A DNA stretch of 64,000 nucleotides from Dehalococcoidia bacterium (GTDB lineage: Bacteria; Chloroflexota; Dehalococcoidia; DSTF01; WHTK01): contig OZ252017.1 in the NCBI GenBank assembly GCA_965247485.1, forward strand, positions 771,192 to 835,191, written 5' to 3'. The position numbers and the translations under genes were made by a program. The notes below the pieces were generated by a model. It saw only the letters and a program-made list of their open reading frames with translations, searched no databases and had not been told where the DNA came from. Below are positions 1-64,000 of the stretch, piece after piece (within the stretch, counting starts at the first letter, position 1; every line of letters begins with the position of its first letter).

Positions 1-111
1 ATTGGGTGAGAAGGTCGCCATAGTAGCGCCCATGTCATGGTTATTCTCAACGTCATAGTGGGCTTTAAGCAGGCGTCTGCGTCGGGCCTTCTCGCTATCT
101 GTAATGGGCAT
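1..111 (-). CDS. hypothetical protein, N-terminal 37 codons only; gene runs off window start
   Basis: ATG at 111 (revcomp). AGGAGG sits 7 nt upstream (complement of 119-124). Frame is open to position 1: MPITDSEKARRRRLLKAHYDVENNHDMGATMATFSPN. Absent from the ORF track because there is no stop in the window. Confidence 0.45.
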   Translation of the reverse strand, partial: MPITDSEKARRRRLLKAHYDVENNHDMGATMATFSPN

Positions 112-261
112 GGGTCATCCTCCTGGTTGTCGCTCTCAGCCGTTCCAAAAGCCGGACTTGTTGAAATTGTGGGTCGAAAAGCCAGCTGGACGGCGGCGAC
201 CGCGCCCTTCCAACGAAGTCGAAATTTCCGGAGTCAAGCATAGATGGATTCTCCGTCTACT

Positions 262-1254
262 CTAAGTTCTGTTCGTTTCCTCGGCAGCAATCGCTGTGAG
301 CCTCTGAGGCAGTGCCAGCGGTTCTTTCAGCTCTAGCTCTAGCAGACTGCTATCGTCATCCTCATTTGCATGCGAGTCGCGTGCCGGCATGAATCTGGCA
401 ACGATCAGTACTCCGACGGCCGAGAACCCGGAGCCAATCAGCATCGCCAGACCTAGCGCATCCGAGAAAGCTGACTTTGCAGCGGTGGCCAGGGCGAGCG
501 CGTCCTCTTGCGGCAGCGACGCCGCCAGCTGAACTGCCGCCCCGATTGAATCCCGTACTACCTCCGCCGCCTCGGGGGGCAGCGATGCCGTGGCGTTCCC
601 GAGCCTGGCGACGTAAATCGCATACATCACTGATCTGACCACGGCTATGCTGAGCGCGCTCGCCAGCATCTGGGTCACGTCGTTCATGGCTGACCCAACT
701 CCCGCCTTCGCTGCCCCAACCGCGCCCATGACCGCTTCGGCTGACGGAGCGAAAACCAAACCCACACCAAGCGCGAATACGGCCACAATAGGCCCGACGA
801 CCAGGTAGGAAGTGTCCGTCTCCCAGAGGAGTACCAGCGGCATAATGCCAGTCATGATTGTCAGTCCAGCCGCCGCAACTCTGGTGGTGCCGAAGCGGCG
901 CACCAACTCCTCACTGGCCTTGGCACCGAACATGAAGCCTGCCGCTATCGGTAGGAATCGAATCCCCGCGGCAAGCGGACTGTATCCCTGTACGAACTGG
1001 AGGTACTGCGTGAAACCGAAAATGAAGCCGGTAATCGAGAAGAACGCTAGACTTATTGCGGCTGCTCCGGTCGAAAACCGCGGCAGCCGGAACAACGCAA
1101 AGTCCAGCAACGGGTATGGGGCGTGCCTCTCCCGGATGACGAAGCCCAGGCCCAAGACAACAGCCGTGGTTGCAGTAGCCAAGAGCCGTGGAGACGTGAT
1201 ACCCCAGTTGGGACCTTCGATGATCGCCAGGATCAGGGCAGAGATCGCCCCCAT
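262..1254 (-). CDS. MFS transporter, DHA2/EmrB-like; only the C-terminal 8-TM half is present (truncated gene or pseudogene)
   Basis: 330-aa ORF with about 8 hydrophobic helices. It starts in the central-loop region typical of 14-TMS drug:H+ antiporters. The frame is open only to 1353 upstream, leaving no room for an N-terminal half before tetR at 1443. Confidence 0.5.
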   Translation of the reverse strand: MGAISALILAIIEGPNWGITSPRLLATATTAVVLGLGFVIRERHAPYPLLDFALFRLPRFSTGAAAISLAFFSITGFIFGFTQYLQFVQGYSPLAAGIRFLPIAAGFMFGAKASEELVRRFGTTRVAAAGLTIMTGIMPLVLLWETDTSYLVVGPIVAVFALGVGLVFAPSAEAVMGAVGAAKAGVGSAMNDVTQMLASALSIAVVRSVMYAIYVARLGNATASLPPEAAEVVRDSIGAAVQLAASLPQEDALALATAAKSAFSDALGLAMLIGSGFSAVGVLIVARFMPARDSHANEDDDSSLLELELKEPLALPQRLTAIAAEETNRT

Positions 1255-1403
1255 CGAAAGAAGTGCGCCTGGAATATCTGCGTTATGGGCTGGCGGTGTT
1301 CGCCCTGTCTTCGCTTGGCGAGCTCTTGATTGTTTAACCTGGGCTCGTTTCCCTCAGTTGTTCTCATCAGACTGTCTCCTTTCTCGGCAAGTCATTGAAG
1401 CTA

Positions 1404-1420
1404 TGACTGACTGTCAGTCA
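1404..1420. promoter_or_regulatory. palindromic operator-like site TGACTGAC-T-GTCAGTCA between tetR 3' end and the MFS gene
   Basis: 17-bp perfect palindrome. It shares the half-site TGACTGA with the site at 2088-2106. Confidence 0.5.
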
Positions 1421-1442
1421 GACTCCTGCAAAAAAAACAAAC

Positions 1443-2051
1443 CTAGCCGGCTCTTCGTCTTAGCGCATTCAGAAGCAGCGCGGAAACACCTTGCTCAAGC
1501 TGGTCCGACTCCCCCCCCTCACCAAAGACAAACGCCTCGATCATGGCGTGCTGCAGCAGGCCAATTGCCAGCCGAGCCGCGATCTCTGGATCCATCGCTT
1601 CCATCTCCCCCGCCTCGACCGCATCCCTGAAGAGAGCCGTAATAACTCTCAAGATCAGGGCGTGCTCCGGGGACTGGCTGTGCAACTCCGGTTGTGTTTC
1701 GTCAGCTCCTATGAACGCCAGCCTAAAAAGGTCAGTATTCTTTCGAGCTACCTTGAAGGCTGCTGCGATAAACGATTCGAGCCGGTCCTCAAAGGACGTG
1801 CGCGATTCCATAGCGGTTGCCCCTGCCTGGGCCATGGTCTCCATCAGCTCGGCGCGCAGCGACAAGGCAACGTCCCTCTTCGACGGGAAGTAGAGATAGA
1901 AAGTCCCTTGGGCCACCCCTGCCTCACGCACTATCTCAGAGACACTCGCTCCGTCGTATCCTTTTGCCTGAAACACCTTTCGAGCCGCTCGGAGTAGCTG
2001 TGCCTGTCGTACTGGTTCGCTTTCGGTCCTTCTTGCCCCGCTCGAAGTCAC
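1443..2051 (-). CDS. TetR/AcrR family transcriptional regulator
   Basis: N-terminal HTH signature SVSEIVREAGVAQGTFYLYFPSKRDV. GTG start. 202 aa. Confidence 0.85.
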   Translation of the reverse strand: MTSSGARRTESEPVRQAQLLRAARKVFQAKGYDGASVSEIVREAGVAQGTFYLYFPSKRDVALSLRAELMETMAQAGATAMESRTSFEDRLESFIAAAFKVARKNTDLFRLAFIGADETQPELHSQSPEHALILRVITALFRDAVEAGEMEAMDPEIAARLAIGLLQHAMIEAFVFGEGGESDQLEQGVSALLLNALRRRAG

Positions 2052-2087
2052 CGCGTTTCCCCCTCATTAGTAGATGCTCTCCAGACT

Positions 2088-2106
2088 ATGACTGAATGTC
2101 AGTCAT
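2088..2106. promoter_or_regulatory. palindromic operator-like site ATGACTGA-ATG-TCAGTCAT upstream of tetR
   Basis: 8-bp inverted arms about 37 nt upstream of the tetR start. Same half-site as 1404-1420, fitting TetR autoregulation and efflux control. Confidence 0.5.
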
Positions 2107-2170
2107 CTGTCAAGTAGCTTCTCGTGGCTCTCTCGAATTCCTAACCTGCTCTTCCCCTGAAGTCGGCTAA

Positions 2171-3146
2171 TATGGGGGACGTCGGATACAGGAAATTCTG
2201 TTCTTAGCTGTCTCGCTCGAATCTCAGAGGAAGAGGCCAGTCCTGCTTGAGCTTCAAGGTCTACGAAAGCGTTATGAGAACGTGGTTGCCCTGGACGATT
2301 GCAGCTTTAGCGTCGGCCCGGGCCGCGTGCTCGGCTTCCTGGGCCAAAACGGAGCCGGCAAGACCACAGCTATGCGTAGCATCTTCGGCCTAGTCCAGCT
2401 CGACGCCGGCGTCACTCGTTGGGACGGTGAGCTCGTAGACCGTGAGGCGCGCCTCCACTTTGGTTACATGCCCGAAGAAAGAGGGCTCTACCCCAGGATG
2501 AGCGTCCAGGACGAGCTGACCTACTTCGGCCAGCTCAGAGGCCTGGATGCACCAACGGCCACCCGGCAGTGCGACCGCTGGATCGACCGGCTCGACCTCA
2601 GCGAGCGCCGCGACTCGCTCGTCGGTGATCTATCGCACGGTAATCAGCAGAAGGTCCATCTGGGCGTTTCGCTGATCGGCGATCCGGAACTCCTCGTGCT
2701 CGACGAGCCCTTCTCCGGCCTCGACCCGATTGCTGTCGAAGTGCTCTCCTCCGTAATACGCGACGCTGCCGCTGGCGGCGCCGCAGTGGTCTTCTCCAGC
2801 CACCAACTCGAACTCGTCGGCGGACATCGCCATCATCACAGGCGGTCACGTCGTCCTCAGCGGCGCCCTAGACGAGATCAGACGCAACACCCCAACCCGC
2901 ATGGTCTTCCTCCGTCTGGACCACGCCGCCGAGTCCCTGTGGGCGCGACGCCTGACGGATAGTCTTGATGGCGGCAGCCTGCAAGAGAGCACTCCGGACT
3001 ATGCCGAACTCAGCGTCGCGGCCGCCACTAGACCTGCCGATATCCTCGCCGGCCTCGGCGACCTCGCATCGCGGGTCATCGAGTTCCGCCTTGAGCCTCC
3101 CGGCCTTGAAGAAATCTCCCGACGGGCCGTAGGAGAGCCGCAATGA
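2171..3146 (+). pseudogene. ABC transporter ATP-binding protein (ABC-2 type), frameshifted
   Basis: Walker A GQNGAGKTT, LSHGNQQKV signature and Walker B LLVLDEP in one frame. The C-terminal part (ADIAIITGGHVVLSGALDEI...EFRLEPPGLEEI) is in another frame, with the shift near 2830. The N-terminal frame is open from 2171 with no canonical start. Confidence 0.6.
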
Positions 3147-4333
3147 GGTCGTTGTTCCTGATCGTCAGGCGTGAGCTGCAGGAGCGGGTGCGCAGCAAAC
3201 CCTTCCGCCTCTTCACCGCCGGGCTCTTCGTCGTTGTCCTCGGTGCTGTCGTCGCCATAGACAAGGCTCCCGAGCTGTTCGGTAAGAGCATCTTGACCCT
3301 CGGCATTTCATCCTCGGCCCCTGAGACTCTCAAGACCGCCATTGAAGAGCTGTCCTTGATCGAAGACATCGAGGTCGACCTCGTCCCCTACGAAAGCGTT
3401 GAAAAGGCCGAAAGACTGTTGCAGACGGACGAACTCGACGCCTTGCTCGCGGACGATCGCCTGACTTACGCCAGCGGCGCTAACACGACCCTTTCAGCCG
3501 TCGTTAACCGCGCCGTCTTCGCAACCGACCTGGTCCAGCGTCTGAATGATCTGGGCCTCAGTGACCAGGAAAGGCAGGAGGTACTCACCCCACGCCCGAT
3601 CGAGGTTGTGGTGCTGGCGCCAGGCGCAGCAGACGAAGACGAGAGGCAGTTCATCGGATTCATTGCCGCCCTGGCACTCTTCATGACCATCACTTTTTAC
3701 GGCAACTGGATCCTCACCGGCACTGTCGAGGAGAAGTCGTCCCGCGTCGTTGAAGTGCTTCTCGGCCTCGTGCACCCACACGAACTGCTAACCGGCAAGA
3801 CACTCGGCATCCTGATAGTGGCCGTGGCCCAGCTTGCAGTAGCCATCGCCGGCGCCGTGGCCGGCCTGATCGTCATCGGCACCGGCTCGTTACCATCTGT
3901 CGCTTTGGACGTGGTGCTGGTTGCCGTGCCCCTCTATATGCTCGGCCTGCTGCTCTTTAGCCTGTGCTACGCTGCGGCCGGCGCAATAGGTTCGCGGCAG
4001 GCGGACGCTGAGGCCGCGGCCCTACCACTTACCATAGGGTTGCTGGTCCCTTTTATGTTCGCGAACATCTTCGTGCCCGATAACCCCGACGGCGCGGCAG
4101 CCACGGTCCTGTCCATCTTCCCGTTCAGCGCACCCCTGGTCATGCCAATGCGCGTTGCTATAGGTAGTCCTTCAGCCTTCGAACTCGTCGCCTGCTTTGC
4201 GCTCTTAGTGCCGGCCATCCTGCTCGCGGCCGTCATCGGCGGTCGTATCTACTCCGGCGTCATCCTCAGCGGCGGCAGACAGAGCATCAGGAACATCATC
4301 TCCATCATCCTCCGCCCTAATTCGGCCGCCTAG
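3143..4333 (+). CDS. ABC-2 family transporter permease
   Basis: 396 aa. Start overlaps the ATPase stop (ATGA). Basic N-terminus then 6 TM helices typical of ABC-2 permeases. Confidence 0.7.
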   Translation: MRSLFLIVRRELQERVRSKPFRLFTAGLFVVVLGAVVAIDKAPELFGKSILTLGISSSAPETLKTAIEELSLIEDIEVDLVPYESVEKAERLLQTDELDALLADDRLTYASGANTTLSAVVNRAVFATDLVQRLNDLGLSDQERQEVLTPRPIEVVVLAPGAADEDERQFIGFIAALALFMTITFYGNWILTGTVEEKSSRVVEVLLGLVHPHELLTGKTLGILIVAVAQLAVAIAGAVAGLIVIGTGSLPSVALDVVLVAVPLYMLGLLLFSLCYAAAGAIGSRQADAEAAALPLTIGLLVPFMFANIFVPDNPDGAAATVLSIFPFSAPLVMPMRVAIGSPSAFELVACFALLVPAILLAAVIGGRIYSGVILSGGRQSIRNIISIILRPNSAA

Positions 4334-4481
4334 GCACCCACGAGGACTTACGGACCAATCGCTTTGCGCGCCGTTCAACAGGCATCGAGTAAGTAGGTTA
4401 AGTTGTCTCGGCACGAAACCTTCAGCGCTAAAATGTCCTCGCTCAGGCGACCGCGAAGAGGCTCGCACTCGCAACCGAAAA

Positions 4482-4500
4482 GCCGCCGCCCGGCGGCGTT
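4482..4500 (+). terminator. GC hairpin (GCCGCCG-cc-CGGCGGC) plus short T tract after the ABC permease
   Basis: 7-bp GC stem followed by GTTTG. T tract is weak. Confidence 0.3.
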
Positions 4501-4534
4501 TGAAACGGCTTGAGGGCCTATACTGACCCAAGCG

Positions 4535-5812
4535 ATGAACATCCTCAGCGTCTCTCAAGCCATCGCTTATCTGCGCGAGCTGCTCGAAACCGACATCGTT
4601 CTCGGCGACATCTGGATCTCCGGCGAAGTCTCCGGCCCCCGCACTCAGCCCTCCGGCCACACCTACTTCACTCTCAAGGACCCCGACGCCCAGCTGCGTG
4701 GCGTCATGTTTCGTTCCGCCCACATCAAACAACGCACCGCCGCTGAGCACCTGGCCCAGGGCACGCAGGTTATCGTCCACGGCCACCTAACGATTTATGA
4801 GGCGCGCGGTGAACTGCAAATCGTCGTCGATTTTGTCCAGCCGGAAGGAGTTGGCCTGCGACAGGCGCAGTTCGAGCGCCTGCGTCAGCAACTGGAGGAG
4901 GAAGGCCTGTTCGATGCGACACGCAAGCGGCCCCTGCCCGAAATCCCTCAGCGAATTGGCGTCGTCACTTCCCCGGCCGGCGCCGTGCTGCACGACATTA
5001 CCAACGTCCTCGAGCGGCGCTGGCCCCTGGCCGAGTTGGTCCTGGCGCCAACCCCGGTACAGGGTCCCAACTCGATCGCCGGTGTCGTCGGCGCCATCGA
5101 ATCGCTCAACCAGGAGGGCAATATCGACCTGATCATCGTCGCCCGCGGCGGCGGTTCGATCGACGAGTTGTGGACTTTCAATGAAGAAGCGGTGGCACGC
5201 GCCGTGTTTGGCTCGATCGTACCGGTCGTCTCCGCCGTCGGCCACGAAACCGACTTTACGATTTGCGATTACGTCGCCGATCTGCGCGCCCCGACCCCAT
5301 CCGCCGCCGCTGAACTGGTGGCGCCAGACCGCACCCAGGTCCGCGCCTGGATCAGGACACGACTCACCGCCGCCAGCTCGGTCATCGACCGCAACCTGGC
5401 ACGTGGCCGCGACGGCGCCAATCTGCTGGTCGACCGCGCCGCCCGCGCCGTGGTCGATGTCAATCAGCAGCGCCAGTTGATCGATAACCTGGAACGCGGT
5501 GCCCAAACCGCAATCGCTACTCTGCAGCGTGAAAAACAAGAAGCGTTGCGCCACGGCCAAATTCAGCTCGCGGCTTTGAACCCACAAGCGACTTTGGAGC
5601 GCGGCTACGCCATCGTCCACAAGAGCGACAAGGCAGTCCGCAGCATCGCTGAGGTCAGCACCGGCGATTCCCTGGTGATCAAGGTCGCCGACGGTGGTTT
5701 CCCAGCCCGCGTCGATGCCCCCGCCACCAGACGCGTCAAGCGCACCAAACGGCCGCTGCCATCCGCAAAGCCCGAACCAGCACCCGCCGTCCAACCGCTG
5801 CTCCTACCGTGA
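4535..5812 (+). CDS. xseA: exodeoxyribonuclease VII large subunit
   Basis: N-terminal OB-fold region SVSQAIAYLRELLE...GDIWISGEVSG...HTYFTLKD. 425 aa. TATACT sits 9 nt before the ATG with no SD, so the mRNA may be leaderless. Confidence 0.85.
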   Translation: MNILSVSQAIAYLRELLETDIVLGDIWISGEVSGPRTQPSGHTYFTLKDPDAQLRGVMFRSAHIKQRTAAEHLAQGTQVIVHGHLTIYEARGELQIVVDFVQPEGVGLRQAQFERLRQQLEEEGLFDATRKRPLPEIPQRIGVVTSPAGAVLHDITNVLERRWPLAELVLAPTPVQGPNSIAGVVGAIESLNQEGNIDLIIVARGGGSIDELWTFNEEAVARAVFGSIVPVVSAVGHETDFTICDYVADLRAPTPSAAAELVAPDRTQVRAWIRTRLTAASSVIDRNLARGRDGANLLVDRAARAVVDVNQQRQLIDNLERGAQTAIATLQREKQEALRHGQIQLAALNPQATLERGYAIVHKSDKAVRSIAEVSTGDSLVIKVADGGFPARVDAPATRRVKRTKRPLPSAKPEPAPAVQPLLLP

Positions 5813-6027
5813 AGCTCTCCGCCTGCGGCTACGAGCGGTGAGTTCACGCACGCTCAGTCTGGCCGGGTTGACCGGGTCTAGCGCCAATGGTTCTGCGACG
5901 GTCGTTAGCCGCCAGGCGGAGACCTTCAGAGTCGTAGCCGCCAGGCGGAGAGCTTCAGAGTAGGCGGAGACCTTTAGAGTCGACCCGGCCCTGAACTCAC
6001 CGCTCGTAGCCGCAGGCGGAGAGCTTC
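5811..6027. repeat. 217-bp inverted-repeat element: perfect 35-bp terminal IRs enclosing three to four direct copies of GGCGGAGA(C/G)CTT(C/T)AGAGT
   Basis: 5811-5845 is the exact reverse complement of 5993-6027. Direct repeats lie at about 5915, 5944, 5963 and 6015. The element fills the whole convergent gap between the xseA stop (5812) and the otsA stop (6026). Confidence 0.6.
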
Positions 6028-7494
6028 AGAGTAACGGAGAGTTCTGATCGATGTCATCGATTAGCGCCCTGAGCCAGGCGCCCAGATCGTGCTCCCGCAC
6101 CGCCTCGCGCAACTGACGCGCTCTTTCGCGGCGCTCATCCGGCGCCATGGTCAGCGCCAAATACAGCGCGTTGGCCGTCTCCTGCACATCCTCGGGATCG
6201 ATGCCAATCGAGCCGGCGCCGAGGTCGGCGTAGGCGCCGGCGGTCTTTGATAACACCAGCACGCCATCGCGACGGTTTAGAGTCGGGCCTTCCTTTGCCA
6301 CCAGGTTCATGCCGTCCGCCAACGAGTTCACCAGCATCACGTCATAGAGCGACATCGCCGCCAGCGCCTGGGTACGGTTGTTTTCGTAGAAGACCTGGAT
6401 CGGCTGCCAATGCCGCCGGCTAAAGCGCGCGTTGATCGCATCGATCTGCGCGTGAGTCTCGTCCTGGTAGCGCCGATATGATTCAATCTCCGCTTTTGAT
6501 GGGACTAGCAGGGCGAGAAAATTCACCTTTCCCAAAAGCTCAGGGTGATCTTCCAGCAGGCATTCGTAGGCTTCAAAGCCTCGAATCACGTTCTTGGTCG
6601 GGTCCAGCCGATCGACCCGGATAATCGTCTTTTCACCCGGGTTTGGCCCCAGCAAATAGCGATACTCAGAGAACTCGGTCGATTCCGCCTCCGCCTCCAG
6701 CTCCGCCGAGATCCCGTTAGCCCAAACCCGAGTCTTGCGCCTGCCGGCGCCGGCCAAGCTCACGCTGCCCGCTTCTCGATCCACCGTGGCATCCGGCAAG
6801 AACTTCTCGCAGGTGGCCAGGAAATTGACCTGCGAATCGCGAGTCTGGAAAACCAGGCTGTCGTTGCCCAGCAGCCCCTGGCAAATCGACGCCATCAACG
6901 CCGCGTCCAACCGCGACCACTCTGCCGGCCCAGGCCAGGGAATATGAATAAAATGCTGCAGGTAGACCGCCCGGCCGGCTTTCACGCACCATCTCTGGCA
7001 GCAGGTAGAAGTGTTGTCGTGCAACATCACGGCACGGTATTCGCCGCTGTCGATTTCAGTGATCACGGCATCGGCGATCGCCTGATTAATCGGTGTGTAG
7101 CCGTTCTGCCACGAATCGGCGATGGCTGCCGGCTCAAGCTCATCCGGCCAGGGCTGACCGTGCTGCAAAACCAGAGAACCTCATTTGAAAAGGTGCCGTA
7201 GAACAGGTCGTAATGATCCGGGTCGGTAGTGACAAAATGGGCCGGGAGCGCGTCCTCACCAAGCACAAACTCGCCGCTGGCAACCAAGCGATCCCCCGGC
7301 GTCAGCGCATTCGAGAGCCAGGTCATCGGGTAGAGCGCCGCGGCACGGCTAAGCGCCGTAGCAAGCCCGCCGGAACCCGGCACCGCAACCAGCTTGCCAG
7401 GCTCATCACCATCCTCGTCATCTTCACCGGTTTCAAAGTGAAACTCGACCGGGCCGCGATTGCTCACGGTCAACAGCCGTCGCTGCTCAGCCAT
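6026..7494 (-). pseudogene. otsA: alpha,alpha-trehalose-phosphate synthase (GT20), apparent single frameshift
   Basis: N-terminal part 7063-7494 (LLTVSNRGPVEF...FSNEVLW). C-terminal part 6026-7168 (HFIHIPWPGP...ADGMNLVAKEGP). The two are in different frames; the shift is at TGGTTTTGC near 7165. May be a sequencing error. Confidence 0.6.
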
Positions 7495-8290
7495 CGCCTG
7501 TACCCCTTTGCAGGCGCTGGCTGAGTTCGATTAGAACCTCCTCAACCCGAGCCACGCCAGCCAGCTCCAAGTCGGCAGCCCCGCTCACACTGACATGAGT
7601 CTCTGAATCGATAACAGCGATGCTCAAGCTAGCCAAGCCGGCGTCACGACGGAGCGCCAGCGCGGCAAAAACATCGATATCAGATAAATCATCGCCAAAA
7701 TAGACCGCACCCTGAATCCCGTGATTTGTCAGCAACTTGGTGATCGCAGTGCCCTTGTGCGGCAGATCGCCAGGCACGAGCTCAACCACCTGTTTGCCTT
7801 CGACAACACGGGCGCCGGTCTCGGCGTTGATTGATTCGGCGATCTTCAGCAGCCGCAGCCGTGCCGCCGCCGGGTCCGGGCTGTGACGGTAATGCAGCGA
7901 GAAGGAAACGCCCTTTTCTTCAAAGACCACCCCGGCCAGCGCCTCGACCTGTTGCAGCACTCTGTCCTTTGCCGCCTTGAGGGGCGCGTCATCAATCTTC
8001 GATTGGGCTTCAGCGTCGAGGCCGTAGTGGCCAATGTAGGTCAGCCCTTCGACACAAACCATTGAGCGGGCCACCGCCTCCGGCCGGCCGGTAATGACCG
8101 CGGCTAGGGCCAGCCGGCCAGAAATCGTGCGCAGCGCCGCTTTGATCGCGCCGCTAACGGCGGCATCCTCGGGGCGCGGCACGATTGGGCTGATTGTGCC
8201 GTCGATATCGGTAATAAGCGCGGCCGGGGTTTGAGAGAGAGTCTCTATCGCCTTGTTGACGACTAAGCTGGAGGAGTTGACTTCGGCCAC
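7487..8290 (-). CDS. otsB: trehalose-phosphate phosphatase (HAD-IIB)
   Basis: DIDGTISPIV motif (DxDGT). HAD signatures. Overlaps the otsA start, giving an otsBA operon. Confidence 0.75.
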   Translation of the reverse strand: MAEVNSSSLVVNKAIETLSQTPAALITDIDGTISPIVPRPEDAAVSGAIKAALRTISGRLALAAVITGRPEAVARSMVCVEGLTYIGHYGLDAEAQSKIDDAPLKAAKDRVLQQVEALAGVVFEEKGVSFSLHYRHSPDPAAARLRLLKIAESINAETGARVVEGKQVVELVPGDLPHKGTAITKLLTNHGIQGAVYFGDDLSDIDVFAALALRRDAGLASLSIAVIDSETHVSVSGAADLELAGVARVEEVLIELSQRLQRGTGDG

Positions 8291-8435
8291 CTGTCAACCA
8301 CCTTCGCCAGGCAAGGCGCTCGCGCTGCACCAAGTTTCAAACCGCGCGGTGCCCGAGCTGGGAGGTTCTTCGGCATTCACAGAAGGGTCCCTCAGAAAGC
8401 ATCTGGCTCCGCGGCAGATCCAGCTAGCAGGCGGG

Positions 8436-8477
8436 GCGGGATATCCCGCCGTGTAGCCTAGCGGACCCGTCCGCTAG
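8436..8477. promoter_or_regulatory. two adjacent perfect palindromes (GCGGGATATCCCGC; CTAGCGGACCCGTCCGCTAG) in the divergent otsB / 8624 intergenic region
   Basis: Seen directly. Candidate operator pair. Function unknown. Confidence 0.35.
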
Positions 8478-8623
8478 GCGGCTCCTGATTCTATCATCTG
8501 CAACGGTGAGTGGACCCCAGCCAAAGCTCGGTCAGACTTAGAAAACCTGGCGGGGCCTGGCAAAGCCCGATATAAAGTTCCTCTTTATTCTCTAAATCAG
8601 CGGCTAGCTATAATTCAGCCAAC

Positions 8624-9544
8624 ATGCCGACGCTTCAGATAATCGCCACCCGGCCCCTCACCGGCAAAACGGCGCTCGCCGCCGGCCTCGCGCGCGGTTT
8701 GGCGGCAAAGGCGGCGGTCAACTTGGTTCGCGCAGGTGAGCCTGCCGATTCAGCGGCAGCGCCAGCCGACGCCGTCACATTTGCCGGCTTCCTGTTCGCC
8801 AACTCCCCGGGACAGCCCGTGGCATCTCGCTCGATCAAAGCCGGCGCCGAAAACGAAGTCACGCTGATCGAACTCGACGCCAGCGCCGAGCCTGCAGCAG
8901 AACTGCCGGCGTTGCTGGTGGTGCGGGGCGCGATGTCGGCCGAGGACGCGGCCCTGGGCAAAGGGCTGGGCGACAGGCTTTTGGGCACTATCGCCACCAA
9001 CCTGCTCGAAAGCCAAACCGAGGCCGTGGCACGCGACCTGACCAACGCTGGTCTGAGGCCCCTGGCGCTAATCCCGGAGGACCGAGCCTTGGCGGCACCC
9101 TGCGTTGCCGAGCTCCAAGAGATCCTCGAGGCCAGCCTGCTCTACGAGGGAGAAAACGGCCTTCTTGAAATCGTCGAAGACGTGTTGGTCGGTCCGGTTT
9201 TTGCCGACCCGGCCCAGCCCCACTTCCAGCGTTTCGACTCCAAGGCGGTCCTGGCGCCGTTCCGCAAGGCCGACCTGCACCTGGCAGCGATCGAAACTCA
9301 GGCCGCCTGCCTGATCATCACAGGTGGCGGCCAACCTAGCCCCTACGTCATCGACCGCGCCCAGGGCGAGAACACAACCGTGCTGCTAACCGAAGAAGAT
9401 ACGCCGGCGACAATCGCCGCGCTCAGCGACGTCTGGCTCACAAGCCGCTTCCGGGGCGAAAGCAAGGTGGAGGCGATCTTTAACCGGCTCAGCGGCCGGC
9501 TCGACTTCTCCAGCCTCCTAAAAAAACTCGGTTTTAGTTCTTAG
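8624..9544 (+). CDS. phosphotransacetylase N-terminal-like protein (AAA_26-like plus DRTGG domain), no catalytic Pta domain
   Basis: N-terminus MPTLQIIATRPLTGKTALAAGLARGL resembles the Pta/CobQ-like nucleotide-binding fold. CLIITGGGQPSPYVIDRA...TVLLTEEDT resembles a DRTGG domain. Confidence 0.45.
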   Translation: MPTLQIIATRPLTGKTALAAGLARGLAAKAAVNLVRAGEPADSAAAPADAVTFAGFLFANSPGQPVASRSIKAGAENEVTLIELDASAEPAAELPALLVVRGAMSAEDAALGKGLGDRLLGTIATNLLESQTEAVARDLTNAGLRPLALIPEDRALAAPCVAELQEILEASLLYEGENGLLEIVEDVLVGPVFADPAQPHFQRFDSKAVLAPFRKADLHLAAIETQAACLIITGGGQPSPYVIDRAQGENTTVLLTEEDTPATIAALSDVWLTSRFRGESKVEAIFNRLSGRLDFSSLLKKLGFSS

Positions 9545-9635
9545 CCGTCGCCTTTGGCGACGGCCGATCGCTGCGGGTGATGGCTATGGCCGGCAATGTC
9601 CGGGATGCCTCTCGAGGAATGGACCGTTTTAGTTG

Positions 9636-10340
9636 TTAGCCGTCTTGCTGCGAAGCCGATGACTGAGGCGCCACGGGCTGGGGCGCCGCTGGCGGACGTG
9701 CCGGCAACGGGCTGGTATCCCCGCCAGTTGGGTCGGCGGCAGGCTGCAACTCGTCCGAGCGCCGCTGCGGCTCAAGTGGCTGCGATCTCGCCGCTCGCTC
9801 GGTTTGCCGTTCGGTTCTGGGGCGTTCCTGCCGTCCGCGCCCCGGTTTTTGTTGTCGCTGGGGCTGCGGCTCCGGCGGCACCGGAATCGGCCGGTCCGTT
9901 GCGCAGTAGGGGCAGGCAACCCAGCTAGTGCGGATTGAGCGGGCGCAGTTGCGACAGGACTCGCGCAGAGTCGTGCGGCAATGCGGGCAAATGTTGAAAT
10001 CGTCGTCGACCGGACGACGGCAGGTCTGACAGCTGTTGGCGGTGAGCTGGAGCTCATGCAAAATCGCTTCCGATTCCAGCGAACGCTCGTAGGGGTCGGC
10101 AATTGTGTTCTGCGGCCGGATCACCAAATAGACCACCAGACCCGGGACATTAAACACTGCTACCAGAAGAACAGCAATTAGCTGTGAGATCTGGTCCGAG
10201 GTGCGATGCCGCACATCGGAGTAGGTCCAAATGATGGCGCTAAACCACAGGACCAGCGTGTAGGAGAGCAGAATCAGACCGCCAAGCCTCAGCGCCGATT
10301 CAAGACTCCCGCCCGGCCATTCGCTGAAAAGATCTGTCAT
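9636..10340 (-). CDS. membrane protein with double zinc-ribbon (4x CxxC) and Pro/Arg-rich tail
   Basis: Two N-terminal TM helices, then CQTCRR...CPHCRT...CRNCAR...CPYCAT. Confidence 0.5.
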   Translation of the reverse strand: MTDLFSEWPGGSLESALRLGGLILLSYTLVLWFSAIIWTYSDVRHRTSDQISQLIAVLLVAVFNVPGLVVYLVIRPQNTIADPYERSLESEAILHELQLTANSCQTCRRPVDDDFNICPHCRTTLRESCRNCARSIRTSWVACPYCATDRPIPVPPEPQPQRQQKPGRGRQERPRTERQTERAARSQPLEPQRRSDELQPAADPTGGDTSPLPARPPAAPQPVAPQSSASQQDG

Positions 10341-10662
10341 TGGTTTGTCCGATTTGCTGCGCTTGACTGGCTTCGCCTGTCAGGCTTCGCTTCACTTGTC
10401 ATGCTTCGACCCTGAAGCTGCGCTGATTTCTAACGCTTCGGCAATTGTAACACGGGGCCCTTGCGGGCTTTAGACCCTTAACCCGCGCTTATTATGTAAC
10501 GCGAATCGAACGATTTTGTTGCGTTTTTCCTGGCCAAGCCAGGCAACAGCCGCCACAGCAGGCCGGCGGCCGATGGAGGCAGCATTTGGACGTATCTAGG
10601 CTGCCTTAGACGGCGACAGCCGTGAGTAGGCGAAGCCGGTTCCTGCTAGAATCGGGTAGCAA

Positions 10663-12951
10663 ATGTCAGTCCTCGATCGCCTCAATCCGGCTCAGCACGA
10701 CGCAGTAATCCACGCTCAGGGCCCCTTGCTGATCCTCGCCGGACCCGGCAGCGGCAAGACGCGTGTGATCAGCCACCGCATCGCCCATCTGATCGGTGAA
10801 AGCGGGACGCCGCCTGGCAAAATCATGGCCGTCACCTTCACCAACAAGGCAGCGCGCGAGCTGCGCGAACGGGTCGAAGGTCTACTTGGCAGCGTCGCCC
10901 GCGGCGTCACGCTGGGCACCTTCCACAGCGTCTGCTCGCGCATCTTGCGCGCCGATGGCGACCCAATCGGCGTGCCCAGCGCCTTTGTGATCTACGACGA
11001 TGCCGACCAGATGTCGCTAATGAAGCGCGTCTGCACCGAATTCGGCTTCGACCCCAAGCAATACCCGCCACGCGCCATCCTCTCGCTGATCTCCCGCGCC
11101 AAAAGCGACCTCATAACCGCCGACGCCTTCTCCTCCAAAGTAAGCAGCTACTTTGAAGAGATTGCTGCCCGAGCCTACGCGCGTTACCAGGCCTTGCTCA
11201 GCGAAAACGCCGCCCTCGATTTCGACGACATCATCATGAAAACGGTCGAGCTGCTGCGTGAGGATGACGAGGTCCGCGAGCGCCTCCAGGACCGCTACGA
11301 GCAGGTGCTAGTCGATGAGTTCCAGGACACCAACACCTCGCAATACGTCCTCGCCCGCCTGCTGGCGCCGCCGCCCGACGCCAACATCTGTGTGGTCGGC
11401 GACCCCGACCAGTCGATCTACTCCTGGCGCGCCGCCGATATCCGCAACATCCTCAACTTCGAGCGCGACTACCCGAAAACCGTGGTCGTCAACCTCGATC
11501 AGAACTACCGCTCCACCCAGACGATTCTCGACGGCGCCATGGGGATCATCGGCGTCAACACCCAGCGCAAGGACACCAACCTCTGGACCGACAAGGGCCG
11601 CGGCGACCCGATCGTGGTCTACGAGGCCTACAACGACGAGCAGGAGTCCAGCTTTATCGCCGGCGAGGTTAAGCGCCTCGGTGAAAACGGCGTCAAGCTC
11701 AGCGACATTGCGATCATGTACCGCACCAACGCCCAGTCCCGCGGCCTGGAGGAGCGATTTGTCGCCGACCGCATCCCCTACCGTCTGGTCGGCGGCACCC
11801 GTTTCTACGAACGACGCGAGATCAAGGACCTGCTGGCCTACCTGCGTTTGGTGTTAAACCCCTTCGATTCGGTCAGCCTCGACCGTGTGCTAAACGTGCC
11901 CGCGCGCCGCATCGGCGACAAAACCCAGGTCGAGCTGCGCTCTTGGGCCAACTCGCTGGAGGTGCCGGTCTACACGGCGCTGCAGATGCTGGCGCCGAGC
12001 GAGGACATGCCTCCCCTGACTTCAGAAGTACCGTTCAGCCAAAACGCCCGCACAGCGCTGCTCGGCTTCCTGACCCTGTTAAACGAGCTGATCGCCCAGG
12101 CGCCGATGCTGACGGTCGGACGTTTGCTAGCTTTGGTGTTGGAGAAGACCGGCTATCGCCAGTACTTGCTGGACCAGTTCCCGGCCGACGGCGAGGAGCG
12201 CTGGGAAAACGCCCAGGAGCTGCGCAACGTCGCCTCTCAGTTCGACGAGCTCGAGCCCGAGCACGCGCTGATCCGCTTCCTCGAGGATGTCGCGCTGATG
12301 TCCGACACCGACGAGTACGACGAGAAGATCGAGGCCGTCACCCTGATCACCCTACACGCCGCCAAGGGGCTGGAGTTTCCCGTCGTGTTTATCGCCGGCA
12401 TGGAAGAGGGGATTCTGCCCCACATCCGCTCCTTTGACGACCCGGCCCAGATGGAAGAGGAGCGCCGCCTCTGCTACGTCGGCGTCACTCGCGCCAAAGA
12501 CCGCCTCTACCTGGTGCGCGCCTTCCGCCGCCTGCTCATGGGCCAGAGCAAGCACAACCCGCCCTCGCGCTTCCTCAAAGACCTGCCGGGCGAGCTGCTG
12601 CACCAGGTATCGCAAAACGTCGAATCCGCCTACGAGCGGTCCTCGCGAGGACCTGGACCAGCGCAGCGCGAGCCTGTTGAAGCCGTAAGTTCGACGCCCG
12701 ATGCCAGTGGCACCTACTTTCGTGAGCGCGTCTCGCCGGAGGCCGTAGCGGCGAGCGCCGTGCCGGAGCGAGCGTTCGCCAGCTTCAACGCCGGCGACCA
12801 CGTGCGCCACGTCAAGTTCGGCGAGGGTATCGTCGTCACGGCAGCGATGACCGCCGGCGGCTCGGACCAAGAGGTCACGGTCGCCTTTAAGGGTGACGCC
12901 GGGGTGAAGAAGCTGCTGTTGTCGTTCGCGCCGTTAGAGAAACTTTTTTGA
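10663..12951 (+). CDS. pcrA: ATP-dependent DNA helicase PcrA/UvrD family
   Basis: LNPAQHDAV...AGPGSGKTRV (motif I/Walker A), DEFQDTN, helicase motifs VI. 762 aa. TAGAAT sits about 27 nt upstream. Confidence 0.9.
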   Translation: MSVLDRLNPAQHDAVIHAQGPLLILAGPGSGKTRVISHRIAHLIGESGTPPGKIMAVTFTNKAARELRERVEGLLGSVARGVTLGTFHSVCSRILRADGDPIGVPSAFVIYDDADQMSLMKRVCTEFGFDPKQYPPRAILSLISRAKSDLITADAFSSKVSSYFEEIAARAYARYQALLSENAALDFDDIIMKTVELLREDDEVRERLQDRYEQVLVDEFQDTNTSQYVLARLLAPPPDANICVVGDPDQSIYSWRAADIRNILNFERDYPKTVVVNLDQNYRSTQTILDGAMGIIGVNTQRKDTNLWTDKGRGDPIVVYEAYNDEQESSFIAGEVKRLGENGVKLSDIAIMYRTNAQSRGLEERFVADRIPYRLVGGTRFYERREIKDLLAYLRLVLNPFDSVSLDRVLNVPARRIGDKTQVELRSWANSLEVPVYTALQMLAPSEDMPPLTSEVPFSQNARTALLGFLTLLNELIAQAPMLTVGRLLALVLEKTGYRQYLLDQFPADGEERWENAQELRNVASQFDELEPEHALIRFLEDVALMSDTDEYDEKIEAVTLITLHAAKGLEFPVVFIAGMEEGILPHIRSFDDPAQMEEERRLCYVGVTRAKDRLYLVRAFRRLLMGQSKHNPPSRFLKDLPGELLHQVSQNVESAYERSSRGPGPAQREPVEAVSSTPDASGTYFRERVSPEAVAASAVPERAFASFNAGDHVRHVKFGEGIVVTAAMTAGGSDQEVTVAFKGDAGVKKLLLSFAPLEKLF

Positions 12952-13072
12952 TCCTTTAGTCAACGCGTCCCTTCCGATTCGCCGCGGCAGTTCACGATGC
13001 CCGTGTCAAGACCCTGTATTTACGTTCGCCCCTTTTGATTGCCTAGCTTTCTTTCTGGAGGGGCGGATTCCA

Positions 13073-13318
13073 ATCGCCGAGCGAGCGAAAGGGGCCCGGG
13101 CCTAGCCCGCTTTCATCTTGGGAGCAAACGCATTTTTGCCCACGGCAAGTAAAGCCAGCATCGCTGGCGACGCATTGCCAGAATTCCAAACGGGCCCGGG
13201 CGGAGCCCGCTTTCATCCTGGCTGCAGACGCATATTTTGCCCCTGGCAAGGGTCACACCCATTGCCAGAATTCCAAACGATGGCCGGGAGGGTTAAATAT
13301 CCGGGGTGGGGCAACGCG
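13073..13318. repeat. composite repeat locus A: box1 (ATCGCCGAGCGAGCG), 2 tandem ~100-bp units (13092-13191, 13192-13280), then box2 (GGGTTAAATATCCGGGGTGGGGCAACGCG, 13290-13318)
   Basis: Tandem units share GGGCCCGGGC..AGCCCGCTTTCATC.TGG...ACGCAT.TTTTGCCC..GGCAAG...CATTGCCAGAATTCCAAAC. Box1 and box2 recur at 13966-14039 and 21162-21256. Confidence 0.55.
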
Positions 13319-13438
13319 CCGATACTCACCTGGCGTAGCAAGTCCTTCAGTGCACGCGGCCAATCGAAACTCTGCCTTCTGAGACTCAGACTGCTTCGGT
13401 GCGGCCGTTCGCGAGAGAAGCAGGCACTAAACTAAGCT

Positions 13439-13927
13439 ATGCCTATAGAGCTGCCGGACATGGACCCTTGCATCCTGTGCGACTACATCGATGGCCGCCG
13501 CGACGACTGGCTGGTAATCGAGGACTCCGAGCTGTTCGTGATCATGCTGACCGCCTTTCAGTTCGAGGTTGGTCAAGTGCTGATCATCACCAAGCGCCAC
13601 GTCTCGACCCTGATGGACGTCACCTCTGAAGAAGCTGCGGCGGTCATCGATGCCGCCCAGCGGATCAGCCGGGCAATGGTCGAGGTTCTCGACCCCGACG
13701 GCATCACCATGTACCAGAACACCGGCGCCTGGGCCGGCCAGGCCGTGCCTCACTTCCACTTCCACGTGGTGCCGCGCCAGCCCGGCAGCGATTGGGGTCT
13801 GGGGCCGCCGCATCTGGCACGGCTCGATTCCGAAGAACGCAAGGCGCAGGCGCAGGCGCCAATCCCGATAACCGAGGAAAAACGACAGACGGCCGAACAG
13901 CTAAGACGCGGCCTAAGAAAGCTCTAA
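13439..13927 (+). CDS. HIT family hydrolase
   Basis: Histidine triad HFHFHVVP. 162 aa. Confidence 0.8.
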   Translation: MPIELPDMDPCILCDYIDGRRDDWLVIEDSELFVIMLTAFQFEVGQVLIITKRHVSTLMDVTSEEAAAVIDAAQRISRAMVEVLDPDGITMYQNTGAWAGQAVPHFHFHVVPRQPGSDWGLGPPHLARLDSEERKAQAQAPIPITEEKRQTAEQLRRGLRKL

Positions 13928-13965
13928 GAGGCTCAATTCTGCGTCGTCAGTGGGGGGCGGCTTCT

Positions 13966-14039
13966 TCTCGCCGAGTGAGCGGCAGCGAGCGAGGTGTGGG
14001 TGGGACGGGTGGGTTAAATATCCGGGGTGGGGCAACGCG
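13966..14039. repeat. composite repeat locus B: box1 TCTCGCCGAGTGAGCGGCAGCGAGCGAGGTG plus box2 GGGTTAAATATCCGGGGTGGGGCAACGCG
   Basis: Near-identical to locus C (21162-21256). Lies in the convergent HIT/HAD intergenic region. Confidence 0.55.
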
Positions 14040-14126
14040 ACGACGCTCACCGACATGACAAATTGGCTAAGGAACACTGCCAAAAGAACCGCGAGGCTAC
14101 AAAAGTGTCTGCCGCAGTCATGGCGC

Positions 14127-14858
14127 CTAGGTTTGCGGAGCCATGAGCGCAGGCAGCTCCACCAGAGACGTAATCTCAAAGTCCGGTCGAGGGTCGCCGT
14201 CCCGCAGCTCGACGCCCTGATCTCGATATCGATTGATCCAGACCGAAGTGATCCCGGCCGCGTTGGCGCCGCCGATGTCGGCCATGAGGTTGTCACCGAC
14301 GTGCCAAGCGTTCTCGGCCTTCACTCCCAGACCATCCAGGGCGAGGTTGAATACCTTAGCGTCCGGCTTGGCGACGCCGATTTCGCCCGAGACGATGACA
14401 GCGCCGAAACGCTCTTCGATGCCGTTGCCACGCAGCGCTCCGCGTTGGCGACCGGAGGCATCGTTGGTGATCACCGCCAGCGGCAGGTGGTTTGGCAGCC
14501 GGGCCAAAAGCTGGGCGGCATCCCCGTAGAGAACTAGCGACTCGATATGCAACTGCCAGTGCATCTCGGCGGCTGCGCTGACTAGCGCCTCGTCGTTGAA
14601 GCCACAGGTGGCGAGCGCCCGCCGCCAAACCTGAAAGTTAACGCCTGGGTCTTGGATGCGTCCCAAGATCCAGTCCTGCTCGATCTCGGGCCAAACGGCC
14701 GCGAAGGCCTCCCGATCCGCCTTTTGTAGCCGCGCAGCGTCGAGACCGTCAGTGGCAGCGGAGATCGCCTCGCAGGTGCGCGCTATCGCCTCGGTGTTGC
14801 CGCCGCCGTCGAGCAGCGTGCCGTCCAGGTCGAACAGCAGGGCTTGCGGAGGGTTCAT
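14127..14858 (-). CDS. HAD-IA family hydrolase (phosphatase)
   Basis: LLFDLDGTLLDG motif I. C-terminal VGDNLMADIGGANAAG motif. Confidence 0.75.
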   Translation of the reverse strand: MNPPQALLFDLDGTLLDGGGNTEAIARTCEAISAATDGLDAARLQKADREAFAAVWPEIEQDWILGRIQDPGVNFQVWRRALATCGFNDEALVSAAAEMHWQLHIESLVLYGDAAQLLARLPNHLPLAVITNDASGRQRGALRGNGIEERFGAVIVSGEIGVAKPDAKVFNLALDGLGVKAENAWHVGDNLMADIGGANAAGITSVWINRYRDQGVELRDGDPRPDFEITSLVELPALMAPQT

Positions 14859-15142
14859 GGTATCAGGATTTCAGGCGTGCCAGGCGGCAAAGACCAGAGC
14901 TTCATGTGCGACCAGCTCGTAAGTCGATGTAGAATCGGAAATCAAGAACTTTTAATTCCGCGCTAAGGAGCATCTTCGGATCGTTGACAGCCAAGACAGT
15001 TCGCCTGAGCGAAGTCTAGATAACACTCGCGACCTAGTCCTTCTCGTAAACGTCCAGTCCATTGACAACCAAACTCTTGAACACATCAAGATTCTCACAA
15101 TAAACGAGGATCCTATAAGCCTCGCCAAGAGCCTGCTGGCCA

Positions 15143-16882
15143 ATGCACTTCGAGCTTCGCACTAGGCTTTCAGGAGGCCTCAAGATAATTCCGGAAATCT
15201 TGGATTTCCGAGTGTGCCAGCTTGAAGGCCTCAATGGGGTTGGAAAAACCGCGGCCGTCCGGCTCCTGGAAATTGCTACCGGCAACCAACCTTACGAGGG
15301 ATCCGTCCCTCAGTGGCGCGCCTTGAAGGCATCGTTAGGCGCAGCGACCGTGAGTGTGCAATCTCTTGCCGGAGCGTCAACTCTAGATTTAGTCCTGACT
15401 CCGACGTCATGGCCCGATTTCCCAACCACGGACCTAGACTCCCTCGGTTACGCTCAAATTGACGGCCGACGAACCAGTTTGACGGAAGCAAGAACCCTGC
15501 TGTCAGTAACCAGAATTTCTGGTGATGAGACTCTTCTTGGGCACTTCCGGGGTCAGGTGGAGGACCTGGGGGAGCGCGTAACGAACGCAGCCGCGATTCT
15601 CGAGGAGCGTTGGAGCTCAGCAAAGTCACTTCTGAATCAGCTTGCCGAAGAAGTCGAAACGATTGAAAGCGTTGACATTGAATCATCTTACTTGAACCGC
15701 GAGACTCTGAGACTCAGACATCATGACCTTCGGGAAAAAAGAAGAGCTGCGGCTGATCAGGTTGGCCGAATCAAGGAATTGGAAGACGCCGAGAGCCTCA
15801 TGAAGCGCGTGCAGGCTCGTCTACCCGATCTGAACGCGCAGATGGCCTCCCTAGAAGCCGAACTAAGAGACGTGGAAGGCCAGCACCGTTCTCTTCAAGA
15901 TGAACTCAACGCACAAATTCGTAAGCAACTACAGGCCGAGCAACTTGCTGATGCTCTCGAGCGCTCGCAACGTAATCTTCACCGAGCCACGACGGACGGT
16001 CTTGAGGCCACAACAACTCTCATTAAGCTTCTGGAGTCCCTCACGCTGGAGGAAAATGCGCTTGGTCCCGAGCTGAACCGCCTCGATCAGAGGAGGGCCG
16101 ACGTCGGCCGCGAGAAGGATGACCTTGATCTGTTACCCAGCATGATTCGGCTCATAGATCGCGTACGGGAGCCGCTTCTGGACGAAAGCTTCAGCGCCCT
16201 CCGTGAGGAAACGCTGGGGGAGGTCGAAGGCAAAGGCATCACATCAAGACTCCTAGGTGAGGGTCTAGACTCACGCCGAGGTGAGTTAACTATCGGTGAT
16301 ACGTTTGATCGGCTTTTGGAGTTAGACAGGCAGATTTCCACTCTAGAGGGTCGCCGCAAAGTTGTCTTTCGCGCGCAGAGTTCAGTTGACAACCGCAATC
16401 GCGCGTCCAGACGGGTCGCGAAGTGGCAAGAGGGAGTCAACGAGCTCGAAGGGCAGATTGCCTTGCAAGAGTCAACGGACTACCAGCTAAGAGGAAGACT
16501 TAGAGATACGGAAGAATCACTAGGGTCCCTGATTCGCCAACGCGTTGAGCTGCAAACTGCTATCTCCGAGTTGTCGGTGTTTGGCTCTGAGGAAGACCTG
16601 CAGACGAGAGTGGACTTGATCCGTGCTGAAGTGTCTTCAGACCCCAGCGGAGCAACCACTTTTGCAGATGCCGTCGCCACTGGTGAGAAGGCGAGTGAGG
16701 AACTCGGCGTGGCTGCGGAGCAGCTGGCCAAGGTAGACCAAAAGATTGGGGAGTTCGAGTCACGAGTCTCGAATGTAGTCGGGCGCATCTCTACGGCTCA
16801 GCAGTTCTCCTGGGTACGGGAAACGTTGGAAGGCTATCTCCCACAGCTGGCACGGACGTGCGGCAAGCCGCTGCTCTGCTAA
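15143..16882 (+). CDS. P-loop NTPase N-terminus (GLNGVGKT) fused to a ~450-aa coiled-coil; SMC/SbcC/RecF-like head without a C-terminal ATPase half
   Basis: N-terminal IPEILDFRVCQLEGLNGVGKTAAVRLLEIATG. The rest is heptad-rich with charged Q/E/R/L content. Local GC is clearly lower than the flanks (about 14.9-17.2 kb). ORF 16858-17121 may be a frameshifted tail with no ATPase motifs. Confidence 0.5.
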   Translation: MHFELRTRLSGGLKIIPEILDFRVCQLEGLNGVGKTAAVRLLEIATGNQPYEGSVPQWRALKASLGAATVSVQSLAGASTLDLVLTPTSWPDFPTTDLDSLGYAQIDGRRTSLTEARTLLSVTRISGDETLLGHFRGQVEDLGERVTNAAAILEERWSSAKSLLNQLAEEVETIESVDIESSYLNRETLRLRHHDLREKRRAAADQVGRIKELEDAESLMKRVQARLPDLNAQMASLEAELRDVEGQHRSLQDELNAQIRKQLQAEQLADALERSQRNLHRATTDGLEATTTLIKLLESLTLEENALGPELNRLDQRRADVGREKDDLDLLPSMIRLIDRVREPLLDESFSALREETLGEVEGKGITSRLLGEGLDSRRGELTIGDTFDRLLELDRQISTLEGRRKVVFRAQSSVDNRNRASRRVAKWQEGVNELEGQIALQESTDYQLRGRLRDTEESLGSLIRQRVELQTAISELSVFGSEEDLQTRVDLIRAEVSSDPSGATTFADAVATGEKASEELGVAAEQLAKVDQKIGEFESRVSNVVGRISTAQQFSWVRETLEGYLPQLARTCGKPLLC

Positions 16883-17105
16883 CCACGCTCTCGGCCGCTA
16901 TTGGCCAAATCCGCGATCAGGCTAGTGAATTTGACCGGGCGAAAGGGCGAATCACATCTTCCTTAAGTTCTGTCGCCCGGAGGATCGGCTCGCAGTCTCT
17001 GGAAGAGACTGCTCTGGCAACGGGCAAGGAGGCCCAGGTTGAAGCCAGCAGGGTACCGGAACCAACGGTCATAAGGTCCACGTCCGGTGCCGCTAGGGGC
17101 TCCCA

Positions 17106-17145
17106 AATATCACCGCGGTGATATAATTGTCACCGCGGTGATATT
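17106..17145. repeat. double palindrome ATATCACCGCGGTGATAT / TCACCGCGGTGA, 6 nt apart
   Basis: Perfect 18-bp palindrome followed by a second 12-16-bp copy. It lies at the 3' boundary of the low-GC island, overlapping the end of ORF 16858-17121. Confidence 0.45.
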
Positions 17146-17274
17146 TGGACAATTGCTCCTCACAGATAGCTGCCCCGCCTAAATATACTAATCCTCATCT
17201 TCAGTGGCATATTCGAAGCCGCCGTGAAATCGGACATCTTCTACGGGCACGGCGCCATCTGTCTCCACCCATCA

Positions 17275-17346
17275 GCTCACTCCATTGCCACCCTCCGTCC
17301 GCCGCATGCTGATTAAGGCTCTTCTACTGGGTTTAATCGCCGCGAC
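17275..17346. promoter_or_regulatory. orphan copy (E0) of the conserved Rieske-gene upstream element (CCATTGCC ... ATTAA-N17-TTTAAT)
   Basis: Aligns by eye (about 70%) with 21375-21450 upstream of Rieske-2. Partly aligns with 18758-18843 upstream of Rieske-1. No Rieske gene follows this copy; the convergent GNAT-1 3' end does. Confidence 0.35.
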
Positions 17347-17367
17347 TGATGGACAGGCCACGCCTCT

Positions 17368-17955
17368 TTACGCCAGCCTCAAATACCAAACGAACTGCAC
17401 CTCGTCGGCGTAGGGCGGCTGATAGAAGAAGCGGTTGACGGCGCCGAGCTCGCAGCCCATGGCGGCGTAGAAGCGGCAGGCTGGGACGTTGATGTCCTGG
17501 GTCTCGATTTTGAGCAGGTGGCAGCTGCGCTCCCGCGCCCACGCGGCGGCGGCGCTGAATAGCGCCTTGCCAATCCCGCCGCGGCGGGTGTCCGGGGCCA
17601 CGCGGATGTCCCACAACGCGGCAATATCCTTGCGGCCCTCAAGAAACCAGACGTCATCGGTATCAAAGGCGACCACGGCGCCGCCGACTCGGAGGCTGTC
17701 GTCAAAAGCCGCAAAAACGGCCCATCGCGAGGTGTCCCAGCGTTTGGGCCAGTCAGTGAGGTGTTCGCCCTCGTCCGAGTCCGGATCGTCGACGTAGCCC
17801 GGCGTCACCGGCTCCAGGACCAGATTGAAGCCGCCGGTTGCCACGTCGAACGGCTCAACCCGGAATCGCGAATCGACCTCAAACGCCATCGGCACGCTCG
17901 CGTAGGCCTCGAAGGTCGCGGCAGTCGGCGGCTCTTCGACAATTGTCAGGCTCAT
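17368..17955 (-). CDS. GNAT family N-acetyltransferase (with ~90-aa N-terminal extension)
   Basis: C-terminal acetyl-CoA-binding region RRGGIGKALFSAAAAWARERSCHLLKIETQDINVPACRFYAAMGCE. Intact paralog of the disrupted copy at 20406-21072. Confidence 0.75.
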   Translation of the reverse strand: MSLTIVEEPPTAATFEAYASVPMAFEVDSRFRVEPFDVATGGFNLVLEPVTPGYVDDPDSDEGEHLTDWPKRWDTSRWAVFAAFDDSLRVGGAVVAFDTDDVWFLEGRKDIAALWDIRVAPDTRRGGIGKALFSAAAAWARERSCHLLKIETQDINVPACRFYAAMGCELGAVNRFFYQPPYADEVQFVWYLRLA

Positions 17956-17970
17956 CGAATAACCCTACTA

Positions 17971-18666
17971 CTAGACAACACCCAGCACGGCCTTGCGATG
18001 CAGCGCGCTGATGATCTCGTCCACCGTGGCCGAAGTCCAGATGTGATAGAAGGGCGATTCCAGCAGCTCGGTAAACTCGCGCTCGCCGTGCAGCGGCGCG
18101 TCCTGGTTCTGGGCCAAACGATCCTTGTGATAGATCGCCGGGTACTCGGTGAAGTGATAGAGGTAGTCCATATCGCTGTTATAGAAGGCGCAAACCGGGA
18201 TCGATTGCCAGGTTTGGCCGTTTTTGTGGTTGGGAAATTCCGCCATAATGTCGGCGTTGCTGTCCGGCTCATCGGCTAGGCTCGGTATGCTGGCGTCTGA
18301 GAATCTCTGGCCATCGCGCCGGAAGATGCGCAGCTCCATGCCGCTCAACTCTGCCATGCGCGCGAAGGTCGGCAGGTCGCGGCGACAGTCCGCGGAGAAT
18401 TCTTCGGAGATTACCAGAATTTTGGCCGGGCCGTTGGGCAGCGCCACCAGCCATCGCAACGCAGCTTCCTGGTCCTCGCTGAGCCGTGACTTTTCAAACG
18501 CATCGCGTAGGGTGGCGCTAAAGTCGATCCTCGGACCCATACCCGACTCGCGTTTGAGGTTTTGCGGCGTTCCGATATAGGCGACGTACTCTTCGAAGGT
18601 CATGCCTTGTTCGAAGCGAGCGGGAGTTACAACTGAAGAAATCGTCCCACTCTTTGGACCTTGCAA
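17971..18666 (-). CDS. hypothetical protein (231 aa), co-oriented with and immediately upstream of GNAT-1
   Basis: ORF only. No recognisable motif. 15-nt gap to GNAT-1 suggests an operon. Absent from the second, duplicated cassette. Confidence 0.45.
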   Translation of the reverse strand: MQGPKSGTISSVVTPARFEQGMTFEEYVAYIGTPQNLKRESGMGPRIDFSATLRDAFEKSRLSEDQEAALRWLVALPNGPAKILVISEEFSADCRRDLPTFARMAELSGMELRIFRRDGQRFSDASIPSLADEPDSNADIMAEFPNHKNGQTWQSIPVCAFYNSDMDYLYHFTEYPAIYHKDRLAQNQDAPLHGEREFTELLESPFYHIWTSATVDEIISALHRKAVLGVV

Positions 18667-18757
18667 CTCACGGCTGCTGACAATATCACCTCAAACCAGC
18701 GATTTCTCAACGGTGTGCCCGATAAAGTTTTCGTCCCAGGCAGTGGCAAGAAATGCA

Positions 18758-18843
18758 CGTACTCCCCATTGCCGATCGCTCCTTACCGGTCTATGATTGA
18801 CGCACTTTCGCAAGCATTTAGTTGTTCGGGACACGGTTTTTGC
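18758..18843. promoter_or_regulatory. conserved upstream element E1 (GTACTCCCCATTGCCGATCGCTCC...) preceding Rieske-1
   Basis: The first ~25 nt are near-identical to 21375-21399. The remainder is partly conserved. Confidence 0.35.
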
Positions 18844-18869
18844 CGAGTCTGGGATGGAGGCTCACCCTC

Positions 18870-20213
18870 ATGACAATCGCTTATCGAGACGAGGAAATGC
18901 TGCGCATGGTCGACCCCGCGACCGGAACCGTCGACCGCCGCATGTTTGCCGAGCAGGATCTGTACGAACTCGAACTCGAGCGCATCTTTGCCCGGGCCTG
19001 GAACTTTATTGCCCATGACTCGCAAATCCCTAACCCCGGCGATTTCTTTATGACTTTCATCGGCGAGGATCGCGTGATCTGTGTGCGCGACAACGATGGC
19101 AACCCTCAGGTGCTGGTAAACACCTGCCGCCATCGCGGCAACGCGATCTGCCGCGCCGAGGAGGGTCACGCCACCTCGTTTATGTGCACCTACCACGGTT
19201 GGACCTACGACCTCAAGGGCGCCCTGGTCGGTGTGCCCGGCTTTAAAGAAGTCTACCACGAGGAGCTCGACCGCGAAAACTGGGGCTTGATCAAGGCCGC
19301 CCAGGTCGAGACCTACAAAGGTTTTGTCTTTGCCACCATGGACCCAGCGGCACCCACGCTTGGCGAATTCCTCGGCGGCGTCGGTCGTATGGGGCTCGAC
19401 TTGATCGCCGAGCGGGGCGATATCCAGGTCGTTCCCGGCATCCAGAAATACACGATCCCTTGCAACTGGAAGCTGGCCGTGGACAACGTCTACGACTACT
19501 ACCACCCCCAGCTCAGCCACGCCTCTTCGACAATGTCCGGCTACGGCTTCCGCCGTAACGCCACCGGCAACGTCGCCACCGGCGACAGTTCCGGGCTGAT
19601 GCGCGACCACATGGTCCTGCTGGGCGACTACGGCCACGGCATCGGTGGTCCCTTTAGCACACCGGAGACCGACACCGCGATCGCCGGCAACCCCGGTCAG
19701 GACGACTCCTGGCGCGAGCGGCCCGAGGCCCAGAAGGCCCTTGGACCGGCCGGGATCAAGTCGCGCGGCCACCCCAACATCTTCCCCAACCTCTGGGTTG
19801 GCAGCGGCCCTCAGGTCAGCCTGCGCCACCCCAAAGGCCCCGGCATTACAGAAATCTGGTGGTTCACCCTGATCGATCCGTCAAAAGAAGCCGAGCTCTA
19901 CAACACGCAGAAAAGCCGCGCCAATCACACCTTTGGCCCGGCCGGCATGCTGGAGCAGGACGACGGCGAGAACTGGGGTCAGAGCACCCGGGGTATGGTT
20001 GGCAATGTGGCCCAGAAGTTCCCGCTGCACTACGCGATGGGTAAGGGTCACGGCGAAATCATCGACGACGAGGGCAGCCCACCACGGATCGAGACCCATG
20101 TAAACGAGCACGCCCAGTTCTGGTTCTACCGCGGCTGGGCCGATTGGATGGCCGCACCAACCTGGGACGATCTCCGGGCTAACCGCACGCCGCCGCCGAA
20201 AGATTACGCTTAG
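18870..20213 (+). CDS. Rieske non-heme iron ring-hydroxylating oxygenase, large (alpha) subunit, paralog 1
   Basis: Rieske CRHRG..H-x17-CTYHGW. Mononuclear Fe motif NWKLAVDNVYDYYHPQLSH (D-x2-H-x4-H). GGAGG sits 9 nt upstream of the ATG at 18870. 447 aa. Confidence 0.9.
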   Translation: MTIAYRDEEMLRMVDPATGTVDRRMFAEQDLYELELERIFARAWNFIAHDSQIPNPGDFFMTFIGEDRVICVRDNDGNPQVLVNTCRHRGNAICRAEEGHATSFMCTYHGWTYDLKGALVGVPGFKEVYHEELDRENWGLIKAAQVETYKGFVFATMDPAAPTLGEFLGGVGRMGLDLIAERGDIQVVPGIQKYTIPCNWKLAVDNVYDYYHPQLSHASSTMSGYGFRRNATGNVATGDSSGLMRDHMVLLGDYGHGIGGPFSTPETDTAIAGNPGQDDSWRERPEAQKALGPAGIKSRGHPNIFPNLWVGSGPQVSLRHPKGPGITEIWWFTLIDPSKEAELYNTQKSRANHTFGPAGMLEQDDGENWGQSTRGMVGNVAQKFPLHYAMGKGHGEIIDDEGSPPRIETHVNEHAQFWFYRGWADWMAAPTWDDLRANRTPPPKDYA

Positions 20214-20237
20214 TAGGGTCGATACGAGAAAAGAAAA

Positions 20238-20272
20238 AGGCCGGGGTGCCGCGCTCAGCCCGGCTTTTTTCT
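20238..20272 (+). terminator. intrinsic terminator after Rieske-1 (GGCCGGGG...GCCCGGC plus TTTTTTCTTTTT)
   Basis: GC stem then a long T tract, 25 nt past the stop. Confidence 0.6.
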
Positions 20273-20403
20273 TTTTGATCCTTTTTTGATCCTTCGGCGC
20301 ATGGGGGGTTTTTGACCTTGGGGTCAAGTTCCCCCGCTCGGGAACACGCAGGGGCACGACTGGCTAAAGCCGAACAAGAAAAGCCCGCGGTGACCGGCGG
20401 CCG
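20271..20403. mobile_element. MITE-like repeat, copy X (intergenic)
   Basis: Begins with tandem TTTTTGATCC x2. Body TTCGGCGCATGGGGGGTTTTTGACCTTGGGGTCAAGTTCCCCCGCTCGGGAACACGCAGGGGCACGACTGGC... is about 90% identical to the reverse complement of 20683-20811. Confidence 0.5.
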
Positions 20404-20405
20404 GT

Positions 20406-21072
20406 CTACTCCAGCCTCAGATACCAGACAAACTGCACCTCGCCGGCGTCGGGCGGCTGATAGGCGAAGCGATTGACGAGGCCGAGTTCACAGCCCATGG
20501 CGGCGTAAAAGCGGCAGGCCGCGACATTGACGTTTTGGGTCTCGATTTTGAGCAGGCGACAGCCGCGTTCTTTGGCCCACTCGACGGCGGCGCTGAACAG
20601 AGCCTTGCCGACACCGCCCTGGCGCGCCTCCGACGAAACCCGGATATCCCACAACTCGGCTATATCTTTGCGACCCTCAAGAGGATCAAAAAGGGAAAAG
20701 CCGGCCGCGGGCTTCTCTTGTCCGGCTTTGGCGAGTCGTGCCCTTAGGTGTTCCCGGGCGGGGGAACTCGGCCCCGAGGTCAAAAACCGCCCATGCGCCG
20801 AAGGATCAAAAAAAGTCATCGTAGGCCGCCAGCACCCCCCACCTCGAGGTGTCCCAGCGGTTTCCCCAGTCCGTGGGGCTATCGCCTACTTTGGTGTCGT
20901 AATCTTTGGTGTATGAAGGCGTCACCGGTTCCAAAACCAGGCTGAAACCACCGGCCTCGGCGTCAAACGGGCCCAGCCGGAACCGCGACTCTACCTGAAA
21001 GGCGATCGAAACGCTTTTGTAGGCCGCAAACGTCGCGGCATGCGGCGGTTCTTCAACAATCGTCAGGCTCAT
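20406..21072 (-). pseudogene. GNAT family N-acetyltransferase, paralog 2, disrupted by a ~120-bp repeat insertion
   Basis: N-part (20806-21072) and C-part (20406-20819) match GNAT-1 and are in different frames. About 19 codons (SLRVGGAVVAFDTDDVWF) are replaced by repeat-derived sequence. Confidence 0.75.
20683..20811. mobile_element. MITE-like repeat, copy Y, inserted in GNAT-2 and flanked by 10-bp direct repeats GGATCAAAAA
   Basis: Direct repeats at 20683-20692 and 20802-20811. Interior is about 90% identical in inverse orientation to 20292-20403. Contains internal GC hairpins. Confidence 0.55.
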
Positions 21073-21161
21073 GAACGCATTTTAGCTACGTGGGTACGAG
21101 TCGCGTAGACCACGTGTTGAAGGCCGCGTTTACGGAAGGCTTTTCGGGTGGAGTGGTTTCA

Positions 21162-21256
21162 TCTCGCCGAGCGAGCGGCAGCGAGCGAGGTGCGGGCCGG
21201 CCCCGCAGGTTGCTGGGAGGGTTAAATATCCGGGGTGGGGCGACGGTCCTGTACTC
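21162..21256. repeat. composite repeat locus C: box1 TCTCGCCGAGCGAGCGGCAGCGAGCGAGGTG, GC palindrome GCGGGCCGGCCCCGC, box2 GGGTTAAATATCCGGGGTGGGGCGACGG
   Basis: Matches loci A and B. Lies in the divergent GNAT-2 / Rieske-2 intergenic region. Confidence 0.55.
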
Positions 21257-21374
21257 AACTGGCCCAACAAGTCGCAACCGATCCCTTCCTTGTTTCGCCT
21301 CTTCGCGAGGCAACAGCGCGGTTCCGCGGCTCGCTCGAGGTGCCAACCTAGTGCCGCTCTCGCAACGCGGTACG

Positions 21375-21450
21375 GGGTACTACCCATTGCCGATCCCACC
21401 CCGCGGCGCTACTATTAAAGCGCTTTTTACTGCGTTTAATTGCTCCCGAC
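21375..21450. promoter_or_regulatory. conserved upstream element E2 preceding Rieske-2, containing AT-rich inverted repeat ATTAAA-N17-TTTAAT
   Basis: Shares GGTACTACCCATTGCCGATCCCACC with E1. TTTAAT sits about 58 nt upstream of the ATG and is a possible -10. Confidence 0.35.
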
Positions 21451-21496
21451 CGGCTCCGCTAGGCGGCGTCAAGTCCAAAAATCGGAGGTTTCTCTC

Positions 21497-22840
21497 ATGA
21501 CAATCGCCTACCGAGACGAAGAGATGCTGCACATGGTCGATCCGGAAACCGGCACCGTGGACCGGCGCATTTTCGCCGAGAAGGATATCTACGAGCTGGA
21601 GCTGGAGCGCATCTTCGCCCGCGCCTGGAACTTTATGGGCCACGACTCCCAGATCCCCAACCCGGGTGACTTTTTCATGTCCTTCATCGGCGAGGACCGC
21701 GTCATCCTGGTCCGTGACAACGACATGCAGCCGCAAGTCCTGGTCAACACCTGCCGGCACCGCGGCAACGCCATTTGCCGGGCCGAGGAAGGTCACGCCA
21801 CCTCTTTCATGTGCACCTACCACGGCTGGACCTATGACCTGAAAGGCGCGCTGGTCGGTGTGCCCGGCTTCAAGGAGGTCTACCACGAGGAGCTCGACCG
21901 GGAAAACTGGGGCTTAATCAAGGCCGCCCACGTCGATAGCTACAAGGGCTTTATCTTCGCCACCATGGACCCGGAAGCGATCGGTCTCAACGAGTTTCTC
22001 AACCCGGTCGGCCGCATGGGCCTCGACATGATGGCCCACAAGGGCAACCTGACGGTGATCGGCGGTATCCAGAAGTACACGATCCCCTGCAACTGGAAGC
22101 TGGCCGCCGACAACGTCTACGACTGGTATCACCCGCAGCTCACCCACGCCTCGTCCTCGATGTCCGGCTACGGCTTCCGCCGCCCCGGCCTCAGCAACAT
22201 CGCCTCCGGCCAGGGCAACTCGCTTCTGCGCGAGCACATGGTGGTGCTCGGCGATTACGGCCACGGCATCAGCGGCCCGCGTCAGGTCGAGGGCCAGGAG
22301 AGCCCGCTGGCGGGCAGCCCGGGGCAGGACGACTCCTGGCGGGAAACCCCCGAGGCCAAGGCGGCCCTGGGACCGGACGCCATGCGCTCCCGCGGCCACT
22401 CTCACATCTTTCCCAATTGCTGGGTTACGGCCGGCGACCAGATCAGCGTCCGCATGCCCAAGGGGCCGAATAAGACCGAGATCTGGTGGTTCACGCTGCT
22501 GGACCCTGACAAGGATCCGGAGATCTATAACTCCAAGTTCTACCGCGCCAACCACACCTTTGGCCCGTCCGGGATGCTGGAGCAGGAAGACGGCGAGAAC
22601 TGGGGTGAGAGCACGCGAGGAACCCACGGTCTGGCCACCAAGAAGTTCCCCCTGCACTACGCCATGGGCCTCGGCCACGGCGAGGTGCTCGACGACGAGG
22701 GCAGCCCGCCCCGCATCGAAACCACGGTCAATGAGCACGCTCAGTTCTGGCTCTATCGCGGCTGGGCCGACTGGATGTCATCGCCAACCTGGGCCGACCT
22801 GCGCGCCAACCACACGCCACCACCACTCGACAAGGCCTAA
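21497..22840 (+). CDS. Rieske non-heme iron ring-hydroxylating oxygenase alpha subunit, paralog 2
   Basis: About 90% identical by eye to paralog 1 over the N-terminal 150 aa. Same Rieske and Fe motifs. CGGAGG RBS. Confidence 0.9.
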   Translation: MTIAYRDEEMLHMVDPETGTVDRRIFAEKDIYELELERIFARAWNFMGHDSQIPNPGDFFMSFIGEDRVILVRDNDMQPQVLVNTCRHRGNAICRAEEGHATSFMCTYHGWTYDLKGALVGVPGFKEVYHEELDRENWGLIKAAHVDSYKGFIFATMDPEAIGLNEFLNPVGRMGLDMMAHKGNLTVIGGIQKYTIPCNWKLAADNVYDWYHPQLTHASSSMSGYGFRRPGLSNIASGQGNSLLREHMVVLGDYGHGISGPRQVEGQESPLAGSPGQDDSWRETPEAKAALGPDAMRSRGHSHIFPNCWVTAGDQISVRMPKGPNKTEIWWFTLLDPDKDPEIYNSKFYRANHTFGPSGMLEQEDGENWGESTRGTHGLATKKFPLHYAMGLGHGEVLDDEGSPPRIETTVNEHAQFWLYRGWADWMSSPTWADLRANHTPPPLDKA

Positions 22841-22942
22841 GCTTTTTTGATCGTGGGCGCATACAGGTTTTCGACCTCTTGCCCGGGTTCCACCTCACGG
22901 CAGCTGGTTGAAACAGCTGTGACATGAAGAACCAAAGGAAAC

Positions 22943-22975
22943 GGCCGGGCTAAGCCGGGCTTTTTCTTTTTCGAT
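22943..22975 (+). terminator. degenerate terminator-like GC element plus T tract after Rieske-2 (homolog of 20238-20272)
   Basis: ACGGCCGGGCTAAGCCGGGCTTTTTCTTTTT. Stem symmetry is imperfect. A degenerate MITE-like segment at 22842-22900 precedes it. Confidence 0.35.
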
Positions 22976-23001
22976 CCTTTTTTAATCCAGAGGCGGATGG
23001 G

Positions 23002-23318
23002 CCCCATGCCCGACCCACCGACGCTAATTACCCCCGCTTGCTCAGCAAGCGTACTGAGCCAAGCTACGCCCCATGCCCGACCCACCGACGCTAATTACGC
23101 CCGCTTGCTCAGCAAGCGCACTGAGCCAAGTTACGTCCCATACCCGACCCGCCGACGCTATCTACCCCCGCTTGCGCAGCAAGCGTACTGAGCCCCCATG
23201 CCCGACCCGCCGACGCTATTTACCCCCGCTTGCGCAGCAAGCGTACTGAGCCAAGTTACGCCCCATGCCCGACCCGCCGACGCCAATTACCCCCGCTTGC
23301 GCAGCAAGCGTACTGAGC
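23002..23318. repeat. tandem array of 5 copies of a ~67-bp unit, each with internal palindrome GCTTGC(T/G)CAGCAAGC
   Basis: Units start at about 23002, 23069, 23136, 23194 and 23261 (CCCCATGCCCGACCC(A/G)CCGACGCTAATTACCCCCGCTTGCTCAGCAAGCGTACTGAGCCAAG.TACG). There are no unique spacers. The overlapping ORF 22997-23191 is judged spurious. Confidence 0.8.
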
Positions 23319-23334
23319 GCTAGCGGAAGTCAGC

Positions 23335-24057
23335 GTGTCAGTTGACACCGGCATCCGGCCACGACAAGATTTCAGCAGCTTGATTGAAGACTCGCACTCA
23401 TCGACAAAGACCGCCGCGCTGGTAGTCGCGCGGCTGCGAAGCGCCCGCGGCACCAGCTTCGCTGCCCTAACACTGGCCGCCTGCGCCACCCTGCTTCTGG
23501 CGGCTTGCTCCGCTTCCGACGAATCCGCGACCGATGCCGCGCCAACCAGCACCTTGGGCCTCGCTCCAACTCAAGCGGCTACCGCGGCCGCCATCGCCAG
23601 CCCAGCTCCGCCAACCCCGCGCTCAGCCGCCGACACCTCTCGTGACCTGACCGGCTTCCCTTTTTCAACCAGCGACCTGCGCCAGGCTCTCGAAATCGCC
23701 GGTTACTCGTTTTCCGGTGTGGAGGAAAGAGCGCCTATTTGCCCCCAAACCTCGGTTCCGGAGTTGCCCTTCTGGTCCCCCAACCTCGCCGGCAACGACT
23801 CTGGGCCGATCCTCGTGCTCTGGGTTTACCCGAGCTTCGAGGCCCTGGAGGCCGACTGGGAAGCCGAGCCCGGAGCGCCACCCAAGCCGCTTTTGGACGG
23901 CTGCGAATTGCCCACCGGTTTCGTTTATTGGAACCAGAACCTGGTTTTGGTCTTCGAGACCTGGTCCAGCCTCGGCGTGGAATCGCCGGTTGACATCGAT
24001 GGCCGCATCCCCAGCGAGCATCCGGCGGTTACCGCCTTCCTCTCGATGACTCCTTGA
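23335..24057 (+). CDS. putative lipoprotein (signal peptide with lipobox LLLAAC), Thr/Pro/Ala-rich linker
   Basis: ARLRSARGTSFAALTLAACATLLLAACSAS. True start uncertain. Confidence 0.45.
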   Translation: MSVDTGIRPRQDFSSLIEDSHSSTKTAALVVARLRSARGTSFAALTLAACATLLLAACSASDESATDAAPTSTLGLAPTQAATAAAIASPAPPTPRSAADTSRDLTGFPFSTSDLRQALEIAGYSFSGVEERAPICPQTSVPELPFWSPNLAGNDSGPILVLWVYPSFEALEADWEAEPGAPPKPLLDGCELPTGFVYWNQNLVLVFETWSSLGVESPVDIDGRIPSEHPAVTAFLSMTP

Positions 24058-24156
24058 GCCAAGCGTCCAGCCTCCAGCCCCCCGGCGAGCTTCAAACGCG
24101 TATCCTTAGAGTCCGCGAAGGAGTTTCCCCTCCGTAGCCTTCGAAGGAGTTTCAGC

Positions 24157-24642
24157 ATGAAAATAGAGCAACGTCTAGAAGAGCTCGGCCTGGTCTTGCC
24201 CGAGCCCCTGGTGGCGCCTCAGGGCTTTCGTTTGCCCTTCGCCAACGTGAGGGTCTCGGCCAACCATGCTTACGTGGCTGGGCACGGGCCTCAGAACCCG
24301 GACGGAAGCGTCGCCGAACCGCTTGGCAAGGTCGGAACCGACCTCACGGTCGAACAGGGCTACCACGCCGCCCAGTTGACCGCCCTCGCGATCCTCGGCG
24401 ATCTACAGCGCGAACTTGGCGACCTCGACCGCGTAACCGCCTGGCTGTGCGTCTTTGGCATGGTCAACGTGGCCCCTGGTTTTAACAATACTCCCGGCGT
24501 GATCAACGGCTTTAGCGACCTGATCATCAAGGTCTACGGCGAGGAGGCCGGCCTCCACACCCGCTCCGCAGTCGGCTTGGCCGAGCTCCCCTTCAACATC
24601 CCGGTCGAAATCGAGGCCGAAGTCGAAATCGACGGCGCCTAG
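24157..24642 (+). CDS. RidA/YjgF family protein
   Basis: C-terminal RSAVGLAELPFNIPVEIEAEVEI typical of the Rid family. 161 aa. Confidence 0.75.
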   Translation: MKIEQRLEELGLVLPEPLVAPQGFRLPFANVRVSANHAYVAGHGPQNPDGSVAEPLGKVGTDLTVEQGYHAAQLTALAILGDLQRELGDLDRVTAWLCVFGMVNVAPGFNNTPGVINGFSDLIIKVYGEEAGLHTRSAVGLAELPFNIPVEIEAEVEIDGA

Positions 24643-24862
24643 CTCTGGCTCCGGCTTGAGGGTCGCCCCGCCGCTGAACCCACCCATAGGCTCGATCCAA
24701 AGCTTCATCCTGAGAGCGATTGGTAATCAAACACTTCGCGTTATGTCACCAAGAGGCGTCTTCTTCCGCCTCGATCGAAATCAGCGAGATTTCAACAGTT
24801 CACTCCGTCCGCTCGTCGGAGATGGAGCAAAGCTCCTACTTCCTCGCTTCTTTCTTTTGGTG

Positions 24863-25345
24863 TTACCCCGGCCGAGATCCAGCCCCAGCCGCGCGCTCAA
24901 TCTGCGCGGCGTGGTCATGACAATGCACCGCGTAGACTTCTAGCCAAGACTCCAGGCTGTATTCGCCGCTTTCGCTGTGGTATCCGGCCCGTTGCCAGTC
25001 CGAATCCTGCAGGTGGCCAATTATCTGGGCCGTGGTGTCGCGGGCCGCCTTTAATGCCGCCACCGCTGGGGCAATTGGCCGCTGCTCGTAGAAGAGCCGC
25101 CGTGCAAACTCCGCTTCGTCGTAGCCATGAATTCGCGGGCTTTCCTCACACAGGAGCAACCTGAAACGGATCGCCGACGTCATCTCGCTGTCCGCCAGAT
25201 GATGCACAATCTGGCGCGCCGACCAGCCACCTCCCGGGTCCTGCCTGTCCAGCTGCTTGTCACTCAATCCCTCCAAGGCATGCGCGACAACGCCGTATCC
25301 ATCGCCATAGCGCTCGATCAGCTCCGCGCGTTTCTCTTGGTCCAT
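24863..25345 (-). CDS. DinB/YfiT-like (DinB_2) putative metal-dependent thiol transferase family protein
   Basis: His-containing helices (IVHHLADSE ... HCHDHAAQI) typical of the DinB_2 fold. 160 aa. Confidence 0.6.
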   Translation of the reverse strand: MDQEKRAELIERYGDGYGVVAHALEGLSDKQLDRQDPGGGWSARQIVHHLADSEMTSAIRFRLLLCEESPRIHGYDEAEFARRLFYEQRPIAPAVAALKAARDTTAQIIGHLQDSDWQRAGYHSESGEYSLESWLEVYAVHCHDHAAQIERAAGAGSRPG

Positions 25346-25493
25346 CCTGACAACCTTTCTCCGAGGTTCAATCGAATTAAGGCGCTATTCTACTACGCTG
25401 GCGAACCGCCACGCCCAAGCGGTTCATTGGCCCTTGACCGCCGCCCTAGCCGTGAACCCAGCACCGGAGTATTCTTTGCACGAAAGTAGGAAT

Positions 25494-26087
25494 ATGAGAA
25501 TGCAATCTGACACCGGTGACTCCCCCGCTTACCCGCTCCGCTACGATGTCGAGTACCCCACCGAACTCTCCCGCTGGCTGATCTTTGTCAAATGGTTTTT
25601 GGCCTTCCCTCACTACCTGATCGTCTATGCCCTCGGTATCGTCGCTTCGATAATCGGTGTCATCGCCTTCTTCGCGATCCTGTTCACCAAGCGCTACCCG
25701 CGCGGCCTGTTCAACTTCGATGTTGGCGTCAACCGCTGGAACGCCAACCTCGGAGCCTATGCCGGGCTGCTGAGGGACGAGTACCCGCCTTTTTCCTGGG
25801 ACGAGGGAGAATACCCGGTCACCTTCGAAGTGGACTATCCCGAGACTCTCAATCGCTGGCTGCCGTTGGTGAAATGGCTCCTCGTTTTCCCGCACTATCT
25901 GATCCTGGTTGCCCTCCTGGTTGCTTCATGGGCGGTTGGTTTCGTCGCGTTCTTCGCCATCCTTTTCACCGGACGTTACCCGCGCGGCCTGTTTGACTTC
26001 GTGGTGGGGGTTAATCGCTGGAATCAGCGAGTCATCGCCTACGCCGGTCTGCTGCGGGACGAATATCCGCCCTTCAGTCTGAAGTAG
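25494..26087 (+). CDS. DUF4389-like membrane protein with an internal tandem duplication
   Basis: Block YP..L.RWL.(F/L)VKW(F/L)L.FPHYLI ... FFAILFT.RYPRGLF.F.VGVNRWN...AYAGLLRDEYPPFS occurs twice. Start is 25494 or 25500. Confidence 0.6.
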   Translation: MRMQSDTGDSPAYPLRYDVEYPTELSRWLIFVKWFLAFPHYLIVYALGIVASIIGVIAFFAILFTKRYPRGLFNFDVGVNRWNANLGAYAGLLRDEYPPFSWDEGEYPVTFEVDYPETLNRWLPLVKWLLVFPHYLILVALLVASWAVGFVAFFAILFTGRYPRGLFDFVVGVNRWNQRVIAYAGLLRDEYPPFSLK

Positions 26088-26129
26088 GCCGGAGTTTAAA
26101 GCGCGCTTTGTCCCTAGCGATGCGCCGCC

Positions 26130-27329
26130 TTAGGGATCCACGCGGCCGATAGCGAACTTGAGGTACTCTCCCTCCGGGAAGGCCTCCAGGACCGGATGGT
26201 CGAACGCCGCGCCGTATACCGCGTCCAATTTCCAGTGGCGGCCGGCCTGACCTACGCTGGCTTCGATCGTGGCCAAGAAATCGTCCCGGCCGACGTGGCT
26301 AGAACACGAGGAAGCGCATAGCAAACCGCCCGGCTTGGTGACCTTGGCCGCCATCTCATGCAAGCGTCGATAAGACTTCAGTGCCGCCGGCACAGCGTCC
26401 TTCTTGGCGGCGAAACTTGGCGGATCAGAGACGACAATGTCCCACTGATCGCCACTTTGGATCGCCCGGCGCAGAAATGCGAAGACATCCTCGACCTGGA
26501 AGCCAGCCCTGTCCAGCGCCAGTTGGTTGCGCTCAAAGTTCTGTCGCGCCGCCTCGATCGCCGGCTTGGCCTGGTCCACTGTGTCCGTACGTGTCGCGCC
26601 GGCTACCGCCGCGTGCACCGCGAATCCGCCCGTATAGCCGAACAGGTTCAAAACCGACTTGCCTAGCGCCCGCTCCGCCACCCTTTCGCGGTTCTCGCGC
26701 TGGTCCAGAAACAGGCCGCCCTTTTGTCCCACCGCCGGACTCACGCCGAACCGAATCCCGTTCTCCAGCACTTCGATTTCATCCTCGCCCGCATTTGCTC
26801 CCCGCGCTGCCCGATCTAGCACAGCGCGGAATGCCAACCTTTCGCTGGCGGCCTGGCGCAATCGATCCTCCAGTGGAGCATAAAAGGCCCCCGCACCATC
26901 GCCATCAAAGCGCACTACCAAGATGTCTGCGTAACAATCGATTTGCAGGCCGGGCAGCAGGTCAGCCTCGCCGTGTACCCAACGAAACGCGTTGGTCTGC
27001 TCAAGATTAAGCCGCGATAGCCGGCGGTCCAAAGCCGTCCGCAGCCTCTTGGCCACCAGCGCATCAGCATCGGCGAAACGATGGCCCGGACCGCCCGATT
27101 CCAGCACGCGGACCGCGATCGGCGAGCGCGCGTCCCAGAACCCCCGGGCCAGCGGCCTGCCGTCGCGCGTGCGAACTTCCACCAGTTCGCCGTCTTCGAT
27201 TTCATCCTCAGCCCTGAGAGCATCGCGATAGAGCCAGGGATGGCCGCGTCTGATCGATCTAGCCAGATCCTTCCTCAGGACGATAGGAACCGGTCGCAGT
27301 GCCTCGATCACGGCGGGTGTCCTTTCCAA
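26130..27329 (-). CDS. rlmI: 23S rRNA (cytosine-C5) methyltransferase RlmI-like (PUA plus class I SAM MTase)
   Basis: LNLFGYTGGFAVHAA SAM motif. VVSDPPSFAAKK (DPPxF). N-terminal PUA-like region. 399 aa. Confidence 0.75.
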   Translation of the reverse strand: MERTPAVIEALRPVPIVLRKDLARSIRRGHPWLYRDALRAEDEIEDGELVEVRTRDGRPLARGFWDARSPIAVRVLESGGPGHRFADADALVAKRLRTALDRRLSRLNLEQTNAFRWVHGEADLLPGLQIDCYADILVVRFDGDGAGAFYAPLEDRLRQAASERLAFRAVLDRAARGANAGEDEIEVLENGIRFGVSPAVGQKGGLFLDQRENRERVAERALGKSVLNLFGYTGGFAVHAAVAGATRTDTVDQAKPAIEAARQNFERNQLALDRAGFQVEDVFAFLRRAIQSGDQWDIVVSDPPSFAAKKDAVPAALKSYRRLHEMAAKVTKPGGLLCASSCSSHVGRDDFLATIEASVGQAGRHWKLDAVYGAAFDHPVLEAFPEGEYLKFAIGRVDP

Positions 27330-27535
27330 CCGCCGGGCCGCACGATAAATTCCGGCCCGGACATAACAAGCCTAACCCAATCTGCCGGCCGGCTTCCCAA
27401 TTAGCCTCGGGATCTGAGAGCCGAGCGCGGCCTGTGGCCAATTGTTGACAAGGCAGCTATTATTTGAGCCAACATCCGCTGATCAGCGTCGAATAGACAA
27501 TTCTCGTTCAATTGCAGGTCCAAAGGAGCTCACCC

Positions 27536-28870
27536 ATGACAACGACTTTTAAGAACGAAGACATGCTGCGAATGGTCAACCCTGAAACCGGTCTCGTAGA
27601 CCGCCGAATCTTTGCCGATGCCGATATCTACGAGCTGGAGCTGGAGCGCATCTTTGCCCGCGCCTGGAACTTCATGTGTCACGATTCGCAGATCCCCAAC
27701 CCTGGCGACTTCTTCCAGACCGTCATTGGCGAGGACCGCGTCATCTGTGTTCGTGACAACGATGGCATGCCTCAGGTCCTGGTCAATACCTGCCGCCACC
27801 GTGGCAACGCCATCTGCCGTGCCGATGAGGGCCACGCCACCTCTTTCATGTGCACCTACCACGGCTGGACCTACGACCTCAAAGGCGATTTGGTCGGCAT
27901 GCCCGGCTTCAAAGAGGTCTACCACGAAGAACTCGACCGCGAAAACTGGGGCCTGATCAAGGCGGCGAAAGTGGAAACCCACAAGGGTTTCATCTTCGCC
28001 ACCATGGACCAGCAAACGCCCGGCCTGGAGGAGTACCTCGGCGATGCCGGCCGCATGGGCCTGGCGCTTTTGGCCGAACGCGGCGATGAGATGGTGGCCA
28101 TCGCTGGCATCCAAAAGTACACCATCCCCTGCAACTGGAAGTTTGCCGTCGACAACGTCTGGGACTACTACCACGGCCTAACCCACATGTCGGCGCAGAT
28201 GTCTGGCTTCAGCAGTCAGGCGCGCCGCAACGTCGGCGAGTTCACGCCCGACCATCTCGTTTTTCTCGGCGAATACGGCCACGTGCTCGGCGGCCCCAGG
28301 ATCACCGAGCGAACCCAGCAGCGCTTCACCCCGGCGACGGAATCGCTGCGGTCGGCACAGGACGAGGCCTGGCGCGAGCGGCCCTCGGCCAAGGAGGCTC
28401 TGGGACCCGTTGGCACCCAATCCCGCGGCCACACCAACATCTTCCCCAACATGTGGATCGCCGCCAACCAGGTCAGCATGCGCATGCCCAAGGGTCCCGG
28501 CCAAACCGAGATCTGGTGGTGGACGATTCTCGACAAAAACCAGGCGCCCGAGACGCGCAAAGGCCAGACCTACCGCGCCGCTCACACGTTCGGACCCGCC
28601 GGCATGCTGGAACAGGACGATGGTGAGAACTGGGGCCAGAGCACCCGCGGCATGGTTGGCAGCTTCAGCCGCGACTTCCCCTTGAACTACTCCATGAGTC
28701 TAGACCGCGGCGAGATCATCAATGACGAGCTCAGCCCGCCGCGTATCGAGACCCAAACCAACGAACATCCGCAACTCTGGCACTACCGAGCCTGGTCGGA
28801 ATGGATGGCGTCCTCCACTTGGGATGAGCTAAAAGCCACCCACTCGCCGGTGCCGCCTGACAAGGTTTAG
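27536..28870 (+). CDS. Rieske non-heme iron ring-hydroxylating oxygenase alpha subunit, paralog 3
   Basis: CRHRGNAICRADEGHATSFMCTYHGW. NWKFAVDNVWDYYHGLTH. AAGGAG RBS. Start set at 27536 (MTTTFKNEDML). Confidence 0.9.
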   Translation: MTTTFKNEDMLRMVNPETGLVDRRIFADADIYELELERIFARAWNFMCHDSQIPNPGDFFQTVIGEDRVICVRDNDGMPQVLVNTCRHRGNAICRADEGHATSFMCTYHGWTYDLKGDLVGMPGFKEVYHEELDRENWGLIKAAKVETHKGFIFATMDQQTPGLEEYLGDAGRMGLALLAERGDEMVAIAGIQKYTIPCNWKFAVDNVWDYYHGLTHMSAQMSGFSSQARRNVGEFTPDHLVFLGEYGHVLGGPRITERTQQRFTPATESLRSAQDEAWRERPSAKEALGPVGTQSRGHTNIFPNMWIAANQVSMRMPKGPGQTEIWWWTILDKNQAPETRKGQTYRAAHTFGPAGMLEQDDGENWGQSTRGMVGSFSRDFPLNYSMSLDRGEIINDELSPPRIETQTNEHPQLWHYRAWSEWMASSTWDELKATHSPVPPDKV

Positions 28871-28894
28871 CGTTCTGGAGCAGTCAAGAAGAGC

Positions 28895-28933
28895 GGCGTA
28901 TCAGCCCAGGGCTGATACGCCCCCTTCGTTTTG
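28895..28933 (+). terminator. intrinsic terminator after Rieske-3: perfect 13-bp stem GGCGTATCAGCCC / GGGCTGATACGCC plus CCCTTCGTTTTG
   Basis: Seen directly, 25 nt past the stop. Confidence 0.55.
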
Positions 28934-29023
28934 AGTCTGTCGTCCGCCTGCCAGGCGAGGCCTTGTTCGCTTATCGAGTTCCTAACCCCTACTTGCCGCG
29001 TGGAGCCGGCACTTCCTCCGCGG

Positions 29024-29835
29024 TTAGGAACTCGATCGCCGTTTGTTCCATGATCGGCGCGATGCCGCCGACCAGCCGCCGCGTACCGCCGTAGTAAATA
29101 AACATCCGCGCATGCGGCGCAAGTGGTAGGCCTCATGAAGAAACCTGATCAGCACGGTGTTGGCATTGTCCATCTGTGCCAGCAGCAACGGCATTGTCAT
29201 CTTTGGCAAAAGCTCATGTAGCCGGTTCAGCGTGCGAACCTCACCGTTGGCAACATACTGCGCCACCAATCGATAAGCATCTTCGTGACCAGGTCGAGTT
29301 AGCCGGGCCCACATCTCGTTCACCATTTCGTCGGTGACCATCTGGCCCATATGGCGCCCCATGTCTTCCTCAAGCGCCTCTTTGGTGGGCATCTGGAAGT
29401 TGGCAACGAAAGCTGGCGCTTCCAGGTTCAGACCTGGGGCGTCGAGCAAGATCATCCGCCTGATCCGATCCGGGTTGTTGGCCGCGAAGCGAGAGCTGAC
29501 CCAGCCACCAATGCTGTAGCCAAAAACATCGATGTCCTGGAGGTCGAGCGCGTCGCAGAAACCACTCACCGCGTCCTCCAGATCGGGAAGAAGGGACCTT
29601 CCTTCGCCGCTTCGGACAGTCCCCAACCCGGAAGATCCAGGGCATAAACATGCGAAAAAGCGCTAAAGGCATCGATGTGGGGCAAGAATTGGTCGGCGGA
29701 GAGTGAAAAGCCCATGCCATGTAGACACAAAAGCGGCCGTCCTTCGCCCTTTTCTATGTAGCGAATACGATGGCCGGCGACATCGATATATTGGTCCGGA
29801 ATATCCGCTCTCAATGACATCCTCTTGCCCCTCAC
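29024..29835 (-). pseudogene. alpha/beta hydrolase fold protein, frameshifted
   Basis: N-part 29566-29835 (HGMGFSLSADQF...YALDLPGWGLS). Nucleophile-elbow part 29024-29626 (FGYSIGGW). The two are in different frames. The C-terminus also looks aberrant. Confidence 0.55.
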
Positions 29836-30056
29836 TTTTCAGACTGCAAATCGGGATTCGTCCGAGGCATCATAGTCTAACCCCAGTCCAAATCGGTTTT
29901 CGCCGTCCGGAATCTTATTGGCCTGTGCTACGCTCGGGTCTAGATGACAGCAAACGCGCCCTTCGCCCATCTGACGGCGGCCAATTGGGCGCGGAGTGAC
30001 GGCTTGGCGCAGGTGGCTCCTACCTCACCCTCGAGCCTGACTTTCGAGGCATCCTC

Positions 30057-31358
30057 TTGAACCGCAGGCAATCGTCCCCTTCATCAGCCGCGGTGCTGCT
30101 CAACCGGCGCCTGCCTTTTTTCTACGGCTGGGTAGTCGTCGCCGTCGGCTTCCTCTCCTCGTTCATGATGGGCGCCACCTCTTTCTGGGCCCTGCCGATC
30201 TTTGTCGGTGCCATGAACGACGACACCGGCTGGTCCCACACCAGCATCCTCGCGGGCCTGTCGGTTCACTTCCTCATGGGGGCCGTGGGAGTCTCAGTCG
30301 CCGGTCGCTTCGCGGACCGCAAAGGCGGCGCCGCCCGAGTGCTCCTGGTCGGTATCTTCATTGCCGCCGGCGCCTTGTTCTCGCTGCGCTGGGTCGACTC
30401 GCCGGCCCAATTCATCGTTCTCTACGGTGTCGTAGCCGGCGGCGGCACCAGCGCCCTGCGTGTTCTGCAATCCACGCTGGTCTCCAAATGGTTCATCGCT
30501 AAGCGGGGCATCGCTGTCGGGGTTTCCACCAGCGGCGGAGCCGTTTCCGGAATCCTAATGGTTCCCCTGATCACGTTCTTGATCAGTGAACTCGGCTGGC
30601 GCGGCGCCTGGAGCGCAGTCGCCGTCATCCTCATGCTCCTGCTTTTACCAATGGTCCCGTTAGTGGTGCGTTCTCCCGAGGACCTTGGCCTCGAGCCGGA
30701 CAACGGCGCGCGGCCAGTCTCTTCACGGCCCACCGCTGATTCCGAGCACAGTTTTACGGTCCCAGAGGTGGTTCGCACCCGCACGTTCTGGTTCACGCTG
30801 GTTGCGGTACTGATCGGCAACTTCGCGCTCCAGACCAATACAACGGTAATGGTCCCGTACTTCGAGGACATTGGCTTTTCTACCGCCACGGCCGCCAGCG
30901 CGATCGCGCTTTACGGCTTCATTGCCCTCGGCATGCGCTTTGTCTGGGGAACCATAGCGGACCGTTTTGGTGTTCGCAGAGCCGTGCTGGTGCAAGGCTG
31001 TATCACGGCCCTCGGCGCCCTCTTACTCCTGCAGATTAGCGGCACTGCAAGCCTCTATCTGGTGACCATGTACCAGGGTGCCACCCAGAGCGCCTTCCCT
31101 CTGCTACAGGTTCTGGTCTGGCCCGCATTCTTCGGGCGAGCCCACGTCGGCTCCATCGTTGGTGTCGGCCAGCCGCCCACCGTGCTAGCGGGGGCGGCTG
31201 GACCCCTGGTCGTCGGTTTTCTCTTCGATCAAACCGGCAACCACGAACCGACGCTCTGGCTGCTGGTTGCGATTTGGCTAGCGACGGCAGCCGTTATGTA
31301 TACCATCAAGCCGCTTGGGCGACCGAGAAGTGCTGACAAGAGCCGATCCTCTGACTGA
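30057..31358 (+). CDS. MFS transporter
   Basis: 12 predicted TM helices. GRFADRKG-type loop motif. 433 aa. Confidence 0.75.
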   Translation: MNRRQSSPSSAAVLLNRRLPFFYGWVVVAVGFLSSFMMGATSFWALPIFVGAMNDDTGWSHTSILAGLSVHFLMGAVGVSVAGRFADRKGGAARVLLVGIFIAAGALFSLRWVDSPAQFIVLYGVVAGGGTSALRVLQSTLVSKWFIAKRGIAVGVSTSGGAVSGILMVPLITFLISELGWRGAWSAVAVILMLLLLPMVPLVVRSPEDLGLEPDNGARPVSSRPTADSEHSFTVPEVVRTRTFWFTLVAVLIGNFALQTNTTVMVPYFEDIGFSTATAASAIALYGFIALGMRFVWGTIADRFGVRRAVLVQGCITALGALLLLQISGTASLYLVTMYQGATQSAFPLLQVLVWPAFFGRAHVGSIVGVGQPPTVLAGAAGPLVVGFLFDQTGNHEPTLWLLVAIWLATAAVMYTIKPLGRPRSADKSRSSD

Positions 31359-31474
31359 AACCACAGGAAATCTGCGGGGCGAAAAATAAGTCACCTCGTA
31401 GGGAGCGGACTGCGGTAATATCGGGCTGTGTTGGATTTAGCCCTGAGTTTGCAGCTCGGGATAGGAGGGCGACA

Positions 31475-32785
31475 ATGACCTACTCCAACCAAGAAGTCTG
31501 GAACATGGTCGATACCAACAAGGGACTGATCGACCGCCGCGTGTTCGGTGACGAAGCGCTCTATCAGATGGAGCTAGAGCGGATCTTCGCGCGCTGCTGG
31601 CTGTTCCTGGCCCACGAGTCGGAAGTGGCAAATCCCAACGACTTCATCACCACCTACATGGGTGAGGACCCGGTCTTGGTCACACGGGACGGGAACGGTG
31701 AACTGCACGCCTTCCTAAACGTCTGCCGCCACCGCGGCTCGCGCGTTTGCCTGGTGGATTCCGGCAACGCCGGTTCCTTCATGTGCAATTACCACGCCTG
31801 GGCCTATAGCTCCGACGGCCGCCTCGAGGGTGTGCCGCGGCTGCACGACGGCTACTACGATGAGTTAAACACCAGCGAATGGGGCCTGTTTCCGGTGGCC
31901 CAACTGGAGACCTATCACGGCATGATTTTCGCCACCTTTGACTCCGAGGCGCCGCCCTTGGTCGAATACCTCGGTGACTTCGCCTGGTATCTCGATTCCT
32001 GGCTGGACCGCACCGAGGGTGGCGTTGAGGTCATCCGCGGCATCCGCCGTTGGGTGCTCGACTGCAACTGGAAGGTCGCGGCGGAGAACTTCGTTGGCGA
32101 CGGCTACCACGGCCAGCCAACCCACCAGTCGGCGTTCAAAGTCGGCATCTCGGGCGGCACCCGGCCGGATACGACCATCGGCATACCGGCCAGAACCCGA
32201 TACGGCCACGGTCTGGGAGGCTCGGCTATCAACGACCCAACCCAGAGTGCCGCCGCCTTTGCGCGGCTGCCCGGAATCGACCCCGTCGTAGACGAGTACA
32301 CACAGCGAGTCCTGCCCGAAACTCGCGAGCGCCTCGGCGAAAGGGCCGACATCTACTTCCCCGTACACGGGACCGTTTTCCCAAACCTCTCGATCCAGCC
32401 CAACTTCGCCTCGATGCACGTCTGGCACCCGCGCGGACCCGGACGGGTGGAAGTACGTGATTACACAATCGTCGAAAAAAACGCCCCCGACGACGTCAAG
32501 GCGCGGATAAACTTCCAGTGCATGTACCGGCAAGGGCCGGCCGGCACCTGGGAGCAGGACGATTCCGACAATTGGCAGCAGGTGACGGCGGCCGCACGCG
32601 GCACCGTTTCACGGCGTTTGCCGATGAACTACCAGATGGGTTTGGGGCACGACGCGGAGCATGACGTTCTGCCCGGCCAGCTTTCCTACGGACCCGGCGA
32701 CCACAATCAGCTGAATATGTATCGCTGGTGGGCCGAGTTCATGACCATGCCCACCTGGACGGACCTGCGGACAAAACTCGCCTAA
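31475..32785 (+). CDS. Rieske non-heme iron ring-hydroxylating oxygenase alpha subunit, paralog 4 (most divergent)
   Basis: CRHRGSRVCLVDSGNAGSFMCNYHAW. ENFVGDGYHGQPTH (D-x2-H-x4-H). GGAGGG RBS. 436 aa. Confidence 0.85.
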   Translation: MTYSNQEVWNMVDTNKGLIDRRVFGDEALYQMELERIFARCWLFLAHESEVANPNDFITTYMGEDPVLVTRDGNGELHAFLNVCRHRGSRVCLVDSGNAGSFMCNYHAWAYSSDGRLEGVPRLHDGYYDELNTSEWGLFPVAQLETYHGMIFATFDSEAPPLVEYLGDFAWYLDSWLDRTEGGVEVIRGIRRWVLDCNWKVAAENFVGDGYHGQPTHQSAFKVGISGGTRPDTTIGIPARTRYGHGLGGSAINDPTQSAAAFARLPGIDPVVDEYTQRVLPETRERLGERADIYFPVHGTVFPNLSIQPNFASMHVWHPRGPGRVEVRDYTIVEKNAPDDVKARINFQCMYRQGPAGTWEQDDSDNWQQVTAAARGTVSRRLPMNYQMGLGHDAEHDVLPGQLSYGPGDHNQLNMYRWWAEFMTMPTWTDLRTKLA

Positions 32786-32930
32786 CCCCAAATTCTTTTA
32801 GTCAACGCAGTGAGCCAGCGGAGGCCTAGATTTTTTCCTTCGGTACTCCGGTAGGTAAAATAGCCATTCGGCTATCACCGCGGACGTTCGCCCGCTTGTT
32901 CGACTCTAAATCTAACCCAGGAGGTTTCAA

Positions 32931-33749
32931 ATGGCGGAGTACGCCGCACCCGAGGTCATTATCGAACCGGAATCGCTCGAGGCTTTAATAGAGGACCCCA
33001 AGCTGCGCATCGTTGACTGTGACGTGGCGGATCAGTACCGCCGCGCTCACATCACCGGTGCGGTTTACTTTAAGGGGGAGCGCTTCTTCAAGAATCCCGA
33101 GGAGAAGCGTTTCATCATGTCGCCGGAGCAGTTTAAGGAAGCCATGGAAAGCCTTGGGATCGGTGACGATTCCAGGGTTGTCGCCTACGACGCCTCGGGC
33201 TCTCTCAACGCTGCCCGCATGTGGTGGTGCCTGAATTACTACGGCCACAGCCAGGTCAAGGTTATGAACGGCGGCTGGAACCGCTGGCTTGAGGAAGGCC
33301 GGAGCGTGACCATGGCCGAGCCTGAAATCGCTGCTGCCAGCTTCACTCCTCGCGTCGATGAAGCGCTGCTGGCCAGCGCCGAGTACATCATCGAAGCGAT
33401 AAACAACCCAGATATTGTGCTCCTCGATGTCCGCTCCGATGGCGAATGGGAAGGCACAAACGACCGTGGCAACAAGCGTGCCGGCCACATGCCTGGGGCC
33501 GTGCACATTGAATGGCTGAACAACATAACCACGGATGAATTGCGAACCTTGAAGTCACCGCAGGACCTCACGACCATGTTCGAAACCGCGGGCGTGACAT
33601 CCGACAAGGAGATCGTGACCATCTGCCAGGGTGGCATCCGCGCATCGCAAGCCGCAATGACCCTGAAACTGCTCGGTTATCCGCGGGTCAGAAACTACGA
33701 TGGCTCTTTCCTGGACTGGGGCAATCGGGAGGACACGCCGCTGGTCTGA
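32931..33749 (+). CDS. thiosulfate/3-mercaptopyruvate sulfurtransferase (tandem rhodanese domains)
   Basis: Two rhodanese domains. Active-site loop CQGGIRAS. 272 aa. GGAGG RBS. Confidence 0.8.
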   Translation: MAEYAAPEVIIEPESLEALIEDPKLRIVDCDVADQYRRAHITGAVYFKGERFFKNPEEKRFIMSPEQFKEAMESLGIGDDSRVVAYDASGSLNAARMWWCLNYYGHSQVKVMNGGWNRWLEEGRSVTMAEPEIAAASFTPRVDEALLASAEYIIEAINNPDIVLLDVRSDGEWEGTNDRGNKRAGHMPGAVHIEWLNNITTDELRTLKSPQDLTTMFETAGVTSDKEIVTICQGGIRASQAAMTLKLLGYPRVRNYDGSFLDWGNREDTPLV

Positions 33750-34039
33750 TCAGATCTACCTTACGCCGAGCACCGAACCGAGATGCTTTTTCTAGTGCAG
33801 AAACCAGAAGGGGCGGTCATAGACCGCCCCTTCGTTGATCAACGTTTCCCTGGCGCTAGTGAGCGGCGACGGCTTCGGGCTCGGTGAGCCAATAAGCGAT
33901 GCCTAATTCAGCAGTCGACTTGCCGGCGGGGATGTAAGTTGGGTTCTGGTCCGATCCAGATTAATCCAGACAGCAAACCGTTGATTGGTCCGGGCGTCGA
34001 GGCTCGGGGTTGGCGCGGTCTACCACCAACCGCCGGCTT

Positions 34040-34675
34040 CTAGCGAGCGACCGGCGCGGTTGGAGCGGGCAGGTGTGCAGTTCCAGGCTTCACGCCGCCT
34101 ACTGCCTCAAGCATTGCCCGGTCGCCCTCGATAGACAAACCCAGCCCGTCGTGAATACGGCCGATAAAGTTCCTATAGGCAACGTGCACAACTATGTCTA
34201 CAACTTGCTCGTCGCTAAACCCCACGTCTCGCAGCGTCTGCAAGTCATCTTCGGTTGTGGCCGAAGGATTGAAATTTAGCTTCTCGCAGAAGGTAAGCAT
34301 GGTTCGCTCTTGCTCGGTCAGCTCCGCGCTCTGCCAGTCCAGAAAGAGCTTGTTTGCTTCATCCAGGGTTACGTCCCCGCGCCGGATCATCATGCCACCG
34401 TGCGCCGTGCCGCAGAAGCGGCAGTCGTTGAGCCCGGAGATCACCGTGCTAATCATGTCAGAGTGATGCGCCCCGAGAGACGAAGCTTCGCCGAGTATCG
34501 CATTTCGCAGTTCTTGTTTGGCCATGGCAACCTTGGGCCGCAGGCTCATGACCTTGAAGATTCCGCCAACCTTTCCGCTGGGCGACTTAACGCGCTCGTA
34601 GAACTCCTTCAGTTCTCCCGTCGCCTCGTCTTCGCTGACGTAGTCGACCCACATCTGCTCTTTGTTCTTCTCCAT
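34040..34675 (-). CDS. carboxymuconolactone decarboxylase family (AhpD-like) protein
   Basis: CRFCGTAHGG (CxxC/H motif). A second CMD-like half follows. GGAGG sits 7 nt upstream of the ATG at 34675. Confidence 0.6.
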   Translation of the reverse strand: MEKNKEQMWVDYVSEDEATGELKEFYERVKSPSGKVGGIFKVMSLRPKVAMAKQELRNAILGEASSLGAHHSDMISTVISGLNDCRFCGTAHGGMMIRRGDVTLDEANKLFLDWQSAELTEQERTMLTFCEKLNFNPSATTEDDLQTLRDVGFSDEQVVDIVVHVAYRNFIGRIHDGLGLSIEGDRAMLEAVGGVKPGTAHLPAPTAPVAR

Positions 34676-34855
34676 GAGATAACCTCCGCGATTCAGCTGG
34701 TGTTTGCTAGCTGCTACTTTGCCGCCAGTATGCAAGGCAGCGCATCAGATGACAATGTTTAAATTCGACTCATTCTACTTCGACATCTGCTTTCGAACGT
34801 GGTCTAATACCGTATCTTCTCGCCTCAAGTTCTTGAATCGCAGGGGGATAACTCG

Positions 34856-36169
34856 ATGACTCAGCAAATTGAGCGGCCGGCCGACTTCCGGGACATGGTT
34901 GACTACGAAAAAGGCACCGTCGACCGGCGCGGCTTTGTCGATCCAGACATCTACGAGTTGGAACTGGAGCGCATCTTCGCTCGCGCCTGGAATTTCATGG
35001 CCCACGACTCGCAGATCCCCAACCCTGGCGATTTCTTCATGACCTTCATCGGCGAGGACCGCGTCATCGTCGTGCGCGACAACGACGGCAACCCTCAGGT
35101 TTTGGTCAACACCTGCCGCCACCGCGGCAACGCCATCTGCCGTGCTGATGAGGGCCACGCCACCTCATTTATGTGCACGTATCATGGCTGGACTTATGAC
35201 TTGAAGGGCAACCTCGTCGGCGTGCCCGGCTTCAAGGAAGTCTATCACGAGGAGCTTGACCGCGAAAACTGGGGCCTAATCAAGGCCGCCCAGGTCGACA
35301 GTTACCAGGGCTTCATTTTCGCCAACATGGACCCGGAAGCAGTCGGCCTAGATGAGTACCTCGGTGAAACTGGCAAGATCGGCATCGGCACAATCGCCGC
35401 TCGCGGCGATGTTGCCGTTGCGCCCGGCATCCAGAAATACGTTATGCCCTGCAACTGGAAATTGCCCACAGACAACGGTGTCGGCGATTGGTACCACCCT
35501 TTCATCAGTCACGCGTCCGCACGAATGATTCCTTGGCAAAGGCCGGCTCTGCCAACTCCCGCGGCTGCAAACAACCCCTTTGCCGTGCGACACCTGGTTG
35601 TTCTGGGGGAGTACGGTCACACGATCAGCGGACCGCGCGCGACACCGGCGATGCTGGAGCAGGATCCCTGGCGGGAGAGCCCGAAGGGCAAGGAACTGCT
35701 GGGCCCCGTGGGTATCAAAGCGCGCGGCTTCCCGGGAATATTCCCCAACGTTTGGATAGTAAATAACCAACTGTCCTTGAGGCTGCCCAAAGGCCTCGGC
35801 AAGTGCGAGATCTGGTTCTTCACCTTCGTCGACCAAAATCTGCCTAAAGAACAACAGCAGCAGGTGGTCTTCCGTTCGATCCATACGTTTGGGCCGGCTG
35901 GGATGCTCGAGCAAGATGACGGCGAGAACTGGAATCAGGCCGGCAAAGGCATGGCCGGCACGATCGGCAGACGCTTTCCCCTCAACCATTCCCTCGACCA
36001 CAAGCTGGCCGAGGTGATCAACGACGAAACCGGGCCGTCGCACGCCGAGACCACCGTCAGCGAGCACGCCCAACTCTGGCTGCACCGCGCCTGGAGCGAG
36101 TGGATGGCCGCTGAAAGCTGGGCCGACCTTAAGGCCAACCATTCCACCATGCCCACCGACGTTATCTGA
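34856..36169 (+). CDS. Rieske non-heme iron ring-hydroxylating oxygenase alpha subunit, paralog 5
   Basis: CRHRGNAICRADEGHATSFMCTYHGW. NWKLPTDNGVGDWYHPFISH. 437 aa. Confidence 0.9.
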   Translation: MTQQIERPADFRDMVDYEKGTVDRRGFVDPDIYELELERIFARAWNFMAHDSQIPNPGDFFMTFIGEDRVIVVRDNDGNPQVLVNTCRHRGNAICRADEGHATSFMCTYHGWTYDLKGNLVGVPGFKEVYHEELDRENWGLIKAAQVDSYQGFIFANMDPEAVGLDEYLGETGKIGIGTIAARGDVAVAPGIQKYVMPCNWKLPTDNGVGDWYHPFISHASARMIPWQRPALPTPAAANNPFAVRHLVVLGEYGHTISGPRATPAMLEQDPWRESPKGKELLGPVGIKARGFPGIFPNVWIVNNQLSLRLPKGLGKCEIWFFTFVDQNLPKEQQQQVVFRSIHTFGPAGMLEQDDGENWNQAGKGMAGTIGRRFPLNHSLDHKLAEVINDETGPSHAETTVSEHAQLWLHRAWSEWMAAESWADLKANHSTMPTDVI

Positions 36170-36283
36170 GGAGAGTCAAGTAAGGTGCCAACGCCAGCGA
36201 ATTCGCTCGGGCAGTCTCTTTGCCGCTCCAATCATGCCCGCTGATCATTATTCTCAATCTGACGAGAGCGCCACAACGAGAGA

Positions 36284-36601
36284 ATGATTGCCAAGCTACT
36301 AAGAACGTTCCTGAACACCATCCAGCCCGGTGATGGACCGGAGGATGTCAACGCCAAAGACGTCGAGAGTTGGCAGCGTATTGCCGCCGCCGAGAATGAG
36401 CTCGAGGCGCAGATCTGGCTCGACATTCTTAAGAGCCACGACGTGCCAGCCTACGTGCAAGGCACAGACGCCCTTTCAGGCGTCAGAGGCACGACCAAGA
36501 TTCCCGCCCCCTTCAGCCTGCAACTCTGGGCACAAACACGGGATGCCCTGTCTATCAGGGAGCTCCTGGGAATGGGCCAAAGCAACGAATCGCCGCATTA
36601 G
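36284..36601 (+). CDS. hypothetical small protein (possibly DUF2007-like)
   Basis: ORF only. Weak resemblance to the DUF2007 pattern EAQIWLDILKSHDVPAYV. Confidence 0.3.
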   Translation: MIAKLLRTFLNTIQPGDGPEDVNAKDVESWQRIAAAENELEAQIWLDILKSHDVPAYVQGTDALSGVRGTTKIPAPFSLQLWAQTRDALSIRELLGMGQSNESPH

Positions 36602-36653
36602 TTCCGGCGCCCGAATTAAGCAAACGGAAGCATCTCCGCCTGAAAGCCGACGA

Positions 36654-37250
36654 CTAGGCCGGTGACTGCCACTCGCCAGAAGCCACCAGCCGGACAGCCT
36701 CCGGATATGCTTCCTTCTCTGCCTCAAAAACTCGCGCCGCCAGGGTCTCCGGAGTGTCATCCGCCATCACCGGCACCCTCTTCTGCAAGATGATCGGTCC
36801 GTGGTCGTACTCATAGTCGGCAATATGCAACGTCACTCCCGACTCGGGGTCGCCGGCCGCCAGCACCGCTTCGTGAACGTGATGGCCGTACATGCCCTGA
36901 CCACCGTGTTTTGGTAGCAGCGCGGGGTGAACATTTAGAACCTTTCCTTCTAGGGCGGGCGGGAAAAGATACTTCTGCAGGAAGCCGGACAGCAAAATGA
37001 GGTCGACCGGGTACCGCTCCAGCACGGCAGTGATCGCCTCACTAAACGCCTCGACCGTGTCGGATGCGCGGCGCTGGACGATCTCGCAGGGCAGGCCCGC
37101 TGTCTTCGCCCTCTCGACACTTAGCACGTCGCGCCGGCTGCTGACCACGACCTGGATCTTGGCATCGAGATTGCCGGCTTCGATCTGATCGATGAAATTT
37201 TGTAGCATCGTGCCCGCACCGGATACCAGGACGGCAAGATTCACGGTCAT
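36654..37250 (-). CDS. purN: phosphoribosylglycinamide formyltransferase
   Basis: VLVSGAGT, NVHPALLPKHGG, folate-binding SGVTLHIADYEYDHGPII. 198 aa. Confidence 0.85.
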   Translation of the reverse strand: MTVNLAVLVSGAGTMLQNFIDQIEAGNLDAKIQVVVSSRRDVLSVERAKTAGLPCEIVQRRASDTVEAFSEAITAVLERYPVDLILLSGFLQKYLFPPALEGKVLNVHPALLPKHGGQGMYGHHVHEAVLAAGDPESGVTLHIADYEYDHGPIILQKRVPVMADDTPETLAARVFEAEKEAYPEAVRLVASGEWQSPA

Positions 37251-37256
37251 GCCAAG

Positions 37257-37955
37257 TTAGCGCCGAGCCGAGGCACGTGGTGGCGAAGCGAATGTCGGAC
37301 GAAGGCCCAGGCGCCAGCGAATCTTGGCGTAGGTGCTGATCCAGTGGACCATTGGAAGAGAGCGGCGGCCCACGATACGTCCCCCGGGCAGAGCCTGCAA
37401 GAACTCGTCCGGCGTCTCAAAGTCTTCCATCTCCAAGGCGGCACCGCCAAGCTCCCAGGGCGAGTGAGAATCCGTGCCCAGAGTCATCGGCTTTGCAACC
37501 TCGACTGCCAAATCCCGAGCCTTCTGATCGTGCTTCGAAAGGATGTTGCGACAGTTGAAACCCTCGATCGCGTCGACCCTCTGCTTAATCCGCTCCAGCG
37601 CATCTGTGCGAATCACCGAACGGCGGAATATGTCGTACGGGTGCGGCACGATAACCAGGCCGCCTTGCTCGTGAATCGCCTTGATTGTCTCTTCCGGTGA
37701 CATGTCACGCGGCACAAGCTCCTTGAGGAAGAGGCCAATGAGCTCACCCTCGGAAGTCTTCACTTCTTCACCAACAATCACCTTGAAAGGTGCCAGCTTC
37801 TGAATAACGAAAGCACCCTCGATCTCATTGTGATCGGTGACCGCGATGCAGTTGATGCCTTTGCGCACGCAGTTATCGACTAAGGCTTCGGGTGAGATCA
37901 CCGAATCGCGTGAGTAGTGGCTATGGCTGTGGAAGTCGGCCCGAAGTTTTGTCAT
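37257..37955 (-). CDS. PHP domain phosphoesterase
   Basis: ADFHSHSHYSRDS ... AVTDHN metal-binding His motifs. 232 aa. Confidence 0.7.
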   Translation of the reverse strand: MTKLRADFHSHSHYSRDSVISPEALVDNCVRKGINCIAVTDHNEIEGAFVIQKLAPFKVIVGEEVKTSEGELIGLFLKELVPRDMSPEETIKAIHEQGGLVIVPHPYDIFRRSVIRTDALERIKQRVDAIEGFNCRNILSKHDQKARDLAVEVAKPMTLGTDSHSPWELGGAALEMEDFETPDEFLQALPGGRIVGRRSLPMVHWISTYAKIRWRLGLRPTFASPPRASARR

Positions 37956-38086
37956 TTAGCTATCTTTTCGGCCTTCGCTGGTCTGGGTCGAGACATTTGG
38001 GCAATGTCGTCGCGCCGCGAGCCTTAGTCGCCAGGAAGCGCCGGCTCCTCGTCCGCTGTCGTCCCATCCAAATTCGCGCCGTCTAG

Positions 38087-38332
38087 CTACACTTCCTCGT
38101 CCTCACTCGCGGCAACTGTTTCGCGCAATCGCGTGATGCGAAGCTCGGCGCCGTCCAGCATCTGCTGACAGCTCTTCGCCAGGGACACGGCCTCTTCGTA
38201 GGCACCGAGGGAGTCATCCAGGCTTAGCCCGCCCTGCTCCAGAAGAGAGACTTTCTCCTCCAGTTGCTGGTACATTTCTTCAAACGTCGGTTTGGACTTC
38301 GGCGCCGCCATCGCTTCTATTCTAGCCGTCAT
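38087..38332 (-). CDS. xseB: exodeoxyribonuclease VII small subunit
   Basis: FEEMYQQLEEKVSLLEQGGLSLDDSLGAYEEAVSLAKSCQQML matches the XseB helical hairpin. 81 aa. Unlinked from xseA. Confidence 0.75.
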   Translation of the reverse strand: MTARIEAMAAPKSKPTFEEMYQQLEEKVSLLEQGGLSLDDSLGAYEEAVSLAKSCQQMLDGAELRITRLRETVAASEDEEV

Positions 38333-38463
38333 GGCCGTAGCCAGCTAGAAGCCTTCTGGCTCGGCTGAATTGGCAAGGCGGGTTCCATTTCCTTACCAAG
38401 CGATATGAAGTTTAATTGCTATTATAGGAAGACAATTCCTCGTCCAGCCCAAGGAGCAACTCA

Positions 38464-38718
38464 GTGACGACCGAAACCGTCCACGACCCCGTTTGCCACA
38501 TGGACATTGATCCGAAAGGCGCGGAGGGAAGCGCTGACCATGACGGCCAGACCTACTACTTCTGCAGCCGCGGCTGCAAGATGGACTTCGAAGAAGACCC
38601 AGCCGGTGTTCTCACGGCCGAGGCGGCGTATGACCACAGCCAGCCAATGGATGAGGGCATGATGGGCGCGACACCGGCGGCCTCAAAGCGGCCCTGGTGG
38701 CAGTTCTGGCGTAGCTAG
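38464..38718 (+). CDS. YHS domain metal-binding protein
   Basis: DPVCHMDID ... YYFCSRGCK (YHS/TRASH-like). GTG start with AAGGAG RBS. Confidence 0.65.
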   Translation: MTTETVHDPVCHMDIDPKGAEGSADHDGQTYYFCSRGCKMDFEEDPAGVLTAEAAYDHSQPMDEGMMGATPAASKRPWWQFWRS

Positions 38719-38794
38719 CAGGAAGCGGCCCATCTCTCTTCTTTAAGGAGAACCCTCTGGACAGGCTAGGGGCTGCAAACTTCCATCTCGTGCT

Positions 38795-39652
38795 CTACGT
38801 TCGGCTGGAAACCTCGGCCAGGCATTCCCCCGCCCGCGTCAGCAGTTGTTTGGCTGGCAGCGCCAATTCCTCACGCTCTTTTTCGCGCTGAATCCGCCGC
38901 AGCCGCCGCAGCGTCAGCCGCACCAGAGTAAACGCCTCATAGAGCAGGGCTCGATTGCCCCCTCCCGGCTCGGCCGCCTGCTTGAGGTATTCCTCAAGAA
39001 ACAAATCGCGATAGTCGATCAAGTGACCCTGCCCCGGCTGCCGCGATTCATTCCAGACCTCGGCGCAGTAGCCGCCGACATCCAGCGCCGTGTCGCCGAC
39101 CGTCCAGCCATCGAGATCGAGAAACGCCGCGCGCTCTCCATCGAGGAAGATTGCGTCCGGCCGAAATCCGGTATGAATCAGGCTGGGCGCCGGTGGCTCC
39201 GGCAGCTTGGCAGCCAATGCTTCGATCTGGTCCAGCAGCCCCCGAGCGTCTGAGGCTACTTGGGGCGCGGCGTCACCAAACTGCTCCGAATGCTTTCGCA
39301 AGCTGGCAAGTTCCTCGTCCAGAGAGCCAAGCTTGCCTTCTGTGACCGGAGTCGAGTGAAACGCCGTCAGCGCCGAGGCGGCCAAGCTGGTTGCTTTGCG
39401 CGTCGCGCTGGCATCACCGGCGGTCAGCAGCGATAACATGTCGGTCCCTGACAGGCATTCCATCAAGACAAGATTTAGATCGTCGAAATAAGCCAGGGGC
39501 TCGGGAACCGGCGAGTTGCCCGTCGATGCCTGGAAGACCTGGTGTAGAACTTGCCAAAGCCTCGCCGCCCGCCGCTCCTTGCGAACACCTTGCCAATTAA
39601 TTGTGGCATCTCTGAGAACTGCTCTGAACCAAGCGTGTAGCGAATCAGACAA
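38795..39652 (-). CDS. phosphotransferase enzyme family (APH/choline-kinase-like) protein
   Basis: Brenner-like LIHTGFRPDAIFL and DLDGWTVGD (DxD) motifs. 285 aa. Confidence 0.5.
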   Translation of the reverse strand: MSDSLHAWFRAVLRDATINWQGVRKERRAARLWQVLHQVFQASTGNSPVPEPLAYFDDLNLVLMECLSGTDMLSLLTAGDASATRKATSLAASALTAFHSTPVTEGKLGSLDEELASLRKHSEQFGDAAPQVASDARGLLDQIEALAAKLPEPPAPSLIHTGFRPDAIFLDGERAAFLDLDGWTVGDTALDVGGYCAEVWNESRQPGQGHLIDYRDLFLEEYLKQAAEPGGGNRALLYEAFTLVRLTLRRLRRIQREKEREELALPAKQLLTRAGECLAEVSSRT

Positions 39653-39916
39653 TGGCGGCCCTGCTTGAGGTTCATGCTTCGGACGTTGAGCTCGAAGGCA
39701 AGTTGGTCGGTCGCGGACACTCTCAGTGCCGATAGTAGCCGCGGCGCCATGATCGCGGAATCCATGGCGGCCTCGAGACCCGGCAGCTCTGAATCGGCCG
39801 AAGACCGCTCTCTTCTGCGATTAGCTCCACCGCCACGGGGAGGTCTACGTTCGCTCATAAACCCTGTTCGCACCCGTCTTGCCAGATCTCAGTCACCTCA
39901 AGCGTAACTCTTAACG

Positions 39917-40426
39917 TCAGGAGCCCCGCTTCGGCCTATGCAACGCCGCTTCGACCTGGCGATGGTTATAGCTGGGCCGAGCCAAATGCAGGGCTTCGTG
40001 ACGCACCGTTTCCGCGATCGCCGGCCACTCTCGCGCGTGAGTGCGCACGTAAGCGATGCCAGGGTGACGGTGCCGGAGGTGGCAAATCGTTGCCATGCCA
40101 AGCTTGCCTCGTGTTCCCCTGCGGGTCGTCGGGGACGCAAGACGCGCCTTGTAGGATGGGCATCCGAGAGCGGACATCTCTTCACGCCAGGATGCATCGC
40201 TGAAACAGAGAATGTACTTAAGATCAGCCCGGCCCAGCCGCGCCAACTCAGCCGCCATCAGAGCCGCGGCCTGGTCTTGTTTGCTCCGTCCACCGGATTG
40301 CTCAGACATCAGGGCTAGTATATGCATGGCCGGTCGTGACCCACCAGGAATGCAAGGGCGGAATTGGTCGTCAGAGGCAGCCCCAAAAGCCCCGCTGCTA
40401 TCACCCCACGCCCTTTGCGTCGTCAA
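39917..40426 (-). CDS. hypothetical protein with HExxH (RHEALHLARPSYNH) metallopeptidase-like motif (YgjP/DUF45-like?)
   Basis: Motif only. The overlapping ORFs in this region are ambiguous. Confidence 0.3.
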   Translation of the reverse strand: MTTQRAWGDSSGAFGAASDDQFRPCIPGGSRPAMHILALMSEQSGGRSKQDQAAALMAAELARLGRADLKYILCFSDASWREEMSALGCPSYKARLASPTTRRGTRGKLGMATICHLRHRHPGIAYVRTHAREWPAIAETVRHEALHLARPSYNHRQVEAALHRPKRGS

Positions 40427-40486
40427 TCTGGCCGCTCACAAACGCCAGACTTACTATAGAGGTCTAATTCAGCCCCGAGGACCAAT

Positions 40487-41296
40487 ATGCGCCAGTTTGA
40501 TCAATCGACCATTATCTCCAGCCGCGCCAACGACCGCGTCAAACAGGTCCGTGCACTGCGCAATCGTCATGAGCGCGAAACAACGAAGGCGTTTTTCGCC
40601 GAGGGACCCCGCATCCTCAGGGCTGCGCTGGAGACCGGCGCCGACATTCTGCTGCTCGTCCTCTGCCCCGAACGTCTCTCGCCCGAAGAAGAACAACTTG
40701 CAGAGCAGATCAACCGGCGCCAACCTCAACTCTTGGAAGTTACCGCGTCCGTATTCGATAGCCTTTCCTTTCGCGAAGAGGGTCAGTCGATTGGCGCCGT
40801 GGTTCAGCAAAAATGGGAGATTCTTAGCTCTGAGACCGTTGGCCGGCGCTGCTGGGTGACCCTGCACGGCATTCAGCATCCCGGCAACCTTGGCACCATT
40901 ATTCGCACTAACGATGCCATCGGCGGCGACGGCGTCATCCTCTCCGGCCGCAGCACCGACCCCTATAATCCGGTCGCGGTTCGAGGCAGCTTGGGGTCGA
41001 TTTTCACCCAACGCGTCGTCAGTGCCGACTCGGCCCAGCTGGCCAATTGGGCAAAAGCTTCCGGCTGCAATGTCATCGGCGCCTCATCGGATGGCGACCT
41101 TGATTTTCGGGAGGCGGATTACGCCTCGCGCCCGATCCTGTTGTTTATGGGCAACGAGCGCGGTGGACTGTCCCCCGAGCAGCTCGATCTCTGCGACACG
41201 GTTGTCCGCATACCGATGGGTGGCTACGTGGAGTCGCTCAACCTCGCCGTCGCCGCTGGCCTGATTCTTTACGAGGTCTTGCGCCAGAACCAATAA
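40487..41296 (+). CDS. TrmH/SpoU family RNA 2'-O-methyltransferase (RlmB-like)
   Basis: GIQHPGNLGTIIRTNDAIG and LNLAVAAGLILYEV SpoU motifs. 269 aa. Confidence 0.8.
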   Translation: MRQFDQSTIISSRANDRVKQVRALRNRHERETTKAFFAEGPRILRAALETGADILLLVLCPERLSPEEEQLAEQINRRQPQLLEVTASVFDSLSFREEGQSIGAVVQQKWEILSSETVGRRCWVTLHGIQHPGNLGTIIRTNDAIGGDGVILSGRSTDPYNPVAVRGSLGSIFTQRVVSADSAQLANWAKASGCNVIGASSDGDLDFREADYASRPILLFMGNERGGLSPEQLDLCDTVVRIPMGGYVESLNLAVAAGLILYEVLRQNQ

Positions 41297-41317
41297 GCGG
41301 CTCGCGCTTCTTGAAAC

Positions 41318-42397
41318 TCATTCGAGGTCGTACTCCAGACCCAACTCGCCGCACATCTTGCGCAAGCCGTCGATAACTGACGAGTGAAAAGGCACCCCGC
41401 TCCGCCGGCACTCCTCCTCCATCGCCGCCTCCGGCTCACCGGGAAAAGTTAGCGGACCCTTACCCGGCAGCCGTGGCTTGGTTCGCATCACCGCCTTCAT
41501 CGAGTCCATCTGGTCAAAATACTCCTCGATGTCTGTAAAGGCGTCGATACGCATCGCCCCGAAAAAGTGGTTAGCGTGGCGTGGCTGGAGCTCAGAGCTT
41601 GAACCACCGCCGCTGAGCATGCCGGTAAGCACGTCAACCATTAGCGAAAGCCCAAACCCTTTCCAGCCACCGTGCTCCTGATCGGCGCCCAACGGCAGAA
41701 TGCTGCCGATGACCTCGTAAAGTCGGTTTGGGTCGCTGATTGGTGTGCCATCGGGCTCGATCCCCCAGCCTTCCGGAACCTGCACCCCACGACGACGCGC
41801 TATCTCAAACTTCCCCGCCGCCACTACCGAGGTCGCCATATCGAGACAAAACGGCACCTCCGGCGCCCGGCATGGCGCCGCGAAGGAAAGAGCGTTGAGG
41901 CCGTAGGTCCGAGCCGCCCCGCCGGGCGGTGTCACGTAGTTACCGCCAGTGGTCATCGAAATGCCGATCATGTCGTGTTCGATCGCCATCAGCGCGTATG
42001 GCGAGGCCGCACCGTAGTGAGTGCTGTTTCGCACCGAGATCATGCCGATGCCGGTAGCACGCGCCTTTTCGATCGCCATTCCCATGGCGATTGTTGCCGG
42101 CACAAAGCCCAAGGCATGGTCGCCATCTATTGAGGCCGCCGCCGGGAAGTCCCGTAACACCCGGATCTCGGGCTTGAGGCTGAGATCTTTTTCCCGTGAC
42201 CGATTGACGTAGTAATCCACGAAGCGGGCGAAGCCGTGCGACTGGATCCCGCGCATGTCAGCGGAAAGCAGAACCGCAACCGCCATTTCGGCTTGATCCA
42301 CCTCGACCCCGGCGGCCACCAGGGCACGCACGCCGAGGCGGCTCAGCTTGGCCGCCTCGACGCGAACATCGGCATCGTTGGCCGCCGTCTCAGGCAT
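41318..42397 (-). CDS. Ldh family oxidoreductase (malate/L-sulfolactate dehydrogenase family 2)
   Basis: VRNSTHYGAASPYA. The start was reset to the ATG at 42397, 4 nt after the HpcH stop. Confidence 0.7.
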   Translation of the reverse strand: MPETAANDADVRVEAAKLSRLGVRALVAAGVEVDQAEMAVAVLLSADMRGIQSHGFARFVDYYVNRSREKDLSLKPEIRVLRDFPAAASIDGDHALGFVPATIAMGMAIEKARATGIGMISVRNSTHYGAASPYALMAIEHDMIGISMTTGGNYVTPPGGAARTYGLNALSFAAPCRAPEVPFCLDMATSVVAAGKFEIARRRGVQVPEGWGIEPDGTPISDPNRLYEVIGSILPLGADQEHGGWKGFGLSLMVDVLTGMLSGGGSSSELQPRHANHFFGAMRIDAFTDIEEYFDQMDSMKAVMRTKPRLPGKGPLTFPGEPEAAMEEECRRSGVPFHSSVIDGLRKMCGELGLEYDLE

Positions 42398-43184
42398 TCG
42401 GTTTCTCTGGATAGACCTCGGCCTGGGTCTCTCTGGCGATGCCAAGCTCACGTGTTGCGCCGCCAATCAATCCCGCGCCATCCGACGTGAGTAGGATCAT
42501 CTTGAACCCCTCTCGCAGGTATCGAGTCGTCAACGCCGAACCGGACGTATGAATACCCGGCACCTTGCCGTGGCGTTCGCATGCTTCTCGTATTCGCGTA
42601 ACCTCTGCCGCATGCGTTGGGTTATCAGCATTGTAAGGCTGCCCGAGTCCCAGCGCCGCGCTCAGATCTCCCGGGCCGATATACAACACGTCTATGCCCG
42701 GCACGGCCGCGATTTCATCCAAGTTCTCCAGGGCCTTCGGAGTCTCGATCATCACGCACAACGCGATCTCATCGTTGGCCTCCTGGGCGTAACCGGCACC
42801 GGCGTATATGTTGGCCCTGATCGGTCCAAAGCTGCGAATACCCTCAGGCGCGTAGCGCGCCGCCCGTACCGCCGCTTCTGCATCGGCCTTCGTCTCGATC
42901 ATCGGCACGATGATTCCGTAGGCCCCCGCATCCAGGTATTTCATGATTATGGACGGCTCGTTCCAGGGCACCCGCACGAATGGCATGGTGTCTGTGGTCG
43001 AAATGGCCTGCAGCATTGGCAAGGCATTCGTGTAATCGATCGCACCGTGCTGAGTATCAATGCATACCCAGTCGAAACCTCGGTGGGCCATTAGCTCGGC
43101 GCTAAAACTACTCGGGATTGATAACCAGCCGCCGATCGCCGGTAAGCCATCTCGCCATTTTTGCTTCACTGAGTTTGGGCGCAT
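42390..43184 (-). CDS. HpcH/HpaI family aldolase
   Basis: GFDWVCIDTQHGA ... VRVPWNEPSIIMKYLDAGAYGIIVPMIE. 264 aa. Operonic with the Ldh-family gene. Confidence 0.75.
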   Translation of the reverse strand: MRPNSVKQKWRDGLPAIGGWLSIPSSFSAELMAHRGFDWVCIDTQHGAIDYTNALPMLQAISTTDTMPFVRVPWNEPSIIMKYLDAGAYGIIVPMIETKADAEAAVRAARYAPEGIRSFGPIRANIYAGAGYAQEANDEIALCVMIETPKALENLDEIAAVPGIDVLYIGPGDLSAALGLGQPYNADNPTHAAEVTRIREACERHGKVPGIHTSGSALTTRYLREGFKMILLTSDGAGLIGGATRELGIARETQAEVYPEKPNA

Positions 43185-43339
43185 TCTCTGCCTGTGCCTT
43201 TCTGTTCCTGGCCAACGGGCGGGTCCTGGCTGAAAAAACCCAAGCCCGTCCTGGTTACAATCGTGGCCTTAGAGTAGTCTCCTTGCGCCCCTCTGGGCTA
43301 GACAGCATCTCGGCAGAAACTTCGAGGCAGAAAAACAAC

Positions 43340-44699
43340 ATGGCATCCGGCGGCTCGCAAGAAAGCAAACCAGTAGAGGACGCCCCAAGGCCAGAGCGGC
43401 TGCTGCAGAACCAACGCTCCGTCCGATTCGCGGTCGCCAAGTTCTTGCAGCTTTTGGCCCAATACGCTCTGATCTACGGCCTCTTTATCGCTGTAATCTC
43501 CCGCCAGGATTCATCTCTCACAACCAGCGCCTTCGTCCTCGCCTCGATCGTGCCATCCGTACTCCTCAGCGTTCCTGGCGGCCTGATTGCCGACCTGCTG
43601 CCAAAGAAACTGATTCTGACGCTTTCGATGTCCGCCCGCATCGTCATCGTGCTCTTCTTCCTGGACGCCGATTTGGGGCTAAATCTTGTCCTTATCCTCA
43701 CGTTCCTGACCTGGACCGCCTACCAGTTCTTCACCCCGGCCGAGAGCGCGGCCCTCCCGGCAATCGCGTTGCCCAACCAGCTCAATTCAGCGACTTCGCT
43801 CCTCCACGCCATCTCGTTGATCGCCCAGCTTGCCGGCGCCGGTGCCGTGGCACCGCTGGTTGTAACTGCTTGGCCTTGACGGGCTGTTCACCGTGGTCTT
43901 GCTGCTCCTAATTGGCAGCACTATTTTGTACCTCACCACTTCCGGTTTGACTCGGGGTCAGGCCAAATCTATGCACAAAAGAGCTATCTGGCCAAAAGCT
44001 AGCTGGTGGCGTTCAATGCCTCAGGGCCTGCGCACAATTCGCGCCGACCAGACCCTAACCCGCATCACGGCGCTGAGGGTCCTGGTTGACGCCGGCACCC
44101 TGATGATCGTGGTCGCGGCGCCGGCGTTTATCCAGGAAACCCTGAATTCCGGCACTGAAAATGCGATTTATCTGGCCTCGCCCGCAGCGCTCGGTATCGC
44201 TCTCGGGCTGCTAGCCACGCCGCCCTTGCTCTTCCTGTTCAGCGTTCGAACCATGGCGGTCGCCGGATTTTGTCTATTTATCGCCATCGTTTTAGCCTTG
44301 CCGTTAATCGAGCCGGTGTCGCAATTCCTCACAAACCATCTTGGCGTTCTCGATTGGATCCGCCGCACCTCCGGCCTTTCGCGCCAAGTCCTCACCACCC
44401 TATTTCTCCTGCCCTGGGCCGGCCTCGGCATCAGCTTCGTGCAAGTCTCCAGCCGAACCATGGTCTACAAACGCGTGCCGCCCCGCCTTATCGCCCAGGT
44501 CTTCGCAACTCAATCCGCCGTCAGCAGCATCGCCACTTTGCTGCCAACCTTCCTCGCCGGCGCTCTTTTGGACCTGCTGCCGGTCGAAACAGTGCTCGTA
44601 GCCTTTGCCGCCGGCCTGGCCGTCCTGGCGCTTGCCGCCTTTCGCGGTGCGCCCAAAGCCGCCGCCGCGGATGGCACCGATGCGCCGGCATCGAATTGA
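43340..44699 (+). pseudogene. MFS transporter, single frameshift near 43880
   Basis: N-half ends ...APLVVTAWP*. The second half (43893-44699, LLLLIGSTILYL...) continues in another frame. Start set at MASGGSQ (43340). Confidence 0.55.
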
Positions 44700-44751
44700 C
44701 GAACGCGGGATTTTAAACTGAGTCGTATCGGGTGCGGGATGCTCTTCGGAA

Positions 44752-44782
44752 GGCTGATTTCGCCAAAAGCAAGAAATCAGCC
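44752..44782. terminator. perfect 10-bp stem hairpin (GGCTGATTTC...GAAATCAGCC) between convergent MFS and ppdK; no U tract
   Basis: Seen directly. Possible bidirectional terminator. Confidence 0.3.
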
Positions 44783-44802
44783 GGTGTTAGACCTGGGAGG
44801 CG

Positions 44803-47547
44803 CTACTTCGCGGCAGTAGCCTCCGCAGCCCGCTCCCGCAGGACAGCTTGTCCAGCGGCGACTCGGGCAATCGGCACCCGGAACGGTGAGCAACTAACGT
44901 AGTCGAGCCCGAGCCGATGACAGAACTCAACCGAGGTCGGCTCGCCGCCGTGTTCACCGCAAATGCCCATTTTTAGACCGGGGCGAACGTCTCGGCCTTT
45001 TTCCACCGCCATCCGCATCAGGCTACCCACGCCGTCCTGATCCAGACGCACAAACGGGTCGGCCTCAATCACACCTTTTTCCAGATATGCCGGCAAGAAG
45101 TGAGGTGAATCATCGCGAGAGATTCCAAATGTCGTCTGAGTAAGATCATTGGTCCCGAACGAGAAGAACTCCGCGTGTTCCGCGATCGCATCAGCAATCA
45201 TGCAGGTTCGAGGCAGCTCGATCATTGTGCCAACCAGATACTCAACCTTGGTTCCGGTCTCCTCAATCACCCGTTCCGCCGTTTCGACCGTTTGCGCCCG
45301 CATCCGGACCAATTCTTCCTCGATGCCAACGATCGGGATCATTATTTCCGGATAAACGCTCACTCCCTCGCGGCTGAGGGCACAGGCGGCTTCCATGATC
45401 GCGCGTACCTGGGTCTCATAGATTTCCGGGTAAGTAATTCCCAGGCGGCAGCCGCGATGGCCAAGCATCGGGTTGAACTCGGTCAACGCCTGGTTGTGCT
45501 GCGCAACCGCCGAGACGGCCAACCCCAGCGCGCCGGCCACTTCCTCGATCTCCTGATCCGTGTGTGGCAAAAACTCGTGCAACGGTGGATCTAGCAACCG
45601 GATCGTCACCGGCAGACCGTCCATCGCCCGGAAAATTCCTGAGAAATCTGACCTCTGCATCGGCAGGATTTTCGCGAGAGCGTGGCGCCGGCCCGCTTCG
45701 TCTTCGGCCAGAATCATCTCCCTTACCGCCAAAAGCCGGTCAGGTTCGAAGAACATGTGCTCCGTCCGGCACAACCCGATGCCTTCTGCTCCGAAACGCC
45801 TGGCGATTTCGGCGTCTTCCGGGTTGTCCGCGTTGGTCCTCACCCCGAGGCGGCGGACCTCATCCACCCAACTCATCAGGGTGGCGAAGTTGCTGTCCAA
45901 CCTGCCGGACACAACCGGCACCTGGCCCAGCATCACCTCGCCGGTGCTGCCATCTATGCTTATCTCATCGCCCTTACGCACGACAACGTTTTCGCCATCG
46001 ACATGAACCGTAAACTCGCCCGCGGTGTAGTCGATTTGCAGGGCGCCACAGCCTGCTACGCAACAGCGTCCCATACCGCGGGCGACAACCGCCGCGTGTG
46101 AGGTCATGCCTCCTCGAGCCGTGAGAATGCCATTCGCCGCTTTCATGCCGTGAATATCGTCGGGAGACGTTTCCACCCGCACCAGAATCACTCGGACGCC
46201 AGCCTCAGCCTGCCTCTCGGCTTCATCAGCGTTGAACACAACTTTGCCAAAAGCAGCACCCGGTGAGGCCGCAAGCCCTGTGGCGATTACGTTGCGCTCG
46301 GCAGCGGGATCAAAAGTTGGGTGCAGCAACTCGTCGAGCTTGTCTGCCTCAATCCGCAGGACTGCCTCGTCCTTGGAGATCATCCCTTCGCTGACCAGGT
46401 CAACGGCGATCTTCACCATCGCCCGGCCGGTGCGTTTGCCGTTTCTGGTTTGCAGGAGCCAGAGTTTCTGGTTCTGGACCGTGAACTCAATGTCCTGCAT
46501 ATCACGGTAGTGCTGTTCCAACGTCTTATAGACGCTGGTCAACTCTGCAAACGCGGCCGGCATTGCCTTTTCCAGTGACAACTGCCCGCTGGTGTTTGCC
46601 TGCTCGGTTACCGGCTGCGGCGTGCGAATGCCTGCGACGACATCCTCTCCCTGAGCGTTGATCAGAAATTCACCGTAGAATCGCTTCTCCCCGGTCGAGG
46701 GATCGCGGCTAAAACCCACACCGGTGGCGCAGTCATTGCCAAGATTGCCAAAGACCATCGCCTGGACATTGACCGCTGTTCCCCAGTCATTCGGGATGTT
46801 GTAAAGGCGGCGATAGGTGTTAGCGCGTGGGTTGTCCCAGGAGCCGATTACGGCGCCAACCGCGCCCCAGAGCTGGTCCCACGGATCCTCTGGAAAGCGG
46901 ACCTGCTTTCGCTGCCAAATTTCGTCCTTGAATTCGCCGACTAGCTCTTTCAAAGCCTGAGCGCTCAGCTCCGTGTCTAGGGCGATGCCAAGAGCTTTTT
47001 TCTTTGCCTCTAAAATCGTTTCAAACGGATCGGCATCCTGGTCTCCAGCCTTGAGGCCCAAGACCACGTCCCCGTACATCGAAACAAAGCGCCGGTAGGA
47101 ATCGAACGCGAATCGTTCATTGCCGGTCTCGCGGGCCAAAGCGTCAGCAACCTCATCGTTCAGACCCAGGTTTAGGACCGTGTCCATCATCCCCGGCATA
47201 GACACCCGGGCGCCAGAACGAATCGAGACCAGCAGGGGTTTGGCCGCCTCACCAAATCGACGGCCCAAAAGCCGTTCCATAAAAGCAACGCCTTCTTTTA
47301 CCTCATCCACCAGGCCTACGGGATACTTTTGATTATTGGAGTAGTAAGCGCTGCATACTTCAGTCGTGATTGTAAAGCCGGGCGGAACCGGGATGCCAAG
47401 GTTGGTCATCTCCGCCAAGCCGGCACCCTTGCCACCAAGCAAATCACCCATCGCCGCTGAACCGTCGGCCTTGCCATCGCCAAAGCGATAGACGTGCTTC
47501 GCCGAGGTTCCCTCAGAAGCGACGGAGCTTTGCGAGGTCATCGACAT
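44803..47547 (-). CDS. ppdK: pyruvate, phosphate dikinase
   Basis: N-terminus KHVYRFGDGKADGS...GGKGAGLAEMTNLGIPVPPGFTI. Phosphohistidine domain GGMTSHAAVVARGMG. PEP-utilizing C-terminus. Start at 47547 with AGAAGG RBS. Confidence 0.9.
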   Translation of the reverse strand: MSMTSQSSVASEGTSAKHVYRFGDGKADGSAAMGDLLGGKGAGLAEMTNLGIPVPPGFTITTEVCSAYYSNNQKYPVGLVDEVKEGVAFMERLLGRRFGEAAKPLLVSIRSGARVSMPGMMDTVLNLGLNDEVADALARETGNERFAFDSYRRFVSMYGDVVLGLKAGDQDADPFETILEAKKKALGIALDTELSAQALKELVGEFKDEIWQRKQVRFPEDPWDQLWGAVGAVIGSWDNPRANTYRRLYNIPNDWGTAVNVQAMVFGNLGNDCATGVGFSRDPSTGEKRFYGEFLINAQGEDVVAGIRTPQPVTEQANTSGQLSLEKAMPAAFAELTSVYKTLEQHYRDMQDIEFTVQNQKLWLLQTRNGKRTGRAMVKIAVDLVSEGMISKDEAVLRIEADKLDELLHPTFDPAAERNVIATGLAASPGAAFGKVVFNADEAERQAEAGVRVILVRVETSPDDIHGMKAANGILTARGGMTSHAAVVARGMGRCCVAGCGALQIDYTAGEFTVHVDGENVVVRKGDEISIDGSTGEVMLGQVPVVSGRLDSNFATLMSWVDEVRRLGVRTNADNPEDAEIARRFGAEGIGLCRTEHMFFEPDRLLAVREMILAEDEAGRRHALAKILPMQRSDFSGIFRAMDGLPVTIRLLDPPLHEFLPHTDQEIEEVAGALGLAVSAVAQHNQALTEFNPMLGHRGCRLGITYPEIYETQVRAIMEAACALSREGVSVYPEIMIPIVGIEEELVRMRAQTVETAERVIEETGTKVEYLVGTMIELPRTCMIADAIAEHAEFFSFGTNDLTQTTFGISRDDSPHFLPAYLEKGVIEADPFVRLDQDGVGSLMRMAVEKGRDVRPGLKMGICGEHGGEPTSVEFCHRLGLDYVSCSPFRVPIARVAAGQAVLRERAAEATAAK

Positions 47548-47735
47548 TTCGTGCCTTCTTAGATACGCAGAAACGCTGGTTCCGCGGTTTCGGGGCGCCA
47601 AGCGCCAGCCCCGCAATTATAACAACGCTCCAGACCCCCGGTCGATTCAGATTTGCCAGGAATCAGCTAATTTAAGCCGTTCGGCTGGGCCGATTGGCAG
47701 AACCGATAAGAGACGCTAACATAGCAACTGCGACC

Positions 47736-47810
<75 letters not shown>

Positions 47811-48017
47811 TCCACCAATCAACCGCCTGGCTCCAACACGAAATCAGAGCAAATCTGCTCGATTAGCGGATTTGGCCGTGCGCCTTTCTTTTGACCGTTC
47901 GCATCAGCATCCCCTTAGTTTTCTCCCCTTCCTCACCCGGAAAACCTGTGCGGACAACAATCCGGAGCAATCCGGCGTCTGTAACGGCGGCATTGCCACC
48001 TCGTTTTAAGTAATGAG

Positions 48018-48662
48018 GTGGCAAGGATGCTATTACAAGCTGTTTTCCGGTTTCAATCGCGTCTGCTCGCGGCCGCCCAGGCAGTCTGGAAGCAACTTCC
48101 AGCACCCGGTTTAGGCGAGAGCGGCGTCGCCACGCTGCAACTCATTCTCCTCTCCACGCTTGGCGGCACAACGCTGCTCGCTACCGCGGTTCTGACGGAA
48201 ACCGAGGATGTGCTCGATCAATTCGCTGACATAGTGAGCGCCGGTGTCGAACGCGTCAGTGGCAATCTCGAAGTTCGAGGCAGCATCATCGCAACCGCGC
48301 CAGACAACGAGATCGACACGATTCAATTCCAGCTCGGCCTCTTCGGCCACGGTTCCGTTCTCCTGGACTCAGCAGCTTTAGATCAGGAGCGGCTAACGAT
48401 TACCTACCGTGACGCCTCCGGCTTCGCCCCGCTGTTGCCCTACGAGGTCACCTTTCTGGTTGGCGATGGTGACAATCTGCTGGAGCCGGGCGAGCTTGTT
48501 CTGATCACCCTTCACGCGTCCGACATCCGGACTGTAGCGCCCGAGGCGGAGCTTTCAGCTAACTCACGCTTCACATTGGAGTTGCTGCCATCCGTGGGCG
48601 GCATTGTTGAGCTTGGCCGCACATTGCCGCCGATCTTGCAGCCGGTAATGAGTCTGCACTGA
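48018..48662 (+). CDS. hypothetical exported protein with N-terminal hydrophobic segment (pilin/archaellin-like?)
   Basis: TLQLILLSTLGGTTLLATAVLTE then a beta-rich domain. Start uncertain. A perfect 8-bp hairpin overlaps the start. Confidence 0.35.
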   Translation: MARMLLQAVFRFQSRLLAAAQAVWKQLPAPGLGESGVATLQLILLSTLGGTTLLATAVLTETEDVLDQFADIVSAGVERVSGNLEVRGSIIATAPDNEIDTIQFQLGLFGHGSVLLDSAALDQERLTITYRDASGFAPLLPYEVTFLVGDGDNLLEPGELVLITLHASDIRTVAPEAELSANSRFTLELLPSVGGIVELGRTLPPILQPVMSLH

Positions 48663-48891
48663 GGGCCCTTTCAGATCGAGCCTCGCCGCTTAAGATTCCT
48701 GTTTTGCAAAACCTAGAAATAGAGAAGCTCCGGGGCTGCTTCGCTTCCCGGAGCTTCTCTATTAAATGCCGCCAATGGCCGTGGGCCTTGCCGGGAGCGC
48801 CGGCCGCGTCTGGCAAATTTACTTAAAGTTTCATTCTGACCAGTGCCCGGCCTTACTCGCGGGCTGCTTCGCTTCCCGAAGCTTCTCCACC

Positions 48892-50295
48892 TTACTCCCG
48901 GGCCAGCGCCGGGCGCTGGTTGGCGAACCCGGCCGCCTGCTCGTAAGCATAAGCAGCACGGTAAACCGTGGCTTCATCAAAATTGCGGCCGGCGATCTGC
49001 AGGCCCAAGGGCATGCCATCTTCGCTGAAGCCAGATGGTACGGAGATTGCCGGCGACCCGGCAAGGCTGAAGGCGGCGGTTGCCCCCGCTCCCTTCAAGA
49101 TGCCATGGCGGTCACCCGGGCCATCCTTGGGGGCCGGTCCGCCCATCGGTGTGACCATGATGTCGACGTTGGCGAAAGCCTCGGCGAACTCACGCGAAAC
49201 GCGGCTGCGAACCTGCTGAGCCCGCACATAGTCGGCGCTGACCAGAAGGCTGGCGAAGTAGAGCCGCTGGCGGAACAGATCACCAAACTTTTCCGGCTCG
49301 GTGCGCAGGCCGTGGTGATGGTAGGAGAACATCTCCGACTGAGTGGTAATCAGCCAGGCCAGACCGCTAAGGGAGATACTCGGGATTGAGACCTCACTTA
49401 TTACGGCGCCGAGAGCTTTGAATTGCTCGATTGCCTTTTCGGTCGAGGCGATTCCTTCCGGGTTACCAGTCGTCATGTAGGGCTGCAGCACGCCAATTCG
49501 CAAGCCCTTGACCCCGTCCTTGAGGTGCTGGGTGTAGTTCGCCACCGGGACTTTGGAGCTGTGCTTGTCTCTGCGGTCAAAGCCGGCGATTGCCTGCATA
49601 ACCAGCGCGTTGTCCTCGACATTGATTGTCAGCGGCGCGGGGTGGTCTTGCGAGTAGCTGAGCGCGATGACGCCAGCTCGGCTGACGCGGCCGTAGGTTG
49701 CCTTGATACCGACGATGCCGGTATTTGAGGCGGGACCGCGAACTGAGCCACCGGTGTCAGAACCAAGCGAGGCCGCGAAGAGGCCGGCAGACACTCCGGC
49801 GCCGGAACCGGCGCTCGAGCCGCCAGGCGAGTGCTCCAGGTTCCAGGGGTTGTGCGGCATCAGGCCAAGGCTTGTTTCCGGCCCCGCACTAGCGAATTCG
49901 TGCATCCGGAGCTTGCCAAGTAAACCAGCACCGGCCTTGCTCAGCCTGGCGATCGTCGTCGCGTCCGCGGTCGGCACCCGGTGTTCAAAAATCGCCGAGT
50001 TGCCGGTAGTCGTGATGCCCTTGGTATCGTAATTGTCCTTGTGGGCCATCGGGATACCGTGCAGCGGGCCACGAAGCCTGCCCTTGGCAATCTCCGCCTC
50101 AGCCTTCTTGGCATCCTTCATCGCTCGTTCCGGGGTCAAGAGCATGAATGCATCGATTTTCTTACCGAGGCTGCCATTAATGCGATCAAGGTAGGTCTGA
50201 GTAAGTTCGACCGGCGAGAGTTGCTTCGAGGCAATCAGCTTCGACAACTCTCCGATCGACATCAGCGCGACTTCTTGTTTGGTTGAAGTTGTCAT
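48892..50295 (-). CDS. amidase signature (GatA-like) family amidase
   Basis: GGSSAGSGAGVSAG amidase signature. Ser-cisSer-Lys context. 467 aa. Confidence 0.8.
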   Translation of the reverse strand: MTTSTKQEVALMSIGELSKLIASKQLSPVELTQTYLDRINGSLGKKIDAFMLLTPERAMKDAKKAEAEIAKGRLRGPLHGIPMAHKDNYDTKGITTTGNSAIFEHRVPTADATTIARLSKAGAGLLGKLRMHEFASAGPETSLGLMPHNPWNLEHSPGGSSAGSGAGVSAGLFAASLGSDTGGSVRGPASNTGIVGIKATYGRVSRAGVIALSYSQDHPAPLTINVEDNALVMQAIAGFDRRDKHSSKVPVANYTQHLKDGVKGLRIGVLQPYMTTGNPEGIASTEKAIEQFKALGAVISEVSIPSISLSGLAWLITTQSEMFSYHHHGLRTEPEKFGDLFRQRLYFASLLVSADYVRAQQVRSRVSREFAEAFANVDIMVTPMGGPAPKDGPGDRHGILKGAGATAAFSLAGSPAISVPSGFSEDGMPLGLQIAGRNFDEATVYRAAYAYEQAAGFANQRPALARE

Positions 50296-50315
50296 GATCC
50301 TTTTTTCTCTCGACT

Positions 50316-50498
50316 CTACTTGGTCGGCGGCGAAAACGTGCCGGCGACTTCCTCATCGCTAAGGTCGACTTCGCGGAACTTTGAAAGACGGTCGAAGTAA
50401 TCAGGCATCAGCCGCATGAGGACCTCGAAGTCCGCCGCATTTGGGTTGACCTCTGCTCGTTCGAGCAAAATCCTCAATTTTTCCTCAGTCAGTTCCAT
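50316..50498 (-). CDS. GatC-like small protein immediately upstream of the amidase
   Basis: 60 aa, LTEEKLRILLERAEV...FREVDLSDEE, resembling GatC helices. 20-nt gap to the amidase start. Confidence 0.4.
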   Translation of the reverse strand: MELTEEKLRILLERAEVNPNAADFEVLMRLMPDYFDRLSKFREVDLSDEEVAGTFSPPTK

Positions 50499-50795
50499 TA
50501 ATTGCCCCTCCTTTAGGAATCGATATCATCCAAAGCCTACGCCTGGAGACTCGCAGAGTGTAGCCGATCAGAGCTAGGTCGAATACCCAACGTCCCAACA
50601 AAAAGATAACTTCATCCCGAACCGCGCACCCACCCGGTCCCCGATTTCTGAGGTCTAAAAACAAGCGTCAAGACTTCCACGATTTGCTCCTCAGAGGAGC
50701 TAAGCGGTTACCATGCCCCTGGCTAGCTCTACCGACGACAGGCCTAATGACCCCAAACCTCAAACCGCACCCCAAACCCAACTGGATCAAAAAGA

Positions 50796-52049
50796 ATGCT
50801 GAACATGTTTGCCTCGCTTCAATACCCGGGCTTCAGAATCCTTTGGACCACAAACGTCCTCGGCGGCATCTCCCAGTGGGCCATGATGGTCGGCAGAGCC
50901 TGGCTTGTCTTCGATCTGACGGAATCAGCCCTTGCAGTGGCAGTGATTACGTTTTCCGGATTTATCGGCTCGTTCCTTATGGTTCCGCTTGGAGGGGTCC
51001 TCGCCGACCGCTGGGATCGCCGCAACCTGATGCTATGGAGTTTTGTGTTGCCGCTGCTGATCAACATGTTATTAGCGGCAATCACAATCTCAGATGCCGT
51101 CTTGGTGTGGCACGTTGTTGCCCTGTCTTTCCTTGCCAACCTGACCCGCTCGGTCGGCTTGCCGGCCAGCCGTGCTCTCGCTCCGAGCCTGGTTCCACCG
51201 GAACAATTGCTGAACGCCGTCTCATTGGCCAGCGTCGCAATGCGGGGACCCCGGCTGGTAGGACCGTTGCTGGCCGTACCGCTGTTGGCAACGATCGGTG
51301 TCGAAGGCATCTTTGTTGCCTCCGCGGCGGTTTATGGTCTCTCGGCCTTGAACCTCTTGCGTCTGAAGGCACCGGAGCAAGAGCGTGCTGCTGCTACTTC
51401 AACAACGCTGGTCAGCGAATTTTCTGAAGGAATGCGATTCGTTCTGCTTTCAACCCCGGTCAACCTCGTCGTCGGCGTCGTTGCCGTCCACTGCGCCTTA
51501 ACGATGTCATTCGACCCGCTGCTGCCAACTATGGCCAAACTGGAGCTCGGCGGCAGCGGTGTCCTGTTTACCTACCTTTTCATGGCCGTGGGAGCCGGCG
51601 GCTTGATTGGAACCTTGGGCACGGCCAACATTCGCGGCGAGGCGGCGCGCGGCAATTACCTGCTGGTGATGGGCCTGCTCAGCGGAGTTTCACTTGTGCT
51701 TATCGGTGTCTCCGGGTCATTGCTTCCTGTACTGATCGCGCTGGGATTCGCCGGTGTCAGTCAATCCGCCTTTATGGCCCTGACCGAAGCGATGATCCTG
51801 GAAAGCGTGCCCGACCGCATGCGCGGCCGAGCGATGGGTGTGTACTTCATGATCGCCGTTGGCGTCATGGCCCTGGCCGGGCTGAGCATTGGCTATCTTG
51901 GTGACGTCTGGGGAGTCCGCGAGGTCTTTCTCAGCCTCGGCGTTGTCTTCACGCTGGCGATGGCGGCAAGCGCCGGGCTCAGCGGGCGGCTCCGTCGGGT
52001 CTACCGCTTCGGTTCTGTAACCGCCGACACCGAGGCAGCGGTGGCCTAG
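50796..52049 (+). CDS. MFS transporter
   Basis: 12 TM. VLADRWDRR motif. 417 aa. Confidence 0.75.
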   Translation: MLNMFASLQYPGFRILWTTNVLGGISQWAMMVGRAWLVFDLTESALAVAVITFSGFIGSFLMVPLGGVLADRWDRRNLMLWSFVLPLLINMLLAAITISDAVLVWHVVALSFLANLTRSVGLPASRALAPSLVPPEQLLNAVSLASVAMRGPRLVGPLLAVPLLATIGVEGIFVASAAVYGLSALNLLRLKAPEQERAAATSTTLVSEFSEGMRFVLLSTPVNLVVGVVAVHCALTMSFDPLLPTMAKLELGGSGVLFTYLFMAVGAGGLIGTLGTANIRGEAARGNYLLVMGLLSGVSLVLIGVSGSLLPVLIALGFAGVSQSAFMALTEAMILESVPDRMRGRAMGVYFMIAVGVMALAGLSIGYLGDVWGVREVFLSLGVVFTLAMAASAGLSGRLRRVYRFGSVTADTEAAVA

Positions 52050-52282
52050 GCCCGGTTGCCCCGAGCACTCTTCTGTTACTGCAGAGGCGAACTCTCATCG
52101 TTCTCCAACCTTGCTGCCTTAGAGAATCAATCGGCTCCTGCGTTAACGAGCCGATACTATAGTTGAGCAATTTCTTAATAAAGGATGGTTGACCTGCCAA
52201 CAATCATTTATCATCCTTCTCAGGCAGCGCGCCGCTTTTAATGAGGCCGTCTGACACTTGACAAAAATGGAGCACACTCGCA

Positions 52283-53607
52283 ATGACCATCGCCTACAAA
52301 AATCAAGAAATGCAACTGATGGTAGACCTGGAAAAGGGCACGGTTAACCGCCGCATCTTCTCCGACCAGGACATCTACGAGCTGGAGTTGGAACAGATCT
52401 TTGCCCGGGCCTGGAACTTCATGGCCCACGACTCCCAGATCCCCAACCCCGGCGACTTTTTCATGACCTTCATCGGCGAGGACCGCGTCATTGTCGTCCG
52501 CGACAACGACGGCGATGCTCAGGTCCTGGTAAACACCTGTCGCCACTGCGGCAATGCCATCTGCCGCGCCGAAGAGGGCCACGCCACCTCGTTCATGTGC
52601 ACCTACCACGGCTGGACCTATGACCTGAAAGGCGCGCTCGTCGGAGTGCCCGGCTTCAAAGAGGTCTACCACGAGGAACTCGACCGCGAAAACTGGGGCT
52701 TAATCAAAGCAGCGCAGGTCGACACCTACAAAGGCTTCATCTTCGCCAACATGGACCCCGAAGCACCAAACCTTGACGAATACCTCGGCGAGGTCGGCAA
52801 GATCTGCGTCGACATGATCGCCATGAAGGGCGACATGCAGATGGTCGGTGGTGTGCAGAAATACACGATCCCCTGCAACTGGAAATTTGCCACCGACAAC
52901 GTCTGGGACTATTACCACTCCCGCGTCACCCACGGCTCGGCCTTCATGACCGGCATCTCCTTCACGCGCGGCCCCTCGCCCAACCTCGCGGCAACTCCCG
53001 CCACAGTTCAACGGCCAAACCTGGCCATTCTCGGCGATACGGCCACGCCCTTGCCGGGCCCATGTACATGCCGCCAGCCGGTCCCGGAGCACCCCAGCCG
53101 CTGTTTGACGAAAGCTGGCGCGAACGGCCGGAAGTCAAGGCTGCGCCGGGCGTCGCTACACGGGCAGCCGACCACCCGCACGTCTTCCCGAATTTCTGGG
53201 TGACTGGATTTCAGGTCAGCCTACGCATCCCCAAGGGCCCCAGCGCCACCGACATCTGGTGGTTCACCTTCATTGACAAGGATGGTCAGGAAAATGACCG
53301 CGTGATCGAGCGAGCCAAGACGATCTTTGGCCCGGCCGGCATGCTTGAGCAGGACGATGGCGAAAACTGGGGACAAAGCACCCGCGGCGCCAAGGGCTCC
53401 GTCACCCAAGCCTACCCCCTGAACTACTCCATGGGCCTCGGTCGCGGTGAAGTCATCGACGACGAGATCGGTCCGCCCCACATCGAAACTATTTTCAATG
53501 AGCACGCACAGCTTTGGCATTACCGGGCCTGGTCAGAATGGATGAGCGCGTCTGATTGGCCAGAATTGAAGCAAACTCACTCGCAGGTGCCGCTGGATCG
53601 AGTCTAG
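52283..53607 (+). pseudogene. Rieske oxygenase alpha subunit, paralog 6, single-nt frameshift near 53040
   Basis: Rieske motif CRHCGNAICRAEEGHATSFMCTYHGW (note H->C in the first box). LAILGDTATPLPG should read LAILGDYGHA..; GGCGATACGGCC lacks one T. The C-terminal part is 53062-53607. Confidence 0.75.
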
Positions 53608-53673
53608 TCAGAGGATCGGGAATAATCCGAAGCTATCGCTCATGACCCACAAAGAGATTGGAGAACCTCCCTC

Positions 53674-55008
53674 ATGACCATCGCTTATAAGAATGAAGAA
53701 ATGGCGCAAATGGTGGACGCCGAAACCGGCACCGTAAACCGCCGCATTTTCGCCGAGCAAGAGATCTATGAGCTGGAGTTGGAACGCATCTTCGCCCGCG
53801 CCTGGAACTTCATGGCTCACGACTCGCAGATCCCCAACCCCGGCGATTTCTTCATGACCTTCATCGGCGAGGATCGCGTGATTTGTGTAAGTGACAACGA
53901 CGGCAATCCTCAGGTTTTGGTCAACACCTGCCGCCACCGAGGCAACGCAATCTGTCGCGCCGAGGAAGGCCAAGCCACCAGCTTCATGTGCACCTACCAT
54001 GGCTGGACCTATGACCTAAAGGGATCTCTGGTTGGCGTGCCCGGTTTCAAGGAGGTCTATCACGAGGAACTCGACCGCGAAAATTGGGGCCTAATCAAGG
54101 CAGCGCAGGTCGACACCTACAAAGGCTTCATCTTCGCCAACATGGACCCTGAAGCCCCGGCTTTGGATGAATTTCTCGGTGACATCGGCCACGTGGGACT
54201 AGACCTGCTCGCCGAGCAAGGGGAGCTATACGTTCTTTCGGGCATTCAGAAGTACGTTATCCCATGCAACTGGAAGCTGGCGGTGGACAATGTCTACGAC
54301 TGGTACCACGTTGGCGTCACCCACGCCTCCTCTCTTCAGTCCAACGCTGGGCGCCAACCTGGAACCCCACAGAGTCCAACAGCTTCAATCACAGTCCCTC
54401 AAATGGTGATGCTCGGCGATTACGGCCACGCGATCAGCGGCCCTAGAATCGTTCCAGACCAGCCGCAGCCAAACCCACCCAACCCGGCCGCCAATGACAG
54501 CTGGCGGGAGAAGCCCGAGGCGAAAAGAGCGCTGGGCCCGGTTGGCATTAGGTCACGCGGCCATCCCAATATTTTCCCAAATCTCTGGGTCGCCTCGAAC
54601 GTAAACCAGCTCAGCCTGCGCATACCAAAGGGACCGCACAAGACGGAAATCTGGTGGTTCTCCTTGATTTACCGTGAAGGACCGCCGGAGCTAATCAAGG
54701 CCCAAATTTCGCGCGCCAACCATGTGTTCGGTCCATCAGGCCGACTCGAACAGGACGACGGCGAAAACTGGGGCGAAAGCACGCGCGCGACCCTCGGTGT
54801 TGTCAGCCAGCGCTATCCCCTGCATTACGCCATGAACCTCGGCCTTGGCGACGTGATTGACGACGAGTCCGGACCGCCTCACATCGAAACCGCTGTCAAC
54901 GAGCACGCCCAGCTTTGGCACTACCGTGCCTGGGCTGACTGGATGGCGGCGGACAACTGGGATGCACTTAGGGCCAACCACTCGGAGGTGCCGCGCAACA
55001 AGGCCTAG
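53674..55008 (+). CDS. Rieske non-heme iron ring-hydroxylating oxygenase alpha subunit, paralog 7
   Basis: CRHRGNAICRAEEGQATSFMCTYHGW. NWKLAVDNVYDWYHVGVTH. 66-nt gap after paralog 6. 444 aa. Confidence 0.9.
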   Translation: MTIAYKNEEMAQMVDAETGTVNRRIFAEQEIYELELERIFARAWNFMAHDSQIPNPGDFFMTFIGEDRVICVSDNDGNPQVLVNTCRHRGNAICRAEEGQATSFMCTYHGWTYDLKGSLVGVPGFKEVYHEELDRENWGLIKAAQVDTYKGFIFANMDPEAPALDEFLGDIGHVGLDLLAEQGELYVLSGIQKYVIPCNWKLAVDNVYDWYHVGVTHASSLQSNAGRQPGTPQSPTASITVPQMVMLGDYGHAISGPRIVPDQPQPNPPNPAANDSWREKPEAKRALGPVGIRSRGHPNIFPNLWVASNVNQLSLRIPKGPHKTEIWWFSLIYREGPPELIKAQISRANHVFGPSGRLEQDDGENWGESTRATLGVVSQRYPLHYAMNLGLGDVIDDESGPPHIETAVNEHAQLWHYRAWADWMAADNWDALRANHSEVPRNKA

Positions 55009-55287
55009 CGAACCAGGAGAGTTGAAGAAACAGGGGCTCCGGAAGCTAAATCCGGGGCCTCTCTTGTTCAGCACGACGACTCAGTCAACTCCCCTGATAA
55101 GCAGGCGATGACCGTACCAGAACTTTTTCATAATTTTCAACTATCATTGGTTCACTTACGTTAGGTTAGCTCTACTAGGCCAAGGCGGCCTGGAGCAATT
55201 TGAAGGCGATCCATAGCCACATCGGCGAGCGTCTTTAGAAGAAGCGAAGTCCGCTTGAGAGCTTTAACCCACCAGGAGGAGATCATC

Positions 55288-55674
55288 ATGGACGTTTCCA
55301 GCTTCAACAAGCTCACACCGGAAGAAAGTCGTGTAATCGAAATGAAGGGCACCGAGCGGCCCTTCACCGGTGAGTACGACCAGCTTTTCCAGCCCGGCAC
55401 CTACATCTGCCGCCGCTGCAATGTCGAGCTCTACCGCTCCGACGACAAGTTCGACGCTCACTGTGGCTGGCCCTCTTTCGATCAGGAAGTCCAAGGCGCC
55501 GTCACTCGTCTGTCTGATCCGGATGGCATGCGTATCGAAATCGAATGCACCAACTGTAAGGCTCACCTCGGACACGTTTTCGAGGGCGAAAGACTCACCG
55601 ATAAGGACACGCGCCATTGCGTGAACTCCCTCTCGATGAAGTTCGTCCCATCCACCACGGACACCAGTTCCTGA
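55288..55674 (+). CDS. msrB: peptide-methionine (R)-S-oxide reductase
   Basis: CRRCNVELYRSDDKFDAHCGWPSF ... CTNCKAHLGHVF (SelR). AGGAGG RBS before the ATG at 55288. Confidence 0.85.
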   Translation: MDVSSFNKLTPEESRVIEMKGTERPFTGEYDQLFQPGTYICRRCNVELYRSDDKFDAHCGWPSFDQEVQGAVTRLSDPDGMRIEIECTNCKAHLGHVFEGERLTDKDTRHCVNSLSMKFVPSTTDTSS

Positions 55675-55779
55675 GTTAAGCAGCCGGTACTTCTGCGGCA
55701 CAACAGCACGGCCGATCCGCACTCATAAAGTAACCTCACTTCGCGCCCTCCCCGCGGAGGAGACTGGTAGACTCAAAAC

Positions 55780-56478
55780 ATGTGCGGACGCTTCACTCTA
55801 GCCAAAGAGGATCCCGCCGAAGTTGCGCAGGATCTCGGTGTTCCGGCGGCGCAAATTGCCCAGGTCGACTACCGGCCTCGCTACAACATCGCGCCGCGCA
55901 GCAACCACTGGATTGTGCGCATGACCCATGAGGACCGTGAGGCCCTACCCGCCCGGTGGGGCCTCGTCAACAGTTGGGCCAAAGACGACAAACGAGCCGC
56001 ACAGCAAATCAACGCCCGCGCCGAAAGCTTGAAAGAGTTTCCGGCATTCCGGAGCGCCTTGCGCCAGCGCCGCTGCATTGTCCCCGCTGATGGCTTTTAC
56101 GAATGGACCGGCACAAAGAAAGAAAAAAGGCCACTCTGGTTTCATCGCTCGGACGGCGGCCTCCTACTTTTCGCCGGCCTCTATGAATCCTGGCATCCGG
56201 AGCCCGAAGAGTGGGAAACCACCTTCACCATCGTCACCACAACTCCAAACTCCCTGATCTCGCCGATTCACGATCGGATGCCCGTGATCCTGCCGGAAGA
56301 AGCAGTTGACCTGTGGCTTTTTGGCTCCGAAGCGGAGGTCGAAAAACTGACCTCACTTCTGGTAGCCGCGCCCGACTCGCTTTTATCTGTTCGTCCGGTC
56401 TCAACCCTTGTGAACTCAGTCAAAAACGAAGGCCCCGAGCTTCTAAATGAGCAGACTCCTCTTGGCATGCAGACCTGA
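55780..56478 (+). CDS. SOS response-associated peptidase (SRAP/YedK)
   Basis: N-terminal MCGRF (catalytic Cys2). YNIAPR. 232 aa. Confidence 0.8.
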   Translation: MCGRFTLAKEDPAEVAQDLGVPAAQIAQVDYRPRYNIAPRSNHWIVRMTHEDREALPARWGLVNSWAKDDKRAAQQINARAESLKEFPAFRSALRQRRCIVPADGFYEWTGTKKEKRPLWFHRSDGGLLLFAGLYESWHPEPEEWETTFTIVTTTPNSLISPIHDRMPVILPEEAVDLWLFGSEAEVEKLTSLLVAAPDSLLSVRPVSTLVNSVKNEGPELLNEQTPLGMQT

Positions 56479-56508
56479 GAAGAACTCTCTGAGAGGAAAA
56501 ATCCGTCA

Positions 56509-57315
56509 ATGCCAGATCCCCTAAAGCTTATGGCCGTTGTCGCCCACCCGGACGATGAATCGCTGGGCGTCGGCGGCACAATGGCGAAGTACGCCAAGGA
56601 GGGTGTGGAAACTCACCTGCTGACGGCTACTCGCGGTGAACGTGGCTGGTTCGGGCCGGAAAATGAATACCCGGGGCCGCAAGCTCTCGGCGAAATCAGG
56701 GAAGCCGAACTCCTCAATGCCGCCGCCGTCCTGGGTATCAAAGAGGTCAGTTTCCTTGACTATCGAGACGCGGAACTTCCCGATGCCGACCAGGAGGAGG
56801 TGCTCGCCAAGATCGTCTCGCACCTGCGCCGAGTCCGGCCCCAGGTCGTGGTCACCTTTGATCCCAACGGCGCCTACGGCCATCCAGACCACATTGCGAT
56901 TTGCCAGTTGGCGACGGCAGCCTGCGCGGCATCGCCAAACCCTGACTTCAAGACGGAGGGCGATTTGCCGCATCACAGTGTTTCCAAGCTTTACTACATG
57001 GCCTGGACCGCACCGGACTTCGCCGCCTATGAAAAAGCCTTTGGCGAGCTGGTCATGCACATTGATGGCGTCGAGCGCCGCTCCAAGGGATGGGAACCAT
57101 GGGCCATCACCACCAAACTAGACACGTCGGAAAACTGGCAGCAGGTTTGGAAAGCTGTCGAGTGCCATCGCAGCCAACTGCCCGGCTACCAGTCGCTCCT
57201 CGACCTGCCTGAGGAGTATCACCGCCAGCTTTGGGGCAATCAGACCTTTTATCGCGCCTTTAGCCTGGTCCAAACCCCCAAGACTGAAGCCGACCTCTTC
57301 GACGGACTTCGCTAG
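56509..57315 (+). CDS. PIG-L/LmbE family N-acetylglucosaminyl deacetylase (MshB/BshB-like)
   Basis: VVAHPDDESLGVGGT, then HPDH. 268 aa. Confidence 0.75.
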   Translation: MPDPLKLMAVVAHPDDESLGVGGTMAKYAKEGVETHLLTATRGERGWFGPENEYPGPQALGEIREAELLNAAAVLGIKEVSFLDYRDAELPDADQEEVLAKIVSHLRRVRPQVVVTFDPNGAYGHPDHIAICQLATAACAASPNPDFKTEGDLPHHSVSKLYYMAWTAPDFAAYEKAFGELVMHIDGVERRSKGWEPWAITTKLDTSENWQQVWKAVECHRSQLPGYQSLLDLPEEYHRQLWGNQTFYRAFSLVQTPKTEADLFDGLR

Positions 57316-57429
57316 CGGCCAGCTTCGATTCAAGTCAAACAATTCAATCTAGGGCCTAAAGGCTCGCGCGGCTAGCTATCTGAATATGAGAGGCTAGGAT
57401 ATCCAGCAAAACCAACTCTCGGTAGCAAA

Positions 57430-58965
57430 GTGAGCAGACGCATGACAAACAGCACCCAAGCCCAACCACCTGCACCCCAGACAGACCTCGCTTGGGATTC
57501 GTCCAGAGCCCGTCAGTTTGCCGACCAGGCCCTTGACCTCTGGCAGGAATTTCTCGAGGCGCTGCCGGACTTACCCATAGGTAATTCATCCGGCCAACGA
57601 CAGATTGCTGAAGCCGTGCGTCTGCCGATTCAGGACGCACCGATGCCCGACGATCAGCTCTTTGGCTACCTGAGACGCATACTCTTCGAATCATCCGTCT
57701 ATGCCGGACACCCGCGCTTCATGGCCTACATAACCGGCGCCGGCACGGTGCCTGGGGCAGTGGCCGACCTGCTCGCGGCCGCGTCAACATGAACCTGGAC
57801 AGCTGGCGCCTTTCACCATCGGCCACCGAAATCGAACTGCTCCTTGGCCGCTGGTTCGCCGAACAATTTGGCCTGCCTCAGGGGTCGGGCGGCCTCATCG
57901 TTTCCGGCGGCGCCATGGCCAACTTTGTCGCCCTTGCCGCGGCGCACGACAACAAGGCCGGCTGGGATGTTCGCGCCAAGGGTGTGTTTGCCGGCCCGCC
58001 ACTGGTCCTCTACGCCTCTCAAGAAGTACACGTGGTGACCGACCGCGCCGCCGATATGCTTGGTCTCGGAACCGATGCCGTACGAAAGATCCCGGTCGAT
58101 GGCGACTACCGCATCCGGGTGGCCGAACTCGAAGCGGCAATCAAGCGCGACAAGGACGCCGGGCTGAAACCCTTCGCCGTGGTCGCAAACGCCGGCACTG
58201 TCGCAACCGGTGCAATCGACGACATCGGCGAAATAGCCTCAATTTGTGCAGCCGAAGAGCTCGGCTGCACATCGACGCTGCGTACGGTGGCCCAGCGGTC
58301 CTCACCGACGACCTACGGCCGCTTTTCGCTGGCATCGAAAAGGCCGACTCGATCGCCTTCGACCCCCACAAATGGCTCTACACCCCTCACTCCGGCGGCT
58401 GTGTCCTCATGCGAGACTTCACCCACTCGCCGACACGTTCGCGGTTCATCCAGCCTATGTTCAGGATGACAAGGAGCACTCGCACTATGGTCAGGACATG
58501 ACCGAACTCAGCCCGCAATTCAGTCGCGGCTTCCAGGCCCTGAAGATCTGGGTTTCGTTGCTCGCCCACGGCCGTCAGGCCTATTCGCAACGCATCTCCC
58601 ACGATGCCGCGCTAGCCCGTTACCTGGGCGCCCAGGTTGAGCAGCGCCCCGAGTTCGAACTCATGACGCCCGTAAACCTATCGATTTGCTGCTTCCGCTA
58701 CGTGCCGGCGGCCCTGCCGGCAAACGCTGGCCGCGACAAATACCTCAGTCTGCTCAACGAACGCTTGATGACCGACCTCCAGCGCGATGGGCGAGTCTTC
58801 TGCTCCAACGCTGTGCTCGAAGGTAATTACGTTCTCCGCGCTTGCATAGTTAACTTTCGTACCGAAGCCACCGACATCGACGCCTTGCTCGATGTCGCGG
58901 CCGAGATCGGCTCCAGTCTCGACACCGAGCTTCGGCCCGCCGAGCTCCGCTCCGTTGGGCGCTGA
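57430..58965 (+). pseudogene. group II pyridoxal-dependent decarboxylase, at least 3 frameshifts
   Basis: Conserved blocks lie in four ORFs in three frames: 57430-57792 (YAGHPRFMAYITG), 57789-58469 (SGGAMANFVALAAA), 58244-58501 (LHIDAAYGGPA...DPHKW) and 58246-58965 C-terminal. Single-nt shifts at about 57788, 58265 and 58440. Confidence 0.7.
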
Positions 58966-59013
58966 CCCGGCTCACCGAGTAATCGCCATAGTTGACCGTC
59001 ACCTGAGCAAGCG

Positions 59014-60279
59014 GTGCTGAGTTCAAGAAGACGGCCGCGGTTGCACGTCTACTATGGCTGGTGGATTGTCGCCGGCGCGGTCCTGGCCATGACATTTGGC
59101 AGCGGCCTCGGCTTTTTCTCTTATGGACTGTTCATTGGGCCTCTGGAGCAAGATTTCGGTTGGTCTCGTGCCCAGGTCTCTCTCGGCTACTCATTCTCCT
59201 ACGTCGCATCTGGTCTGATGGCGCCGTTTGTCGGAAAGCTAATCGACTCTCGTGGCCCGCGACTCTCGATCGGGGTTGGTGCCGCCCTGACTGCCATCAG
59301 CTTCGTCCTGCTTGCCCAAACCGCCGGGCTCTGGCAGTGGTATTTGTTCCGCTCGATCAACGCCGGGTTCTACCAGATGATGTTTTTCATTCCGATTAAT
59401 GCGCTGGTCTCCAGATGGTTTGTTGCCCGCCGTGGCGTGGCACTGATGTTGGCCGGCGTTGGTGTTCAGCTCGGCGGCTTTCTGGTTGTCCCTCTTGTGC
59501 AGGTGGTCATCAATAGCTTCGGTTGGCAAGGAGCTTTCTACTTTTCTGCCATTGTCACCGCGGGTGTGTTTCTGCCTGCCGCACTATTTGTATTCAAGGA
59601 CTCACCGGCATCTATGGGCCTGAAACCGGATGGCGGACGCTCAACATCGCGTTCGTCCGGCGCTGGCCTGCCGGGCAGCATCGGCGTTGCCCAGGCAATA
59701 AGGAAGCCTCATTTCTGGCTCTTGGCCCTGGGCTTCGGTCTCTTGCTCTTTGGCATAACTGGCTGGGCGGTGCACCAGGTGCCGTTCTGGATCTCCGTCG
59801 GCTACTCAGGTGAAACTGCCGTCCTCCTCGCCGCCCTCGTATCCGGGGTTGGTATTCTTTTCCGCTTGGGCTTTGGTGTAGTAATCGACAGAATCGAGCG
59901 CTACGAGGGTGTCGCCATGATCTCGTCAATTCTGCTCGCGGTTGGCATGCTCATTCTTCCGTTCGAAGTCGGGGTCATGGGCATCGGTGGATACTTCTTC
60001 TTCCGCTCTTTGGGTGGCACGGCAATGATGCTCGAATCGCTGCTGCTGCTGAAATCATTCGGAATCACCCATTTCGCGACCCTTCTCGGCATCGTCGTCG
60101 TCGTGGAGACGATCGCGGAAATAATCAGCCCTTGGGTGGCAGGGCTTATGTTTGATTCCTCCCAGTCCTACGACAAAGCTTTGGTCATGTTCGCGGCGGC
60201 CTTCCTGCTTGCGTCCGTAATGTTCGCAATCGCCTCACGTTTGCCACGCCCTCTCGACCAAATCACTCACAGTACCTGA
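59014..60279 (+). CDS. MFS transporter
   Basis: 12 TM. 421 aa. Confidence 0.7.
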   Translation: MLSSRRRPRLHVYYGWWIVAGAVLAMTFGSGLGFFSYGLFIGPLEQDFGWSRAQVSLGYSFSYVASGLMAPFVGKLIDSRGPRLSIGVGAALTAISFVLLAQTAGLWQWYLFRSINAGFYQMMFFIPINALVSRWFVARRGVALMLAGVGVQLGGFLVVPLVQVVINSFGWQGAFYFSAIVTAGVFLPAALFVFKDSPASMGLKPDGGRSTSRSSGAGLPGSIGVAQAIRKPHFWLLALGFGLLLFGITGWAVHQVPFWISVGYSGETAVLLAALVSGVGILFRLGFGVVIDRIERYEGVAMISSILLAVGMLILPFEVGVMGIGGYFFFRSLGGTAMMLESLLLLKSFGITHFATLLGIVVVVETIAEIISPWVAGLMFDSSQSYDKALVMFAAAFLLASVMFAIASRLPRPLDQITHST

Positions 60280-60298
60280 GGACGGGCGGCGAAAAATG

Positions 60299-61177
60299 CT
60301 AGTGGGCTGCCTGCTCGAGCTCGCTCCGGTCCGGCTGTTCGATCTGAAAGGTGCAGTGCTCAATCTCAAAATGATCAGCGAGACAGAGTGAAAGCTGATT
60401 GAGTACTTCCGGCGCGACCGCGTCCTCACGAATCACAACGTGCGCCGAAATGACATCCATGCCGCTGGTTAGGCACCAAACGTGCAGGTCATGTACCGCT
60501 GTAACTCCGTCCGCCTCCAAGATATGTTCTTCGATGTGAGCAATGTTGAGCCTCCTCGGCACCCCTTCGAGAAGCACGTGCAGCGCTTCGGTTACAAGCT
60601 TCCAGGTTCTCGGCAGGATGAAAAGACTGATAACCACGGAAACTATCGGGTCGATTAGCTTAAAGGTCGAAACTAACAGCACAATCCCCGCCACGAGGAC
60701 TGCCATTGAGCCGGCCAGGTCGCTGACGACCTCCAAGAATGCGCCTCTGAGGTTAAGACTGGTTTTTTGCCCGTGAAACAGCAGGGACGCCGAGACCAGA
60801 TTAATCAGCAGGCCAACTGCCGCAACCCCAAGAACTGGCAAACCACCGACGTCGGGCGGATCGGCGAACCGTCCAACCGCCTTGTAAATGACAAAGCCCG
60901 CGAGACCGAAAAGCAGCAAGCTGTTGGCGATTGCAGCCAGGATTTCTAGTCGATAGTAGCCATAGGTCTTGTCAGGCGTTGCCGGCCTTGCCGAAAATTT
61001 GATCGCCAGCAAAGCCATGCTCACGCCGGCCACATCCGTGAGCATGTGCCCCGCATCGGCAATCAAAGCCAGGCTTCCCGTTATCAAGCCGGCGGCGAGC
61101 TCAATCACGGTATACGACGCGGTCAGCACTAGGACCAGGGTTAAACGCCCGGCACCGGCATGAGCCGCCGAATGCAC
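60299..61177 (-). CDS. cation diffusion facilitator family transporter (CzcD/ZitB-like)
   Basis: ADAGHMLTD, YGYYRLEILAA, C-terminal HDLHVW. 292 aa. Confidence 0.8.
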   Translation of the reverse strand: MHSAAHAGAGRLTLVLVLTASYTVIELAAGLITGSLALIADAGHMLTDVAGVSMALLAIKFSARPATPDKTYGYYRLEILAAIANSLLLFGLAGFVIYKAVGRFADPPDVGGLPVLGVAAVGLLINLVSASLLFHGQKTSLNLRGAFLEVVSDLAGSMAVLVAGIVLLVSTFKLIDPIVSVVISLFILPRTWKLVTEALHVLLEGVPRRLNIAHIEEHILEADGVTAVHDLHVWCLTSGMDVISAHVVIREDAVAPEVLNQLSLCLADHFEIEHCTFQIEQPDRSELEQAAH

Positions 61178-61899
61178 GTGTCTTAGACGTTATAGCGAGG
61201 CCTTAACCACGATGTCTGCGACCATGCAAGCGACCACGATACACGACCTGAGGCTCTGGGCCTCGACGATCCGGCCGGCTCAGCGGCACAGAAATAACCC
61301 TGCCAACCAAGTATCATTTCACCTTGAGATTAGTTGCATGGTTAACCAATGTTAACACAGGTCGAGCGCTTGTTCACCCCTTCGGCGGCCGGAGTGTCAA
61401 GCTACCTGCCAAAACCTCTGGACTTGCAAGCAACACCCGGCTTCGACCGCAACCGCCAACAGCAGCATCAAACGGGCCGCCGGCCCTCAATTTTTAGCAC
61501 CCCGAACTACCAAAGCCGGAAGGAAGCTCCGACTAGACAGATCCGAGATCGACATGCTCAACCGGGATTCCGGCAACCAGCGGCCCTCTTACGAAGGCTG
61601 GATTCGGGAAAACGCGTCTATTGCTCGGTCGAGAGCACTATGCGGCCGGTTGGCGAACTGGACACCGCGGCCGCTGCGTCTATTTCCAATTCGACCGTGA
61701 TGAAAACTGGCTCTTCCTCGGTCACATGGTCAGGAAGCAACACAAAGCCGTCGCCAGTATCCGTGGTTCCGAGAGCGCCTAGGCTCAGGACTTGTTTGCC
61801 CTTTTCCTAGCGCCAGAGATCTCTTGTCCACAAGATTGAATCAATAGTACAACCTGTCCAAAGCGGCATGAATTCGATCTTATGTTAGGCTGAGACCTG

Positions 61900-62550
61900 A
61901 TGAATGGGATCTGGGCCTCGTTGACTCCCCAAGGGAAACTCGTCTTTGGAGCCGGAATCTTATCGGTAATTATCGTTCTGGGGCTCCTGTTCCGTGGTAG
62001 TGATGGCCAAGGTTCAGGCGCCGGACCACTCATCCTGCCAACACAGGCCGTCGCTCCAACGCCAACCCAAGAGGGTGTCATCGGCCTAGCCTCGGTGACG
62101 CCCTCCGCGACCCTCCTGCCGGGCGAAAATACGCCGGAACCCACCGCTACCCTCGAAACAGCGCCCACGGCAGTGCCACCCTCAACCCAAGGTCCGCTGC
62201 CACCAACGTCTACGACATCGCCTCCCATTGAGCCGCCAACCGCCACGCCAACAACAGCCGCAATTCCCGGATGCTTGATTGACATGACCGTGATCGCCTC
62301 GGTCCTGGCCGAAGATGATACGGTTAGCGCCAGGCTAATGTGTTACGGTGCTCTTGTGGCTAATGCAACAATGAGCGCCTTCTTCAGCTACGAAACATCG
62401 GTCATCACCTGCGAAGCCATCACCAACAATCAGGGGATTGCGATTTGTCGGACGGGCAATGCTAGCTCACAGGAGGGGCCGGTCCAGTCCATCACCGTGT
62501 GCTTCGACCGAAACTCAGAACTGATCTGCAACACGATAAATCGCAGCTAG
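61900..62550 (+). CDS. hypothetical membrane-anchored protein with Pro/Thr-rich linker and Cys-rich C-terminal domain
   Basis: N-terminal TM, PTPTQ/PTAT repeats, 6 Cys in the last 100 aa. Confidence 0.4.
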   Translation: MNGIWASLTPQGKLVFGAGILSVIIVLGLLFRGSDGQGSGAGPLILPTQAVAPTPTQEGVIGLASVTPSATLLPGENTPEPTATLETAPTAVPPSTQGPLPPTSTTSPPIEPPTATPTTAAIPGCLIDMTVIASVLAEDDTVSARLMCYGALVANATMSAFFSYETSVITCEAITNNQGIAICRTGNASSQEGPVQSITVCFDRNSELICNTINRS

Positions 62551-62693
62551 CCAATCACAATCTGCCTCCCCATCTGGCGGGACTGGTTGGGGCTCGCCCT
62601 TGAGCGAAACTGTCTTCGTTTACCCCTGCTTGCGTAACCGAGCGCGAAACTCTATAGTCATAACCAACCGACGCGTCAGTCGGTTTCAATCCA

Positions 62694-63305
62694 ATGATCG
62701 AGCAACAACCACGCGCCCACAAACGCCACGAGAAGATCCTCGACGCCGCCCTGAGGGTTTTTGCCCGCAAGGGATACCGCGACGCCGCCGTTGATGACAT
62801 CGCCCTGGAATCGAGCACATCAAAGGGCGGCGTTTACTTCCATTTCCCGGGTAAGCAGGCGATTTTCCTGGCTCTGCTTGACCGCAGCACTGCGCGGCTA
62901 AAGGCCAAGATTCGCAGCGCTACGGCGCTGCTCACCGACCCGATCGAGAGAGCCGACGCCGCCATGCTGGCGGTTCTGCATACCTTCATGAACCATCGCG
63001 CCATGGCCCGCCTGTTTATGATCGAGGCGCTCGGCGCCGGCCGCGAATTTCAACAGCGGCTTGCCGAGGTCCACGAGGAGTTCGCGGCGATTATCCGTGA
63101 TGAGCTCGACGAAGCTGTACGACAGGGGGCGATAGAGCCTTTGGACACGACAGTCGCCGCCACGGCCTGGTTCGGCGCTCTGAACGAGATCATCACTAGT
63201 TGGCTCCTGAGCCAAGAGCCCCGCAACCTCGATGAAACCTACAATTCGCTACGGCCATTGCTGATGCGCGGCATCGGCGCCGCTAAAGTCGAGGCTCGAA
63301 CTTGA
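62694..63305 (+). CDS. TetR/AcrR family transcriptional regulator
   Basis: ILDAALRVFARKGYRDAAVDDIALESSTSKGGVYFHFPGKQ HTH. 203 aa. Confidence 0.8.
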   Translation: MIEQQPRAHKRHEKILDAALRVFARKGYRDAAVDDIALESSTSKGGVYFHFPGKQAIFLALLDRSTARLKAKIRSATALLTDPIERADAAMLAVLHTFMNHRAMARLFMIEALGAGREFQQRLAEVHEEFAAIIRDELDEAVRQGAIEPLDTTVAATAWFGALNEIITSWLLSQEPRNLDETYNSLRPLLMRGIGAAKVEART

Positions 63306-64000
63306 AGCCGCTCACCGACTTCGAGACTCACTTGCGCGCGTTGTCCAATTCGAAAGAGGCGACAAGCAATGGCGCGACCACGCCAGCCTTGGTCAATGCG
63401 ACCTTCTCCTGCCCAGCCTTCGACCCGTCGACGCTTTTCGCCAGAACCCAGGACCATCAGCGCATCTTTTGGGAGCAACCGGACCATGACTTCGCCCTCG
63501 TCGCCATTGGCGCTGCCACGCGAAACGAGGCCGGCGGGCCAGATCGCTTCGCCCGCCTAAGAACTGACTGGAATCAGGCCAAGTCTGCGGTTCATACCAG
63601 CCCCGAGGACCAGCCCATGGCGTTTCCAATTGCCCTGACCGCGCTAAAGTTCAGCCCAAGCGGGAGTGACGACGCCAACGCCACTCTCCCCAGCGGTGTT
63701 TTGATCATTCCTCGCCTGCTATTCGTCCGCGACGGCGACCAATATTTGCTCAACGTCACTCTCCAGACCGGGGGAGATCTTGAATCGAATATCACTGCCA
63801 CCCGAGAAGAACTGGATTGGCTCTTCTCACCAGCGAGTGACAGCTGTGAGCAAATGCCACCCAGCCCCCACATCGAGCTTATCGAAGACCTTGAATTTTC
63901 CGCCTGGGAAAAACAGGTCCGCTCAGCCCTCGCCGCCATCGATGGCGACCAGTTTGAGAAGGTAGTGCTGGCACGGACTCTGCGGACTATTGGCGAGAAA
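63302..64000 (+). CDS. isochorismate synthase family (MenF/EntC-like), 3'-truncated by window end
   Basis: Frame is open from the stop at 63284-63286 to the window end. Candidate TTG start at 63302 overlaps the TetR stop (TTGA). Ends ...AIDGDQFEKVVLARTLRTIGEK, a chorismate-binding-enzyme block. Missing from the ORF track because there is no stop. Confidence 0.55.
   Translation, partial: MKPLTDFETHLRALSNSKEATSNGATTPALVNATFSCPAFDPSTLFARTQDHQRIFWEQPDHDFALVAIGAATRNEAGGPDRFARLRTDWNQAKSAVHTSPEDQPMAFPIALTALKFSPSGSDDANATLPSGVLIIPRLLFVRDGDQYLLNVTLQTGGDLESNITATREELDWLFSPASDSCEQMPPSPHIELIEDLEFSAWEKQVRSALAAIDGDQFEKVVLARTLRTIGEK

Follow-up and report, generated by a model that had tools for sequence, protein, structure and literature searches.

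A tandemly repeated acetyltransferase and Rieske oxygenase cassette in a Dehalococcoidia genome, with one acetyltransferase copy disrupted

Genes and repeats of the two cassettes

The stretch of DNA analysed here (64 kb of a Dehalococcoidia contig, hereafter the window) carries twice in succession, and in the same order, a GNAT acetyltransferase gene on the minus strand, a promoter/leader element, a Rieske oxygenase gene on the plus strand and a 3′ flank unit. The following features were identified:

17275-17346, plus strand: orphan Rieske-2-type promoter/leader element (7-way alignment)
17368-17955, minus strand: GNAT-1, intact, 195 aa, streptothricin/nourseothricin-acetyltransferase-like (Pfam Acetyltransf_1, E 2e-15)
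17971-18603, minus strand: Thioredoxin_9-like gene, cassette 1 only (Pfam PF14595, E 1e-11)
18766-18830, plus strand: promoter/leader P1, then conserved leader (promoter scan)
18870-20213, plus strand: Rieske-1, intact ring-hydroxylating oxygenase alpha subunit, 447 aa (Pfam Rieske and Ring_hydroxyl_A)
20229-20275, plus strand: terminator-like hairpin behind Rieske-1 with A-tract, GC stem and T-tract (inverted repeat; aligns with the end of unit 1 in L001)
20282-20400, plus strand: 3′ flank unit A (nhmmer E 2e-32; alignment)
20406-20682, minus strand: C-terminal part of GNAT-2 (Pfam Acetyltransf_1)
20683-20812, minus strand: insert B, one complete inverted flank unit (nhmmer E 8e-36; junction alignment)
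20813-21072, minus strand: N-terminal part of GNAT-2, 86 codons
21114-21305, no strand assigned: dispersed small repeat with the core GGTTAAATATCCGGGGTGGGGC, in the GNAT-2/Rieske-2 spacer
21384-21447, plus strand: promoter/leader P2, −35 TTGCCG, −10 TACTAT (alignment and profile)
21497-22840, plus strand: Rieske-2, intact paralogue, 447 aa, 76.3% amino acid identity to Rieske-1 (Pfam, translation)
22842-23001, plus strand: 3′ flank unit C (22842-22979), diverged but complete, with a hairpin at its end, and the start of a further unit (nhmmer E 2e-31; alignments)
23001-23318, no strand assigned: tandem array of 67-nt units, 4.9 copies (TRF; palindrome GCTTGC(G/T)CAGCAAGC in each unit)

The tandem repetition of the layout had been proposed by a sequence-only reading and was confirmed by self-BLAST of 17000-23500 and a repeat search, which gave collinear blocks at 76.7-83% identity. 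These are the GNAT 3′ halves (17369-17644 vs 20407-20682, 81.9%), the GNAT 5′ halves (17801-17959 vs 20918-21075, 76.7%), the Rieske genes (18867-20191 vs 21494-22818, 77.9% over 1344 nt) and the terminator flank (20248-20305 vs 22944-23001, 83%). Both cassettes have GNAT as well as Rieske and Ring_hydroxyl_A domains according to Pfam. Gene pairs, promoter/leader and 3′ flank are all doubled in order and the synonymous divergence of the pairs is similar, which bears out a tandem segmental duplication. The array of 67-nt units comes after cassette 2 and lies outside the duplication.

The Rieske genes in fact begin with the ATG codons at 18870 and 21497 and encode 447 aa each. The Rieske-1 translation shows the CRH...CTYH and H-x4-H motifs. 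Rieske-1 resembles the alpha subunits of HcaE (3-phenylpropionate/cinnamate dioxygenase) and of biphenyl dioxygenase over the full length and keeps their Rieske and catalytic iron motifs, but its HcaE match (NCBIfam, E 2e-92) scores 311 bits and is thus well below the 830-bit family cut-off; PDB 8k0a is matched with E 9e-86. Among the genes called around the cassettes in related loci, no beta-subunit or reductase Pfam domain was found. The two Rieske genes are 76% identical, with a dS of about 0.93 and a dN/dS of 0.18; purifying selection has kept both intact, and they have diverged most strongly in the catalytic half. The two enzymes probably act on different substrates.

The best full-length family and structure matches of GNAT-1 are the Sat/STAT/NAT streptothricin/nourseothricin N-acetyltransferases (PDB 5c82, E 1e-11), which share its length of about 190 aa. 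The score against NCBIfam Sat3 (E 5e-14) is far below the cut-off (53 bits vs 360), and the match is one of family likeness only. A second strain of the same species (L087) encodes a 99% identical GNAT-1 protein. The open reading frame of the Thioredoxin_9-like gene extends to 18666; translation probably begins at the ATG at 18603, for a product of 210 aa, which is also how the gene is called in L087. This gene had been described as restricted to cassette 1, and a second copy is indeed absent from the window. It is present in L087 and in another species (L001) and absent in the relatives L004 and L088.

P1 consists of a −35 box TTGCCG (18769-18774), a 17-nt spacer and a −10 box TATGAT (18792-18797). 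The promoter/leader is kept 5′ of every Rieske gene of type 1 or 2 in the window, L001 and L004. The third, orphan copy at 17275-17346 is genuine: in local alignments it reaches z=16 against the element upstream of Rieske-2 in L001 and z=10.8 against that of the window (0 of 5000 shuffles were as good), and E=0.006 against a profile built without it. Local alignment found no similarity to the upstream copies of the Rieske-1 type. The orphan element abuts the GNAT-1 3′ end, has a degenerate −10 box (GCTGAT) and is followed by neither an RBS nor an ATG. The chances are about even that it is what remains of another unit after deletion of its oxygenase gene.

The 3′ flank unit and the disrupted GNAT-2 gene

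GNAT-2 had been said to match GNAT-1 residue for residue. In fact, the two are collinear at 67% (N-terminal part, dN/dS 0.20) and 79% (C-terminal part, dN/dS 0.18) amino acid identity; dS between the copies is 0.63-1.09 and dN/dS 0.18-0.20. The proposed inactivation of GNAT-2 by a repeat insertion proved correct. Insert B consists of a 120-nt insert (20683-20802), starting with a first GGATCAAAAA (20683-20692), and of a second GGATCAAAAA as direct repeat (20803-20812). According to the junction alignment it replaces about 18 GNAT-1 codons, SLRVGGAVVAFDTDDVWF, and the frame is shifted. The reading frame of the N-terminal part reaches a stop inside insert B, and the C-terminal part, frame-shifted relative to it, retains the acetyl-CoA motif RQGGVGKAL and the normal stop. 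Insert B also brings a terminator-like hairpin with a T-tract in the GNAT sense direction (20717-20695, minus strand). It repeats 20282-20390 of unit A in inverted orientation (89% over 109 nt), and in L087 it is identical but for one substitution. An intact GNAT-2 with an empty site was found in no genome examined, thus the insertion mechanism is not directly readable.

Behind Rieske-1, the hairpin at 20229-20275 is the 3′ end of a mostly deleted first flank unit. It is followed by unit A, which opens with TTTTTTGATCC-TTCGGCGCATGGG-GGTTTTTGACC and abuts the GNAT-2 stop codon. A copy of the repeat had also been placed behind Rieske-2; it exists (22842-22979), as a diverged unit that is detectable only by profile search. 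The first ~35 nt of another unit follow it up to 23001, where the tandem array interrupts. The two Rieske genes of the window carry 1.3 flank units each on their 3′ sides; L001 has 2 units and L088 about 3-4. Insert B and unit A are 89% identical; either is 84-86% identical to the orthologous units of L001 and L088.

The repeat had been called MITE-like. MITEs and other small intergenic repeats (Correia/NEMIS, ERIC, RUP, REP/BIME) are short and non-coding, and the flank unit is like them in its length (~120 nt), its terminator-like hairpin, its variable copy number and the one copy with 10-nt direct repeats that disrupts a gene. Unlike them, it lacks terminal inverted repeats (scores are at shuffle level), dispersed copies and a conserved secondary structure, and it is tied to the 3′ flank of one gene lineage, with which it was duplicated. 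Profile searches of the window, L001, L004 and L088 found copies, apart from insert B, only 3′ of these Rieske genes; the search for dispersed copies covered ~150 kb of clade DNA and one exact-pattern scan, and may have missed diverged copies in other parts of the genome. The scan pattern, which fits four of the six window and L001 copies then known, gave one match in a related Dehalococcoidia MAG (L046) and none in JGI metagenomes; the 81 other matches were single, in other taxa and consistent with chance. The flank unit is therefore not a demonstrable mobile element.

The locus in a second strain and in related genomes

L087, an independent assembly, is 99.5% identical over 17015-27947 and shares the structure, the copy number and the GNAT-2 lesion (88-aa and 137-aa pieces); across the cassettes the only differences are scattered substitutions and one indel of 9 nt in the tandem array. 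The arrangement is thus neither an artefact nor a copy-number polymorphism. A strain-level difference lies directly left of the cassette, where 13021-17014 of the window is replaced by 671 nt in L087.

Each Rieske copy has its own orthologue in L001, with 89-90% nucleotide identity (95% amino acid identity for Rieske-1). In the pairwise matrix, Rieske-1 groups with Rieske-1 of L001 (89%) and gene Ra of L004 (87%), and Rieske-2 with Rieske-2 of L001 (90%); identity across the two groups is 75-77%. The dS between window and L001 orthologues is only 0.46-0.53. No gene-conversion tract is present. The earlier reading had taken the locus for a snapshot of ongoing duplication, which does not agree with copies that are 76-78% identical, with the orthologues that each Rieske gene has elsewhere and with the unchanged copy number and lesion in L087.

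Deletion and decay, in contrast, were proposed rightly, as among the relatives GNAT-2 has been lost, GNAT-1 is truncated or frameshifted, and Rieske-1 is fused to Rieske-2 out of frame. In L001 the two Rieske genes are spaced by 372 nt, GNAT-2 is absent and GNAT-1 is a decayed stub of 57 codons. The GNAT gene of L004 has a 25-nt insertion and a frameshift. The gene at the second position in L004 is of a third Rieske type (Rb) that shares about 80% identity with each of the other two, which points to more than one duplication in the history of the locus. L088 has a single Rieske gene, a structure common to three assemblies. Its 5′ ~600 nt are Rieske-1-like (81-83% identical) and its 3′ ~780 nt are 91.5% (95.5% at the amino acid level) identical to Rieske-2; where the two parts meet, 12 codons have been lost and the reading frame changes. 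Since 81-83% is below the expectation for a clean orthologue, a decayed Rieske-1 or a different paralogue may be the source of the 5′ part.

Origin of the arrangement and of insert B

An old tandem duplication with differential decay is the probable explanation of the locus. An ancestral unit of GNAT gene (minus strand), promoter/leader, Rieske alpha subunit gene (plus strand) and ~125-nt 3′ flank unit was duplicated in tandem long before the present species split. One complete flank unit replaced ~18 core codons of GNAT-2, knocking the gene out by shifting its frame and adding a terminator-like hairpin in its sense direction. Deletion of GNAT-2 with a GNAT-1 stub in L001 and the frameshifted GNAT gene in L004 are further states, and in L088 a deletion from Rieske-1 to Rieske-2 may have collapsed the pair into one out-of-frame chimera. 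The GNAT copies thus seem to be dispensable and to be lost by different routes in different lineages.

The second cassette might instead have come in on its own, as a related GNAT-Rieske pair that was transferred or transposed to a site beside the first. Such an event would fit with the third Rieske type in this array, with an L088 gene whose 5′ part cleanly matches neither type and with the left-hand region, which is a variable cargo slot. However, the copies share gene order, orientation, promoter/leader and flank unit, the dS of the GNAT and Rieske pairs is similar, and the cassette has no flanking mobility genes. More distant GNAT homologues are unlinked to Rieske genes, thus a travelling GNAT-Rieske module is not seen, and we consider separate acquisition improbable. 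Even less credible is an active hotspot, with duplication of the cassette still under way and a recent jump of a MITE into GNAT-2. The repeated layout, the direct repeats around the insert, the orphan element and the strain difference that starts directly left of the cassette could be read in this way; against it stand copies that are only 76-82% identical (dS about 0.9), orthologues of both copies in another species and the constancy of copy number and lesion in the 99.5% identical strain. Insert B differs by 11% from its nearest relative, which suggests that the insertion is not recent. Collapse or expansion of repeats during assembly has practically no probability: the copies differ at >20% of positions, far beyond repeat mis-assembly, the independent 1.39-Mb contig of L087 has the same structure, and the two-Rieske arrangement recurs in L001, L002 and L003. 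Nothing in these comparisons supported an artefact.

The window contains seven paralogues of the Rieske alpha subunit, and homologues in Dehalococcoidia number in the thousands. COG4638 ring-hydroxylating dioxygenase alpha-subunit families are expanded in Chloroflexota/SAR202, and the paralogue families have been ascribed to within-lineage duplication (Saw et al., 2020; PMC6946804). The many HcaE-like alpha subunits per genome in that study resemble the situation in the window; the description there is at the pangenome level, and the word 'tandem', a GNAT partner, tandem cassettes and cassette decay are all absent from the paper. The locus, with its duplicated pair and wrecked GNAT gene, is a case of ordinary paralogue turnover and not of active duplication or of a jumping element.

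The closest relative of insert B is unit A, 314 nt away and in opposite orientation. A local inverted copy of this adjacent unit is the most likely origin of insert B, with slightly better than even chances; it would have reached GNAT-2 through template switching or through illegitimate recombination inside the locus. Template-switch (quasi-palindrome) mutations in bacteria give rise to inverted copies of nearby sequence. Insert B is similar in that it inverts DNA from a few hundred nucleotides away and replaces resident sequence; it differs in that a pre-existing inverted microhomology is not shown and the similarity of unit and GNAT segment is at chance level. The two copies are now 11% diverged, which puts the original junctions beyond reconstruction.

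Transposition from elsewhere is less likely, and we doubt that the ~120-nt unit is mobile, as a non-autonomous element that lacks inverted termini. Such an element would target and duplicate TTTTTGATCC and would thereby build up short tandem arrays downstream of terminators. Insert B has exact 10-nt direct repeats on both sides that resemble a target-site duplication, the same 10-mer recurs at every unit boundary, as expected of a mobile unit preferring that site, unit number varies among genomes and the length of insert B is exactly one unit. On the other hand, the lack of terminal inverted repeats, the confinement of copies to the Rieske-lineage 3′ flank in the window, L001, L004 and L088, the single pattern match in a related MAG with none in the JGI metagenomes and the short distance to the nearest relative all speak against transposition. 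In addition, 54 nt of GNAT-2 are gone at the site, which a simple insertion does not explain, and a two-unit array as the source would bring the flanking 10-mers along with the copy.

A truly dispersed repeat, distinct from the flank unit, is the one with the core GGTTAAATATCCGGGGTGGGGC in the GNAT-2/Rieske-2 spacer. It also occurs at 13283-13344 and 13959-14037 of the window, at 3623-3703, 6229-6311 and 9506-9668 in L001 and at 5450-5564 and 10665-11014 in L088.

Layout of the two GNAT-Rieske cassettes

The locus arose by tandem segmental duplication and has since decayed through insertion and deletion. Two collinear cassettes are located at 17.2-23.3 kb of the window, each with a GNAT acetyltransferase gene on the minus strand, a promoter/leader, a Rieske oxygenase gene on the plus strand and a short flank unit; order and orientation are shared and the copies adjoin. 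Cassette 2 starts immediately behind cassette 1.

Features of the duplicated locus
17368-17955, minus strand: GNAT-1, 195 aa
17971-18603, minus strand: Thioredoxin_9-like gene of cassette 1
18766-18830: conserved promoter/leader of cassette 1
18870-20213, plus strand: Rieske-1, 447 aa
20229-20275: terminator-like hairpin of cassette 1
20282-20400: flank unit A of cassette 1, ~120 nt
20406: stop codon of GNAT-2, start of cassette 2
424-nt spacer of cassette 2
21384-21447: promoter/leader P2 of cassette 2
21497-22840: Rieske-2, 447 aa
22842-22979: flank unit C of cassette 2

Self-BLAST and repeat search of the locus showed that the genes match collinearly at 77-82% and the terminator flank at 83%. 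This is far above chance level for the layout and, on the dot-plot check, well beyond background similarity; together with the Pfam domains found in place, it confirms the repeated GNAT-Rieske arrangement proposed by the sequence-only reading. The linked genes have diverged comparably, as a single event predicts (dS 0.93 for Rieske, 0.63 and 1.09 for the C- and N-terminal parts of GNAT).

Rieske-1 and Rieske-2 both contain PF00355 and PF00848, and the ligand motifs CRH...CTYH and YHPQL(S/T)H are present in both translations. Thus, both copies have the two domains that define Rieske alpha subunits, one for the [2Fe-2S] cluster (CXH...CXXH) and a catalytic one whose iron site is H-x4-H. They resemble HcaE/biphenyl dioxygenase alpha subunits at full length, and with 311 and 302 bits they stay far under the 830-bit equivalog cut-off for HcaE (3-phenylpropionate dioxygenase alpha, NCBIfam NF042946). 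The nearest named family to GNAT-1 are the streptothricin/nourseothricin acetyltransferases, far under the cut-offs: streptothricin N-acetyltransferase Sat3 (NF000359) scored 52.7 bits against a curated cut-off of 360. Altogether, seven Rieske alpha-subunit paralogues are encoded in the 64-kb window, and homologues of the Rieske proteins number thousands from Dehalococcoidia. This agrees with the COG4638 paralogue expansions reported for SAR202 Chloroflexi (PMC6946804). A second tandem Rieske pair (52283-53607 and 53674-55008) is ~70% identical to Rieske-1 in amino acids. Its first member is split into overlapping ORFs of 306 aa and 181 aa, which reflects a frameshift or a sequencing error; both members of the corresponding pair are intact in the relative L094 (441 and 444 aa). 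The remaining paralogues begin at 27536, 31472 and 34874.

Upstream of every gene of the Rieske-1 and Rieske-2 types (R1 and R2) lies CCATTGCCGATC-N14-CTAYGATT with a conserved leader behind it. At 18769-18797 the element contains TTGCCG-N17-TATGAT, and both hexamer positions are kept in six copies; it reads as a predicted sigma-70-type promoter. A lone copy at 17275-17346, the orphan already noticed from the sequence, is truly homologous to the element of Rieske-2 type: it aligns with z=16 to the L001 copy (another species) and z=10.8 to the window copy, with 0/5000 shuffles as good, and scores E=0.006 on a profile made without the orphan itself. It does not resemble R1-type copies; the -10 is degenerate, and the GNAT-1 stop codon is just 21 nt away. 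Permissive tblastn found no coding remnants of a further GNAT or Rieske gene beside it. The simplest reading is that the orphan would be left over from a further unit that lost its oxygenase gene to a deletion resembling those documented in relatives.

Interruption of GNAT-2 and nature of the flank unit

GNAT-2 is a pseudogene in two open parts, 86 codons at the start (20813-21072) and 92 at the end (20406-20682), which are in different frames. The gap between them holds a 120-nt insert (insert B, 20683-20802) and then a second GGATCAAAAA (20803-20812), the first being located at 20683-20692. The insert stands in place of ~18 codons, SLRVGGAVVAFDTDDVWF in GNAT-1, and shows a terminator-like hairpin and a T-tract when read in the GNAT sense direction. 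GNAT-1 and GNAT-2 had been described as matching residue for residue outside the replaced codons; they are collinear, yet only 67% (N-terminal part) and 79% (C-terminal part) identical in amino acids.

Insert B repeats flank unit A, which lies 314 nt away, in inverted orientation and with 89% identity over 109 nt; either of them is only 84-86% identical to the orthologous units of L001 and of L088, a further relative. We favour a local origin, in which template switching or illegitimate recombination would have copied the unit into GNAT-2, because B is closest to A, lies inverted 314 nt off and replaced 54 nt instead of being a plain addition. Arrival by transposition is the less likely rival: the perfect 10-nt direct repeats on both sides of the insert, such as a target-site duplication would leave, speak for it, but the same 10-mer bounds every array unit, and the repeats would likewise have come along if a two-unit array had been the source. 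A derivation of the flank unit from a GNAT fragment, or a homology-guided insertion, was rejected since shuffling showed that the MAFFT match of the start of B to the replaced codons is at chance level. As B is 11% diverged from A, the event that produced it is not recent either.

The flank unit, identified by alignment behind each Rieske gene, starts with TTTTT(T)GATCC-TTCGGCGCATGGG-GGTTTTTGACCT and ends with a GC hairpin and a T-tract, directly after which the next TTTTTGATCC follows. An nhmmer profile built from four copies matched solely behind R1- and R2-type Rieske genes (in the window, L001, L088 and the relative L004) and at the inverted copy in GNAT-2; the unit was found neither at the other five Rieske paralogues of the window nor in the other intergenic DNA examined. 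Dispersed copies outside the locus were not found by nhmmer on the window and the loci, by one pattern scan of genome contigs or by one of metagenomes. The pattern of the genome scan was degenerate and matched four of the six window and L001 copies then known; it gave one match in a related Dehalococcoidia MAG (L046), the remainder being single matches in other taxa that are compatible with chance. A stricter pattern had no match in JGI metagenomes. Terminal inverted repeats are absent, the end-to-end reverse-complement alignments of B, C and the L001 copy u1 not exceeding shuffle level, and RNAalifold on eight copies found no conserved fold (-2.2 kcal/mol, 8 pairs). Rfam matches in 16900-23500 are at chance level only, so that a riboswitch or another known RNA family was rejected for the spacers, and with neither a consensus fold nor an Rfam match a structured RNA was rejected as well.

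The label "MITE-like" given to the repeat at first sight is not supported, as terminal inverted repeats are missing and no dispersed copies occur in the sequences scanned. Nor was a transposase gene noticed close to the cassette. Since the copies are restricted to the locus and lack inverted termini, a conserved fold and an Rfam match, the flank unit is best described not as a dispersed mobile element but as a fast-evolving 3′ flank of the R1/R2 lineage that was co-duplicated with the gene. That it represents a previously undescribed small mobile element, without inverted termini, with its own terminator hairpin and inserting at TTTTTGATCC, is improbable; if true, insertion at TTTTTGATCC would yield short arrays behind terminators and an occasional gene hit such as GNAT-2.

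Age of the duplication and decay in related genomes

The sequence-only reading had taken the locus for a duplication still under way. Recent duplication would show in near-identical copies or in copy-number differences between strains, and neither was found: the copies are 76-82% identical, and L087, an independently assembled strain of the same species (1.39-Mb contig, other sample) with 99.5% identity to the window across 17015-27947, carries both cassettes as well. There, too, GNAT-2 is called as two pieces of 88 aa and 137 aa. Between the two strains the cassette shows nothing beyond scattered substitutions and a single 9-nt indel, located inside the tandem array 23001-23318. The duplication is ancient and stable within the species. 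More than one fifth of positions differ between the paralogues, so assembly collapse or expansion is no concern.

Divergence of paralogues and orthologues (comparison; aa identity; nt identity; dS; dN/dS)
Rieske-1 vs Rieske-2; 76%; 76%; 0.93; 0.18
GNAT-1 vs GNAT-2; 67-79%; 72-82%; 0.63-1.09; 0.18-0.20
Window vs L001 orthologues; 95-96%; 89-90%; 0.46-0.53; 0.05-0.06

In the closest other species (L001 and L002), Rieske-1 and Rieske-2 have separate orthologues with 89-90% nucleotide identity, compared with 75-77% across types. Because each type has its own orthologue there, the duplication is older than the divergence of these species. Purifying selection has acted on both oxygenase copies ever since, and on GNAT-2 during most of its history. 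Gene conversion between Rieske-1 and Rieske-2 was rejected: a sliding-window comparison revealed no tract, the sole 90% window being the strictly conserved Rieske-cluster region.

Relatives bear out the decay of the locus. In L001 only 372 nt separate Rieske-1 and Rieske-2; GNAT-2 is absent and GNAT-1 is a decayed 57-codon stub adjoining the thioredoxin-like gene. The array of L004 consists of a GNAT gene, whose frame is shifted by a 25-nt insertion, an R1-type Rieske gene and a third type of Rieske gene ~80% identical to both other types, and lacks the thioredoxin-like gene. L088, L089 and L090, three assemblies from different samples with no more than three differences over 3.1 kb, have a single intact GNAT gene, the GNAT-1 orthologue by its dS of 0.53, and a lone Rieske gene that is an out-of-frame chimera (11136-12445 in reverse-complemented coordinates). 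The L088 chimera is R1-like over its 5′ ~600 nt and matches Rieske-2 over its 3′ ~780 nt, with 91.5% nt and 95.5% aa identity; where the two parts meet (...PGIQ/DNVYDWYHPQ...), 12 codons are lost and the frame is shifted. This is what would be left after a deletion from Rieske-1 into Rieske-2. The dS of the 5′ part is typical of an orthologue yet its dN is about ten-fold higher, which suggests that this part was already decaying ahead of the fusion. A conserved functional GNAT-Rieske module was rejected, as GNAT homologues of lower similarity (59% and 54% identity) are located in unrelated neighbourhoods and not beside Rieske genes; the pairing is specific to a small clade and not a widespread module.

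The locus is a clear and dated case of turnover in the large Dehalococcoidia Rieske oxygenase families. A gene pair was duplicated with its promoter and 3′ flank, the oxygenase copies were kept and diverged, and the accessory acetyltransferase disappeared several times, variously by insertion, frameshift, truncation or deletion. One lineage shows the tandem pair collapsed again by a deletion joining both paralogues. This is well-resolved ordinary gene-family turnover and reveals no new mechanism. The locus helps in annotating these genomes, where split GNAT calls can be flagged as a single pseudogene and chimeric fragments of Rieske genes as deletion products; for substrate studies, the locus can guide the choice of paralogue pairs.

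Neighbouring sequence and other repeats

Directly left of the cassette, ~4 kb of the window (13021-17014) are replaced in L087 by an unrelated 671 nt (10942-11611), and both flanks of the breakpoints are 100% identical. The window segment contains small repeats, an ORF at ~13440-13930, a HAD-hydrolase gene (14127-14858, minus strand) and a 579-aa protein (15143-16882, plus strand). The latter has a P-loop (GLNGVGKT) at its N-terminus, followed up by no Pfam match; it also has a long coiled coil and, at E 1e-6 to 1e-9, weak matches of SMC/Rad50-like and LmuB/JetC-like type only. The 671 nt of L087 contain a putative DNA-methyltransferase fragment, read by eye from a DPFxGxG-like motif. The stretch from the HAD-hydrolase gene to GNAT-1 differs among relatives: Crp and a YgaP-like protein in L001, Upx-like proteins of 410 aa and 1220 aa in L004, and a reverse transcriptase (RVT_1) with DUF4238 in L088. 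It looks like a slot with variable, possibly defence-related cargo.

At 17103-17148 two adjoining, near-identical 20-nt units, AAATATCACCGCGGTGATAT and AATTGTCACCGCGGTGATAT, each with the palindrome TCACCGCGGTGA, jointly form a 46-nt palindrome, which may be an operator-type site. It is located just upstream of 17015-17105, which is 100% identical to L087 and there runs into the methyltransferase-like fragment.

A dispersed small repeat with the core GGTTAAATATCCGGGGTGGGGC, often with TCTCGCCGAGCGAGCGGCAGCGAGCGAGGTG ahead, is found in the window (21114-21305, 13283-13344, 13959-14037), in L001 (3623-3703, 6229-6311, 9506-9668) and in L088 (reverse-complemented, 5450-5564 and 10665-11014). In the window it sits in the GNAT/Rieske spacer of cassette 2, in L001 in that of cassette 1 and in L088 in that of the sole cassette; it is a better MITE candidate than the flank unit. 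Another short repeat, GCCCGCTTTCATC..GG.GCAAACGCAT.TTTGCCC..GGCAAG...CATTGCCAGAATTCCAAACG, is present as two tandem copies at 13073-13250 and as single copies in L001 (1399-1510) and L004 (372-490). Downstream of Rieske-2, L001 and L088 encode a small Transgly_assoc-type protein with no match in the window. The tandem array at 23001-23318 comprises 4.9 copies of a 67-nt unit, each with the palindrome GCTTGC(G/T)CAGCAAGC, and is the only occurrence of this unit in the window.

Follow-up and report, generated by a model that had tools for sequence, protein, structure and literature searches.

Seven alpha-subunit genes and their neighbourhoods

The window, by which we mean the whole 64-kb stretch of DNA analysed here, comes from a Dehalococcoidia bacterium (Chloroflexota; assembly GCA_965247485.1, contig OZ252017.1, positions 771,192–835,191). 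Scattered along it are seven genes for Rieske oxygenase alpha subunits (R1–R7), all on the + strand. Their open reading frames begin where the original prediction placed them, and all seven clear the curated cut-offs of the Pfam models PF00355 (Rieske) and PF00848 (Ring_hydroxyl_A). The one-strand bias has a p-value of ~0.01 against our own count of the other genes (26 on +, 23 on −), or ~0.04 if the two adjacent pairs count once each. The features of the locus are:

18870..20213, + strand: R1, alpha subunit, 447 aa (PF00355, PF00848); opposite-strand genes on both flanks
19167..19292, + strand: near-invariant Rieske-domain block, R1 residues 100–141, HATSFMCTYHGWTYDLKGALVGVPGFKEVYHEELDRENWGLI; equivalent in R2, R3, R5, R6 and R7
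20406..20819, − strand: GNAT acetyltransferase, 81% nucleotide identity to the GNAT gene at 17368–17955; duplication remnant
21497..22840, + strand: R2, alpha subunit, 447 aa; nearest paralog R1 (76% amino acid identity)
27536..28870, + strand: R3, alpha subunit, 444 aa; H-x3-H iron-ligand spacing variant
28895..28921, no strand given: hairpin with 12-bp stem, 25 nt past the R3 stop codon
30057..31358, + strand: MFS transporter (PF07690), 116 nt upstream of R4
31475..32785, + strand: R4, alpha subunit, 436 aa; different deep subfamily, separate clade in the tree
32931..33749: rhodanese gene, preceded by R4
34856..36169, + strand: R5, alpha subunit, 437 aa; opposite-strand genes on both flanks
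50796..52049, + strand: MFS_3 transporter (PF05977), 233 nt upstream of R6
52283..53607, + strand: R6, alpha subunit, here two ORFs (52283–53203 and 53062–53607); 441 aa where intact in other strains
53030..53046, + strand: R6 deletion site (1 nt), CTCGGCGATACGGCCAC in the window and CTCGGCGAATACGGCCAC in four other assemblies
53674..55008, + strand: R7, alpha subunit, 444 aa; follows R6 in tandem after 66 nt

All seven proteins contain CxH-x17-CxxH and the aspartates of the D-x2-H and EQ[DE]D motifs, and the iron ligands are intact throughout. The D-x2-H-x4-H motif that had been ascribed to every copy fails for R3, in which the two iron-ligand histidines are spaced H-x3-H, a variant common to 13 related paralogs. 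Each gene has a GGAG-like ribosome-binding site 6–10 nt 5′ of its ATG. The N-terminal regions of R1, R2, R3, R5, R6 and R7 are 81–91% identical, in line with the predicted 80–90% and with R3 included as well, while R4 shares 36–39% overall identity with the other six. On these features, all seven are probably catalytically competent alpha subunits of multicomponent Rieske non-haem-iron oxygenases.

The genes had been described as monocistronic, which opposite-strand flanks force only for R1, R3 and R5; R4 follows an MFS gene, and the R6/R7 tandem lies behind another. The MFS gene at 30057–31358, R4 and the rhodanese gene may constitute an operon; the MFS–R4 block is collinear with that of a MAG from a sister species (85% nucleotide identity) and occurs in other assemblies too, where the exact R4 protein lies on contigs of >3 Mb. 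The MFS_3–R6 arrangement is repeated in four other assemblies. Several paralogs were thought to have their own terminators; the R3 hairpin is the sole convincing one, and terminator-like sites in the window are no commoner than in shuffled sequence.

The reported frameshift in R6 is real in the window, but the 1-nt deletion is private to it: intact 441-aa gene calls exist in four further assemblies of the species (L083–L086), and R6 is not a species-level pseudogene. Further private indels split an MFS gene (43118–44699) and a hydrolase gene (29024–29626), as might be expected had misassembly of a repeat family created or misplaced copies and lost their partner genes. The arrangement of R1–R6 is, however, repeated in at least four independent assemblies; the order of these genes and their neighbours is found at 99.3–99.8% identity on 3.0–3.4 Mb contigs from several independent ENA assemblies, and it is syntenic in a different species. 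The copies, which differ by 25–40% in protein sequence, are also too far apart for collapse or confusion. Independent assemblies and cross-species synteny thus refute an artefactual origin of the gene arrangement, which we consider scarcely credible.

Family, age and selection

Full-length matches to the window proteins are solely to alpha3beta3 structures, namely HcaE (8k0a), BphA1 (1uli), TodC1 (3en1), CumA1 (1wql) and NDO, whose architectures are tabulated in PMC12445004. The homology (35–40% identity, 258–361 bits) extends to domain order, Rieske ligands, bridging Asp and 2-His-1-carboxylate site. R1 reaches 311 bits with the NCBIfam HcaE model and 292 bits with 8k0a; HcaE model scores for the copies (290–398 bits) lie far under the equivalog cut-off of 830. 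The natively alpha3 enzymes CntA, Stc2, CARDO, KshA and DMO are likewise encoded without a beta subunit, but their similarity is limited to the Rieske domain (residues ~20–220, 72–91 bits; 80–91 bits for CntA and Stc2). Their catalytic domains are not specifically related to those of the window genes, which are therefore not members of those families. Homology places the paralogs in the toluene/biphenyl/HcaE lineage, in which the enzymes characterised so far are alpha3beta3, and not in an alpha-only family as had been proposed.

The nearest homologs outside Dehalococcoidia (47–57% identity to R1, about 50%) lie in alpha-beta-SDR operons of Parvibaculum, Pseudomonadales, Steroidobacteraceae, Binataceae, Microthrixaceae and Thermoflexaceae MAGs (L034–L078). 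A beta gene (PF00866) directly follows alpha in 33 of these 34 loci, usually succeeded by a short-chain dehydrogenase gene, and each locus has one or two copies, compared with dozens in Dehalococcoidia. In a neighbour-joining tree built without bootstrap support, these beta-linked alphas interleave with the Dehalococcoidia copies, and for most window paralogs the nearest relative is not another copy from the window.

The similarity of the copies had been read as a recent, lineage-specific expansion of an alpha-only family, possibly homogenised by gene conversion. The N-terminal identity and the adjacency of R1/R2 and R6/R7 are compatible with such a burst, and the duplicated GNAT gene shows a local origin of the R1/R2 pair, which derives from a duplicated [GNAT(−) + alpha(+)] unit (repeat family D12); the GNAT gene at 20406–20819 is absent from the sister MAG. 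Against this, dS among paralogs is saturated everywhere, and even the conserved N-terminal domain gives values of 0.7 to >1.5. Five of the seven genes (R1–R5) have syntenic orthologs at 83–90% nucleotide identity in the sister MAG, the two species being 75–89% identical at the nucleotide level. Orthologous proteins are 95% (R1), 95% (R2), 87% (R3) and 96% (R5) identical. Because synonymous sites are saturated and R1–R5 have syntenic orthologs in the sister genome, the copies are judged ancient; the expansion is lineage-specific but not recent. Together with the tree, the confinement of CntA and Stc2 matches to the Rieske domain, and the codon comparison below, these data refute the recent burst, to which we give very little credence.

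The N-terminal likeness is attributed to purifying selection on the Rieske-domain block, not to gene conversion. Among paralogs, dN/dS is 0.04–0.13 in the N-terminal 160 residues versus 0.2–0.5 in the mid catalytic domain. In the 42-residue block of six paralogs (96.5% protein identity), 3.5% of residue comparisons differ versus 31% of third codon positions, which vary freely. Mean column conservation of the block is 0.96–0.98 across 65 Dehalococcoidia paralogs versus 0.65–0.76 in the beta-linked clade.

Selection also bears on whether the partnerless alphas are decaying, non-functional remnants of broken operons. The split R6, the in-frame nonsense codons of some sister-MAG paralogs and the absence of pathway genes nearby would fit such decay. 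Ortholog dN/dS for R1–R5 is nevertheless 0.04–0.09 (0.05 for R1, 0.04 for R5), and this, with the intact ligands, the intact R6 elsewhere and the conserved ribosome-binding sites, largely refutes decay, leaving it highly improbable.

Partner genes in the window and beyond

The predicted lack of partner genes holds for the window. No beta subunit was found in its six-frame translation with a beta-subunit HMM, even at E ≤ 10, and phmmer searches with E. coli HcaF, HcaC, HcaD and HcaB returned nothing. Fe-S motif scans gave only the seven alphas and, by chance, one site antisense to a hydrolase gene, and Pfam scans of ~58 other ORFs revealed no partner gene. Thus, unlike the HcaE, BphA, Tod, Cum and NDO systems, the window genes are accompanied within 64 kb by no gene for a beta subunit, a ferredoxin, a reductase or a cis-diol dehydrogenase. 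The absence of beta is the less expected because the copies belong specifically to an alpha3beta3 lineage.

The prediction does not extend to the genome. A 6.01-Mb contig of the same species holds both this locus and, ~1.25 Mb away, one pair of a divergent alpha (alpha′, 452 aa) and a beta (178 aa) that begins 16 nt after it. This is the only beta found in the sampled sequence of the species, and its alpha′ is 39–41% identical to the window paralogs; there may be further beta genes in the genome. In 399 kb of sampled sister-MAG sequence, 46 alpha genes or fragments accompany two beta genes (~20:1). A beta that stands alone, adjoining no alpha, occurs in the sister MAG (L024 13490–14014).

Quaternary state, electron supply and role

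Our overall explanation, which we hold to be probable, is that these alphas are members of a very large and old family, evolving by birth and death, in a ~6 Mb Dehalococcoidia genome, dispersed singly or in pairs amid unrelated genes and receiving electrons from redox partners encoded elsewhere. Whether they act with beta is more finely balanced. Beta-free alpha3 function is a serious possibility, held with a little less than even confidence and put slightly ahead of a shared beta encoded in trans; it would be without precedent in this lineage, because all characterised members need beta and the window alphas align with beta-linked homologs (~51% identity) with few gaps and no sizeable indel. 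That same collinearity, the alpha3beta3 state of characterised relatives, the beta genes kept by the nearest homologs, and the beta genes of this genome and the sister MAG all favour ordinary alpha3beta3 enzymes, with one or a few betas (that of the alpha′ pair, or a stand-alone one like the sister MAG's) supplied in trans to dozens of alphas. A beta subunit normally evolves together with its alpha, the alpha:beta ratio is lopsided and the species' beta appears dedicated to its own alpha′; we regard this reading as tenable but tentative.

The lack of donor genes in cis supports the trans-encoded donor originally suggested. In sphingomonad and actinobacterial systems, many oxygenases share one ferredoxin/reductase pair encoded away from them, although there each alpha retains its own adjacent beta. 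Purifying selection on the near-invariant Rieske block fits a shared partner, which would probably dock on this nearly identical surface; as neither a ferredoxin nor a reductase turned up anywhere, the suggestion of sharing comes only from conservation. The Lys/Arg used for Rieske-ferredoxin docking in the HcaE group is replaced: at the equivalent of CumA1 Lys117, which is critical for docking (PMC9361823), six paralogs have Thr and R4 has Gly, which hints that the donor is of another type or docks in another way.

The expansion is of a type already known. As the original prediction noted, it resembles those of marine Chloroflexi, and the genome closest to the window's is that of a Dehalococcoidia MAG. 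In SAR202 Chloroflexi, which share the class Dehalococcoidia with the window's host, expansions of COG4638 ring-hydroxylating dioxygenase paralogs have been described by Colatriano et al. (2018, PMC6123686) and by Saw et al. (2020, mBio, PMC6946804), the latter with alpha far outnumbering beta. There, too, dispersed genes number dozens of alphas per genome with only one to three betas, usually annotated as 'phenylpropionate dioxygenase-like large terminal subunit'. Those surveys, which had no locus-level or evolutionary analysis, pooled several Rieske subfamilies, mostly annotated as the natively alpha-only phthalate, phenoxybenzoate or carbazole type, whereas the window copies are specifically of the HcaE/BphA lineage. 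The SAR202 enzymes are proposed to oxidise diverse aromatic dissolved organic matter. Divergence of the substrate-pocket loops among the window copies makes it probable that each one acts on an aromatic or alicyclic compound of its own, and the transporters encoded ahead of two copies may import the substrate.

Seven alpha genes and their setting

The window (G+C approximately 60%) encodes seven Rieske oxygenase alpha subunits, termed R1–R7 from 5′ to 3′. All seven are present where the original prediction placed them, on one strand, with domains above the Pfam cut-offs:

R1, 18870–20213, + strand, open reading frame (ORF) with Pfam PF00355 and PF00848
R2, 21497–22840, + strand, ORF with PF00355 and PF00848
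R3, 27536–28870, + strand, ORF with PF00355 and PF00848
R4, 31475–32785, + strand, ORF with PF00355 and PF00848
R5, 34856–36169, + strand, ORF with PF00355 and PF00848
R6, 52283–53607, + strand, two frames in the window, with PF00355 and PF00848
R7, 53674–55008, + strand, ORF with PF00355 and PF00848

PF00355 (the Rieske domain) scores 51–65 bits in the seven proteins against a cut-off of 20.3, and PF00848 (the ring-hydroxylating alpha catalytic domain) exceeds its curated cut-off in each. The Rieske and iron motifs had been described as canonical. This holds for the Rieske box, where C-R-H-x17-C-x2-H is found in all seven (criterion: CxH-x15-17-CxxH), and for D-x2-H-x4-H in six; R3 has D-x2-H-x3-H. 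The H-x3-H spacing (YYHG[LI]TH, R3 residues ~209–216, window 28160–28183) is common to R3 and 12 other Dehalococcoidia paralogs, and its recurrence in these 13 identifies it as a subclade trait and not an error. Every copy also has the bridging Asp, both His residues and, within EQ[DE]D, the second Asp, which is presumably equivalent to NDO Asp362, a carboxylate iron ligand. The ATG of each gene is preceded, at 6–10 nt, by a GGAG-like ribosome-binding site.

Exact-protein look-ups locate the same species in several ENA metagenome assemblies, at 99.3–99.9% nucleotide identity and on contigs of 3.0, 3.05, 3.4, 3.6 and 6.01 Mb. Exact matches were returned for R4, HpcH and DinB and were absent for R1, R7, the R6 fragment, SRAP, MFS_3, amidase and RidA, because of strain-level differences. 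The order of R1–R6 and their neighbours is reproduced on the same-species contigs, and misassembly is thereby excluded as its source. Among species-representative genomes, the closest is a Dehalococcoidia metagenome-assembled genome, CBDCMQ01 (the sister MAG), whose contig_7 is collinear with window 7.1–40.3 kb at 75–89% nucleotide identity and carries orthologs of R1–R5 in unchanged order.

The reported frameshift in R6 is seen in the window and not elsewhere: the deletion site reads CTCGGCGATACGGCCAC in the window and CTCGGCGAATACGGCCAC in four other assemblies, in which R6 is called as an intact 441-aa protein. An MFS gene at 43118–44699 is likewise two ORFs in the window and an intact 453 aa in other assemblies, and an alpha/beta hydrolase at 29024–29626 is a 200-aa ORF in the window versus 277 aa in the others. 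A PLP-dependent decarboxylase (57789–58965) is also probably split or truncated in the window. The window thus has several private indels, that of R6 included, which are most simply read as assembly errors, although they may be strain-specific mutations; in effect, the window holds seven intact alpha genes.

A strain-variable island at 14900–18700, containing a 579-aa ORF (15143–16882) with no Pfam match, is absent or replaced in other same-species assemblies, one of which has a SIR2_2-domain gene instead. An ORF at 48018–48662, conserved in other assemblies, matches an archaeal-type flagellin weakly (PF01917, 27 bits, just below the cut-off), which is unusual in a bacterium. An intergenic repeat of ~125 nt with the core GGGTTAAATATCCGGGGTGGGG lies at 13283–13344, 13954–14065 and 21150–21273, one copy being ~220 nt upstream of R2. 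Three exact copies of the core occur in the window where chance predicts none. The element may represent a small RNA or a miniature mobile element and is found again at same-species loci and, as a single copy, in the sister MAG. Between R2 and a hypothetical gene (23335–24057) is a tandem repeat array (23002–23318, period ~58–67 nt), apparently with a different number of copies in another strain (L091).

Each alpha gene had been taken to be monocistronic. R1, R3 and R5 are necessarily so, being flanked by opposite-strand genes; the description does not extend to R4, situated 116 nt 3′ of an MFS transporter gene and 145 nt 5′ of a rhodanese gene, or to R6 and R7, a tandem pair separated by 66 nt behind an MFS_3 gene. 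Nor do several copies have their own terminators, as was suggested: a convincing 3′ hairpin (28895–28921) is found only behind R3, and terminator-like and promoter-like sites are no more frequent in the window than in shuffled sequence. A shared upstream regulatory motif was rejected, as the 170 nt around the starts align only at the ribosome-binding site and start codon; the upstream regions of R1 and R2 have a loose promoter-like resemblance. The other window genes are divided between the strands (26 on +, 23 on −), and placement of all seven alphas on + has p ~0.01, or ~0.04 when each of two adjacent pairs is counted once. Both orientations occur among the paralogs of related genomes.

No partner subunit or electron-transfer gene accompanies the alpha genes, and on this point the core observation is confirmed by every search of the 64 kb. 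Approximately 58 other ORFs were scanned against Pfam without a beta, ferredoxin or reductase match. They encode GNAT acetyltransferases, thioredoxin-like, RidA/YjgF-family, DinB-family and DUF4389 proteins, RNA methyltransferases, an alpha/beta hydrolase, MFS transporters, rhodanese, PurN, XseA/XseB, a UvrD-family helicase, a PHP-domain protein, an APH-family kinase, malate/L-lactate dehydrogenase (Ldh_2), an HpcH-type aldolase, pyruvate phosphate dikinase, amidase, MsrB, a SRAP peptidase and similar unrelated proteins. A beta HMM was built from 16 beta ORFs, each located 3′ of a homolog in another phylum (all six beta ORFs checked against Pfam match PF00866, five of them in the HMM seed), and, run at a threshold as loose as E ≤ 10, has no match in a six-frame translation of the window. 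Searches of the window with Escherichia coli HcaF, HcaC, HcaD and HcaB (phmmer) return nothing, and scans for Rieske, plant-type, 3Fe, 4Fe and rubredoxin motifs recover, apart from the seven alphas, just a zinc-ribbon protein and two matches attributable to chance. ORFs 20527–20916, 21090–21500, 23335–24057 and 36284–36601 were rejected as cryptic cis partners, none having a Pfam match; the ORFs 3′ of homologs differ from locus to locus in 44 Dehalococcoidia loci, and the segment with ORF 36284–36601 does not align to the sister MAG. Rfam detects only tRNA, with tRNA-Gly(GCC) at 47736–47810 as the sole RNA gene.

Age and maintenance of the expansion

Six of the paralogs (R1, R2, R3, R5, R6 and R7) share 60–76% protein identity overall, while R4 is 36–39% identical to the other six and falls in a separate deep clade. 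The N-terminal similarity of 80–90% estimated by eye is borne out, with 81–91% identity among the six over the first 160 residues, but the recent lineage-specific expansion deduced from it is not. Synonymous divergence (dS) in this segment is 0.7–1.5, as saturated as elsewhere in the gene, and third codon positions are free to vary, for which reasons recent duplication and gene conversion were both rejected as the source of the similarity. Values of dN/dS between paralogs are 0.04–0.13 for the first 160 residues versus 0.2–0.5 in the mid catalytic domain, and 0.04–0.09 against sister-species orthologs. In the tree, window copies pair with their orthologs and not with one another, except for the R1/R2(/R7) group. 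Taken together, saturated dS, low dN/dS between orthologs and ortholog pairing indicate an ancient expansion maintained by selection. R1 and R2 go back to the duplication of a GNAT–alpha unit; the GNAT genes beside them are 81% identical in nucleotide sequence, and this duplication too is old (dS ~1.1).

In the sister MAG, in-frame TGA, TAG or TAA codons replace conserved Cys, Trp and Tyr in three alpha-bearing loci (L008 at 16534; L017 at 13785; L025 at 10130 and 10337). These interrupted genes are true pseudogenes and point to birth-and-death turnover of the family.

Kinship with beta-dependent oxygenases and the distribution of beta genes

The best NCBIfam model for the window alphas is HcaE (NF042946), matched over its full length. 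The six intact alphas score 290–398 bits and the R6 fragments 79 and 237. The equivalog cut-off, 830 bits, lies far above these values, so the alphas are relatives and not orthologs of HcaE, and its substrate cannot be transferred to them. The closest solved structures are HcaE (8k0a), BphA1 (1uli), TodC1 (3en1), CumA1 (1wql), other biphenyl dioxygenases and NDO, with the top 19 PDB matches spanning residues ~5–440; the best-matching structures are all tabulated as alpha3beta3 in a 2025 review (PMC12445004). Matches to the natively alpha-only CntA, Stc2 and GbcA end at approximately residue 220, those to CntA and Stc2 covering the Rieske domain only (72–91 bits), and no other catalytic-domain Pfam family matches. 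Neither these enzymes nor the phthalate, KshA and CARDO types have a catalytic domain related to the window alphas over its full length. Full-length kinship with alpha3beta3 enzymes, combined with a Rieske-only match to CntA and Stc2, groups the window alphas with beta-dependent enzymes, and the proposed membership of an alpha-only family is thus contradicted. As judged from these matches and the rates described, R1–R7 encode catalytic subunits of alpha3beta3-lineage Rieske oxygenases that are intact and under selection. The PF00866 beta that would be expected beside an alpha of the alpha3beta3 types (HcaE/BphA/TodC1/NDO) is absent beside the window alphas.

A genome scan for homologous loci returned 78, of which 34 are from other lineages (Alpha- and Gammaproteobacteria, Myxococcota, Binataceae, Microthrixaceae and Thermoflexaceae; 47–57% identity to R1) and 44 from Dehalococcoidia. 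In 33 of the 34, a PF00866 beta is directly 3′ of alpha, usually followed by a short-chain dehydrogenase. The 44 Dehalococcoidia loci contain ~70 alpha genes and only three betas, none beside an alpha of the expanded clade (the Dehalococcoidia paralogs that include the window copies). Two of the three follow a divergent alpha, termed alpha′, which scores ~450 bits with our alpha HMM versus 650–850 for the expanded clade. The third is an orphan (L024 13490–14014, sister MAG contig_9) that lies between alpha/beta-hydrolase and ABC-permease genes with no alpha adjoining. Within 399 kb sampled, 46 alpha genes or fragments were counted in the sister MAG, versus two betas. Elsewhere on its contig_9 (L002 9032–9847) is an HcaB-like cis-dihydrodiol dehydrogenase (229 bits), directly upstream of an expanded-clade alpha; from this pairing, some members of the clade are probably true dioxygenases.

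Extending the beta search beyond the window yields one alpha–beta pair in the window species. The paired beta of the sister MAG retrieves a protein, P0122, that is 89% identical and encoded directly 3′ of a 452-aa alpha′ at ~1.317 Mb of ENA contig ERZ25074053:ctg471349_20x_l (6.01 Mb). The same contig carries the window HpcH–Ldh_2–MFS genes at 2.564 Mb, with 99.83% nucleotide identity, which implies a genome of ~6 Mb with at least one alpha–beta pair, ~1.25 Mb from the locus. This alpha′ shares just 39–41% identity with the window paralogs. Neither the alpha′–P0122 pair nor the alpha–beta pairs of related genomes have a ferredoxin or reductase gene nearby; in the related genomes, the neighbours are limited to ABC transporter, hydrolase, transposase and MFS/MarR genes. 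R1–R7 are therefore encoded without cis partners in a genome that has at least one beta gene elsewhere.

Two readings of quaternary state carry most weight. A beta-free alpha3 trimer is the leading one and comes close to an even prospect. A trans-encoded beta shared among the paralogs, for which the orphan of L024 is a candidate, is a serious possibility although on balance doubtful. Other arrangements take up what remains. Sites conserved only in the beta-linked clade (the non-Dehalococcoidia relatives) were tried as a record of beta loss and set aside, as they amount to just six scattered, uninformative columns.

A near-invariant Rieske-domain block and its implications

Residues 101–140 of R1 have a mean column conservation of 0.96–0.98 across 65 Dehalococcoidia paralogs, versus 0.65–0.76 in the beta-linked clade, with clade-specific residues at many positions (for example, FKEVYHEELDRE at 125–136). 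Over the 42-residue block formed here (R1 100–141), the six window copies differ in 3.5% of residue comparisons versus 31% of third codon positions. Such conservation across divergent paralogs suggests that one interaction partner, common to all of them, has left its imprint. Docking of a Rieske-type ferredoxin at the alpha/beta boundary of cumene dioxygenase depends critically on alpha Lys117 and beta Arg65, neither of which is conserved in enzymes with other kinds of donor (PMC9361823). At the position aligned with Lys117, HcaE, BphA1, TodC1 and CumA1 have Lys or Arg, six window paralogs have Thr, R4 has Gly and the alpha′ of the species has Asn. This pattern hints at a donor other than a Rieske-type ferredoxin, or at an altered docking geometry; taken alone, it leaves the use of beta undecided.

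The faster-evolving segments (~218–250, 262–285, 335–350 and 375–400 in paralog alignment numbering) are, we assume from general knowledge of the family, loops that line or cover the substrate pocket. Electrons from a common trans-encoded donor would enter through the conserved Rieske-domain face, and each paralog, given the divergence of its pocket loops, probably oxidises a substrate of its own; substrate import may fall to the MFS genes that precede R4 and R6. A broader form of the beta-free reading, put forward tentatively and as somewhat less than an even prospect, is that the whole clade, although descended from alpha3beta3 enzymes, is beta-independent, forming alpha3 trimers, perhaps of mixed paralogs, with a new, clade-specific and near-invariant face at R1 100–141 docking a donor that is not a Rieske ferredoxin.

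An excess of alpha over beta genes has been described in SAR202 group VII genomes, which have 1–62 alpha (COG4638) versus 1–3 beta (COG5517) genes and in which most enzymes of this kind were concluded to act without beta (Saw et al. 2020, PMC6946804); related gene sets occur in Arctic SAR202 (Colatriano et al. 2018, PMC6123686). The seven alphas and no beta of the window, and the 46 and two of the sister MAG, match this pattern. The locus is a well-resolved case of it, in a host known here as Dehalococcoidia: the labels of the nearest genomes go no further than ‘Dehalococcoidia bacterium’, and a beta homolog of 63% identity carries the name ‘SAR202 cluster bacterium’. What is added here is that the copies belong to a beta-dependent lineage, that their nearest relatives retain beta, that they are old, that they share a near-invariant block and that an alpha–beta pair lies 1.25 Mb away on the same contig.

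The interpretation first given to the locus holds in part. The genomic observation mostly confirms published surveys, and its value is in making the beta question testable and not in a new type of system. The main question raised is whether an oxygenase of the alpha3beta3 lineage acts without beta or shares one. Either answer would overturn the rule of a dedicated small subunit for HcaE/BphA/NDO-type oxygenases and would offer simpler scaffolds for biocatalysis, and the near-invariant block gives a concrete handle on the presumed shared redox partner. The locus is also an assembly-verified example of the arsenal proposed for SAR202-like attack on recalcitrant aromatic organic matter. If the clade is beta-independent, it would be the first natural beta-less branch of the HcaE/BphA/NDO lineage, with a modular ‘one docking face, many pockets’ design for diverse dissolved organic matter.
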